DNA from: Hydrolagus colliei
Lineage: Eukaryota
Direction: 5' to 3'
DNA: 64,000 nucleotides
Assembly: GCA_035084275.1 (NCBI GenBank)
Contig: CM068769.1
Coordinates: 1,302,001 to 1,366,000, forward strand
Of the stretch, positions 1-64,000 are shown piece after piece (positions within the stretch are counted from its first letter, which is position 1; each line of letters opens with the position of its first letter). The notes beneath the pieces were generated by a model. The model was not told the origin of the DNA and did no database searches. It saw nothing but the letters and a program-made list of their open reading frames with translations. Position numbers and translations under genes: made by a program.

Positions 1-240
1 ACTCCACCGCGCAGTCTCTGCCGCTTCTCCCGACCGCTCCATGGCCTCCTTGAATTCTCCCCCGAATACTCTACTCTTCGATGTACCCATCGGTAACTCA
101 TTATTCCCCCTTCTGCACGCCCCCCTCCACCCCCCTACACGCTGTACCCAGCTCGTTTTTCCAGCGTTGAATATCCAGCGCCTTAAGACGTCCGCCTGAC
201 GTGAAAGGCGCTACATAGAGTGCAACATTGTTGTTGTTGT
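1..240 (+). mobile_element. L2-type LINE 3' end fragment
   Basis: Ends in the tail ...gacgtgaaaggcgctacatagagtgcaaca(ttg)n, shared with other L2/SINE copies in the window. Confidence 0.6.
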
Positions 241-629
241 CAGTATTCCATGTTTAAGTTTAAATGTAATCTATTTTCAAAATCTGAATCTCACGTGAAC
301 CACTATTTAGTATCAACATAAGTTATATCTTTTATTGGGAATTTCTGTAACGAATTGTAATAATACATTTGTGCTCACCATATAGTTGTTTTATGCTTTA
401 TTGTTTAGGTATTGAAATTTCAATTCACAATAAACAATGTTATCTAATTATCACTGGTGGAAATCTCAAGTGTATACATTATCTTGTTTGTTCATCTGTC
501 TGGAACTGATACCATTGATGATGCATGTGGTAAGTTCATGCTCCCTATAAATGCTCTTTCAATGTGTTCTCAATGTCTGCATGCAAATCATCGTCTTCAG
601 CAGTAAGAGGCTGCAGTTTAAAACACATC

Positions 630-3330
630 ATGGAACATCCAACACTCTACGCAATAATAGCGATTTACTATCCTGCACGTGTGCCGTTTGGAATTCCGGG
701 TAAGTCTATTTGGTCGAATATATATTAGCAATATTTGTTCGTTTCCTGCAAAGGGTGACCGAAGACATTTTGTGAAGTGACTTATCCCCTGCACCATCTT
801 GTTTGTGCTTCCTCGGTGCTCTGTTCCTTTTCTTCTTGTCTTCTCCGCGTACATGTTGCCTATTGGTAGCATCATCAATACACCTTCGATCGACTTCCAC
901 ATGAGTGCAAATGATACGCAACTCTAACTCTCCTCTTCACGCTCTTCTCCGAGACCACATGTTTCGAAAGAGAAAATCCGGCAGACCTGCTGTCCTGGAA
1001 AAGAGACAACAGCTTAATGTTGAACATCTTCAATATTGAGGCTCTGTACATTGGCTCACGTCAGTGATTCAACACCTCAGGCATTGACAGCGTCACCTAC
1101 AAAGACGCATATTTCACCTCAAAGAACCACACAGGCATATTGGCGTATTGTGTAACACTCGACTGTACATTCCAACTCACGTCCATTCCATGATCCAATT
1201 AACCATCCCTACAGATCCCTTGCCCATCAGGCCATGGTACATCCTATCATGCGTTCATCAAATTGGACTTGACTACGTAAACTGTCTGCTTGTTTGTTTC
1301 CCAGATCTTCCCCACTGCAAGATGCTGAGCCTATTGAGCTTTGCAGCTCATATTCTATCCAGCAATAAACTCCGTCCTATTTCATAACTGAATAAAATTT
1401 GAATTGTTCAAATTGGGAGAGAAAAAGCTAGCGTGGAGTATATATTCAATGACTGCATTTGATAAAATATAGAGGAACAAATGCGTCGGGGAGTGCAGGT
1501 ACAGCCATCCAGAAAAATCAGAGTCAGAAGTGGAAACGGCTTTGACGACATGTTTACCAAACTTTAGAAAGATTTGCAAAAGATGGTGCGGCATGATATC
1601 AAAAATGCAGATCAACCAAGCTTTTCTCTTGAGGATAGTTCACGTGAAACCTTATTCTGTCCCGTATCCTGTTACCCTCTCCCTCAAGTGAAGCTCTGCC
1701 TTCTTCTTGAATGCGTCCAAAGAAACAATCGTGTCAAGCTGCAAGATACAGAAACTGCGTGAACATGTTCCTTCTATTGTACCTTCCTGATCCCGTATTT
1801 AGTGCCTGATGTTCGCGTCTCCTGGTTACAGGTTCCCCACAGCAATGATTTACCTTAGTCTTGCTTCTCGTCGTTATGTTGTTGTTGTTGTTTTCGCCGT
1901 AAATTTCCTGGCAATTGTGATCCTGTAAAGAGGAAAGTGCGGATTCTCCAAGTGCATCACGCGCTACTTGGTTTCAATGGCAGCGGCGGATCTCCTGGTT
2001 GTCCTTGCAGATATGTTGCTGAACAAAATTAACAATCTGTATTTCCCGTTAAATTTCTTATTCTACACTCCAGTGTGTCGTGTTAAATGTGTATTGTCAA
2101 CGGCGACTCTCCACGTCTCTGTGTGGTTCACTGTCGCTTTCACTTTTGACCGTCTAGTTGCTATTTGCTGCCATGGCTGGAATGATCAATATTGAACGGA
2201 GAGAACGGCCACCGTGGTTATCGCGATTCTGTATGTTTTCAGCTGCTCATTGAATGTTCCCTGGTATTTTGTTGCTGACCCTTACATTACAATTAACAAT
2301 ACTCCTTGGTACTGTGTCATCAAATCAAGTTATTATAGTTTTGCCGCCTGGAAAGCGTTTGAAAAGTTTCACCGTGTAATCGCTCCTATGTTTTGTTTTG
2401 CTTTTATTTGCTTGTTGAACGCTGTGATTATCAGGCACATCCACATTACAGAGAGGATGTGAATACATTGGAAAGGGTACAAAGAAGATTTACTAGGATG
2501 GTGCCAGGATTGAGGGACTTCAGCTATGAGGATAGGCTAGATAGGCTAGGGTTATTCTCTCTGGAGCAGAGAAGATTGAGGGGAGACCTAATAGAGGTTT
2601 ATAAAATCATGAGGGGTTTCGACAGGGCAAATAGAGAAAAACTATTTCCACTCGTGGGCGAATCTGTGACTCGGGGTCACAGATTTAAAATAGTTTCAAG
2701 GCAAAGTAGAGGGGAGCTGAGGAGAATTTTTTTCACTCAGCGAGTTGTTCGAATCTAGAATGCATTGCCTGAAAAGGTGGTGGAGGCTGATTCGATAACA
2801 ACTTTTAAAAGGGAATTAGATCTTTATTTAGGGAGAACAGGTCTATTAGGCTATAGGGAGAGGGCAGTGCAGTGAGATTAAATCGCTCTTTTCAAAGAGC
2901 CGGCACAGACTAGATGGGCCGAATGGCCTCCTTTGTGCCGTAAAATTCTATGAATCTATGAACATCCTGTTGGCCAGTAAGGCCCGCAGGAAGTTGAGGG
3001 GTCAGAAAGGCGGTGAGAAAACTGTTGATCCCGAGTTAGAAAAACGAAGAAAATCCATAATTTTACTCTGTGCCATATCAGACAGTTTTATTCTGCTGTG
3101 AGCTAACTACTATCATATTGTCGATGAAATGGCAACTACAAAATTTTAATTATAGCGAATCGTTGGTCATCGACACGCGGTTTATCATGCAAGAAACTGG
3201 AATAATGCTTCAACGATTGAGTTGCTCTACCAACACTTGCATTTAAGCATTGACGCAGGCTAAGTTCAGAGCAGAGCTAAGGAAAGGCATAACGTATCCG
3301 TTTCATATCATTGCTAATTTAATGGTAAAG
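630..3330 (+). pseudogene. GPR139-like 7TM receptor paralogue G1 (pseudogene)
   Basis: Exon 1 630-699 (MEHPTLYAIIAIYYPARVPFGIP+G, donor GTAAGT at 700). Exon 2 from about 1900 has the acceptor AG changed to CG and in-frame stops at 1926-1928, 2193-2195, 3099-3101 and 3244-3246. Motifs MAAADLLV, FTFDRLVAICC, NVPWYF, RRKSII and SCSTNTCI are present. A CR1 fragment interrupts the exon at 2443-2961. The 3' end is approximate. Confidence 0.9.
2443..2961 (+). mobile_element. 5'-truncated CR1 LINE inserted in G1 exon 2
   Basis: Encodes CR1 ORF2 C-terminus (LERVQRRFTRMVPGL...RRLRGDLIEVYKIM...FFTQRVV), ends in the (TTCTATGA)n-type tail, and is flanked by a 6-bp TSD ACATCC (2437-2442 and 2962-2967). 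The GPCR frame IRHI|LLASKARR resumes after it. Confidence 0.92.
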
Positions 3331-4329
3331 CTTCATCGATACAATGTGAGGAGTGAGGTGGCTAAACATAATGTTGAACTTCAGCCACACTGATGATATG
3401 TTCCAAAAGGAGGGATGCGTTAAACTATTATGAACAGGATCCAATGTTGTATGGTTAACTTTCATCTCCCATTTCCCCCCCCCCCCCCCGATCCTCTCTT
3501 CCAATTTCTCCCCTGGCCCCAATTCCGTGACTGTTTGTGCGCAATTTGGTTGCCGCTTTTCGACCACAAATAAACAGTCGGATTTCCTGCTCTCGTTACT
3601 CCTACCGCGAACCCTACCATTAACCTCTTTCCCACCTTTCTCTCATAATCACCATTCCACAATTGTTTGTAGGATACTGTTGTGTGTAATTTGGCTGCCG
3701 CTTTCGCTCACATGTATACAGTAAATTTGCCTTCTCTATTTCACCCTACCCAAACTCTCCCAACCTGCTCTGTTCCCTAAAAAGCTGTTCATCGCCAAGG
3801 GATGTCATTACAACGTAAAACGCGCCATTGTAATGTGATTTTTACTTTGATTGTAATAAAGTAACTATTTGGAAAATGGAAGCTCCTGCTCTTTGAAACA
3901 ATTCGAGTGAAGGTATCATGAATTGGTGAAGCAATATTTGAATTAGGATCCAATCAGCTTTTTCAACGCAGATATGTGATGTAACTTACTTAAATATATT
4001 CTACGAAGTGCTGAATTACATTTATTTCGATGCATATACGCATATACATTGGGAATGAAATAAAATATATTGAGTTCACCTGAATATCTGATTTTGCTTG
4101 AATGACTTGTTCAATATCCATATAGTAAACATTGAATGAACAAAGTTAATATCCATAGTGTATTTAAAATGCTCCCGAGACACACAACTTAGAATTAGTT
4201 AAAGAAAAAGCGTGTAGCTGAAATACACACCTGTGTTGAAATGCTCAACGACTGTTAGCAAACTATCGTATAGACTGCGAAAATCTGGGATTGATATGGT
4301 AACCCAAGCAAGGGGAAACTGCCGAATAG

Positions 4330-5740
4330 CGTAACCCAATGATAGACCTACGAAACAACAACAATAAAATTACATTGATAGTGTGCCTTTCACGTAGGGA
4401 TGTCGTCCCAAAGCGCTGCACAGGCATGCATGGAGGAAGGGTCGGGGCAGGGGGAAGGGGAAGGAGACTAAGAGAGTGGGTGGAGTTTGGATGGGGCAGC
4501 AGGGACAGTCGATGAGGAAATTATTGAGACCGGCCTTGAAGGAGGAAAGAGCGGAAATGAGCCGAAGGATTGCCTTCGATGGATTTCGACAGTGTGGTAG
4601 CAGAGACTGAAAGCCCGGTCACCGATGTTGAGGCGGTAAGGGCGGTTGACGCGTAGCAAGCCAGAGCCTGCTGAGCGGAGTGAATCGGCGGGCTGATTGG
4701 GAGACAGTAGGTCGGATAGATAGGCGGGTGCAAGGCCGTCAATGGCCCTGAATGTGAAGAGAAGCATCTTGAATTCGATACTCAGGGTGACAGGGAGCCA
4801 GTGGAGACGGGCGAGAGTGGGAGTCATATGGCCGCGGATCCTGGTGCGGCAGATTACATGACCTGCAGAATTCTCAATAATCTGCAGCCTGCGAAGGTAG
4901 GATCAGGGATCCTGACGACGACGAGGCAGTTCCAGTATTCGAACCTGGAAGTAATCAAGGCTTGGATGAGAGTTTCAACGGCATGGTAAGGGTGAGGTTC
5001 TAGCGCATTCTGGCAACATTGCGGAGGTGGTGAAAGGTTATTCTGGTCATGGAGCGGATGTGTGGGAGTAAGGACAGTTTGCGGTCAAACAAAAAACCCA
5101 GATTCCTATTTGACTTCGAGAGCTGGAGAATGCAGCATTGGATCCTGATCTTGTCAGCGCATGATGCGCAGAGGTGTTGAAGCAATCCAATCAGGAGAGC
5201 ATTCGTCTTACTGGCATTTTACTGGAGGTAATTGTCACTCGTCCAGGACGTAATGTCAGACAGACACGCAGTCAAACCGCCAGTTGTCCTGGAGTCGAGG
5301 GTGAACACTGAAAGGTAGATTTCGATGTCATCCGCATACGTGTGAAAGTCTAGCCCATGTTTGAGAATTACGTCACCTAAGGGGACCATGAATAGGGTGC
5401 AGAATAGTGGGCCAAGGACAGATCCCTGTTGTTGGCCACAAGTGACTGTGCAAGGGCTTCAGTAAAAACCGTTGGCGGAGACGAAGCGAACGCTTTGGTA
5501 GAGGTATCAACGAAACTAGTCAAGGGCAGAGCCTTGAAGCTTGTTGAAGGAGGAGATGCGATGGAGGGAGATTGAGTGGTCGACGGTTTCGAAGGCGGCG
5601 GATAGATGAAGAAGGACTAGGAGGCAGAGGATGCAATGGTCACATATGTTCAGTATGTCATTTGTGACCGTGACCAGCGCAGTTTCCGTGTCTGTCACTC
5701 GCACGTCTCTGATTGTTAGTGTGCTGTTCTTCTCTTTAGC
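4330..5740 (-). mobile_element. L2 LINE fragment (RT domain to 3' tail)
   Basis: Minus-strand translations give ETALVTVTNDIL, LLVLLHLSAAFETVDH, QGSVLGPLF, YADD and RLHWLPV, followed by the 3' tail. Boundaries approximate. Confidence 0.85.
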
Positions 5741-5784
5741 ATCAGCGAAAGCACTGATCCTCTCCACCGCCTTTAATAATAATA

Positions 5785-6125
5785 ATATTAATAATAATCC
5801 TTGCATTTGAGATAGCGCTTTCCACATCTTATCCACGTCCGAAAGCGCTTCACAGAATATATTGTAAAGTGAATTGACTGTATATATTTGTGGGCGAATC
5901 GCGGCAGCCAATTGCGCACAGCAGTGTCCCACACACAGTCGTAGATTGAAATGACCAATTTTATTATTGTGTTTGTTTGGACGGATTATTATTAGGCGTG
6001 TGGAGTAAGGAAACTTGCCCAAGGTTTCGACCTGACATGCCTGGATTCGAACACAGGTCTCTCTAGCTTGGTCTCCCCAGCTTGCAAGACAAGTGCTCCA
6101 ACAACTGAGCCACAGGAGCTTTACC
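5785..6125 (-). mobile_element. tRNA-derived Deu-domain SINE
   Basis: A box (GCTCAGTTGTTGGAGC), B box (GTTCGAATCC), TTGGGCAAGTTTCCTTACTCC core, Deu-like CTGCTGTGCGCAATTGGCTGCCGCG, and an L2-like tail. Confidence 0.85.
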
Positions 6126-7801
6126 TCTCTTTTTCCTAACACCAATAATCCTATGGAGCCGTTTCCATACTGTTTGTACCAATGAAAAGTTGGGTTGAAT
6201 AAAGTGGTGTTGCATTCTATCTATGCATTTCCATTTTCATTATCTGTCAGGAACTGAGGTCTCTGTGACACTTCACTTTCAGCCAAGACACCAGGGTAAT
6301 AGACATGAACATTCTTGGAAAGAAATTCGGAAAATATCTCCAACAAAATTTTAATTATTTAACAGCAAACAAGGATGTCTTTGTGCAAACTCACACTCCA
6401 CTTACAGAAGAGCGACAGCATGAAATCAAAAATAATACACGTTTCTTGGTAATTCGGTTTCATTCTCAATCCTCGTCGATTAATGGCAGAAACACCAGGT
6501 GAAATGCAAGGAGACACCAGATTACTGCTGATAAACGTCCATGAATGTTTGTCGAGTACCGCTAACTGTGTTGGTTATAGGTATATTCTCGGTGACGCCT
6601 CCACTGACGTCTCATTTCCTGTATGTTTGCTGGTGTGACATTCACTCCCCAATCTGCTGCCAACAGAGTTAATTTAGCCACAAGATAGGAAGTTACTGCA
6701 TTTTTCAGTATATTCTTTCAATCACTTTGATTCACGTGAATGAAATAATCTGGAATACATCGAATTCAAGCAAATATAGCTGTTAGTGTTATTAATATTA
6801 TTATTGTAAGTTTGTAGGGGAATGTACTATCGGAAGGAATATGCCTTCAAGGAGTTATTTAAGTTTAACATTCTTTTGCATACATCCTTATCAAATCAGT
6901 TCATGGAAGATTCCTATAGGTCCACACAGGTTTTTCTCTCGAGGACAGAGACTGTATGTTTGGCAACTTCATCAGCTAATTCATTTAAAACAATGATCCC
7001 TCAATCATCTGTGAAGTGAACAAATAATTTGCTGATGGAATGTCTGCCTAGTGAATAGGAGAAACCCGGTTATTGCGCCCGCGGGGACATGGGATCATTA
7101 ACGACGCTTGGTAAAAACTGACTAGACCTCTGTTTGGTCGATCAATACAAGCACAGCTTCTCTGGCATTTCGAGACACACATTTCCAGAACTGCACTGGA
7201 GTGTCAGCCCAGTACATCATTCGCGAATCTAATATATCATACACAGCATTTAAATCGCTTTTAAGTTTATTACGCGGAAGTTGGAAGATTGATTAGTATT
7301 ATACGGTAGTGCAACAATAATTTAAAAAGGAACCTTTGGATTTGATAAAGCAACATTTTTCGCACGTCTGAAAGCGCTTCACAGAATCTACTGTAATGTG
7401 TGTGGACAGTGTGTGTCTTAGTGGAAGAAACAATGGCAGGCCAGTCCGCAGAGTAGTGTCCTAGATACATACGTCGATAGAGTGATTGCATTTATATATC
7501 GTGTTGATCTAATGGATTATAAACCCAGGGAAAGCGATCCCCCCAAGGACTAACAGGAAGGTTCTGAGCAACTGCTAAACAAAGATGTATGTTCTTCCAG
7601 ATTATGGAAAACTGCGTAAGGATTCCCAACGCTTGGGAGTCAAACACATGTCCACGCGAGAGCAAGGCGAGTACCACAACCTCTGCATTGCAGGCCTCCA
7701 CAGCCTCTGTACACCGCCCTCCCAGTTGTACTAGTGTAGCCACCTCTGTGTGTTGGCAGCACTAAGTTGAATGTGTGAGAGGAATTCACGATTGTCTGCT
7801 G

Positions 7802-7839
7802 AGTTTTTTACTTTGTATCTGGCCTCCTGTCGCAGTGTG
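7802..7839 (-). other. Recombination signal sequence of V1 (22-bp spacer)
   Basis: Heptamer CACACTG (7839-7833), 22-nt spacer, nonamer TAAAAAACT (7810-7802), directly after the YYCALQP codons. Confidence 0.8.
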
Positions 7840-8393
7840 GGCTGCAGTGCACAGTAATACAAGTCGTCGTCACCCACATCAGCCCTGAGTATTTGCAAGT
7901 TAAATACTTTATTCTCCTTGTCCAGCTTGGCAGTGAAGCGGTCGGGAATGCCAGGAGATTTGTCTACCTTTCCCGAGGTATAGATCATCAGCATGTACTG
8001 AATCGCTCCATCCCGATATTGCCTGTACCAGAAGGCAGCATAGATTGTGGAATAGTTGCAGTTTATTCTCACGTCTTTTCCTTCAAACTCCCTTATCTCA
8101 GGAGAATATTTGTATATTACATGTTTCCCGGTAACTGCTGCAATAAATTAACAACGTGTTTTTCACAAGGCAAAGCAAAGATTAATGTGCAATTCGAATA
8201 ATACTAACTAATATTGAGTTTTATTGCTCGAATTTTCACAACAATGAGACGTTACCAAACATTTACACAAAACACACAATGAATATCAAATCAAATACAT
8301 TGCCTCTAATCGCCTTTTCAGGCGAAACTCACAGCTAGTTGTGCACAACAGTGTCCCATAAAGAGTTTGAAAGTGAGCGCTCAAAACATTCAT
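7840..8393 (-). CDS. TCR alpha/delta-type V gene segment V1 (open reading frame intact)
   Basis: V exon 8137-7840 after a CAG acceptor: VTGKHVIYKYSPEIREFEGKDVRINCNYSTIYAAFWYRQYRDGAIQYMLMIYTSGKVDKSPGIPDRFTAKLDKENKVFNLQILRADVGDDDLYYCALQP, with Cys, WYRQ and YYC hallmarks. Candidate phase-1 leader exon 8393-8333 (MNVLSAHFQTLYGTLLCTTS, donor GTGAGT) is less certain. Confidence 0.88.
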
Positions 8394-9756
8394 TTATCAA
8401 TAATTCTCTTTGGGAAGATTCGAGCTGGAAGTGGAATACAGTTCCTAATTACTTGTAGACTCAAAAAGTCGTGTGTTGGTGTAACGCAAATTGTCCAACC
8501 ATTAGCCCTGCCGTGATTTACGCTAAGGTGCTTTCTTTTTTCAATTGGTTTGCTCTAATTGCTACACTACCGCATATTATATAATAATGATACTGGCATG
8601 TGATATAGTGCTTTTCACATCTTGTAATACCTACTCACATGCACTCGGCATGTCCACACATACTTACTGGCTATGGTGAGTATTGCTATCAGTAACTGAC
8701 AGTGACCTGTCATGCTGGCTGCTGAAGTGGGGGCAGATAGTGGAATCTCTTCCTGTTTATATATCTGTTCGGCTGCTTTAGCTACAAGTAATGTAGCAGC
8801 GGCTGATGTGATGTGTGCAGGCAGTGGGTGATTCAAAAATATTGTAGGCGTTTCACACTAACCAGTGTATCTTTGCCTTAATCAGTTGATGATTGGCTTC
8901 AAGTGATCCGCTCTAGAATGTAGGGAGTAGGGGTCTGTTTCATGCACAAACAAAGGTTTATTTCCTGTAATCAAGTTGACAAACTGCCTTTGTTGCTGGT
9001 AGTATACCTAATGAGTCGACAGGAGTTTGGTTCAAGGTTCAACACTGTGTATTGAGATGATGGTCTGGACTGAAATTCTAATTCATGACTGTGTCAAGGG
9101 TATATTATTAAGAAGAATTAGATGGAGCCACGATTCTGAATATTTCTGTGCGAGTCGCCGTGTTCCAATTGCCCACTTTATTTGTCTTCAAAGTACATGC
9201 ATTTACTTTTTAGTTATTCATGCTGAACGCTTTATTTGCAACTCCTACATGAAGACATTTTGTACAAGGCAGGGTCTGTTATAACTTTTATCTCTTTGCA
9301 GAACTGTTTGGAACTGCATCCAAGGCAGGACGCAGTTCCCTTTCTGAATGCCCCAAACAAAGAAATAGCTTTACTTCTGCAACTTCAAATTAAAAAGAAA
9401 AATGTTATTCTCCTTCCCCAAATTAACCAACGAAAGTGCCCATATAGCCATTGAGAAAACCCAACATGTTGAAGACCAGTGTGAGCGCTACTCAATACAG
9501 TCTGATTATTTTTGGGGAAAGACAATAAGATAGAAAACGCGAAACGCCAATTGATTCTGGAACAACAATAACATGTTTCATATTTAGGCAAACAAAGATT
9601 CGCACTTTTCAGCTGCAAAGGCCATAGAGTGTATGAAGCTCCAACATCAACTATAACAGGAAGCTCCCGCAATAGCTCACATGTAAGTTAGTTACAGAGA
9701 GGAACGAGGCAAGTTATGTGAGTTGCTGCTCATGTTAGATACTGTATGTTCTTAGT

Positions 9757-9770
9757 GCGCCATCTGCCGA
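9757..9770 (-). promoter_or_regulatory. CTCF-like motif
   Basis: Minus strand TCGGCAGATGGCGC, one mismatch to the CCASYAGRKGGCRS core, between V2 and the V1 leader. Confidence 0.4.
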
Positions 9771-10383
9771 TGGATTGCAGGTACAGCAGTGCACAATTGG
9801 AGACATTTTATAGTAAATGGATTCCAGCCACGCTCAACATTCCCTTTCTGAATGGCGCTGTGTAAACTTAAGCTACTGTTTTTTTTTATTTTTTTATGTG
9901 CAACAATCGACTAGAGCAGCACAGAAAAACAGCTATATTGCAAACGTCTCCACACAAGTCAAGAACGTTGAGGCTATCTCTGTGACAATACCTTATTTAA
10001 TTTTAAAAAATCAATATTCCTTTGATATATATTTGGTTGTGATATATCACCATACCATATCTTAGAGGTGCAACATAGCGCTTTACAGAATGTAATGTAA
10101 ACGCTTTGACACCATGTTGCGTGACAGAAACGCGAAAGCCAAGTTTGCACATCAGAGATCCATTGGATTGAATGATCAATTCAATAATATCATCATTATT
10201 CTGAAGGAAATCTTATGCCCGGAATAGCGAATCACTAATCCGCTAACAACATCGTTCCGATTCACTGCTCAGTACACATCTACATATGCATGGAGTAAGG
10301 AAACTTGCCCCACATTTCGATCAGCCGTGAATTCGCCTGTGAGTCGAGTGCTGTTGCCACTGAGCTACAGGACTCCACATGGT

Positions 10384-10422
10384 AGTTTTTGTAGGGCGGT
10401 AACGTTGATCTGTGTCTCTGTG
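10384..10422 (-). other. Recombination signal sequence of V2 (23-bp spacer)
   Basis: CACAGAG + 23 nt + ACAAAAACT on the minus strand. Confidence 0.85.
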
Positions 10423-10869
10423 TGGCTTAGTGCACAGTAATACACCTATGTATATTTAATGGCACGGTTCACACCACTTTAGCCACTGTTGCTGAGAAAT
10501 GTCCTGTGGCAAAGTCTGCATATTGTGGTCTGTTGCTGGTGGATGCGCAGAGGATATATTTTGGAGCTGAGTTGGGATAGTGACAGTACCAGAACAGGTA
10601 GGACATGATGTCGTTTGTAGTATAATTACACTGCACATCCTTCGCTTCCTTTACTGTCACAGTAGATTGGAGCTGTGCCACTGCATCTCCTGCACAAAGT
10701 CCTCGGAAAGAAACACACATCAGCGCCTAACACAGTATTAATATTAAAATGATTACTGCTATTAATGGTAATAGTAGTAATATATGTGTACAACGCATAT
10801 ATATCTTAGTTGAGGAATCACATTGCTCTTCATAGGACAAAACAACATCAGCTTCGAATTATAAAGCTC

Positions 10870-11130
10870 CCGCCGCGACGTATAGCGTCTCAGAGCGCTT
10901 TATAACAACGGATACTGGAGGTTGAGCCAAGGGCAGAGAGAGAAAGGTGACCAAAGGTGCGATCGAGGAGAATTGTCTTCAGCTGGTAGCTTAAATTGGG
11001 AAGAGAGAGTGAGAGCCGAACGGATTGAGGACGGGAGTTCCAGATCCTCGGGACGTAGTGGCTGAAGGCACGGCAGCCGATGGAGCAGCTGATGGTGTTC
11101 GGTGGAAACGTGGAGGTCAGTAGCATGAAT
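10870..11130 (-). mobile_element. L2 LINE 3' fragment in the V2 leader intron
   Basis: GCRAFSHYVPRIWNSRPQSVR motif and L2 tail. Boundaries approximate. Confidence 0.75.
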
Positions 11131-11356
11131 ACATATCAAGCCAATGGGTTGACCAAAACGTAGCAGCCCATTTGGTGCATCTCATGGTCCCACAAACATT
11201 GCTGAATTGAGTGATCTTTTCAGGGTGACATTAGTAGGAATCAATCTGATCGAAAACACGACGCACAAATTTATTGCCGGCGGGTTTCCTGCCTACGGAT
11301 ATTAAAACAAGGGCGTGTGAGTAGAGTAAGGAATAGGCAACGGAATAGGAAAAGGA

Positions 11357-11359
<3 letters not shown>

Positions 11360-11387
<28 letters not shown>

Positions 11388-11400
11388 GATATAGATATAC
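11360..11400. repeat. (AT)n microsatellite
   Basis: Direct inspection. Confidence 0.9.
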
Positions 11401-14400
11401 CGTGACTTTTGGCTTACCTGACAAGCCAATGAGGAATGCTGCCACATATATGTACATTGTCATGCATATCTAATTTCACGGGGAGTTGAGAGAGCGTTGA
11501 TGGTGTAGTTGGAGAATGTTGGCTATGAGACACTAAGGTACGGTATGGAGACCTGAAGAGGAAACGGCAAACAGTTGTTGCCATGGGCAACGAGAGAGCA
11601 GGTGGGGGGATTATTTACAAAATCTACTTCTGTGTCATTTTGTGTCACACATTCTGTTCTATCATCTCGCTCCTCCATTGCTTCCCTTCCATCACTGCAA
11701 TTGTTTTTTTTATCAGACGGTTGTTTGTCACCGTTAGTAAAGTAGACTGACACTGAATGTGATCCAAAACGCATAAATCAATTCCACCTCTGTGTGCCAT
11801 CTCTGGCTGCCAATGTGGCTTTGGAAAGGACTTTGCTCTTGCTTCCTGGAGGGACACTTCACGAATAGTTGGTTTCCAATGTTCGTGGGGGCGGAGACTG
11901 TCAAGAGGGAACATTTGGCGAGTTGCAATCTACATTCTGTTTAGGTACTTATTACATTTCTTTTATTAATCGTGTTCAGGCTTGATTATGCAAAATGTCT
12001 GTCGTTGCTACCGTTCTCTTCCCTACAAAAGCTGTAGAATATGCACATTGTTGCACCGTTCTCTCTCTCCTCTATGCCGCAACTTACCCCTACTCTGTCC
12101 CTTCGCCGAGCTTGCGTCTCAATCCCTCAAAACTCAGCTGCAGTTGTCCTCTCGACCCGAAAGACGCTCAGTCAATCTATATATGTTGTAAATTCCCCGT
12201 GTTGTATATTAAAAATGATAGTAATATTTGCTTGTGAAAGAGCGCATTATCGCATGATCGAGACAACTGAAAGTGCCACGCAAAATATCTAGTAACAACA
12301 ACAACAACGTCGATTTATATATAGATCTCCACACCAGACAGTGTCTCGCAACAACGTATCTCGGGACCTAGCCAGACAAGGCACCGGTTGCCTAGTGAAA
12401 TGTTGTAGTACTGAACATTACACAAATTTGTTGTGCATTTCCAGTTTTTTTCCTCCACCGTTATTTTGCTTTCAGTGATTAATTGAAGTCTTGACGCATG
12501 AAAGGTCCCTGCTCTTCAATTGCTTTTCAGACTTAACAGTCTAACAACCACTGCAACAGTCCCCAAAACCTACTAATTAAAACACAATGTTAAGACTTTC
12601 TAAGTGTGACTCCTCTGTACTTTGTGAGACCTCTGCTCAACCTCAAAAAAGCTGCAACAAAATTAATTTGTTAACCAAATATTTGCAATAATTGACCTTG
12701 CAACCACAACATTGTTGGTGCACGTAGTCAAAGAAAAGCACGTATTATTACTTTGTTATCACAATCTTCGTAAGATCAATATCCCCCTGTATGTTTGGTA
12801 AGAGACGCAAATTCGAACCAGTGTTCCTCGGAATAGTTTCAAATTCTCTAAAGTCAGACGTGTTATCCATTCGTTCACACGGATCACATTATGTACTGAA
12901 CTGTAAGTGTTAACTGAAGTACAATTTCCAGTTATGTTGTGTTTTTTAATTAGTCATCTCGTTATGTTCACCGTTTAAGTGAATACAACTCTAGAACAAT
13001 CCCTGAGCATTTTGAAATTGCATTTCAGCGACATAGCGTTCACTTCCTTGTCAAATAACTTGCAGTTATATCACAACAGCTACGTAGACCTCTGCGAAAC
13101 TCCGAGAATTTTAAGACGTTTATTTCACAGACAATTGATCATAGAGGAGAAGGTCATGATTTATTTCCCCCAATGTCAGTCAGGGCCATATCTGATCAGT
13201 GCAATGCGAATGCATTTTGCTTCGAGCAGCAATTATGCATCTAAAGTTACAAACTGCATCTCCAAGTAAATATTTGATTTTATTAACTGGAATATGCATC
13301 ATTTTTTTCTATCAAGAACCTTCGTCGCATCTGTTCTGATCTCTTCACAGCTTTGACACACCTCATCAACACCTTTCATGTCATCTTAAAAAAACTGCTT
13401 TTTACTTTAGTTTGATTTCCTGGCCTATACCATATTTGTGGTAGCCTGCTCAAGTCATTGGCTATTCTCTGCATAATGAAAAACACTCTGGAATCTGTCT
13501 TATTACATCTTAAAATAGAGGTAATTTGGTTTACTCTCTGACGACATCCTGAAATATAAATCTGGTTATATTGTATCAATTGAATTAAACATTTCATGGA
13601 ACTCTAAGGAGCCCACATTGATGGGTTGTTTTCTCTCAATTCAGTATACATTATCTAACTATTCATAAACAATTCAAAATATATTATCTAGTTATTCCTC
13701 ATTAGTCATAATGAAAACTCCAGGGCTCATGTTTGCTGCCATCCACTTCACAAGCTCCAGCAATTGGCATACCAATTATGTCCCTCTGACCATTATTGTA
13801 TGCCTTATTCAAGGTGCTTTCTGAGTTGACACTGTTTAACAAGCTAGAAGCAGTCTGCGTCCACAAATATCCAGTGAACACACTTTATTGAATATTTTGT
13901 GGCGGAACATGAGAACCCAAGATTACGTCAAAAATGCTCTATGCAATGTAAGCGTTGTTTTGAGAATCTATTCACAGTACCGGTGGACTAATGCGACACT
14001 ATTTCGAGTGACGTGGACAGGCATAGGTCATAGTTTTCCTCCCAATCAAACAAGTTAAATCTCTCCCGCTATAAGCAGTTTGGAAACTCAATCAAATACT
14101 CCAGCAAAATGTCGAAAACAAAAGCTCAGACAATTTTCAGCAATGTATAGAAATTGACAAATCTATGAAGAAATTGATCATAATACTTCGTCGAGTGGTA
14201 TTAAAATATTGAAGAATAAGATATTTCCTCCAGAAGTCCGTCGACTCTGGGTGGGCATCAACCACCAAAGTTTCGATTAATAGCCGAAAATGCTGATGAA
14301 TTGCTCCACTCAAACAACTGTCTGCACTCTTCTGCAGGACATATATGGCTTTTCATTGACCTAATTTCTGTCACAGACAATCGCCGCAATGATCAGAATT

Positions 14401-17400
14401 GACACCACAGTTATGTGAGTTATTCAAATTTGAAATCGTATTCACACAGGTGGAAACACTGACCATTGTACGCTGCATGACAGTTTGTTGATCAGTCGTC
14501 TTGTATTTCCAAAACCGATTTTTAGTTAACATACAGATGGCGTTTATATACATTTTGCGGCACAAAAGGAGGCCATTCGGCTCATCTAGTCATTAAAATT
14601 TGTATTACTTCGGCATTCGATCGACTAACTAGTTTCCTGGTACAAATCTAGCTAGAAATACAGGAGTTATGTGATCATATGTAACCGACAGTCAAATATA
14701 TCTGAAAGTATTTATATTTTAAAGGAAATAGGCATGACGAGGCTGCGACTGCCATTTCAAAATGTTTACAGTTTCTTTCTGTTTGTTTATCTTTACATCA
14801 GAATAAAATAAGACAAAATCTATTGATACACAGTAACTAGTAATAGTAGTTCAGTTAGTAAATAGGTTTCAATACATAACCTGAGCCTAATCGAAATGGC
14901 ATCTAACTTCAGAGAATTTGAAGCCAATCAGAAGCTTGCAGTTTCGAATACGACTGTCGTGTATTGGCACCAATCCAGAGCCATAGTTATTTTATGAAGT
15001 ATGTCTATTGTACAATAGCAATTCGCGATTCCTGTGACAAATGTATTGCTGCACGAAACGTGCCTGACTGGGCTTCAACCACGAAACTTTGGTGAACAGC
15101 CGAGGTTGTCAAGGTTATCAGTCGAGGTTAACAGTCACCTAGGTCAGCAATGTTGCAGTTGCAATATCAACAATTGCAATTGTTACACCATTGTATAATT
15201 AGCATAATATTTGTTTCATCTTATGAGCAAAAATACCACAGCTTACACGCACCTCAACACACAAACTCTCTTTCGATTACGACAAACCTTCTATGGTACT
15301 TTGAAAAAATCTGTACAAATAAAGAAGAAACGTTTGATGTATCATATTCAGACAACTAGGAACGAGCTTCTGCGAATTAGTTAGAAACTAAATATACCTT
15401 GTACATCTGTATCCGTACCAAGGGATTCTACCACAAAATACACTGTAAATGTGCTTTGCAACATTGGTTCTGAAGCGCTTTGAGACGTCACATTGACATG
15501 TTAATGCCTTTCATTGAAATACTCAATCAACAATTGATGCTTTGTGTAGCCTCAATCAGAGCAAATTAATAGTCAGCAGCTAAAATAGTAAAATAATTAC
15601 GATGCTTAGTTCGTCTCTGCTGTTTCGGAATTCATAGTTATAAAGGAAAGTGCTATTTGAACTGTAGTTGTGCTGAACTTAAGTACATTTTGACCGATTA
15701 CAGCGGCTACGTGCTTCTGTGGTGTATTTGTTGGGAGAAACCCTTCGTACGGATACAGATGATATGCAAAATACGTAGAAGGTATAACAAATTAATAACT
15801 ACTTCACAGAAGCTCGTTTCTAGTATTCCGAATATGTTCCATCAATGTTTTCAGGAGCAAGTCTACAGAGACATGATGTAATCGTAACCACGATGTCACA
15901 GAGAACGATTGATAGCGGATAGTTTCCAAGCTTGACACTTTTTCACTCAATAAATATTTTATTTGCACACAGTAGTATAAAAGACACCTTTCATTTACAC
16001 GTGGCAAATATAATTTTAATTATATTTTTGTAGTACAGCGGTGAACAATTTCCTGTCACACACTTAAGATCCCAGGTTTGAAACAAACCAAACACATTCT
16101 GCCGTTACATTCAACAACAAATTCTCACAATTTTCTTCAGGTCAAAATTAATCCTCTCCAATAAGTAAGGTGAAGTGAAGCAGAAAAAAAACAATGAACC
16201 CAGTAAAATATAGTATTTTACAAAACCAATTCATGTCGTGAAAATGTTTTCTTCTTGCAATCAAGTTAACTGGATTGCGTGTTAAGTGTGTGATCCTTAG
16301 TTTCTGGAATTGTTTGCATTTTATTTTCAGGTAAGCATATTATTTGTTTTGAAAATATATATTCTCTCAAGTAGAATTTTACTGATTGCGGTGTGAGGTG
16401 CAGGTGTATTGTGTTGGTCATTGGGTTACATTGTCGTGTTACGGAATCCCCTCGCTTTGTCGTTAAGGGCTCTCGCCTTAAAAGAGCGACACCTCGCTTC
16501 GATTCCAGTCAAGAGACATGACCAAAAACACAGTCTGATCCACAGTCAAGCAGATCTTGCGACAGATTTCTAACAAAAGGATGAAGAGAGCAAGGCAAGC
16601 ATGACTGCCGAAGTCCTGCGGTATTAGAATGCCAGGATGCATACTCGTTGATGATAGGGGGGGGGGGGTGGCGTGGAATAAAAATATTTCCCAATTAATT
16701 TGTAATTTGGATTATTTTTCGCACCTTCTTAAATATTTAACATAATGTTCTCAAATGTTGGATGTGGGTAAAATGCATTTCCCCTTTTGGAAACAAATTC
16801 CGACATTGAAAGCGTTTGGATTTGGATTAATCTGACTGGCATTACACAGTCAATTATTTGTAATTGTTGCCGCGCTTCTTCCACATATATGCAGTCGGGT
16901 TTCTTGCTATCCTTCCTCCAACCACGAAACTCCCCGTCCCACCCTATCCTGTTCCCTACCGCTTTTCCCCTTTGTTCTCTTTTTCTCTTCTCCCTTCCAA
17001 GATACCTTCCCCGCTAACCTCACCTCCCTGCTCTAGTCCCAACCTCGGGACGTTGTTGTATTCTTTGAAGCGCTTTGAGACATTGATGGGAGTTGGAAAG
17101 CGCTATATAAATGTAAGGGTTTTTATTACTATTTGCTTTGCGACATGAATGCAAATCAAAGCATTTAATAGAACGCACATCATGATTTCAGCTTCAGAAA
17201 CGCTGGCTTGGAAGTGGAATATTGTTTCATTTCTCTAGATTTGTACACATGCCGCGGACACACGCAGAACAGTGCAGCAATAGATTTATTTTGCAATAAT
17301 CCGAACCCTCCTTAGGTTTCCTACAACAAGCAGTGGCCACACCTGAACGTTCAGAAGGTCGCTGACGGGAAAAAAAAGCAAAGAGCTAAATTTCTGCTAC

Positions 17401-17722
17401 TCGTATGAAAATAAGGTTGTACTTGCGGGACTTTGCTGTTCTTAGGAAGTCTTCGGCGAAATTCAGGACCTTGATTATGGTAGTGATGTGTCAGGCAACG
17501 GTTGGAACAATATTATGGTGTGACCTCCATGGAGGAACGAGTAAAGCATGAACTCAATCCCCTAAAATATGTAGAACCAAGGCAGCAGAGATAAGAAGGG
17601 GTGCGGAAAGGCAGACTCGACGTGGGAACAGAGGTTTGAATATAAGCCTCACAATTGTTGCACAAATCAAATACATTGCACAGACTATTGCCTCATCAGT
17701 TACGTTTCCCGACAGCTTTTCC

Positions 17723-20700
17723 TCATTTGTGCGTCAGTGAATGTATTAATTTTAACGGATATTTAGCTGCTTTTTTAAATTCTTCTCTGAATTTCTCCTG
17801 CGTTACAGCATAGATACACGTATTAGTGCAGCAACTAAGAAGTAGTAGCATGCATCCGGTTTCATACAAAACATAGACTGGATCATTATTGCCCGTGTAA
17901 GAAAAATACTTTGCAATTTGTCTATATATGTAATATACAACATAAGTCATCCACAAAATTATAAAACTCCCTGATATAGCAAACAGTATTACGATGGATT
18001 TCCTCCTGTTGATAATCTCAGGGTCATTGTTGATTTCAGTGTTGTTGGCGAGCAGATTCCTGCGGACTCTGTTTGCTGCTAAGATGTGTCTGATGGTCAG
18101 AGTGTTGAACAACAAAATCAGAATGAATGCAACACAAGGGGTTAGTAAGGTGTAAGACCAGGAAAAAACTTCCCAGGCAAGCGAATCATAGTAGCTTTCC
18201 TTTGTCTTACAGAACCAAGGTAATTTATTAATGATATACCAAGGCTCATAAGTAAAATACCAGGGAATGTTTCTGAAACAGCTCAGAGAGCAAACTATTC
18301 CTATCACCACAGCCGCTGATCTCTCCGTGCAATATGTTATTTTCATCCTCTGACAACAGATGGCAACATATCGATCAAATGTGAAGGCCATTGTGAGCCA
18401 CACAGAGCAGTCAGCCGCTCCGCAGAGCAGAATAGTGCCCAGTGAACACACTGGGGTGATGTCCAGCAAGCAAACTGGGAAATAAAGATAATTCAGTCGA
18501 GTCAATATCACTTCGCTGATAATAACGAGGAGATCGGCCGATGACATGGACACCAGGTAGAGAGTGATGCATCTGGAGAGACCGCAATTTCTCCGCGATA
18601 GGATCACAATCGCTATTATGTTAACTGTAGGGAAGGAAGGGAGAAACAATTCAGCAAGCGTCCACTATTCCTCAGAAGTATGAAGCTTACACGAATGTAT
18701 TAACAGTTCAAAAACAATCATTGTACTACAAATAATTGATTAATTAACGTCCAATGATTGCCTGAACCCGTTCGTTTTTCGAAGTACATCTTCATTGCTT
18801 ACACACCGAGTCGATGAAACTATTAACAACCAATATTTCCAAATTGATTCTCCCATCCAGAAATAAAATACCAATTTATATTCCTACGAACCAAATGCGT
18901 TATGCAGAAATTGATATGATTTTAATGTCTAGTCAGCGTTCGCTAAAGCCCATTTCCGGGCTACCAACTTACAGTTTTATGGCTCACTGCATCCCAGAGC
19001 TAAGTTAGTGCTGTACATTCTGTGGTCTGTTGAAATACTAAACTGAAGTTCTATCTAATTGCTGATTTAAAAATAAGATAATATTATTATTCAAAATGTA
19101 AGAGAATTCACCCTGTTCTCTTGGCCACGAGCTGAAATTGATCATTTACTCTCCAGCTACCGCATTCAGCTACAAAATACACAGTCGCTGGATATTGCAG
19201 TAAATACACAAAATGTCTTGGAGAACTCCTCCTGTTGTGTTCAACACATTATTTTCTAAATAAAAAACAAGGAGATCTGTAAAAGTGAAATAAAGTGTAG
19301 GAAGAAATAGCTGCATTGACACTGACGCAGCATAGTTCACAATGTCAGAGAGTATTTCGTCAAGGATATTCACCAGACCATTGTAATGTTATGTAATGTT
19401 CATTAGCGTTTCCAATGTAATAACGTAAGATTGGTTTTCAAGTATTTGAATTTACTTAATTCCATTTAAGACGGATTGTTGGATAGAATAATCTGATACA
19501 TTATCTTCTAAGCCTAACAATCTTCAAATTAATGCAATCATAAATCTCCATCAAATAAAGGAGAACACAAAAATGTGCACATACAACTAAATGTGATTTA
19601 GCTCTAGCGCTACATTGACAAGTCTCTAACAGTGTTGGGATTTCCGATCACGAGGTTCAAAGTATGACTCGACAATCCAAGATGGTGTATTAAAGGTGAT
19701 TATAAATAGAGTTGGTACAAGACGCGTTAAGTTTTACAACATAGATGTCCACCGAATGATACTACCAGTTGTTGCCGTCAGCCACAGGACACCAACTTCT
19801 CCTCAACTCTGGATATGTCGACCTTTATCGCTATCGCTCCGTTCTTCTTCTTCTACTTGTTCTTCGTCCAGCTTTTCTTACCCAACTGTGCACTATTGAA
19901 ACCCTTTTTCCAAGTGATCCTTTACAAGGTATGGCCTAGGAGAGGATTCTCATGTGTCCATCCTGCCCTCTTCTGGTACGGCAACGTATTCTGGTGTTTA
20001 TTCTCTTTGTCTAAATTAATTGAATAGATTTTATCAGACCTTGTTGTCTGTGTATTCTATCTTTCTGAAGTCATTAGTAATCCATCGACCAAAAACGGAT
20101 GTTCCCCTCTTATCAATACCTCATGTTGTTGCCATGAGTTTCTGCCTTAAACTATCTGCAGATTCATTGGGCTTTTTGAGAATAGCTTGCTTTTGTTTGA
20201 TAGAGTTTGTTGAATTGTCAGTGCAGCATAAACGAATCTACCACGTACCAACCCATATCTTGTTCCGTTACCTCTATGTAAATGTATGCTCTCCGGTGAT
20301 CATAGAGAAGTCCTCACTTCTCTATGAACCTGACCCTTTCTAAGGCTCCCGTTATTCCTTCCAACCCCAGAGAACCAGATTTGCTTTGTCCCATGACTGT
20401 CTGTAGTTTATGCATTTTATAATTATCCGTTAATTATTCGATTATATTTACGCTATCATTTATTTATTCTAGCAAAAGCAATAGAGGGTTGAAGAGGTAG
20501 AGCGATAAGGTAGAGCAGCACAAATTTGAGAGAGCTGGTAGAAACGTGATGTGCCAAAGAGACTCATTGTTGCGGTACATTTCTGTAATTCTATGAATGC
20601 CTCAGGTAAATATCAGCGAACAGAGTAAAGTACATTCTGCCAAGTTCTACAACGTTTCTATTATATAATGTTCGTTACTTGGTGTATTGTTGAATTTAGT

Positions 20701-21023
20701 TACGGTGTGGAATCCCGTTGTCTGTTGGTTCAACTAAGTACTTAAGATATGGAACAAACATTTAGTATTTCACCAAGCTATTCATAACCTGATCTCCTAA
20801 GAAAAATAAAGTATATCGCACTCCATATACGACTATTATAGAAACACCGATATAAGTTCAGTACGTTTTCCGACACGCAGAATAATTGAAATTCCAAATA
20901 TTGATTTTGTGAAGACATACCTGGAACACCAATAACAGCCAGAATTGGATAATAAATATACATTATCTGGAAGATTGTGTCCGGTTGATACACCTTCTCT
21001 GAATAAGTATGATATCTCTTCAT
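17723..21023 (-). CDS. GPR139-like 7TM receptor paralogue G2, intact, 334 aa
   Basis: Exon 1 21023-20921 (103 nt, MKRYHTYSEKVYQPDTIFQIMYIYYPILAVIGVP+G, donor GTATGT) and exon 2 18624-17723 (902 nt, acceptor ctacAG). Total 1005 nt with no internal stop. Seven hydrophobic segments, with ADLLV, PVC, FTFDRYVAICC, IPWYF, ECL2 Cys, LTP, LWMT and NTCIY. Confidence 0.93.
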
Positions 21024-21073
21024 CGTCCGTTTACAATAGGGTGGACTGACAATAAGGCATTAGAAAGTTTCTG

Positions 21074-21080
21074 ATTTATA
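21074..21080 (-). promoter_or_regulatory. TATA box upstream of G2
   Basis: TATAAAT about 50 nt upstream of the ATG. Similar elements precede G1 (546-552), G4 (48780-48786) and G5 (58405-58412). Confidence 0.4.
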
Positions 21081-22229
21081 CGAGATGGAATTACCACGTG
21101 CCACATTTCCCAGCACATATCCTGTAGCTGCCTCACCAACATAATCACCAGTTAATTGAACACAACTGTCCTTAGGGTGAATGTACAAACAAGTTTTCGC
21201 TGGATCCTAGATGAAGAAATTGAATAATAACGTCAAGTCAATCCTCTGTGGTGATCTTCGTTAGCTCGCTCCTCAGCCAGGCATAAATGCAGTTCTCCAG
21301 GCCAATGTTTAATTAATAGAATTATTCAAATGTACTCAATGCGATAGACACCAAACTGGTACGACATCAATGTCTCACTACTTTCATTTTCAATGCACCA
21401 AATTGACAATCTGAATAGTCGTTGAATTTTCCAAAGCTGTGTTTCATGCTCGTCGTGTCTCAAAGTTTAATAGTGGATACACTATCAAATTTTGTTAATT
21501 TTTTTGGCGAGTATTTTTCAATTTGCAACTTTAACTACAGTGTCAATTGCCCACATTTCATTTCTCGAAAAGTGACGTTTTGAATTCACATAACCAACGA
21601 GACCTAATAATATTACAACTTAAAAGTTCACGTTGTCTAAGCTCCCGTACTCCACCCATGCCACCTCGCTCTCCATGGATAACAGCAATAAAATTATATT
21701 TGTGTAACTACATTCCCAAAGGCTAGATGTCCCATAACAAACGTACCTTTGCTTTGAACTTTAAATTTTAGTGATTGTCAGTGAGTCGGCAGCTGTGAGG
21801 GTGCTCTGCCCTAATTATATCGGATTTCTTGCTGCACTATGTGTTTTGTTAATAAATATATCAATAAACAAAGATGATGTCTAGTTACATTTTCAAATGA
21901 TTGAAGATTCCTGCCATAGAGTTTCACAGCTTGACGTCAAGCTTGATATCGTTTGTACTTTTCCAAATCTTCTGTTTGATTGATAAACGTTCAATCGGTT
22001 ACCGCGCATGAATTCCAAGCCAGAAACCTGGCTTCAGTTCTATGCGAGGAGAAACCTTGGGACAGTTTCCTTACGCCACATAACTGACAAAAATCTACCA
22101 AATACAAATATATATTCAAAAATTGTTCATTTGGTAGTATATAGAATTTCAACGGCAAAGAATGAGCCATTGTCCCATCTATACTGTGCCTTCTCTTTGG
22201 AAAGAGCAACTCAATCCCATTGCCCAGCT

Positions 22230-23320
22230 CTCTCCCCGTAACCAAAAGACTTGTTCTCCCTAAATAAAGATCTTATTCTCTTTAAAAGCAGTTATCGAAT
22301 CAGTTTCCACTACCATTTCAGGCAATACATTAGTGATTCGAACAACCCGCTGAGTGAAAAAAAATACTACTCAGCTCCCCTCTGCTTAGTTTTGAAAATA
22401 TTTCAAATCTGGGACCAAGAGTCAAAGATTCGCCAAACAGTGGATACAGTTTTTCCATATTCACCCGGACGAATCTCCTCATGATTTTATGAACCTGTAT
22501 TGGGTCTCCTCTGAAATTTATTTGTTCCAAAGAGAAGAAAAACTATCTTATCTAGTATTTCCGCATAACTGAAGTCCCTCTATCCTTGTACCATTCCAGT
22601 AAAACGTCTTTGCACGATTTCCAATGCATTAATGTCCTTTCTATAGTGTGGTGAACAGAAATGAACAAAGTACTACAGTTGAGGCCTAACCAATGATTTA
22701 TAGAGGTTAGTCAGCACTTCCTGACTTTTCTACTCAACACCCCTATTTATAAAGCCTCGTATCCCATAAGGCAGCTTCACCGCTTTGTCTTCCTGACCTG
22801 TCGCCATCAACGGGTCATTAATACAAATCCCCAGATCTCTTGGTTCCCTCACACGCCTTAGAGTTGTATTATCCAGCAAATATTGCCTCCCCTCATTTCT
22901 TCTCCCAAAAAGCACCACCTCACAATTTTTTGCATTACAATTCATCTACCATATCTCTGCCCACTTTACCATGTTTTCTAAAGCTTCTTGCAGATTGTTA
23001 CTATCCTCTTCACAATTCACTATTCTCCCTAACTTAGTATCATGTATAAACTTGAAAGCTGTGCTCCATACACCCAAATCCAGATAATTACTAGAGATTT
23101 TTAAAAAACTAGCAGTGGTCCCAATACCGATCCCCGCGCCACGTCATTGCTCACTTTCCTTCAGTCTTAAAAAACAGCCGCTCATCACGAGTCTCTGCTT
23201 TCTATCTCGTAGCCAATTGTGTCCCTTTAACGCCGTGGGCCTCTGCGTTCTTTATAAGCCTCTCAAGCGGCAGTTTGTCAAATGCCCTATGAAAGTACAT
23301 GCAAACTACATGAACTGCGC
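22230..23320 (-). mobile_element. CR1 LINE ORF2 3' fragment(s)
   Basis: Translations RGDPIQVHKIMRRF, NAKNCEVVLFGRRN, EPRDLGI and KAVKLPYGIRGFINRG, typical of CR1 ORF2. Boundaries approximate. Confidence 0.8.
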
Positions 23321-23338
23321 TAACCCAGGTAACCCAAC

Positions 23339-26300
23339 CTCAGGAATTTTCTGGACCACCTACAGTAATTAATCTTTTTATTTGATAGTTTGGATGACTT
23401 TAGTGTAATGGTTGTTGTCTCTGACAATCGGAGTGATAAAGGTTCACAGCGGAATTTTACAGAACCTGAATTTCACTGTAAAATATCTAAATTATTGTAC
23501 AGTTCAATACCGCAGAAGCTCCTGCCAGGATGCTCAGTGCTGGTGCACAGCCACCCCACTGCACTACAGTTACTAGCAGAGGATCAGGTCAGTGTCTGAG
23601 CTGAAATACTGGGATTTGTGGGTGAAGAGAGAAGGGAATATTTCTACAAGTTCATTGAAGATGAGATGTTGGCTGCTGTTTATAGTCACGTGGAGGAGAA
23701 CGAGATCCTGTTCACCATGTGCTACAAACCGACCTACTGCTTTATCCTCGCTATGTCTCTGGGACCCTTCTTTAAAGGCAAATCCAGCCACAAACGGAAA
23801 GTTTCCAAGACAGTCACACAACTGTTCTCCTATTATATTTACCACATTCTAACACATCACAGTGCAGAGACACACAGCCCCCGCGATGTGTTGCTGAAGA
23901 CTGGTGAGTTGGTCTTCACTGGAGTCTCTCAGAGAAGCACTGTATTGAATAATGAAGATATGATCAAATCTAAACTCCAGCCGTCCCAGTTCCTCTTTGG
24001 CCTTCTCATGGAGCTTGTGGAGAGGGAGGGTTCAGAGCACATTGTGGTGTACACATTGCCGCACCTCACTCACCAGGAGTTTGTAGCCGCACTCGCTCTT
24101 CTCCTGTCTCCACATCGGAGACCTTTCAGGAAATGCCTGGTTTGTGCTGACAAGGAGGAGGACGGGCGGTTTCAGAGACGTCTGCGCTTTGTTGCTGGTC
24201 TCTCTTCGCCACAGGCAGCTCAGTCACTGGAGGAGTTTTTGGGGCCATTTGTTGATCAGACAACCTGCGTGTTGATCTATTGTCTAACGGAGAATATAGC
24301 AGAGCACATCCCACTACCTGTTTGAGTCTCAGAATCAAGCGCTGGCTCAGCTCACGCTGGGCTCTGTACAGTCACAGACATTCGGTGATTCCTCTCCAGA
24401 CAGAGCATTGACACTGACACCGATAGATTGTGTTGTGCTGTCTCAGGCCATTGGAGTGTGCGACACAAAGCAATTGGATCTGTGTCACTGCTATATTCAG
24501 GATGAGGGCCTCCAACGTCTGGTTCCTGTTCTGCACAAGTGTCAGGATTTGAGGTAATACCTCTGTTTGTATCTCTCACTGTGTCACACACAGAGGGTGA
24601 GGGAGAAACTGGGAAGCTCTCTCTGCTCTGGAGGAAGACAGAGGAAGCCTGTGGCCTAGTCACTTGGGCCGGAGGAGATAAGGCTGTTGAGTACGGGCAG
24701 TGAGGATTGTGGGGCCTGAGCTAATGGAACAGAGTGGGAGTGGCCGATAGGGGGCAGGAGAGAGGGGTCAAACCAGGGAGCTGCAACACTGGGAGTGTGC
24801 AAGGGAGCGAGTAGTGTTTGCCATCGTAACACATCCTCTCCCTCTTCTCGGTGTGCACTGACGTGCTCCTTTCCCTCAGCCCTTCCCTCTCCAACATCGA
24901 TGGTCGTACCTTCATCCTCTCTGCTCCGTGCCTGTGGAAATCCATCCCGGAGAAGCTCCTCCTCACCCTCTCCCTACCCCATTCAATGCCCATTTGAATA
25001 TCATCTTCTTCAATCACTCTTTCTTCCACCCCAATCCGCTGCCCATTCTCACGCTCTAACCCAAACCCCCAGCTCGGGTGCAAACTCCTGATAATCCAGC
25101 CTTTCTCCCTTGATGTGAAAGTTGCCGTGTAAATAAAACGTGTTGCTGTTGGCATAGAGACTGGAGTGACTTGGTCCTCCCAATCTATTCTCCATTCGCA
25201 CATCGCAACAAGTCTGGCTCCAAATAACTTTCAATCCCGAACACATAGTCCTCCCTCTCCTGCGTTATTCCCTCCATCTCCGAACTTCACCATTCACTGT
25301 CTGATATCCATCACTCAGTCCATCTCTCCTCCATTACCTGCATTTTCGACAGCGCTTTCGGCTGCCCCATTCCCTCTTTCCCCTCTCCCACTCTCCTTCC
25401 CCTTCTCTCTTCTTCTACCGTCCAACATCACCCAACCTCACCCCCCATCCCGCACGGGCCCCGACCAGAACGTTTAGCGTTTTGGCACGTTCTTCCGACG
25501 TGAAGTCCGCTTTAAAAGAGCAATTTTGTTGTTGTTTTTGCTGTTGCTTCCCTTCTTCAACGCCTATCTCTTTACCCCCCTCGACTAAATTCTTCCCTCA
25601 CTCTCCGACCTCCATCCCTCGCTCTCCGATATACTTCCCGCCCTCTCTGAGATCCTCGTCCCAACCCTACCTCCATCAATAACTGCCTCCCTCCATGCCT
25701 TTGTGACGTCCTCACTCCCTTCCTGCCTCCCTGCCAGGCCGACTGCCTCCCTCCTTCCGTTTATTTCTGCCTCTCAACATCCTCCTTCCCACACTGCCTC
25801 CCGCTCTTACTCAATGCATTGCTCCCTCCCTCTTTCCTTCCCCAAAAGCCTTCCTCCTTCCATGCCTTCGTGCCTGCGTCTCTGATTTCCTCACTGCGTT
25901 TTTGCACACCTGTTTGACTGGCAGCAGCTTCCGCTTGTCCCACGAACCCTCCACCCCACCACCGGAGGTAGCACTTTAAGCAAGTAATTTCCTCCAAATC
26001 TGTCTCTTTCTCCCCCTCAATCCCTCAATTTTGCCCCTTCTCTCCCATTGTCTGTCTATCTCTCTCAATCCCTCCAAGTTACTTCGCTTGCTCCCATTTA
26101 CTCCCATTTTACATTAACCCTTCCATCTCTCTCCCTGAATCACTCAACTTGCCCATACCCTCTCTCTCCCTGAATCCCTGCTGCTTGCCCGCTCCCACTC
26201 TCTCTCACGCAATCCCACGCATTCACCTCCGCCAACCCCCACTCTCTCCTATTCTCTCCTAAAAACCTTCATCTTGAACAGTGATAATGGATCCTAATTC

Positions 26301-26691
26301 CCCTGCCAACCCCCCAAATCGGAGTCCTGCTCTGCCACTAATACGCTCTCAGGCGCTGCTCTTTCTAGATTGTGCTACATAATTGCTAGTTGTTATTGTT
26401 GTCCCTGTGTGGAACAGCTGTGAGACTCGACCTGGTGTGATTATATTATCAATGTCAGTGTTTGTCTGAACCAACCAATACTTACTAAAGATGCATTTGT
26501 GTGTACGTTCAGGTGTCCGAATTTGGTTCCAGCTTCTGTAAATTAATGTCAATGTGTATTGTATGTTTACACTTTATTCGCTGTGTTTCTGTCGTTCTGT
26601 GCAGGCTGGACAGCAATCATCTGGGACATTCAGGAGTGAAGTGAATGTGTGAGGCTCTGAGGAACCTGGAGTGCAAAATACAGACACTGCA
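23339..26691 (+). pseudogene. NACHT-LRR (NLRC3-like, shark-type NLR) pseudogene
   Basis: Walker B-like FLFDSLDDF (about 23375-23401), KLLPGCSVLV, SV*AEILGF (TGA 23597-23599), ILFTMCYKPTYC, PHLTHQEFVAAL, RFVAGLSSP, frameshift near 24311, then HYLFESQNQALA...LTPIDCVVLS...GLQRLVPVLHKCQDL to the donor at 24554. An 87-nt LRR exon at 26605-26691 (LDSNHLGHSGVK*MCEALRNLECKIQTL) has a stop and a GT>AT donor. No Walker A or N-terminal domain was found. Confidence 0.9.
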
Positions 26692-27559
26692 ATAAGTTAC
26701 AGAATGTGCGAGAATACAGGGCCGTACGCAGAATTTTTTTTGGGGGGGTGCGAATTGCTAGTGATGGGACCAACAATGGCCAGGTGTTTGCGGGCTGCCC
26801 CCGAAGCCCCCTCGAGGTCTCCGACGTTTTACACAGTTTGAGGTCTTATTTAATCGGTTCAGAAGATCCAATATGAACGGTAAATGTTTCATGCCCTTGG
26901 TGTTTAAGAGCATCATTATTTATTCAGTGTTTATATTTTCCCCGGTAGTCCGTGTCTAATTGGATAGGTCGAATGTGTTCGCCGATAAAAGCAAACACGA
27001 TTGTTGACTCGATGATGTAAGGAATGCGAACGATAAAGTAAATTACAATCCAATTAACACAGTACAATGACGAATGCTTGATAAATGTATGCACATAGAG
27101 AAAATGATCATAAACTACAGATTGACGGTAATTAATAAGTTGTTCTGCATTGTTATCCTAAGACTAAATTTCTTTCGGACTGTAATGAACAATAATGTAA
27201 GAGTAAAGTATGAATGATGTGCTCAGATATTCCAGCAAAGCAAATTTTATAAAAGACAAGAAAATATACAGAAACTGAAAATAAGTGTCAAACAGTTAAT
27301 TCACACGTGTTACAAGCCTGTTATCAGCATTATCCTGAAAATATCGTTGAACTGTGAGCAATAGTGTAGTTAGTTTTTATTTATTTATTTAGAATCAAAA
27401 TGAAAGGCAGTGACCCATCAAGCAATACTGATCTGACGAAAAAATACTTGAAAAAATAAGGGAGGGGAAATTAATTATTTAATAGCGTTCCGTATTCGAG
27501 ACGCCTCGGTCGCTTTGAAGCGAATACGTCAACTGCTCTACCAATATCGATTTCCATAT

Positions 27560-27895
27560 TATAATGAATGTGCATTAACGCGAGGGCTGAAAGTCGCTCC
27601 TATACGGAGCAGAATGCTGGACACTTTGGCAAACCCAGGAGATTAGGTGACTCACGAGGTATATACCAGGCTTCTAAGAGACGCCCTGAACGTTTACTGG
27701 CGACAGCATTTGACAAATAGTGAGCTATATGGTACACTACCACACTGGTATCACAGACATTACTGCAGAGGCGTCTTAGGTTTAGCGGACATAGCTGGAG
27801 AAGCCGGGAGGAAACTGTCCATAGTGCTACTATCCTATGGGAACCATTGCACGGTCACAGAACACGAGGTAGACCGACCCTAACCTACCTCGTTA
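27560..27895 (+). mobile_element. RTE/RTE-X-type LINE ORF2 C-terminal fragment inside the TIR element
   Basis: Frame-shifted pieces LLYGAECWTL, VYTRLLRDALNVYWRQHLTNSELYG, RLRFSGHSWRS and WEPLHGHRTRGRPTLTY. Confidence 0.75.
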
Positions 27896-28261
27896 CATGA
27901 AATGCACGGATTATATTATTTTTCAAAGAGAGAAAGAGTGACTTTCAGAGGAGTCACGTTGAAGAGATTTGTGTAGGAAGAGCTGTTGCTTTGCAGACTC
28001 GACTGCACTTGTCCTTTATATCCCGCTGGTGTGAGGCAGCAGTTCTGGGGACCTCAACTCTAACAGGTGCAGGTTAACTATCCTTTAAGTTATAGCCAAT
28101 TACGTGACACTGCCCACAAACCCTGAAAAGAAATCTCAGTTGTCAATCAGTCAGATATGCAACCTCGACCTTGGGAATGTCCTCAGATTCAGAGGCACTG
28201 AGTAGGAGGAAAATAAAGTTTCCCACAGGTGATAGAAGACAGTAGCATCACCTGGCGAGTC

Positions 28262-28670
28262 GCCTGGCACAGTGAATAGCACTCTGGCCTCTGAGTCAGA
28301 AAGTTGTGGGTTCAAACCCCACGTCGGCACTCGGTATCACACAGAGGAAGTTGACACTTCAATGTGGTGCTGTGGGGGGGGGGGGGGGGTTAGAGGCTCT
28401 GTTATTTTGGTTGAGATGCTGAACCGAGGTCTGATCCGTCTGTTTAGATGGAAGTGAAAAGATCCTCTGACACTACTCGAAAAACGGAGGGAAGTCTCTC
28501 TCCTGTTGTCCTGGCCAACAAACGCCCCCAAATAAAATCGGTGACTCACTCCATCGGTGTTTGTGGGACAATCCTGGGCAAAAACTGGCCACTTTACAGT
28601 ACGTTCTGTGAAGCGCTCTGAGCTGTCTCGACAATGTACTAAGGCACTATTATCAATTGCTAACATTATC
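28262..28670 (+). mobile_element. Long tRNA/Deu-type SINE (SacSINE1-like) inside the TIR element
   Basis: Head CTCTGGCCTCTGAGTCAGAAAGTTGTGGGTTCAAACCCCAC, body GCTGAACCGAGGTCTG...GTTGTCCTGGCCAAC, tail TTCTGTGAAGCGCTCTGAG. Family assignment from memory of consensus features. Confidence 0.65.
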
Positions 28671-29580
28671 AGATTAAAATACGATTTCAGCTTCCACAAA
28701 GTGGTGCTACCTTTTTATGTAGTGACTGTATACGGGATGATTTCCGATTGACACACCACGTGGAATAGGCGCTAAAGCATAGGTCTATGTCCATTAGTAT
28801 TTTTGTTAAAGATAGGCATTCCCGTCCAGACACATATAACTTTTTTGTTGGGTTCTCAAAAGCTTTAATTTCTCAGAAGCTTGTACATATGTTGTCATTG
28901 TTTGCTAGCATTACAGTCACACTTCTCAAAACCTGAGCAATTTTTACTTACGGTGATCAGATGAAAAGATGATTTTAACTCCAGAATTGGTGCTGCCCAT
29001 TGTGGCTGTTTACGGGATGATTTCCAAACGATGATGGATTTGAGTCTTGGCGCCTATGTTTATCCAATCACGAGTCACAGACTCGCCGCGTCATGGACTG
29101 GTCTATCGACGCGGTATGTTTTGGGTAGACGCCGATTCTGGTGCGCGACTCGATAATTTTATATTAATACTAAATCATTGAAAGATGTGTATTTATAATT
29201 TATATATAGTTTTGAAGAACCGATTGTTGCACAAATGTTCAATAAATTTACCTGGTATTTAAATTTGATAAAAAAATGCAATTCTCTACCCCGGAAAATG
29301 TGGACCTTTTATAATTTGGGGGGGTGCGTACGCACCCGTCGCACCCCCCCTGCGTACGGCCTTGGAATATGACATCCTGAGTGTGAATTTTCCGAATTCT
29401 CAGTGTGTTATTGTTATTGGCTGATCAGTTGGTATCAGCTGGATGTTGGGCCAGTATCAATTTGACTGCATGAGACCATCAGCCATCTCAGTGACCCTCA
29501 GTGATCACACACTAAACATGGATTAACAAGGAATCTGTACTATGGGGGGAACAGCAAATATGGTGAGGCGTGGACAAATG

Positions 29581-30440
29581 TGTTGGAATTTCCGATCCCG
29601 AGAGTTCAAAGTAATGACCAAAATTCCTTAATAAAGCTATATTGATTTAATTATTATAATCAATTTTAGAACGATAGAATAAGATGATCATACTAATAGT
29701 TCTATGTAGAATACAATGCTGGATTCAGTCTGTTACACCATAAGTCATGTTCAGGCTTCTCACAATACTCACACCTTCTAACTTTCATAATCTGACTGGC
29801 AATTCACTGCCTGTAAAACAGAACAACTGGAACCATGACCCATTCCGAGCAGTTTTGGACAACAGTAGCAGGCTGGAAATCTCGGTTCACACTGAGACAC
29901 TCCCCAACTGTTGCAAAGAGCCACTCTTTCCCTCCTATCGTTATACTTCTCCACCGTAACTAACTCAGCAGGTTGGTCACTTGGACAATGTCCAGAAGTG
30001 ATGTCAAAAACAGACTACCTAAAGGCCAGAGTTGTAGGGAACTGTTCGCCTACCTTCTTTTCCCCGACCTTGAGATGGCTCTCCTGCTACACACTTGGCA
30101 ATTTCCTAAATGCGTAGAGGAAAATTTTAGCGACTTTGTGCGATAAAGAGCTTTCGGACTTTGTTGAGTCCTCTGCTTTGTCTATATCTCAAGCCGCTCT
30201 CCTTCAATTCTTTATTTATCCCAGAGGCTACTGATGTTATTGCGCTCCTTGGTTTATTGGCGCGGAGGAGTATCCAAGCGCAGGGGTATGTGCGCATTGT
30301 GTTTTGTGCAGTCAAGTTGTTTCTCTCCCTTTTGCTCAAGGTTGCTGACCATGCCTTTGTTGTGGATAGATTGTTTTAATTGGTGCCTGATTGGAACTAA
30401 CTATAATTAGTTTTTAATGCAGTTCATCCATATCTCAACA
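29581..30440. mobile_element. Possible solo-LTR-like element
   Basis: Starts TGTTGGAAT and a candidate end is ...ATCTCAACA (TGTTG...CAACA). The first about 38 bp match 19633-19670. No TSD found. Confidence 0.35.
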
Positions 30441-30749
30441 AGAGACACAAGACTGCAAGTCAACTTCGATTTATCCCACCATAAATCTACTGTGCTACAC
30501 AATTATCTCTATTGTTCTCTACCGCCTTGCCTCCCTCCATCTCTTGCGCCTTCCGTGCCACACCATCGCTCACACTTACCTCCCACCACCCCCAACCTCC
30601 CCTTATCTCTGATTTCTTAACTCCTCAATACTGTAAATTTTTCATTATCACCAGACTCCCACTCCCTCCAAACCACCCCACGTTCCCACACATCATCTGC
30701 TCCACCATCAAATGACGTGTTTTACGCCACTACATCGCCAATATCTTTC

Positions 30750-31700
30750 TTTCTCTCTCCTTTGGTAAACCTTCCACACTCTCTCTCATGCCCTCACATT
30801 CTCGCTCGCTGTCACACTCATGTTTTCCTCTCTCTCAAAAGACTCCTTTTCTCAGACACGCTGTGCCTCACACTCACTGTTTTTCTCTCTCACACATACA
30901 CACTCTCCACCTCTCAGACACACTATCTCTCACACACTCAGGGTTTCTGTCTCTCTCTCTTTACTTCACACACTCCCCTCTCAGACATACATTCTCAAAC
31001 TCACATTCACGGTTCCTCTGTCTCACACTCTCCCTATCTTAGACACAGGCACACACTCGCACTCACTGTTTCTCTGTAGCTCACACTCTCCCCTCTCAGA
31101 TATGTACTCAAAGTTACATTAATTGTTTCTCTCTTTCATACTCTCCCTTTCACTGATACATACACTCACTCACACTCACTGATTCTATGTATCTCACACT
31201 CTTCCTTCTCAGACATACACTCTTAAATTCACGTTCTTGGTTTATCTGTCTCACACTCTCCCTCTCTCCCTCTCTCAGAAACATACTCTGCCTCACACTC
31301 ACTATTTCTCTCTCTCCATGACTATCTCTCCATCTCTCAGACACTCCCTTTCTCCCACATTCATTGATTCTTTCTCGCTCTCTTGTCCAACACTCTCCTC
31401 TCAGATATACATTCTCAAACTCACATTCACGGTACTTCTTTCTCACACTCTCCCTCTCTCACCCTCTCTGTGAGTCATTCTTTCGCTGACACTTTCAGCC
31501 TCTCTGTTTCGTGCTCTGAGACTTTCTGTGAGACTCTCACTCCCTGGCACACTCTAGTTGTTTCTGTATCACACACAATTAATTTCTCTATCTCGGTCTA
31601 CCTTTCTCAGTCTCGCTGTCTTTCTTCACAGTCTCACTCTCTCAGTCTCCCAGTCTCTCTGTCGGTCTCCCACTCTCTTTCTCATTCTGTCTTCTAAAAA
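30750..31700. repeat. CT/CA-rich degenerate minisatellite
   Basis: Recurrent unit cactcccctctcaga(c/t)atacattctcaaactcacattcacggt near 30971, 31086, 31200 and 31391 among CTCT/CACA tracts. Confidence 0.7.
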
Positions 31701-32599
31701 ACAGATAGTCACTACACATGACTCTAAACCGAATCTCACAGTGAGTGCAGCTTACAGCACGGTTGGTTGTGGGTGGTTAGTAACAGTGAGCACAGTAACA
31801 CGGGAGGGGTGGTTCATCAGGTATGGCGTTTGTCAGTGAGAGAGTTAGTCAGTCAGTCAGTCGGTCGGTCGGTTGGTTCGTCGGTTAGTCAGTCAGTCAG
31901 TCAGTCCCACGGCACAGTGTTAGAGACTGAGGCAGTTGCTGCAATCTCTATTTTGGGGTTGATTTGCTGTGATAACAGGGTTTTGAAGGTCTGGTTCTCC
32001 ATTGACGGATGTTGCGGATCAACACTTGGGCTTGAAGATGGTCAGGTAGACAGTTAAGAGCATAAGAACATAATAAGTAGGAGCAGCAGTAGGCCATTCG
32101 GCTCCGTGAGCCTGATCCGCCATTAAACGAGATCATGGCTGATCTATTCTAGCTTCGCTCTCCTTCCAATTCCAAGTCACAAACATGAAACCAACTTGTA
32201 GTCAAATCCCGAGGCTGTTCGTGAGGTCTCCTTTATAATTTGGCCTTCATATAATGTCGTTGAAGTTGCTGATCAATAGCAATGAACTGGGGAATGGCCC
32301 TCCTTCACTGTTCCCCTGCAAGTGGGAACTATGTATTATGGAGACCTGTGCGCGGTAAGGCTGGTCTTGTAGGTGAACCATAGACAGAAAACATAACCTT
32401 GTCAACAGCAGTCAAATTATGTTTGTCTGTCTCTGGGTGCGAGGCTAACGGTTAGTTTTTGAACTCCTCACACATACGGTGGCGTCGCTAGTCACGTGTC
32501 ACAGTTTTTTACCCTCGCTTCGCGTCCATGCAGTGACGTTACTGAATCTCCGGTCACATTGCTAATGGTTTTATTTTCACTTGTCTTGTTCGATCTCAC

Positions 32600-33350
32600 C
32601 TACAATTGCCTACACGGCATGCCCATAAAACTCTACGAACCGGTCCGCAACCTTGGCATCATGTTCGATCCCCAAAGGCACTTCCTCCCCAACATCTGGT
32701 CACTCAACAGCATTGCTTTATTCCTCCTGCGATGTATTGCCCATCTCTGGCAGTACATTGTCCCAATAGCCGATCAAATTCAGGTACATGCCTTTGTCAT
32801 CTCTCGGCTGGACTGCGCAAATGTCCTTCTTGCTGCTCTCCACTCCATCACAATCCATATAAATCAGCTCATTCAGAACTCTGCTGCTAGCATTCTCACC
32901 TGCACCAAACTTCGCTCCCCGATTACCCCCATTCCTTGCTAGACTTCACTGGCTCCCTGTCACGTAGAGGATCGATTTCAAGATCCACACTCTTACTTTC
33001 AAGTCTCTCTATCCAATCTTCTCCCACATATCTATCTCCCACCTCCTCTCTCCCCCAACACATTAGACATTGCCTACGATTCTCCGTTTCTGGTCATCTC
33101 CTTGTCCCCTGGTTTAGTAACGGTGGCTGTGCCTGCAGTCACTATGCCTCGAAGATCTGGAACTCTGTTGCTGACTCACTTCTGCTCGCCCAATTTCTTC
33201 CCAGTTTCAATGCTAAGCTGAAGAAGTTTATTTTCGAATGCACTTTCTGTCATCTTTTCCCCGAGCTCACCCTGGCTCAAACCCGGGATCCGTTACTGTG
33301 AAGGGCGCTGCGTCGCCGTCCGGCGTGAAGGGCGCTATAGAAATCAAAGT
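32600..33350 (+). mobile_element. L2 LINE 3' fragment
   Basis: VRNLGIMFD, HAFVISRLDCAN, QLIQNSAA and HYASKIWNS motifs, with an L2 tail ending (gtt)n. Confidence 0.8.
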
Positions 33351-34559
33351 TACTGTTGTTGTTACACTGTACAGTATACTTCTTACAGTCGATAACGTGG
33401 ACGTATACAACAAAACACACTACACGTCACACTGTGAACTATTGTGACCCACTGAAAAGAAAAAAAATGGATATTGAAGGCAAATCGAGTAATTCCGTCT
33501 GAATTCCGTCGGTCCTGTATTATCAACAAATATATTTTTTATTTACAAAATATACAGAAAAAGGATACTTAACCACATTTTTCAACTCCTCTGTAAAGTT
33601 ACGCTGCGTCACGGCATAGATGGACGTGTTTGTACAGGAACTCAAAAGTTGCAGCATAAACCCGATTTGCTAGACCGAGAGAGCTATAGACGCGGCTTAA
33701 ATTGTTGTAGGTTGTAATCCGCCACTTCATTGAAGAGATAATTGTTGTCATCCATAAAAGTACAAAACTTTCCGATATTGTGAAAAGTAAAACAATGAAT
33801 TTTCCTCGCTGTTCTATTTCAGGATCTTTCCCTTTACCTCCATGTTTACTAATCTCGCTTCTCCTCCGGGCCATGCTGGCCTTTAAAATATGTCTGATGG
33901 TCAGAGTATTTTAGAGGAAAATTAAAATGAATACAATTAAAGGCGTAAAAACTCGTTGATACCAGTTATACACTCTCCAGATTGGCAATGAATGATAGCT
34001 GGGGTTGATAGTGCAGTAAAATGGCATATTGTTAATTGCCACTAGTGAACCAAAAATAAAATAACACTACAATACATTGCAATAAGCTTAGCACGCTGAC
34101 TAATATTATAACCAAATACGGAGTTTTCGCACAGTAATATGTAAATTTAGTCTTCTGACCACAAATAGCCACAAACCGATAGAAGGTGAAAACTACTGTA
34201 AACCAGGCAGAATATTTTGTGACCGCAGCCAGCAAAACAGCTTTTGCACGACACACGGGTGTGTAGAACAAAAAACTAATTGGGAAATAAATATTATTAA
34301 TGCGGTTCAATATTACATCGGTGATAATGACCTTCAGGTCTGCCGCTGCCATGGCTACCAGGTAAACAGTGATGCCTTTGGAGAGACCACAATTTCCACG
34401 GGAAAGAATCAGTGTCGCCATCAGGTTAACTAAAGGAATATAAGAAAAGAGACATGAAAGATATAATCCTAACATTTTTGTACAGTTCATAATGGACAAC
34501 GTTAATTACAATACTTTTTGTGGGTAAATGGGACAGTCAGTTAGCAGACAGCAAATCCC

Positions 34560-35400
34560 ACAAACTTCCGTGACTCACGTCCTTTGTTGTGGTGTCCTGC
34601 AGATCAGTGGAGTCCTTTATTTCGAATCCAGGCATGGCGAATCTTTGGGCAAGTTTACTTACTTCACACGCCTAATAATAATGCGTTCAACAAAATAACA
34701 ATAATAAATTTGTTATTTAAATCTACGAATGTTTGTGGGACACTGCTTGTAGGATTGTAGGATCCAAACTCTGTTTGGATCCGAGACAAGGACCGCCACG
34801 GAACTGTCTTCAATCAAACGTCTAACCCACGATCCTACAGCATAAAAACCAGTCCAGGTACCGTTCGACGAAACCGATCAGCCCTGGTTAAAACATCACC
34901 TAAAAAGCCATTACTGGAGCCTCCACCAACTACGCCTACTGATGTGGCAGAGCTGTCCGCAACTTCGCCTCAGAAGTTTTCGCCGTCTCCATCAATTTCA
35001 CAAACGCCGAGTGTTCAACCACCAGGGTTGTTGACAACACGTTTTGGACGTGTAGTTAAACCTCCTTAAATTTTAGGTGATTTTAAAATACACCTGTCTG
35101 TACTTGGGGGGAGATGTAGGATTATGCTAATCACAATGCCCTTATCTGTAGATGTATCTGGTATACCGCCATCTCGTGACAACTGTGGTAGCACTTGGAA
35201 TTGCAAGCTTGTGCTCTCTTCTGAATATAGCTGTCTTACACGAAAGTCGATCCCTCCATGGTCTCTCTTTTATATCTCGAATATAACACTGCTGTGGGCG
35301 ATTGGCGATCGCGTTTCGCCTACAATTTTACAGTCCATTGATTTAATAGTATATTCTGTGAAGCGCATTGAACCGCGTTATTTCCATGCAAGGATGATTA
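34560..35400 (+). mobile_element. Deu-domain SINE split by a Gypsy insertion
   Basis: TTTGGGCAAGTTTACTTACTTC...TTTGTGGGACACTGCT up to 34747, resuming CTGCTGTGGGCGATTGGC...TTCTGTGAAGCGC from 35289. Confidence 0.75.
34748..35288 (+). mobile_element. Internally deleted Gypsy LTR retrotransposon (pol 3' end + PPT + 174-bp LTR)
   Basis: Pol C-terminal frame DPNSVWIRDKDRHGTV...PRSYSIKTSPGTVRRNRSAL...TRFGRVVKPP*, purine tract GGGGGGAGA (35106-35114), LTR TGTAGGATT...ATAACA (35115-35288), and TSD CTGCT at 34743-34747 and 35289-35293. Confidence 0.85.
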
Positions 35401-37920
35401 GTATTAGTGCTCTGAAACAATTTAAGAATCTTATTATGGATGCCGGGCGTGGGATATCGTTGACCTGTACCCCTGGAGAAACTACCTTGTATTTTCGCAA
35501 AATGTAGCTGGATTTATAAAACTCCATCTGAAGAGAGGAAACGTGGATCTCGGGTTTACATTTCATCGAAATGAATAAACATTCAATAATAAAACACCAT
35601 TCCGATACTGCATTGCATTGTGAGCCTGGTGTGTATTCGTACTGTGTCCTAGCCAGAAATTGGTTGACATGTAACTATGAGGCAGGAATACTTTCAAATC
35701 TACCTGGCTTATACTCAGAATGACAGAAACGTTCAATATCAATTAATATCCTACCATTTCAATGTTAAAAACATATCGCGTTTTATTTCGTGGTATAATT
35801 GAACGTAGAATAAAGCTTGGGATTTGCCTCAGGTCTGAACATATCCCAGCGTCTCAAACTGTTTCATCAGCTTTCGCTGCAAAGTAAAACGAAGGTAGGT
35901 GAGCAATGGTAATAATAAAAATGAAATGGTAAATGTGATTCTAGGCATCAACTCCCTTCCGTTTTCCAGTGTCCACTTGAAAATGCAGATGGGAACATTT
36001 TTTTCCATGTGTCAAAATAATGTTTGCCTCTCTAACACTGCAGCTCTTAAAAACATTATGATATTAACTTTGATTCTTGCGTCAATATCCCAGCTATCAT
36101 CTTGAACTGACAATTATCTGAGTTAAAATTCAGAGTTGGTTTTCAGGCAGATGGTTAACATGGAGCGGAAATACAACAAATAGTTCCACATAAACGCAAC
36201 ACAAAAGGAGATTGATAAATATCTAAATTACAATGCCACGTCTCTCCACCGATCTTTGTACCTGATTTACCAACCATTGAATTTTGCAAGGGTTTGGCAG
36301 TGGGTAGAAGATTGTGAAGGATTGCTGATGTCACGATCAGCGTTGTGTGGTATTACTGGACATTGGGCAACTAAAACAGTATTTGTAAATCAATAATACT
36401 TTCTCGCCAGCTTTGTAGCTACTTTTCCAGCTAAGACCATAATAATCGTAAAGCGTTTGGCATTCAGTTATATCAATCACAAGTAAGAACAAAATGTGAG
36501 ATTTAAAGCGCGTCTTTGATGTCAGGTGAATGACTCGAAACGCGGAACATCCAGGGACAGAGATCCAAGTATAGGCGAGCAAAGGGTTAGGGGGGAGAGA
36601 CGTGGGAAGTCGGCTGAAGGCACAATCGAAAGGGGGGGGCTTGAATACGGCCTAGAAGGAGTAAAGGATGGACGTGAGGCGAAGGAACTGTGGAAGACAT
36701 TTCCGCAGTATAGGGTCTGAGAAGAAAAACCCGTCCACCGATGGTCTGGCCGGTCGAGGGGAGAATATGGATCAGGCAGACGGCCCGCTGAACGGAGCGA
36801 AACGGGAAGTTTGTTTGTGAGTCAGCAGGTTGGAGAGATTCAATGGGGCAAGGTGGTGGGTGGCCTTGAAAATTAGGACGATAATCTTGAATTCGAATAA
36901 TTTTAAAAGGAGTTGAGATGGAACAATCATTTTACCAATGGCATTATTTTTCCAATTGATGAGCCATGTCGGCTTGCTGATGACTAACTATGTACGGGAG
37001 TATGATATCCCTGATGATCGAGACTGTGGAACATGGTTCAGGAATTTGATTACCAAAACCGCCAGTACATGAACCTGGTTCTAAATCTATTTCACACGCT
37101 TTACTCATTGGAAAGAGCTCAGTTAATGGAGATCTCGATCACACTGTGGACACCCGCCGCAACGAATGGTTAAATGCTGCGAACAGAGATTCTTCCCTCT
37201 CAGCGCATGTTATCGCTGTAAGACACAGAATCTCGAGATTCACAACATATTAAAAATATACAACGGATCGGCGAATGTTATATTGATGCAAATATTATAA
37301 TAGCTCACCAGCAACTCCAATTATTGCAAGCATGGGGTAGTAAATTGCTTCAACATTACAAATGGTTAAATATGCCATGAATTGAAGCAGTTAGTTGCTT
37401 CTGCGTTTATTATTTAGGGAAGGCTTCTACGAATATACTGATATAACAATTTGATGAGAAGTTGTTTTATTAAAACAGCTAACCTCCAGGGAGGAATTAA
37501 TTGGTTTCATCATTGATGTCATTTTACAGTCAGTGAACAAAAATTTTCTACTGGAAATCAGCTCTACGATATCTGATAACTAACATGAGAAAAAACTGAA
37601 TTTTTTGTCTGATTTGTAAGCTTTCGTTTACGAGCAACCACGTGTAGTTTTCTTTTGATAACTGAAATCCATTATTTTTTGGTCCATTGTTTTTTATTCG
37701 TGAAAATTTGTGTTCGATTTTAAGACTGGAATACATTACTTAAACATTCTGTGAAGTTCGACAGTGGACAACGAGTCGATGCAGGTTTCTGCATAGAAGT
37801 ATTCAGTTATATGAAGGAAATACGTTTGTTGGGGTACGAGATTGGCGTTCCAATAACAGACGGAATTCTGTATAGCATTAAAGGAGTTATTCAAATACAT
37901 CGAGCAGCAGTACCTCGAAT

Positions 37921-38412
37921 CAATCAACCAATCAAACAAGCAACCAAACAACCAGTCAACCAANNNNNNNNNNNNNNNNNNNNNNNNNNNNNNNNNNNNN
38001 NNNNNNNNNNNNNNNNNNNNNNNNNNNNNNNNNNNNNNNNNNNNNNNNNNNNNNNNNNNNNNNNNNNNNNNNNNNNNNNNNNNNNNNNNNNNNCGTCCGT
38101 CCGTCCGTCGACTCGTCCATCCGTCCATCCGTTCAAGCTTGCATCCGTCAGTCCGTCCGTACTTCCGTCCGTCCGTCCGTCCGTCCATGCTTCCGTCCGT
38201 CCGTCCATGCTTCCGTCCATGCTTCCGTCCGTCCGTCCATGCTTCCGTCCATGCTTCCGTCCATGCTTCCGTCCGTCCATCCGTCCGTCCGTCCGTCAGT
38301 CCCTCCCTCCCTCCCTCCCTCCCACCCTCCCTCCCTCCGTCCCTCCGTCCCTCCGTCCGTCCCTCCGTCCCTCCGTCCATCCGTCCATCCATCCATCCAT
38401 CCATCCATCCGT
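37921..38412. repeat. Compound tetranucleotide microsatellite (CAAC/TCCG/TCCA/TCCC) around an assembly gap
   Basis: Direct inspection. N gap at about 37964-38093. Confidence 0.9.
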
Positions 38413-38759
38413 ACACCAATCGGTCAAACGTTCAATCGGGCAATCAGCAATTGTTTAATCGGTCAATCGGTCACTCCTTTAAAAACGTGTTCGTGCTTCG
38501 TCTTGATGACAACATCCGTAAACATATAACGAAATTCCACATGTGAACAGATGGACACAAATCTGTCTTTCTGCCTCCACATTTCTCTCGAAGACGACTC
38601 ATATCCACATAGGTTGGTTACCTGTTTTACATCAAGTGGTGGATGGGAGCTAACATTCTCCAGATGAACGTCAAGCGAAACGTTGTCTCCTACATTGTTC
38701 CCGCCATGTCCTCCTACTGATGCTACATCAACTATCATGGAAGCACTTTTCACCTCACG

Positions 38760-40210
38760 GAGCAAATCAAAAAACTCAGCGTCGTGTTCAACTCTTAACT
38801 GTCCTTCATCTCCGACATCTGTGTTCTGACCCGTTCCCTCCACTTTTCCCCACCTTCATAACGTTAACTTTCTCATGCCGTGTCTCTCACCATGAGTCGC
38901 CAAGACACTTTTCCCTACTAACGTTTTACACCCCGACTCGACTGCATACATTCCCTTCTTCTCGGAATCTACTCCCTCGACAGACTGCAGATAATCCAAA
39001 AATCTGCAGCCCATGTCCTTTCCCGCACTTGCCTCTGCGACCCTATCAACTCCATCATTGACTTTGCCACTGATTTCCAATCAATCTGTGAATACAGTTC
39101 AAAATACTGGTCATCACCTTCAAAGAAAGCTTTGCTCCATCATTTTTCTGTAATCTATAGACTACCACCTTCCGATTCCCTCTGTTGATTGAGGTCCAGC
39201 CAGCTTCAATGTCCTTGGTTCACCTGCCCCGCTAATTTCAGCCAATCTGGGCCCACGCTCTGGCACTCCATATTACATTCATTCAGCATCGTAGCAAGCC
39301 CTGCTTCGTTCAAAACACAGTTTCAGACCTTTGTTCCACGACGATGCCTTCAGCTACTTCTTAACTCTACCAGCACCCACGCCCACCATGTTGCCAACCA
39401 CCATCTGAGTTTCACATCCACGTCTGTCACTTCGTGAGATCCTCCTGAAGTAAAAGCCGCAAAACAAATATAATATTTATTTTTTGTCTGCGTTTGTTGA
39501 ACAATATTCTGAAAACAATCGACAGACACTCGAGTCTTGCAAACGACATGACCTGGAATCGATTCCAGCAGAATTAACTGTTGGTAATGTTTCCTAACTC
39601 CTCACGCCTTTGATTATCAGCATTAGGTAGCAGCGTTGTTCAGCGGAGTTATTTTAGGGATAATAAAATAACATAAAAGTAATTTGCCTACTCAATGTAT
39701 ACGGACACTGCTGTGTCACGTTTCGCCCAAGAAATAAAAAGCCAATTGACTTTATAGCATATTCTGCGAAGCGATTTGCTATAAAGTCAATTGCCAGACT
39801 TCACTGGCTCCTTGTCCCAGATAAGAACGACTTCAAGATCCTCACCCTTGTCTTCACATCAAACAAATCCTCTACACCCCCTACCTTTCTAACCTCTTCT
39901 CTCCTCAAACCAGCTCCACTTGCCTTCGCTCCACCATGTCTGAGTTCCTCCATGTCCCCCTGAATCCTCCGTTCCACCGTCGGTGGCCGTGCCTTCAACT
40001 ACTATGCCCCGAGGATTTGGAATTCCCTTCCTCACTACCTTCGCCACGTCCCCTCTTTTCTCAGCGTCAGATGCCATCAGAATATCTTTCTCTTCGACTA
40101 CGCCTTTGGTCACCATTCTAATCCTGCCGCTGCATCGTTCCCAGGATCCATTATTATGAAGCTGTCTGAGACGCCGTCCGTCGAGGAGAGCGCTATATAA
40201 ATCGAAGATG
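38760..40210 (+). mobile_element. Decayed L2 LINE fragments with SINE tail remnant
   Basis: CAGACTGCAGATAATCCAAAAATCTGCAGCCC, CACTGGCTCCTTGTCCC and GGCCGTGCCTTCAAC segments typical of the L2 3' region, with a tail at about 40160-40210. Confidence 0.65.
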
Positions 40211-41099
40211 TTTTTGTTGCTTTTGGTTTTGATTCACCGAATATACTGTAAAGTGAATTGACAGTATATTTATGGGTGAAATGCGTCAATCAGTAGCACA
40301 CAGCAGTATCCCCACAAACAGTCCTGAATTTAAATGATCGATTTTTATAGTTTTTTGATCGGAATATAATGGGTCGTGTGGAGAAATGAAACATGCTCAT
40401 GGTTACTCCTTGACCAGGCTAAATTAGAAACATATATCTCATATTTTCTAAACGAGTGCTCTAACCCACCGAGTTAAAGAACTCCACATCTGAATTCGTG
40501 AAAAGCTTTATATCAAACGGAAAGATTACTGTTATTATAATTGTTTACTGGGGAGAATTAATCCAGCGTTTACCACATCTTACATTTACACATCAAACAT
40601 GTGGTAACGTCTGGGAGCGCTTGATAATTGAGGAGATTGAAACGCAGACACTGGGAGGTGAATGTAAACTTGAACAAATGGGAACGTCTTCGGGTGGGAT
40701 TTGAGTGAAGGTGTACACCGGAGTGATTGAATGAGAGTGTTTCAGAGCCGCTGAGTGTGCTGGCTGCGAGGTGTACTGAAAACAATGGGTGGATGTCACA
40801 GGGTATAAGCAGGAGGCTGGAGCCAGGCGACCTGACGGAAAGGGTGAAGGAGAATGGGTTCGCCAGGATCCAGGTTAAAATGTGTGAGTTGCCAAGTTAT
40901 CTCGCATGCTGCTTCTTTGGTGCACCAGGATCTCATTGATCCGATCATTCACCACACCACTATCTCAACCTTTAGTTATCCAACGTTACCGGCACTTGCA
41001 TTCCTGCGACGGCCCACCGAAGTGAAAGGCGCTCTTTCAAAATGAAATTTTGATGCTGTTGTAGTACCTGTTTAAACTTCCTCGCCAACTGTCCACTCT

Positions 41100-41500
41100 G
41101 GATTAGCCTACAATATATCCACTCCTTCTGCAATAAAACTCGCTCTATCCAATGACTTATTGAGATGAAAACATCAAACGTTTCCTCATCACGAAAACCT
41201 GGGTCGCTCCAGGCGCCAGCTTTGCGACTGACAGAAGCCACACCTTCCATCATACCTCACTGGCGAATCGCCATGGCGGAAGTGCAGCTCCTAACGGCCT
41301 GGCCCCTCTTGACCTATCCCGGGAATGCTCTGCCATCATTCCTTCCTTTGTGCAACGCTCAAACGTATATCACAAAATTAACCACATCTATCGCACCACC
41401 AAGACCTCCTCCAAATTATTCCCCTCCAAGCGTGTTCAGAGCACCTTAAACTTCCACTACGAATGCCATCCTGATCTACCTCTGCAAACTATTCTCCCTC
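41100..41500 (+). mobile_element. Decayed L2/CR1 endonuclease-domain fragment
   Basis: Degenerate ITKTW (TETW-like), RHGG and IYR motifs across shifting frames. Confidence 0.5.
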
Positions 41501-42249
41501 CTTTTCTCCCTGAAACGTTCTCACCAAATCCACTATCTAAGAAAAAATGACTGCCAATCAATTAATAATCGGATTTCTATTTACTGCTGATATAAAGATA
41601 GTTCGTGTGGAATAAGGAAAATTGCCGAATGTTTCACACTGCTGGGCATCCATGGTTCTCTCGCTTACTAGCTGAGCGTTATTTCAACTTCAATGTTTTT
41701 TTTTTCCTACAGTGGGTACCTCTCCCGGAGAGGTTAACGCCCTCAACTGGCAGACGAGACGACATGAGTACAAATCCTGAGCGGAATGAAACTTGAACAA
41801 CTTTTCTAACCTAATTTGCCTCTGGCTTCCCACAAAGAAGTCGGAATAATGTGGTTACATTATCTTTGAGCGCTCAGCGATGCCAAAATGACATCGAAAA
41901 TGGTTGTATAAACCTAACGATTATTTGCATTTCGTTCCATGTACATATTCTTCATTTTGTACTCCATGCAATATTATTTTCTGAAAGCAATACTAATTAT
42001 CTTGTGTTCGAAAAAATCAATACTTCCTGGTTTCTCCATCGCCCAAGGTAACTTACTCCAAACATTTACCACTCGGTCCCTGTAACAGTGTTTCGGCATA
42101 TTATATTTGGATTCACCCCCCGGAGTTTAATAGCAGAATGTTAACCCTTACATTCTTCGTGATTTTACTAACCGCCTTTACAGTTTGCCAACCTGAATCA
42201 GAACTTGTTTCAAACTTCCCAACTCAACAGATTTTAGATCAGTTGTATC

Positions 42250-42605
42250 ATAATAATAATGCTTGCTTTTCATATAGCGCTTTTCACATCGTATCGACTT
42301 CCCATTGCGCTTCACCGAATATATATTAAAATGAATTAACTGTACATATTTGTGTGCGAATCAAGGCAGCCAATTGCGCACCGCTCTGTTCCACAAACAG
42401 TCGTGGATTGAAATGACCCATTTTATTTTTTTCGATTTTTTTTGCAGGAGGAATATTGTTAGGCGTGTGGAGTAAGGAAACTTGCGCAAGGTTTCGTTCT
42501 GATCTGCGTGGATTCGAACAAAGGTCTCCCCACCTTCGTCGCGCCATCTTGGTATTCCCATCTTGCAAGTGAAGTGCTCTAACAACTGAGCCAAAGAAGC
42601 TCCAC
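42250..42605 (-). mobile_element. tRNA-derived Deu-domain SINE with triplicated 14-nt head unit
   Basis: GGCTCAGTTGTTAGAGC ... GTTCGAATCC head, GCAAGTTTCCTTACTCC core, Deu motif and tail. Confidence 0.85.
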
Positions 42606-43439
42606 AAGTGGTAACCAAGAGTTTCTCGACATGTAACCACCCTTAATGCATGAGAGAAAGATGATGATTAACACAAAGAGACAAAGTGGGAATGAGGCTG
42701 ATGTATGTATCTATTACCAGGTACTCCGATAACTGCGAGAATTGGATAGTAAATAGCTTCAACTTCTACACTTCTTGGATTCCCCATGTTTGAGTGAGTA
42801 AAGTGTGTCTATCTCTGTGAATCACACGGTCGCCGACAATCAGAAGGTACATTTTAGTGCGTTACTATTTATAGAGAAGATACTTGGCTCTGGGGACACC
42901 TAGGTAAAGGATATCATTGTCGATTTCATTAACCATGCTTGTTTGAACACCACGTCTAAAATAGTATCAAATAATAAGCTAAGAATAAACTAAGTTTGAA
43001 GTAGCACCTTCTCACGTCAACATTACTTGCTTCATTCGCACACTGTACTGTGAAATTAATCGTCTGTATATTTCGTGAGCGAATCGCGACAGCATTTCTA
43101 TCACAGGTGTCCCACTAATAGCCGTTGATTGATTGACTTATTTATGATTACTATTTATCTGATAACATTTCCTTCCTTATGCAGTCCGACAATAGACTAA
43201 CATACGCTTTGCTACTTACTGCGAGATAAACAAATGCGCGAAGTGGAAAGAAACTTGAGGGAGAATCAAACCCAGTTTTCTGGCTTGTCAGAAGACTGCT
43301 CCAACTTTTGAGCTGTGGCACTCAATACATTATTATGATATGCATACAATACATACACAACTTCTAGCACTAGGCGGTGACTTGAAGATGGAGCACAAAA
43401 GGAGAAGGGGCATGGATAAATAGAGATTTTTCAGAGTTT

Positions 43440-44030
43440 CGTTATTCATTCGCTGTACGTGCGGCCACCATTTGCGGAAAACATAGATCGAGACACTGCA
43501 AAAGGCCATAGGTAGCCAAATCGACAGAAATATAAAGAAAAATATCAGTGCATAGAGGTAATTGTAAATTTCTCCTCAGCTCCCCTCTGCTTCGTTGTAA
43601 AACTATATTAAATCTGTGACCACGATTCACAGATTCGTCCACCAGTGGAAACAGTTTTTTCCTTATTCATCATGTCGAATCCACTCATGATTTTATGAAC
43701 CTATATCACGTGTCCTTTCAACCTTCTCTGTTCCAAAGTGAATAAACCTAGCCTTTCTATTCTTCCCCATAACCGTAGTCCCTGAATCCTGGTGTCATTC
43801 TAGTAAGCCTGCGTTGTACCCTTTCCAATGCTTTAACTTCCGTCCTATATTGTGGTGACCAGAATTGAACACAGTACTCCAGCTGTGGACTAAACAAAGT
43901 TTTACAATGTTTAGTCAGCACTTCCTGACTTTTGTACTCTATAACCCTATCTATAAACCCCAGTATCCCATATGCCTTCTTAACGGCTTTGTCTACCTGT
44001 CCTCCCACCTTCAAAGAGTCCACGAAATAA
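43440..44030 (-). mobile_element. CR1 LINE ORF2 3' fragment
   Basis: QVDKAVKKAYGILGFIDR...PQLEYCVQFWSPQY...LERVQRRLTRM and NRGHRF...SRGELRRN. Confidence 0.88.
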
Positions 44031-46929
44031 ATAAGACAAATGTCAGAGCACACATGTATTCGGAAACGAGTGTGAGGAAATGATGAATGCCTCGTTGAGT
44101 TGGTAATCGTAAAAATAGAGGATATGGAGGAAAACACAGAAATGTGTGCAAAATAGTGGAGCCTCATCCCATCCTTTAATAATGAAGAGCTGATCCGTAT
44201 CTCAACTGCAATTAGCCAACCTCTCTAGTATCCCTCCATGAACTTACGTAACGCTCACCTAACATAAACACCGGGAATCTCCGGTAACGCCCAGCAGTCC
44301 AGGTAGCATCTGTAATGCAAAGCAACCGTGTGAGCATTTTGTATCCATCACATTGTGTCAGAATTGTGGCATGTTGGGAGTGAGATGCTTTTCAGGAATC
44401 AAACTGGTGATGGGATTCAGGACACCGAAGGCAACGGGGATAGTTGGATAGAGAACGGAGGATGCTGTTTAGAGAGACGATTGTGCTGTGAAACAAAACT
44501 GCAGATGATGGGGTGGAGGTTCGGTGGGTTGCAACATAAAAATGAGAGAAGAACTGCTGAAAATGCAAAATAAAGATGTGGGAGGAATTGCAACAGAATA
44601 GGCAGATCAGAGAGAGAAAATCTGTTTGCCCGAAAAGATTGATGTCGTAATGAGCAAAGAAGAGTGAGTGAGGATAGTGAGCTATTCTGGTCTGAAATTG
44701 TACAGATCAATATTTGAGACGCGAGGGCTGTACATCTGTGCATTCGAGTGTTGAAGAAGTTATTAGCCTTTGCAACCACAGCATTTTTGGGCAGAAGGTT
44801 CCAAACCTCCAACTACTTTGGGTGAATAGCTAGCTAGCAACCTGATTCAAATGTGTCCAAGCTATAATTTTCAGATAGGTTTCCAAAATCTCAACCAACT
44901 GACCACTCAGCACTTTAATCTCAATGGAGTAGAGGCGTGTTTCAAAATGTATCCCTGTTCGATACTAATTATTAGGATCCTAACTATTCTGGTGTGGATT
45001 TGGTATCCCCACAGCAGAGCCAATGTATCCTTCCTGAGGAACGATAGTCATAAATGACCTATAATAGTTCGGGTGTATCGAACGCTCAACTTTAAAATTT
45101 AAACATACTTTTCTTTGGTTTACATTCCGTTTTGCTTGAGTTGAAGGGCACATGCCATTTATTATTTTTATACCTTTCTCTAATTCTGAACATGTTTCTT
45201 ACATTTGCGTACGTGGATACCCAAATTCATTTCATCTTAGACAGCTCATGGTTTCTCACCAAGTTGAAAATATTTTGTATTGCTATTTTGGGACACGTAG
45301 TGGATATGACCTGATCTCCACCTTGAATTACTTTCCCCCTAGTTTCGCCCACTCCATTAATCTATCTAATACACTTTGTATCTGTGCACTCTCCTCTACA
45401 TGATAAACCGTGTCACCAGGGAAAACTTGTCAGTTGCAATTGTACCTCCGATTCCCAGCTCTTTTGCTCCTGCTAAAAAATAGTTGAGTGGAAAGGCGTC
45501 CAATTGCTTTCTGTAGCCCATGTTGACGGCAACCACAGACGTTCTCTGATTCACCATGATTGTGGGATCGTTCTATGTTGAATGTTCCAATTTCAATAGT
45601 CATGCATTACCCACACATTTTACAAATCCGTGTTTACTCTCTTTGATTACGTTCCTATTTGTCCAGATGGTTGTGACATGGTAGAGATTTAGTAACTGAA
45701 GATACGATAACAGATCTATTCTGTCGGTAAAGATTCAGTAAAGATTTTCGGTGTACGACCATTCGTCAGAGCTAAAAATATGGATTTATCTCTGTCGAAG
45801 GATCGTGATCCAGTAAGATAGGTTCAAATTGATTAAATGTTGATATTGAAGAATATTTTGAAAATGACAACCAATCAATCAATCAAAACTTTCATTTATG
45901 TAGCTCCTATTCAAATCGACAGGACGTTCCAAGGCGCTGTATAGTTAGACAAGAGCAGTGGTTTGGGTCGTGTTGTCGAGGCAGAATGAAGAATAGGAAA
46001 ATATTTGACTATAATTGTGGGCTAATTACGGCAGGCAAACTGCGCAAAGCAGTGTCCCACGAACAGTTATGGAAGTGGGGCCAGTGGAAAAGGTTGGGCA
46101 AAGATGGCAAGAGAAGGAATCGGAGCAGGGGGAAGGAGAACAGGAAAGGCGACTGGACATTTGTGGGCGAAATGATCTTTTGTTACTGATTCCAAGATAT
46201 TTGGAATATTAGCAGTAAATGCATCACAATTGCCATCAACGGTGTCAGAACTCATGACCATGACCAGCGGGATACTAGATGTCGTGTGTTGGGATAATAG
46301 TGAGTGAAGAGAAGGAAGCATTGAAAGGCAACCAAAGGAACAAATTAACTGTACTGTGTTGAGAAGTTATGTGAAGGCGGCAAGAATGAAAATGAGACGA
46401 ATGGAATAAAGATCCAAAGTTTGAGGTCTAAAAGCCTGACGGTCTCATTGGCGATCTGGGAGGTTGACGTTGATCAGGCCATATAAAACTGATTGAACAG
46501 CGTCGAAAGATTGCTGAACGGCGATCAGGCTTTGTCACGCATGGTTTCTCATTTGTTAAGCCACGTTGATTCTGTCTTCTCATGGCTTGGTCTTCTAGAT
46601 ACCACTTATGTCAGGAAGGCACAAGGATTGAATGGATTTGAAGGCGAGGATGGGATTTATCTCTGTCCTATGTTGGATGGCATTGCCAAGGACGTGGAAT
46701 GATGTGGACACAGAATCTTACCCGAACAAAAAGAAACGTATCAACGTCTGTATTGAATATTGTCAAGCACTGAGCATGTAAAGCCTTCTCTGAGAATCCC
46801 ATAAATTCACTGCCGTAAGAGGGAAACAGCGTTTGATCAACTCTGTGCGAGAAGGCCGACGCCTAATCCTAGTAATATAAACCCATGGTGATAGTTTCTC
46901 CAAGCAGTGCAAACAGCACTTAAATGCCA

Positions 46930-48170
46930 TGCCCCTTAATAATATTATAGGTTTCTATAAGATCACCTATACTTGTTAGACATTCTGGATAATATAGGCC
47001 GAGTTTAGTCAATCTATCCTCATACCACATTCGCCTCATCCCGTATTCCAACCCAGTGAATCTATGCTGCCCCGCCCTTGAAGGCGAGGACATCCTATCT
47101 TAAATAAGGTGACGAAAACTGCACACTAACTTCCAGGTGCGGTTTAATCAGGTCCCGATAAAGCTGCAGCAAGACTTCCCTACTCTAGTATTCTAACACT
47201 TTTGTAATGAACGCAAACATGCTTTTAGTCTTCCTAGTTGCTTGCTGTACCTGCAAGTTAACTTTTGCGACTGGTGTACAAGGACACCCAAATCCCGCTA
47301 AACACGAGAGTTTCGAAGAAAACGATCCCTTCCAAGAAAATAAGCCGCTTTTGAGATTTGGTTACCTATGTGAATAACTTCACACTTCCCAACATCAGAT
47401 ACAATCTGCCACCTTCTTGCCCACTCACACAGCCTATCCATATCGCATTGGAATTATTTTCTGTCATCCTCGGACTTTGGCTCCCTCATATCTTTTCATC
47501 ATGCGCGAATTTAGCTATTATAATTTCTAAGCCCTTGTCCTGATCGTTTATATAGACGTCAAATATTTGAGGCCCAATTACTGTGTTACTCCACTAAGTA
47601 CACACTGCTAAATTAATAAAGGACCCTTTTATCCCTACTCTCTACTCTACTGCCCGTTATCCACGCTTCGATCCATGGCAACATATTGCCTTTATTTCCA
47701 TGCTATTTAAGGTTGTTCATCATCCTTTTATGTTGCATGTTGTCGAGCATTTTTGGAAATCTGAATACACTACGTAATAATCCTTGCATTTGAGCAACTA
47801 CATCTACTGGTTCTCCACTACAGATCCAGCTCGTTACCTTCTTTGTCAAGCCTGACATCTCCTTTCTAAAGCCTTTGTTGACTCTGTCATGTCATAATAT
47901 GGTCTTCCAAGCTCCACAGAAATACGCCCCTATTAAAGGATTACAGAATTTTCGCTCCCACTGTTGTCGGTCTAACTAGTCTATAGCTCTCCATTTGCTC
48001 TCCCCCAACTTTCTTAAATATTTGTGTAACGTTTGCGATCTTCCAATCAACGTAAACTGTTCCAGATTCAAGAGAATTCTGGAAGCCAAAGGAGCCACCT
48101 CTTTAAGAACAGTGGATGTAGGTCATTAGCACTGAATATTCTCTAGTTCTTTGCTGTGTGTTAAGAAAAC
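46930..48170 (-). mobile_element. Decayed CR1 LINE fragment (RT to 3' region)
   Basis: Minus-strand CR1-like sequence, e.g. plus-strand GAAAACTGCACACTAACTTCCAGGTGCGG, CATCAGATACAATCTGCC and GTCGAGCATTTTTGGAAATC. Boundaries approximate. Confidence 0.65.
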
Positions 48171-48873
48171 CACAATAATAGTTCTGCCAATCCATTGCCC
48201 ATTTTAAATGTTACATGCATGCAGCGTAGTATTTTCGGACACGCTCTCAAGTCTGCCTGTGCCTTCCTCTGTCTGTCCCCTCTCTCTAACTGTCCCCTCT
48301 CTCAATATCTCCCCCACCCTTCAAGTCGTCGCCTCCTTCCCNNNNNNNNNNNNNNNNNNNNNNNNNNNNNNNNNNNNNNNNNNNNNNNNNNNNNNNNNNN
48401 NNNNNNNNNNNNNNNNNNNNNNNNNNNNNNNNNNNNNNNNNNNNNNNNNNNNNNNNNNNNNNNNNNNNNNNNNNNNNTCTTCCCTCCCTCCCTCCATGCA
48501 TCCCTCCCTGCCTCCCTCCCTGACTTGCCTGGATTCGAACATTGGTCTCACGCTTGTAATGCGAGCGCTCAAACCACTGAGCTACAGGGGCTTCACAAGC
48601 GTGGGATACGACGGGAATGGATGTCAGCATTAATGGTACACTGGGCTGCACCCCCCCAACACCAAATTAAATCCTCGAGGTAAATGGCATAGCACAGGTT
48701 TAGTAACTGTTTTGCACACGGATCAAATTAATCGACGACCCCGTGGTACCATTGCTCAACAAAGCGCTCCTTGTTGATTTATATAAGAACCCGTTTGAGA
48801 CTTTCCAGCATCGTCTTTCAGCCGTCAGCTGCTGCCTCTGCCGAGAGAAGACGTAATACTTTCCTATTTGAAG

Positions 48874-51800
48874 ATGCCATCTCCGATTATTCACAGAATA
48901 GAAGACATTTACCACCCGATTCTCGCTGCGTTTGGTGTTCCCGGTAAGTGTTTTACCAAAGTTAATCTATTTACTAATATGCATTAAGGCTCGACCCAGT
49001 TTACCACTGTCCCTCTGAATCAGGCAATCATGGCTTTTAACCCTTTTTAACTTCAAATTAACCTCGTTTATTCCCCATCTTCCTCTCTTACTTTAACACA
49101 CCCCATCTTACCCTCCCTCTGCCCCGTTGACAACCCTCTCCCCTTATACACTATTGTCCCCATTTCTGCCCTGTCCCAATTTCCGTGACCGTTTGTGGAA
49201 CACTTCTGTGCACAATTTGTCTGCCGCGGTTCGCCCACAAAACGTCGGCTTTCCTGCTCTCCTTCCCCCTACCCTGACTCCCCCCTCCACACACACTCTT
49301 CTTCATCCTGCCACGGCGGCGCCCCACTCCACTTGTCCCCTCCTGACTATACAGCTTGAACGAAGCTATGTATATTTAAGTTTTGATTGATTGTTTGATT
49401 GATAAATTAACAACGAAATAATTTGTTGAAGCAACAGAAGGAAGTTCATTTCCTGGCAGTGTGATAGCATCCTTACAAGCTCCCTTACGTCATACACCAG
49501 TTAATAATACCCCAATAAATAAAAAAAAATAACACATTGATCACTACAATGGATAAAATATTTATGCGCCATTGGCTGGTGTATTTCGTGCACAAATATA
49601 CAGTCACTTCACGTCAGTGTAGATTCGGTCAAGCGCTTAACACGTCTACAAGTTACGAAGTGTACTGTTTAAAAATATCACGATTCTTATTAAGTATGTT
49701 TGTGCTCTCTCTGTCTAATTGTGTCTCTCCGGCTCCCTCTGGCGGTGTATGTTTCTGAAACTATCTGAATGCCTTTTTTTATGTGCCCTACTCACTCACG
49801 TGTCTTACTTTTTCTCCCTGTGTGGTGTAGTTTATATCTGTTTGAGTTTCCATAGCTGTTGCGCGCTCTCTCTGTTTCTCTTTCTCGCCGTGTGCCTGGA
49901 TCTGATTCTGTATTTGACTCTCTCTGTGTTAGCTACCAATTGCGAAAGGAGCTACTTACATATAAGATGTTGTTTTTACTCATGTTGTTTATGTATATCT
50001 CCATCCCTTTCTCTCAATTTCTCTGCTTATCTGTTGCTATCCCGTTATCCCATATCTCAAACTGTGTGTAGCTCTCTGACTGTCTGAGAGCGCGTCTCTG
50101 CCTATCTTTCTCTCTCGCTCTGTATGTCCCCAATTCTCCGTCAGCGTGTACATATTTCTACATATCTAATGTTCTATCTTTATCCCTACACATCTAAAGA
50201 AAATGTTCATTGCTTTCCCTTTGTGTATGTGACTCTCTCTGTTGCTATGTATTTCTCTCTGTGTCTGTGTGTATCATTCTCTTGTCGTGTGGTTAACTCG
50301 CACACACTTTGCTCGTGCAGCACTGCATGTCTGCTTGTATCATGCACTTTCTTCCTCAGCTGTCTGTAGCTCCCTCTCTCTGACTGTGTGCGGCTCTCTC
50401 TCACTCTATCCATTTATTTGCGCGAAACTTTCTCTCCTTAAGTAAGCGTTGTGTGTGTGTCGTTCCCGAATTGCTTCTGTCTCTCTCAGTATCGCAAGCT
50501 GTCCCTCTGTGTATCTGTCACTGTCTCTGCAATGCTTTGTATTCCCCATCTCCTGTATATCCCCTACGACCGTAGCTCAGTGGTTAGAGCACTCGATTTA
50601 CCATCACGCGATCTGTGTTCAATTCCTGGCAGGCTAGGGTGAAATCTTGGGCAGGTTTCCTTTCTCTACCCGCCTATTAATAATGCCAGATAAAAATTTG
50701 TTGATTTCAATCCATCACTCCTTATGTGTCACTGATTTGCTCCTTTGCGCTCACCAATAGACAGTCAATTCACTTATACACACTCTATTCTCTGACGCAC
50801 TTAGAGACTTGTAGAAGACGTAAAATGCGCGACATCAAAGCACGCTTTATTATTATTATCTCTGTGTGATTGCACCTTTCTATCTCTTTATCTGTATATC
50901 TATGTAATTGTGCCTCATTGTGTCCATTTCTCTCCGTGTCTATCTCTCTCCTTCTCTCTCCGTGGTTAGCACTCCCTCTGTTATTCTCCAGGTAGTTCTA
51001 TAAATTCACTGTTGATTGGCTCGCGCCTGCGCCTTGATGCATCCGGCGCTGACATTATCAACCTCCATCGTCGCTCACTCGACCTCATCAAGCCACTCAG
51101 GTACCTTGGTGTCTTGTTCGACACTCATGTGTCTTGCCTTTATCACATCCAAGCAATGCCACGGTCTTCCTTTCCTCATCTAATCCACATTGCCCGTCTC
51201 CGCCGCTACTGCATCACCTCAAAGCCGCTGAAAGCCTCACTGATGCCTTCATTACATCCCGGGTCGACAATGTAAATACTCTGCTGGTCAGCCATCCCAA
51301 TTGCTCGCTCCCCAGGCTGCTGATGCTCCAGATACCTGCGGTATGTGTCCCCTACTGACCCAAACTCCGTATTCCATTCTCCCTGACCGTGTTTATTGCA
51401 CATTGTACGTCAGCTTCTTTTTCCTGTCTCTTCATCTCTTGATCTGTGTCTATCTCTCTCGTTCCAATTGTGACTGTGAGTAACTATTTCTCTAGTATAT
51501 GTGTCCCTCTCTTTCCGTTGATAACAATCTATTTCTCCATGTATCTGGTGAGCTGTCTTTTTGCTATCCGTATTCCACTCTCTCTCTCGTTGCGTATCTC
51601 TTACTACAGTAGTGTACTGAGAAGCCGGAGGACCGAGTTTCATTAAGAACTAGTGGGAAAAATAAGGCAAGTTGCTTTACTCCACACATCTCTGTTTACA
51701 TAGATTTAGTTTGGTTAGCTGTGGGGTTTGAGTTCTTGAGGAATCGATCGCCATCCATAAGAAAATGCAAGTAAAGCACATTGCACACAGACAGTGAGAG

Positions 51801-53028
51801 GGGGATTTGCTACCGGCTACCGCCTAGAGAAAGAGAGAGAGAGGGAGAACTAAGCATGGCCAAACAGATCCACAGACATAGTTAGAGATAGATTTTCTCT
51901 GCATTATTTTCCAACCATCTTTCTCTGGGATTTACGTGTATAATTTTGATGCATGGTAGTCTCAGTCTCTCTCTGTCTCTCTATGTGTGTGTGACTGTGA
52001 CACATGGCGCAGGGCAGCGAGCCAGAATTATTATAACTGGTCATTTCCTCTCTCTCTCTCCCTCTCTCCCTCTCTCCGTCTCTCCCTCTCTCCCTCTCTC
52101 CCTCTCTGTAGCTAACCTGACGGCCATTGTGATCCTGTCCCGAGGGAGGTGCGGTCTATCCAAATGTGTCTCTCACTATCTGGTGGCCATGTCAGTGGCT
52201 GATATGATGGTGGTAATTTTTGTGGTGATTTTCTATCGCATTGTTCCTTACTACTTCCCATATTCATTCATGTCCATCACCCATGTTTGCGCGGTGCTGG
52301 AGGCACTGCGTGGTGCAGCATCGGCAACCTCTGTCTGGCTAACTGTGGCTTTCACCTTAGACCGTTATGTCGCCATCTGCTGCCAACAACTGAAATCTAA
52401 ATATTGTACCGAAAAAACAGCTGCTGCAGGGATAGCGGGGCTGAGTCTGTTCTTCATTGGGGAAAACATTCCCTGGTATTTTGCCACTGAACCAGAGTTC
52501 ATAATTAACAATATACCGCGGGGATGTGAAAATAAAGCAAGCTTTTACTGGTTACTCCCATGGACAGTTTTTGACCTCCTCGACCTTATTTTAACCCCTT
52601 TTCTCCCATTCGTCGTGATTCTGCTGCTCAACTCCCTGACTGTCAGGCACATCCTGGTTGCCAGTCGGGCCCGAAGGAGATTGAGGGCACACAGTGATGG
52701 GGATAGGAATAGAGTTCAGAGAGACAGTGATCCAGAGATAAAGAGCCGAAGGAAAGCCATTGTTTTACTTTTTGCGATATCAGGCAATTTTATAGTGTTA
52801 TGGATGACATATGTTTTATTTTTCTTACACCGTAGGATTTCAGAGAGTAACTACTTCTCAGGCTACAATAACACTTGGTATATTATTGGTCAAACTGGCT
52901 CAATGCTGCAGCTTTTAAGCTCCTGTACAAACACGTGCATTTACGCTATTACACAGACTCAATTCAGAGAGGAGATTAAGAGAGCGGTGGCATTTCCTTT
53001 TATATTAATTGTAGAAGTATTTCATTAG
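48874..53028 (+). CDS. GPR139-like 7TM receptor paralogue G4, intact, 328 aa
   Basis: Exon 1 48874-48943 (70 nt, MPSPIIHRIEDIYHPILAAFGVP+G, donor GTAAGT) and exon 2 52112-53028 (917 nt, after a polypyrimidine tract and tgtAG). Total 987 nt open, with SRGRCGLSKC, VADMMV, FTLDRYVAICC, IPWYF, LTP, LWMT and NTCIY. AATAAA at 53030-53035. Confidence 0.93.
49732..49745 (-). promoter_or_regulatory. CTCF-like motif
   Basis: Minus strand CCGCCAGAGGGAGC in the G4 intron. Confidence 0.45.
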
Positions 53029-53919
53029 CAATAAAGCAAAGTCTAATTTAAAGACAGAGAACAGCTCCAGCTTCAGCCTATGTACATATTCCAATGTCAG
53101 GTTTAGATACAGAATAAAGCTCCCTCAACAACAACAAAAAAAATTGGGTGTTTTGCGGCTGTTACTTGGGAAGGACGTCCAAATATAACTGATGAAATTG
53201 GCAACAGGAAAATTGGTGAACATCACTCAAATATATTGTCACAGTGACATATTTCTGATTGGTAAAGCTGATGTTGATCTACGGACGATTAACCCCTTAA
53301 TGTCCAACTCTATTTCAAAACATTCTGCCACATGTGTTGTTAGTGAACTTTTTTCCGTCTTGTTCCCCAAAACGTTTTTGGTTTTGATCACATTCCGCAT
53401 ACTTCTTATTTTAAAAGCCGAAGTTTGAATTGTTGATGCAAATTAGTTCTGCTATATGTCTCGAGGTTTGCACAACTGATCAACATAAAAATAAAATGTC
53501 TTTACAAGTACCATGAAACTAGTCATTTTTGTGTTTTGTTTTCATTTTCATGAATCTGAATGCCTTTTCTCCATTAAGTTTCTTCATCAAGAGAGTTTAG
53601 CCTGCTCCAATGTCTCCACCCAAACCGCCCTACCATCACTGGCGGGGCTTTCAGTTCCTACAGTCTGGAACTCCATTCTACAATCCATTAGCCTCGCTTC
53701 CTCCTGCTCTTCCTTCAAGGCCGGTCTCAAGAACTTCCTCCTCGACCGTGCCACTTCTCTCTTTCTAACATTCCCCCATTTTCCTCCTCTGCTTTCCCCT
53801 ACTCCTTCGCCGAGGAGTAGGGGAACACCCCCACCCAACACCCACACCCTATGGTAGGTTTACTGACCAAACTGTTCAGCGCCCTGTGACGTCCTCCCGT
53901 CTCACTAAAAATGGATTGA

Positions 53920-54270
53920 TGTTTATCAGTGGTTATCAGTTGTTAGAGCACTCGCCTTCCAAGCATGAGACCTGAGTTCGAACCTACAAAGGTCAGGGCG
54001 AAACCTTGGGCAAGTTTCGTTACTCCACACACACACGCCTGATCATATTCCGTCCAAAATTAAACACAACAATTTTTTTAATGGTCATTTCAACCTACGG
54101 CTATTTGCGTGTGACTGCTGTGCACAATTGGCTGCAGCGTTTCGCTCTCCCACGAATATACAGTCGATTCACTTTACAGTACATTCTATGAAGCACGTTG
54201 AGAATGTCGACGAATTGTGTACAGCGATGTTCACGACATCAAATGCAAGTATTATCATTAATATTATTAC
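53920..54270 (+). mobile_element. tRNA-derived Deu-domain SINE
   Basis: GTTGTTAGAGCACTCGCCTTCCAAGCATGAGACCTGAGTTCGAACC head, CTTGGGCAAGTTTCGTTACTCC core, Deu motif and tail. Further copies lie near 3480-3830, 10060-10376, 40240-40480, 50570-50850, 59930-60190 and 61040-61330. Confidence 0.85.
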
Positions 54271-54439
54271 TGCAGGTAAACAGATGCACATGTGCCGAGT
54301 AGGAGAAGTTGCACAGCTTGTCGCACTGCTAGGAATCAAACCCTGTTTTATTGCTTGCCCAGATCCCTGGAGATGTAACTACACCACAGGAAAACATGCG
54401 TAATTCTGCATTTCTCTGAATTATACAAATGTGTGTTTG

Positions 54440-55680
54440 CTTTAAGTTCGGATGGGGGCAGGGGGGATGTGTGTGTAGGTGCGTGGGTCGGTTTCTTTGT
54501 ATGTTTGGAGGGTATGTTTGTGCGAGTGTGGTGGTAAGTTTCTATTTGTGTGGACAGGGTTCGTGGTGGGTATGTTTGCGTGTATGTGAGGTATGATTGT
54601 GGGATTATGGGGCTAGGTTTGTGTATGAGAGGGGAGATATTTGTGTATGTGAGGGGGGTTTACGTTTGTGGGATTGGGTAGATTTTTAATGCGGGGGTTA
54701 ATTTTGTGTATGTGTGTGAGGGTTAGTTTGTGTATGTGTGTGGGATGTGGGTTGTATAGGCTTGTGTGTGGAGGGAATTTATGTTGCTATGTTTGCGTTT
54801 GTGGGAGGGGCTAGGATTTTGTGTATGGTTACTAGATTTTGGGTGGGAGGCGGTAGAGTTGTGCGTGTGTGGCTGGGTTAATGTTGATACGTGTGGATGT
54901 GGGTAGCCTTGTGTAGCGGTGGGCGGTAGGTTTGTGTGTGTGGTTCGTAGGTTTGTGTGTGTAGATTTGTATGTGCATGGCGGGGTAGGATTCCGTGAGA
55001 GAGAGTGTGTAGATATGAGTATGGGTTGTGTGTAGGTATGTGTGTGCGTGTGGTGGGGTAGGATTGTTTGTGTTGGCGGTATATTGTGTGCGTGGTCGTA
55101 GGTAGGTTTGTGTGTTTCGGTCGATGGGGTTGGTTCATGTGTATGTGGGGTGGAGAAAGGTTTGTTGGGGGAGGGAGTAGGTTTTTGTGTGGACTGTAGG
55201 TTTGATTGTGCTTGGGATAGCTTTGAGGATGGAGGGGTGTTGCTGTTATTTTCGTGTGTGAGTCGGAGGGCGTAGGTTGGTGTATATGTATGGGATAGAT
55301 TTGTGTTGGTATGTGGGGGTAGATATGTATATATATATGTCTGGGGAATGTGAGTATTGATATGCGGTTGTAGGTTTGTTTGTGCGGGTGCAGGTTTTTG
55401 TGTGTGGGAGGGGCATGTCCGTTTGTGAATGAGGGGGCATGAAGATTTATGTGTGTGTGGGTGGGAAGATAGGTTTGTTTGAATGCGTCGTGTGTTCGTT
55501 TTGTGTGTGTGAGGGGATAAGATTGTTTGTGTTGGGGGTAGATTGTGTGTGTGTGATAGTAGATTGTGTGTGTGGGGGGGAGGGGAGGTTTGTTTGTGTG
55601 TATGTGGGAGAGTATACGTTTATATGTCTGGGAAGGCGTAGGTTCGTAAGCTTCAGGTTGGACGGGGGAGGGGGCTCATA
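54440..55680. repeat. GT-rich low-complexity tract
   Basis: Degenerate (gtttgtgtgt/gtgggtagg) units over about 1.2 kb. Confidence 0.8.
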
Positions 55681-56699
55681 CGGTGGGAGTAGAGAGGCTG
55701 AAGTTTACCTCGCTAATGTCGTAATCTGTTGAGCAGAAGGAACCGGCAGTTTGATGGGGGCATAGAACGTTGCAGATGCAAGCAATGACGTATAAGGTGA
55801 CTAATAATCAGTATTTTCTTTGTATCCTGTGTGATGGGAAGCCAGTAGAATTGTATATTTGTGTGATGGAAAGCCAGTAGAATCAGGACGAATAATGTTG
55901 ATAAGTTTACGGAGGCCAGTACAGGAGAGTATAAGGGCTGTAGATGTTTGGATGATATGTAGTGTATGGATAGAGGAATAGGGACGATAAGAAGTAGGAA
56001 GTTAGCATAGCTAAGAATGGATATTATGAATGTGTGTGAGGACGGATGTCGGCAAAGGTGGATAGTGATATGCAAATGACCAAAAGCACAGAGACCAAAT
56101 CATATCTGCAAACGGGCCTTCACGTAGGCGAGGGAAAGTCAAAAACAACTGTACTCCTTGATGGAGTTGCAGATAATTGCCCCAAATGAGCAAGTTGGAC
56201 AAGCAACTGTGTGTTCGGCAAGCGAGGCGAGATGAAGCAAGCTACTGTCTACACCGTGGGAGGAGTGTGCAGGAAAATGCTTGAATTAAAATTTGTGATT
56301 AATTCCTTGCTCAGGGTTACAAGTAGACACAATACTACTCCACCTGCATCATTTCCACCATAGTATGTTTCGAATGCACATCATTCCAGGAGGTCAAGGA
56401 TAACCCAAGGCCCCGTTTCCCCAGAACAAAACAACTCATCTCAAACCAGGGTATTTTGTCTCGTACTTCCTCAAATCCAGTTATAAGTGCAAGGACACAC
56501 TTTATGTACTTGTGTCTAAAATGGAACTAATCCATGCTGGTGCAAACAACGTCCAGTTCCCTCGTCCAGTCTGCATCAAATTGTTCCGTTAGTTCGTGAA
56601 CACATCACTCCATATCTCGCTTAACACCCGTCTCTTATGCAAACACTAGCGTGTGGTTACATGACCTGTGGCCATCAATCAACCGATCAGCTCGAACTT

Positions 56700-57051
56700 G
56701 TCATCTCTCTTGTCATCTCGCAACCTTTCCTTCCACACGCACTCCACAATGTATGTTCGTTGCCACCGACTTGATCGTGTGGTCTCACTGACTATCACTG
56801 GCAAAGCCATCACTGACCACAACATCATCTCCTTCAAGTTCGCAGTCACTTTAACCACCGACGCCAAATTCACCAGCACCCTGTACATCCATTGGAAGAA
56901 AATCTCCCACAATCTCTCTCCAAAACGCGGGAGTCATCTGAATTGGTACACCGCTGGCCTACCTCGCGTACTGAACTCTCCTCCTCTCTCACTCTCCTCC
57001 ATGCTATCCTCATCGGTAACTTCAACGCCCTTTCACGCTTCGCTCCCGCAA
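56700..57051 (+). mobile_element. L2/CR1 endonuclease fragments adjoining an assembly gap
   Basis: LDRVVS...ITDHNIISF (SDH-like motif) and ILIGNFN (GDFN-like) in different frames. Confidence 0.5.
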
Positions 57052-58446
57052 NNNNNNNNNNNNNNNNNNNNNNNNNNNNNNNNNNNNNNNNNNNNNNNNN
57101 NNNNNNNNNNNNNNNNNNNNNNNNNNNNNNNNNNNNNNNNNNNNNNNNNNNNNNNNNNNNNNNNNNNNNNNNNNNNNNNNNNNNNNNNNNNNNNNNNNNN
57201 NNNNNNNNNNNNNNNNNNNNNNNNNNNNNNNNNNNNNNNNNNNNNNNNNNNNNNNNNNNNNNNNNNNNNNNNNNNNNNNNNNNNNNNNNNNNNNNNNNNN
57301 NNNNNNNNNNNNNNNNNNNNNNNNNNNNNNNNNNNNNNNNNNNNNNNNNNNNNNNNNNNNNNNNNNNNNNNNNNNNNNNNNNNNNNNNNNNNNNNNNNNN
57401 NNNNNNNNNNNNNNNNNNNNNNNNNNNNNNNNNNNNNNNNNNNNNNNNNNNNNNNNNNNNNNNNNNNNNNNNNNNNNNNNNNNNNNNNNNNNNNNNNNNN
57501 NNNNNNNNNNNNNNNNNNNNNNNNNNNNNNNNNNNNNNNNNNNNNNNNNNNNNNNNNNNNNNNNNNNNNNNNNNNNNNNNNNNNNNNNNNNNNNNNNNNN
57601 NNNNNNNNNNNNNNNNNNNNNNNNNNNNNNNNNNNNNNNNNNNNNNNNNNNNNNNNNNNNNNNNNNNNNNNNNNNNNNNNNNNNNNNNNNNNNNNNNNNN
57701 NNNNNNNNNNNNNNNNNNNNNNNNNNNNNNNNNNNNNNNNNNNNNNNNNNNNNNNNNNNNNNNNNNNNNNNNNNNNNNNNNNNNNNNNNNNNNNNNNNNN
57801 NNNNNNNNNNNNNNNNNNNNNNNNNNNNNNNNNNNNNNNNNNNNNNNNNNNNNNNNNNNNNNNNTTACTTATTACTTATTCCTAAAAAGATAGTAAATTT
57901 GTCACTTTGTACTGCTGAAGTTTGTGGGACGCTGCTTTGTGTAATTCACTGCCAGCTATTGCCCGCAATACACACTGTCAATAGATTTGACTGTGTAACA
58001 TGTGAAGCTCAATGAGACTTAGTGAATATATGAACGGACGATGTATCAAATGCAAGAATTATTATTATTGTTAGACAGTGTGTTCAGTAGTCACCAAAGT
58101 ATTTGCATCTTATTTTCATACAATTCCACAATGTGGTTTAACGTATTCGTTAAAGATATTTGTGCACATCATCAGCAAAGATTAAGGATTAGATTGAATC
58201 CCGACAATCACTCTGAGGTGTCTCCCCCCACCACCCCCTCCCACTCGCGCTCACCACCCACCTACTTGGGAGGTTCATTGTTCAAAGTAGGATTTGATGC
58301 GGTTGACTGAAAGCCGTGTCCAATCGTTGAAGAATGTTTGTTCAGCCGCTTGTGAGTAATGCCCTCCAACCAAGCAGCTTAATGTTCTCTCTGGGGGCCA
58401 CACACATAAATAGCGTTGCGGCCGTCAGTGCGAAACTCGCTTCAAC

Positions 58447-59186
58447 ATGAAGAGGTTTCACAGTTTCTTGGAGAAGAGTTTTCGAAAAGAAACCATTTTC
58501 CAAATAATGAACATTGTGTACCCTGCCCTCGCCCTTTTCGGATTGATCGGTAAATCAGCGAATTACACTACAATTATACTACGCTTGCTTTCAGTCATTT
58601 TGCAGGAATGTTCTTGGTACAATTCGATTGGCATTTCGCCTTGGGGACATCATCTACTCAAATAACCAGTATAAGTGTCGTTGCTTTTGGATCTCGCCAG
58701 CTCTTTCCCACTTCAGTCGCTCACAGTACCAACCTTCGTTGTGCCCATTCCAGCAGTTATGTAAATCGCCATTCCAGATAGGTGCCACTGAAGCAACCCA
58801 AACCCCAACCCTCCCACTACTTTCAAATATCTTCCAGCTGTGAAAGGTTGTGCAGGTAATTGTGTTAAATATGACACAGAGTCTGACGAAAACTTAGAAA
58901 ATCCTCTCAAGAAACCTCACATGCTTTACTGTGAAGTCCTGAAGTACAGTGACTATGTGTAATGGAATTCAGTTTGCACAGTGCAACATCCCGAAATGTG
59001 GCTTTAATCAACGTATTATTAAGGTTATTGGCCAGGGAAGCGCACAGAATTTCCCTTCTCTTCCCTATAGAGCTGTGAGAGACTTCCTTCTCGTGTCTGT
59101 TCCGACACAACACACAGTTCCGAAAAGAGTTGAAGAAAGCGGTGAAATATCCCTTACTTTTCATGCTGAAAGTGGTTACACAGTAA
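58447..59186 (+). pseudogene. GPR139-like paralogue G5: exon 1 plus only the C-terminal tail of exon 2
   Basis: Exon 1 58447-58549 (103 nt, MKRFHSFLEKSFRKETIFQIMNIVYPALALFGLI+G, donor GTAAAT). TQFRKELKKAVKYPLLFMLKVVTQ* at 59112-59186 matches the helix-8 tails of G2, G3 and G4. No TM2-TM7 sequence lies between. Confidence 0.8.
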
Positions 59187-60478
59187 CGGAGTGAGGCTCG
59201 ATTTGGTTCTGAAACATAGGATCGCTTCAGCTTCAAGCAAGTCAAAGAATGTCAGTCACAATATCGGTGTAAGTTTCATTTCCATGTTTCGCAATGGAAA
59301 AAATATACTTCCGTTTGATGTAATTCCTGCCACAATAACATGACTGTAGTTTGCCAAGGCTGAGAACTACAAAGATAAAATCGGTTATTTGTTTAAATGC
59401 CTGTGTTTCGAAGTTATTCCGCGACGTTGTCTCTGTTTCATTAAATTGTGTCGTTAATACAATTTGTACCAAATTGGCGGTGGAGATACACACACAAATC
59501 CATCTAGCGTCTTGGAGCAATCCAAACTTTCAACTTAAAAAGCAATAAACCTTCATTTGTATATCACAAAACAGAAAATACTACATTCTGGGAATCTGAA
59601 ACAAAAACAGAAGTTGCTGGTGGAAGTAAGCAGGTCAGGCAGCATCCATGGAGAAAGGAAAATTAGTCACCTTTTCGGGTCTACAAACCTTCCTCAGAAA
59701 CGTGGCAGACGTTTGGAGGCACACGTTTTTTTTAACACAAATAATAATACTTAGAAGTACAATAATAATAATATTAACAATAATACCACCATTAATACTG
59801 TCAATAATAATATCAGTAATTGCAATAATACTTGCATTTCATATAGTGCCGTATCACATCTTCGTGACATATCAAAGGGCCTCATAGAATGTTCTGAAAA
59901 TTAAATTGACTGTACATTAATAATAATAATAAAAATAATGCTTGCGTTTCATACAGCGCTTTACACGTATTATCGACGTCTCAAAGCGATTGACAGAATA
60001 TACAGTAAAATGAGTAAATATATATTTGTGGACAAATCGTGGCAGCCAATTGCACACAGCAGCGTCCCACAAACAGTCGTGTATTGAAATGAACAATTTT
60101 TATCTTGTGGTTTGCTTTGGACGGATTAATATCAGGCGCGTGTGTGTGGAGTAAGGAAACGTGCCCAGTGTTTTGCGTTGTGTAGGGAACACGACAGCTA
60201 TTTGCAAACTACAGAGTCCCACAAGCACTCGTGGAATGAGGGACTAACATTTTGCATCCACAAATATTAATCACTCGATAAGCAATTATGAACTAAGAAA
60301 CGTTTTCCATCTTACTGCTAGTTAATACTGCTTGGAAAATGGAAAATTGCCCAAACTTCGCCCTGCTGTTTATCAAACCAGAGTTTTCTTAGCTACGAGG
60401 CGAATTTTCTCAGCACAAAGCTTCGGTTTTCTCCAATTTATTCTTTTTTGGGTTATCATTGAGCGTCAATCATGACTA

Positions 60479-60517
60479 GGTTTTTGAACAGGCAACCCAT
60501 TGACTTGCAGCACTGTG
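60479..60517 (-). other. Recombination signal sequence of V3 (23-bp spacer)
   Basis: CACAGTG + 23 nt + TCAAAAACC. Confidence 0.9.
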
Positions 60518-60830
60518 CGACTTGTTCGTAAACCACAATAATATATGGCAGCGTCAGTGAAAGTGAGACTCGTTATGCTTAATATGGATTGTTTCCGACT
60601 CATGTCAAGCTGTGAAGAAGAGTGACCGTTGGCAACATTTGCAAAGTAAATATTTCCATCAGTAGTCCTGTAGAAAATGTATTGGGGAGCGAATCCTGGG
60701 TAATGTCTGTACCAGTACAGAGCGGCAAAGGACGAGCTGGTGGTATATGAGCAGCTCAGACTCGCTGTGTCTCATTCTTGTTTGCTCAGCCTGAGTATCT
60801 GCTGTCTGACTGAATCTTCCAGCAACACAT
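60518..60830 (-). pseudogene. TCR delta/alpha-type V segment V3 (in-frame stop)
   Basis: After the tgcAG acceptor: VLLEDSVRQQILRLSKQE*DTASLSCSYTTSSSFAALYWYRHYPGFAPQYIFYRTTDGNIYFANVANGHSSSQLDMSRKQSILSITSLTFTDAAIYYCGLRTS, with TGA at 60774-60772. A possible decayed leader near 60960-61000 has an ACG start and a non-GT donor. Confidence 0.9.
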
Positions 60831-61607
60831 CTGCAACCAGATAAAAGGATCAACGTCAAACGTAGTGCTATTATTGTCCAGCTAGACCACTAGCCTCAGA
60901 TGTGAGAAGAAAAACAGAAGGTTCCAGGATAGGACAAACGATTGGGCCAGCTAACTTGGCCAACACACACAAACTAAACAATATGGTGGAAACAATCGTT
61001 TGTTAATTGCCAGATCGCCTTCATGTGGACATTAGCAATTTAAAATTAGGTGCTCACTCAATCCATTTCTGCTTGTCGGATAAAGGACACAAGTTATCAC
61101 CCCTCCAATAAAAGCACAATGATAAAATTGATCATTCCAATCCACGACTGTTTGTGGGGGAGCTGCTGTGCGCAATTGGCTGCCGAGTGTCGCCCAGAAA
61201 TATACAGTCATTTCACTTGACAGTATATTCTGTGAAGCGCTTTGAGAAGTCGACAAAACATGAAAAGCGCAATATGAAATGCAAGGTTTATAATTATTAT
61301 TGAAGCAAGAACTTTCAATCATCTTCAGAAGAAACAGACGTATTATGCATATCCATATGTATTGAAAGGTACACAGCCTCACCTGGTACAAAGCTCAATA
61401 TGAGAAGCGAAGTGATCAAAATTCCCATTGTCGATCCTCTGGAGACGAGCTTTGCACGTGAGTTTTATTATATAAATTGTTTGTAGGCGATTAGGTGTTT
61501 CAGCATCACTTCCGTGAAAGAAAAGCATTGCTTCATGCAACAAGCCATCCGTGTGACACTGTGGTCAGGACGATGTTGCTGTGTTCAGGTTCGATGACTT
61601 CAACAAA

Positions 61608-63930
61608 AGTGAGTGTGTGAGTGAGTGAGTGAGTGAGTGAGTGAGTGAGTGAGTGAGTGACTGACTGAGTGAGTGAGTGAGTGAATGAATGAGTGAGTGA
61701 GTGTGTGAGTATGTGAGTGAGAGTGAGAGAATGAGAGAGTGAGAGAGTGAGAGAGTGTGAGTGAGTGAGTGAGTGAGTGAGAGAGTGAGTGAGTGAGTGA
61801 GAGAGTGAGAGACTGAGAGAGTGAGAGAGTGAGAGATTGAGAGAGTGAGAGAGTGAGTGAGTGAGTGAGTGAGTGAGTGAGTGAGTGAGTGAGTGAGTGA
61901 GTGAGTGAGTGAGTGAGTGAGACTGGTAGGCCCGGAGGGATGAATGGATGAAGCGAGGTAGTGATGCAAGGAGGGAGGGATGGNNNNNNNNNNNNNNNNN
62001 NNNNNNNNNNNNNNNNNNNNNNNNNNNNNNNNNNNNNNNNNNNNNNNNNNNNNNNNNNNNNNNNNNNNNNNNNNNNNNNNNNNNNNNNNNNNNNNNNNNN
62101 NNNNNNNNNNNNNNNNNNNNNNNNNNNNNNNNNNNNNNNNNNNNNNNNNNNNNNNNNNNNNNNNNNNNNNNNNNNNNNNNNNNNNNNNNNNNNNNNNNNN
62201 NNNNNNNNNNNNNNNNNNNNNNNNNNNNAGCGACTGTGCGACTGAGCGAGTGCGTGTTTGTGTGCGTGAGTGACTGAGTGACTGAGTGCGTGACAGAGTG
62301 ACAGAGTGACAGAGTGCGTGACTGCGTGAGTGCGTGAGTGCGTAAATGAGTGTCTGAGTGAGTGAGTGACTGGGCGACTGAGCGACTGAGCGAGGGCGCA
62401 TGTGAATGCGTGAGTGCGTGAGTGAGTGAGTGAGTGAGTGACTGAGTGAGTGAGTGAGTGAGTGAGTGAACGACTGAGCGACAGAGCGACTGTGCGACTG
62501 AGCGAGTGCGTGTGTGAGTGCGTGAGTGACTGAGTGACTGAGTGACTGATTGCGTGACAGAGTGACTGAGTGCGTGACTGCCTGATTGCGTGAGTGCGTG
62601 ACTGAGTGACTGAGTGACTGAGCGACTGGGCGACTGAGCGACTGAGCGAGTGCGCGAGTGAGTGNNNNNNNNNNNNNNNNNNNNNNNNNNNNNNNNNNNN
62701 NNNNNNNNNNNNNNNNNNNNNNNNNNNNNNNNNNNNNNNNNNNNNNNNNNNNNNNNNNNNNNNNNNNNNNNNNNNNNNNNNNNNNNNNNNNNNNNNNNNN
62801 NNNNNNNNNNNNNNNNNNNNNNNNNNNNNNNNNNNNNNNNNNNNNNNNNNNNNNNNNNNNNNNNNNNNNNNNNNNNNNNNNNNNNNNNNNNNNNNNNNNN
62901 NNNNNNNNNNNNNNNNNNNNNNNNNNNNNNNNNNNNNNNNNNNNNNNNNNNNNNNNNNNNNNNNNNNNNNNNNNNNNNNNNNNNNNNNNNNNNNNNNNNN
63001 NNNNNNNNNNNNNNNNNNNNNNNNNNNNNNNNNNNNNNNNNNNNNNNNNNNNNNNNNNNNNNNNNNNNNNNNNNNNNNNNNNNNNNNNNNNNNNNNNNNN
63101 NNNNNNNNNNNNNNNNNNNNNNNNNNNNNNNNNNNNNNNNNNNNNNNNNNNNNNNNNNNNNNNNNNNNNNNNNNNNNNNNNNNNNNNNNNNNNNNNNNNN
63201 NNNNNNNNNNNNNNNNNNNNNNNNNNNNNNNNNNNNNNNNNNNNNNNNNNNNNGTGAGGGAGGCAGGGAGTGAGGGAGGGACGGAGGGACGGAGGGTGAG
63301 TGTAATGGAGGTATAGAGGGAGAGAGGGGAGACGGCGAGAAGGCGGGATGTAGGTAGAGTGGGAGTGGGAAGGATGGTGGAGGGAGGGAACGAGAGCTGG
63401 ATGGAGGGATGGAGGGAGTGATGGAGGGAGGCAGTGAGAGAGGGAGGGAGGGTGGGAGGGAGGGAGGGATGTAGGGTGGGAGGAAGAGACGGAGTGAAGG
63501 AGAGAGGCAGGGATCGAGAGAGGGAGGGTTGGAGTGAGAGACGCAGGGATGAAGCGAGTGAGGGAGGTACGTAGGTAGTTAGGTAGAAAGGGAGGGATGG
63601 ANNNNNNNNNNNNNNNNNNNNNNNNNNNNNNNNNNNNNNNNNNNNNNNNNNNNNNNNNNNNNNNNNNNNNNNNNNNNNNNNNNNNNNNNNNNNNNNNNNN
63701 NNNNNNNNNNNNNNNNNNNNNNNNNNNNNNNNNNNNNNNNNNNNNNNNNNNNNNNNNNNNNNNNNNNNNNNNNNNNNNNNNNNNNNNNNNNNNNNNNNNN
63801 NNNNNNNNNNNNNNNNNNNNNNNNNNNNNNNNNNNNNNNNNNNNNNNNNNNNNNNNNNNNNNNNNNNNNNNNNNNGAGGGAGGGAGGGAGCGAGTGTGGG
63901 AGGGAGAGAGGGAGTAAACATTAAAGGCAA
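61608..63930. repeat. (GAGT)n, (GACTGAGY)n and (GGGA)n arrays with three assembly gaps
   Basis: Direct inspection. The long ORFs in the track here are artefacts of repeats and Ns. Confidence 0.9.
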
Positions 63931-64000
63931 TGAGGGAGCGAGAGGGTAAGCCTGGCAGGGAGCGAGTGTGTGCTAGTGTCAGGTATGTTCTGCATTCGAG

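What the first reader, a model, noticed from the sequence alone, without database searches (positions are those of the whole stretch)
17723..53028. Receptor family lacks both the TM6 (CWxP) and TM7 (NPxxY) prolines
Seen: TM6 reads FIILWMTY (G2), FIVLWMTY (G4) and FVLLWMTT (G3). TM7 reads SCCTNTCIY, SSCTNTCIY, SSCTNTSIY and SCSTNTCI (G1). DRY/DRF, the TM3-ECL2 Cys pair and the TM5 proline are kept. The N-terminus is only about 10-20 residues, and ICL1 carries a conserved SRGxCGLSxC motif. Established: P6.50 and P7.50 are among the most conserved class-A residues and form the activation kinks. Inference: shared loss in intact, divergent paralogues points to a non-canonical activation mode, altered basal activity or atypical coupling.
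Basis: partly seen in the sequence, partly recalled or inferred. Interest (0 to 1): 0.7.

Follow-up and report, generated by a model that had tools for sequence, protein, structure and literature searches.

The report
Proline-less GPR139-like receptor gene cluster
This chimaera-type genome stretch holds members of a very large cartilaginous-fish receptor family that really does lack two helix-kinking prolines found in most such receptors; one of the two losses is already known from its human relative GPR139, the other appears undescribed.

Summary
G2 and G4 read LWMTY in TM6 and TNTCIY in TM7. Alignments to GPR139, PrRP receptor and TRH receptor put Thr exactly where P6.50 and P7.50 belong, and neither helix has a shifted proline.

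These genes have two coding exons, with a phase-1 intron inside TM1. With exon 1 added, G2 (334 aa) and G4 (328 aa) are intact. G1 and G3 are dead copies. The two N gaps lie in microsatellites outside all coding sequence.

The family has at least 1,496 database proteins. All 120 listed best hits are sharks, rays and chimaeras, auto-named "probable GPR139". Six sevengill-shark paralogues give dN/dS 0.20-0.56 (TM6 0.33, TM7 0.25).

The P7.50 loss is not new. GPR139 has F7.50, and restoring Pro there almost abolishes coupling (PMC8807744). The P6.50 loss is the unusual part: that proline is 99% conserved in non-olfactory class A receptors. Basal shark members and a salamander relative keep it, and a coelacanth/teleost sister clade also lacks both prolines.

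Altered activation is a reasonable inference and was not tested. The scan has met this family in at least five other windows of this genome, never for this trait.

The parts
20921..21023 (-). G2 coding exon 1: ATG, 16-residue N-terminus and first half of TM1; ends ...GVP + 1 nt
   Evidence: tblastn of Callorhinchus N-termini, E 4e-13. Donor G|GTATGT read. Spliced model in frame.
18625..20920 (-). G2 intron (phase 1, about 2.3 kb), GT...polypyrimidine tract...CAG
Evidence: Sequence read.
17723..18624 (-). G2 coding exon 2, from N1.50 to the stop. T6.50 codon ACT at 17945-17947; T7.50 codon ACG at 17819-17821. Full product 334 aa, intact.
   Evidence: Pfam 7tm_1 62.3 bits. Keeps 97 of 107 family-conserved positions.
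48874..48943 (+). G4 coding exon 1: ATG, about 9-residue N-terminus and first half of TM1
   Evidence: tblastn. Donor G|GTAAGT. Model in frame.
48944..52111 (+). G4 intron (phase 1, about 3.2 kb) ending in a CT-rich tract + TAG
52112..53028 (+). G4 coding exon 2. T6.50 codon ACA at 52807-52809; T7.50 codon ACG at 52933-52935. Full product 328 aa, ORF intact.
   Evidence: Pfam 7tm_1 75.9 bits. Keeps only 89 of 107 conserved positions, close to the pseudogenes.
630..699 (+). G1 exon 1 (ATG...GIP + 1 nt, donor GTAAGT)
1899..3324 (+). G1 exon 2 remnant, a pseudogene. Acceptor AG lost; stops in ICL1, ICL2, at W6.48 and at Y7.53; about 0.5 kb interspersed-repeat insertion at roughly 2460-2960; one frameshift before TM7.
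37309..37378 (-). G3 exon 1 (donor GTGAGC)
33553..34430 (-). G3 exon 2 remnant, a pseudogene. Pieces lie in three frames (at least two frameshifts); a stop in TM5; D3.49 changed to Y.
42718..42787 (-). Orphan family-type exon 1 with a GT donor. No exon 2 was found between it and G3's exon 1.
   Evidence: Its exon 2 may be lost or hidden in the gap at 37964-38093; this is not resolvable here.
58447..58549 (+). Exon 1 of a further copy (86% identical to a Callorhinchus N-terminus), donor GTAAAT. No intact exon 2 in the window.
   Evidence: Only a 21-residue C-terminal fragment at 59112-59174 follows it.

Best explanation
The window holds a birth-and-death cluster of a large cartilaginous-fish family of class A receptors related to GPR139. 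It contains two intact two-exon genes (G2, G4), two pseudogenes (G1, G3) and two orphan first exons.

The family keeps most of the signalling machinery:
- N1.50 and D2.50
- DRF/DRY
- the TM3-ECL2 disulfide
- F6.44 and W6.48
- N7.49 and Y7.53
- helix 8 with F-R

It has Thr in place of both P6.50 and P7.50, and usually Cys in place of W4.50.

The two proline losses are separate events. P7.50 was already absent in the wider GPR139 group. P6.50 was lost later, near the base of the big cartilaginous-fish expansion, by what can be a single CCN-to-ACN change.

Most likely these are ordinary ligand-gated, G-protein-coupled receptors. They would rearrange TM7 without a proline, as GPR139 is shown to do. 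TM6 would get its flexibility from something other than a proline, perhaps Thr6.50 or the family-specific Gly at 6.42.

Shown here: identity, gene structure, motif register, family-wide conservation and purifying selection. Inferred: signalling competence and the hinge mechanism.
For: Identity. At least 1,496 homologues; all 120 listed best hits are chondrichthyan and mostly named 'probable GPR139'. There are 109 clusters at 50% identity with E <= 1e-30. The nearest solved structure is GPR139, by sequence and by fold: AF2 model pLDDT 85.6, pTM 0.83, top Foldseek hit 7vug.

Gene structure. GT-AG models close in frame. Six Heptranchias genes have the same split, exon 1 = residues 1-23, with introns of 1.6-13.5 kb.

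Register and conservation. N7.49 and Y7.53 are invariant, T7.50 is 91/92, W6.48 is 91/92 and T6.50 is 67/92. Thr codons vary synonymously between copies: ACT, ACA and ACG at 6.50.

Selection. Pairwise dN/dS is 0.20-0.56, with TM6 0.33 and TM7 0.25. For G2 against G4, pN is 0.29 and pS 0.71.

History.
- F7.50 outgroups keep P6.50.
- Basal shark members (WLPK, WMPN) and a salamander relative keep P6.50 with T or M at 7.50.
- The crown expansion lacks P6.50.

Precedent. [quoted passage not shown] Odorant receptors replace CWxP by FYGx (PMC12573245).
Against:
- G4 keeps only 83% of the conserved positions, no better than the pseudogenes at 79-80%. It may be under relaxed constraint despite its open frame.
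- The selection estimate rests on six paralogues of one shark species, and the pooled pairs are not independent.
- The tree is a quick search. The branches that place the P6.50-bearing members basally have 86-93% SH-aLRT support and are not starred.
- DSSP on the model shows unbroken TM6 and TM7 helices. No coordinates were available, so kink angles could not be measured.
Confidence: 0.65

Rival explanations
1. The family is a chemosensory (olfactory, taste or solitary-cell) receptor repertoire. The missing P6.50 would then parallel odorant receptors, whose TM6 also lacks CWxP.
For: - Very large lineage-specific expansion with tandem clusters and frequent pseudogenes: two of four full copies here.
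- Moderately relaxed dN/dS of 0.2-0.56, highest in TM5.
- Odorant receptors also lack a conserved P6.50.
- A true shark has few OR, TAAR and V1R genes (PMC6368271, listed).
Against: No expression data. Copies lie in antigen-receptor regions (a TCR V-type Ig V-set segment in this window; IgH relics in other windows), which suggests no tissue. No paper in the library links these genes to a sensory epithelium.
Confidence: 0.2
2. Without both proline hinges the receptors are atypical: constitutively active, arrestin-biased or non-signalling scavengers, rather than ligand-gated G-protein couplers.
For: P6.50 is 99% and P7.50 is 88-94% conserved in class A receptors (PMC6504862; PMC8807744). W4.50 is also replaced, by C in 64 of 92. 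The third DRY residue is F in 71 of 92.
Against: D3.49 and R3.50 are invariant, and F6.44, W6.48, N7.49, Y7.53 and helix 8 are conserved. This pattern is expected of G-protein couplers. GPR139 couples to Gq and Gi without P7.50.
Confidence: 0.12
3. The window copies are decaying and the motif change is neutral drift in pseudogenes.
For: G1 and G3 are clearly dead. G4 has lost 18 of 107 conserved residues, some by non-conservative changes such as W to R in ECL2 and P to H at the start of TM3.
Against: G2 and G4 have intact frames and canonical splice sites. The same motifs are fixed in hundreds of intact genes across lineages as distant as sharks, rays and chimaeras, under dN/dS below 1.
Confidence: 0.03

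Closest known systems
GPR139 (human orphan class A receptor; structures 7VUG and 9M42)
   Same: Nearest solved relative by sequence and fold. Both lack P7.50 while keeping N7.49 and Y7.53. Both have a short N-terminus, and both keep DRY and W6.48.
   Different: Only about 22-24% identical. GPR139 has F7.50, P6.50 and R6.51, the last needed for ligand recognition. The family has T7.50, mostly T6.50 and Y6.51, plus a Cys-containing ICL1 motif (SRGxCGLSxC) that GPR139 lacks. GPR139-type sequences (F7.50) sit outside the family, across a branch with 99% support. These genes are therefore not GPR139 orthologues, whatever the automatic name says.
Coelacanth/teleost 'probable GPR139' clade (P0236 Latimeria, P0244 Odontesthes); possibly the GPR210 group of PMC6504862, a link not checked here
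   Same: Sister-level relatives at 31-34% identity. They share an ICL1 motif of the same type (RRNCMLSKS). They also lack both prolines: TM6 reads S-A-T and TM7 reads NMYLY.
   Different: They also lack W6.48 and have M, not T, at 7.50. Only a few representative clusters turned up in the search.
Vertebrate odorant receptors
   Same: A very large class A family arranged in tandem arrays, with many pseudogenes and no conserved P6.50; CWxP is replaced by FYGx.
   Different: Odorant receptors keep NPxIY in TM7 and lack W6.48. They are only distantly related to this family, and their sensory expression is established whereas here it is unknown.

Membership tests
Class A (rhodopsin-like) GPCR, Pfam 7tm_1 | 7tm_1 profile match above the gathering score | tested here: met
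   G2 exon 2 scores 62.3 bits and G4 75.9 bits against a cut-off of 30.5.
Class A (rhodopsin-like) GPCR, Pfam 7tm_1 | Seven helices plus helix 8; N1.50, D2.50, D/ERY; TM3-ECL2 Cys pair | tested here: met
   AF2 model of family member P0004 shows seven TM helices and H8 at pLDDT 85.6. N25, D54, D107, R108, C83 and C162 are invariant or nearly so.
Class A (rhodopsin-like) GPCR, Pfam 7tm_1 | CWxP with P6.50 (a hallmark, 99% conserved) | tested here: not met
   W6.48 is kept in 91 of 92. Position 6.50 is T 67, M 10, P 5 and other residues 10.
Class A (rhodopsin-like) GPCR, Pfam 7tm_1 | NPxxY with P7.50 (a hallmark, 88-94% conserved) | tested here: not met
   N7.49 and Y7.53 are invariant. Position 7.50 is T in 91 of 92.
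GPR139 orthologue | Groups with GPR139-type sequences in a tree | tested here: not met
   The F7.50 sequences form the outgroup, across a branch with 99% support. Identity to GPR139 is 22-24%.
GPR139 orthologue | F7.50 (NFFLY), P6.50 and a basic residue at 6.51 | tested here: not met
   The family has T7.50, mostly T6.50, and Y at 6.51 in 76 of 92. The GPR139 features are taken and the alignment.
Cartilaginous-fish 'probable GPR139' expansion (no published name found) | High similarity to members; ICL1 SRGxCGLSxC; LWx(T) in TM6; TNTxIY in TM7 | tested here: met
   G2 is 73% identical to a Callorhinchus protein and 54-62% to the other listed hits from sharks, rays and chimaeras.
Cartilaginous-fish 'probable GPR139' expansion (no published name found) | Two coding exons with a phase-1 intron in TM1 just before N1.50 | tested here: met
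   Found in G1-G4 of the window and in six Heptranchias genes.
Chemosensory receptor repertoire (functional class) | Expression in sensory neurons or cells | not testable with these tools

The most novel reading that the evidence does not exclude
The cartilaginous-fish GPR139-like expansion could be an undescribed sensory or surveillance receptor repertoire. Judging by database counts it may run to many tens of genes per genome. Its members would work without either the TM6 or the TM7 proline hinge, which would make it a natural, family-scale example of class A activation with neither conserved proline hinge.
Probability: 0.2. Interest if true: 0.75.

Novelty: new variant of a known kind. Interest (0 to 1): 0.5.

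Why it matters
P6.50 and P7.50 are textbook hinges of class A receptor activation. A vertebrate family with more than a thousand database members lacks both prolines but keeps W6.48, N7.49, Y7.53 and DRY under purifying selection. That makes it a natural test of how far those prolines are needed.

The family also contains its own controls. Basal members still carry P6.50, and rare members have regained Pro at 7.50. Reciprocal swaps between such natural sequences would therefore be informative.

Separately, the family is large, specific to one lineage and known only by an automatic name that misleadingly suggests GPR139 orthology. I found no paper describing it in the library searched.

Tried and rejected
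- I first read G2 as truncated, because of an in-frame stop 12 codons before 'TVNIIAIV' and no ATG. I also read G4's N-terminus as a microsatellite replacement. Both readings were dropped once tblastn with Callorhinchus proteins found separate first exons and GT-AG junctions.
- A shifted-register proline was looked for and not found.
- The protein-atlas search gave only generic peptide-receptor neighbours.
- Seven literature searches found no description of the cartilaginous-fish expansion.
- The model's DSSP string cannot show kink angles and no coordinates are returned, so TM6 geometry was left untested.
- dN/dS for G2 against its nearest relative P0001 could not be computed, because that protein has no contig on record.
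- G2 against G4 is saturated at synonymous sites (pS 0.71), so the ratio of 0.17 is only indicative.
- Ballesteros-Weinstein numbering in TM5 is ambiguous. Either P186 or P189 (P0004 numbering) could be P5.50, so I make no claim about position 5.58.
Full report
**What is in the window**

Composition, an Ig V-set (TCR V-type) segment, an NLR fragment and earlier notes of this scan mark this as a chimaera-type cartilaginous-fish genome, close to a T-cell receptor locus.

**Assembly gaps, tested first**

The gaps at 37964-38093 and 48342-48477 both lie inside short tandem repeats: CGTC-type and AATCAAAC-type arrays for the first, a TCCC-type array for the second. The first is about 590 bp upstream of G3's start codon. 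The second is about 400 bp upstream of G4's start codon. No exon or intron of any model crosses a gap, so no frame depends on them. Nothing was filled in.

**Gene models**

The mechanical ORFs are misleading. G2's ORF has an in-frame stop 12 codons before the end of TM1 and no ATG. G4's ORF begins with a Ser/Leu/Pro-rich stretch.

Callorhinchus proteins match a separate 5' exon 2.3 kb upstream of G2. Short-query tblastn finds equivalent exons for every copy. Reading the DNA shows canonical junctions:
- Exon 1 ends ...G(V/I)P plus one nucleotide, followed by GTAAGT, GTATGT or GTGAGC.
- Exon 2 follows a polypyrimidine tract and CAG or TAG. It begins with two nucleotides that complete the codon just before N1.50.

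Spliced, G2 (21023-20921 joined to 18624-17723, minus strand) gives 334 aa. G4 (48874-48943 joined to 52112-53028, plus strand) gives 328 aa. Both are open from ATG to stop.

Six Heptranchias perlo genes have the same split, between residues 23 and 24, with introns of 1.6-13.5 kb. The structure therefore dates back at least to the common ancestor of chimaeras and sharks.

G1 is dead:
- its acceptor AG is lost;
- it has stops in ICL1, ICL2, at W6.48 and at Y7.53;
- it carries a 0.5 kb repeat insertion and a frameshift.

G3 is dead as well. Its pieces lie in three frames, it has a stop in TM5, and D3.49 is changed to Y.

**The observation**

The register is secure.
- phmmer of G2 against GPR139 aligns LWMTY with LWAPR and TNTCIY with INFFLY.
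- A profile of 92 family sequences aligns 'llwltyv' with 'vcwlplh' of the PrRP receptor and 'llwmpyr' of the TRH receptor.
- The same profile aligns 'ctntfiY' with 'cynpfiY' and 'ainpviY'.

Thr therefore sits at 6.50 and at 7.50. Across the 92 sequences the only TM6 prolines are five at 6.50 itself, and TM7 has three isolated prolines, each in a single sequence.

**The family**

G2's exon 2 finds 1,496 proteins at E < 1e-5. The best 120 are all chondrichthyan, most of them auto-named 'probable G-protein coupled receptor 139'. The closest is a Callorhinchus protein at 73% identity. An exhaustive search of 50%-identity representatives gives 109 clusters at E <= 1e-30, followed by a sharp drop to sequences about 30% identical.

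Conservation in the 92-sequence alignment:
- N7.49 and Y7.53 are invariant.
- T7.50 is 91/92 and W6.48 is 91/92.
- F6.44, D2.50, D3.49 and R3.50 are invariant.
- Position 6.50 is T 67, M 10, P 5, V 3, L 3, A 3, I 1.
- The position aligned to W4.50 is C in 64 of 92.
- The ICL1 core C-G-L-S is invariant.

An AlphaFold2 model of member P0004 has pLDDT 85.6 and pTM 0.83, with seven helices and helix 8. Its best Foldseek match in the PDB is GPR139, 7vug.

**Selection**

Exon 2 of six recent Heptranchias paralogues gives pairwise dN/dS of 0.20-0.56. Pooled by region, every region with synonymous differences is below 1. TM6 is 0.33 and TM7 is 0.25. TM5 is highest at 0.52. These are six genes of one species and the pairs are not independent.

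G2 against G4 gives pN 0.29 and pS 0.71. Synonymous sites are saturated there, but the contrast is clear. Thr6.50 is encoded by ACT, ACA or ACG in different copies.

Measured against 107 positions that are at least 90% conserved in the database sequences:

| Copy | Positions kept |
|---|---|
| G2 | 97 of 107 |
| G4 | 89 of 107 |
| G1 (pseudogene) | 84 of 105 |
| G3 (pseudogene) | 80 of 101 |

G2 looks constrained. G4's open frame is the only sign that it still functions.

**History of the two losses**

In a quick maximum-likelihood tree, with names:
- The outgroup is formed by GPR139-type sequences, including one from a nemertean. They have NF(F/Y/V)LY in TM7 and keep P6.50.
- Next comes a coelacanth/teleost clade with S-A-T in TM6 and NMYLY in TM7. 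It too lacks both prolines.
- Then comes a grade of shark sequences (WLPK and WMPN, with NT.IY) and a salamander sequence (WLPK, NMCIY). These keep P6.50.
- Last is the large crown expansion, which lacks P6.50.

Support for this order is 86-93% SH-aLRT, so it is tentative. Rare crown members have Pro again at 6.50 or 7.50, for example a whale-shark sequence with NPCIY.

The reading I favour is that P7.50 was lost early in the GPR139 group and P6.50 was lost later, more than once.

**What is already known**

- P6.50 is given as 99% and P7.50 as 88% conserved among non-olfactory rhodopsin-like receptors (PMC6504862).
- The GPR139 structure paper gives 94% for P7.50. [quoted passage not shown] It also shows that a basic residue at 6.51 is needed for ligand recognition (PMC8807744).
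- The family has Y at 6.51 in 76 of 92, so GPR139's aromatic amino-acid pharmacology need not carry over.
- Odorant receptors replace CWxP with FYGx but keep NPxIY (PMC12573245).
- From my own knowledge, not checked here: Ser and Thr can bend helices through side-chain to backbone hydrogen bonds (Ballesteros and colleagues, 2000).
- I found no paper describing the cartilaginous-fish expansion.

**How it most likely works**

The conserved microswitches argue for signalling-competent receptors. By homology with GPR139, TM7 can rearrange around Y7.53 without a proline.

For TM6, position 6.50 tolerates T, M, V, L, A and P, which suggests it is no longer the hinge. A family-specific Gly at 6.42 (87 of 92) is a candidate for the needed flexibility. 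This step is inference only.

What the family senses is unknown.

**Verdict**

Half of the trait (P7.50) is a known property of the GPR139 group. The other half (P6.50) is a real, family-wide and apparently undescribed variant. The scan has reported this family from at least five other windows of the same genome under other headings.

Noticed in passing
window 7731-8072 (-) and 10469-10720 (-): Two Ig V-set type segments. The first has a Pfam V-set hit and a TCR V-like ending in ...YYCAL. Together with earlier notes of NAR-TCR cassettes nearby, this places the receptor cluster inside or beside a T-cell receptor V region.
   Followed up: partly
window 23618-24325 (+): An isolated NLR fragment with NOD2 winged-helix and NLRC4 HD2 domains but no NACHT or LRR. 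It is probably a gene relic.
   Followed up: partly
window 2393-2758 (+), 22730-22945 (-), 43757-44167 (-): Three copies of an interspersed repeat whose ORF tail reads ...LERVQRR(F/L)TRM.PG.RD..Y..., which looks LINE-like. One copy interrupts G1 in TM5/ICL3.
   Followed up: no
window 42718-42787 (-) and 58447-58549 (+); fragment at 59112-59174 (+): Two family-type first exons with good donors but no matching second exon in the window, plus a 21-residue C-terminal fragment 560 bp after the second one. They could be remnants of deleted copies, or the missing parts could lie in assembly gaps.
   Followed up: partly
family alignment A1, P0004 residues 186 and 189: TM5 carries two conserved prolines three residues apart (TPC.PF, in 90 and 85 of 92 sequences). 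An invariant Asn lies eight residues after the second. TM5 numbering against GPR139 is therefore ambiguous, and Y5.58 may be missing as well.
   Followed up: partly
family alignment A1, ICL1 (P0004 residues 33-42): The ICL1 motif SRGxCGLSxC has two near-invariant cysteines on the cytoplasmic side. A related form, RRNCMLSKS, occurs in the coelacanth relative and nothing like it in GPR139. Its function is unknown.
   Followed up: no
window 56.9-57.9 kb and 61.6-63.9 kb: Long N runs flanked by Ser/Leu/Thr/His-coding microsatellites. The 3' end of the window is poorly assembled.
   Followed up: no
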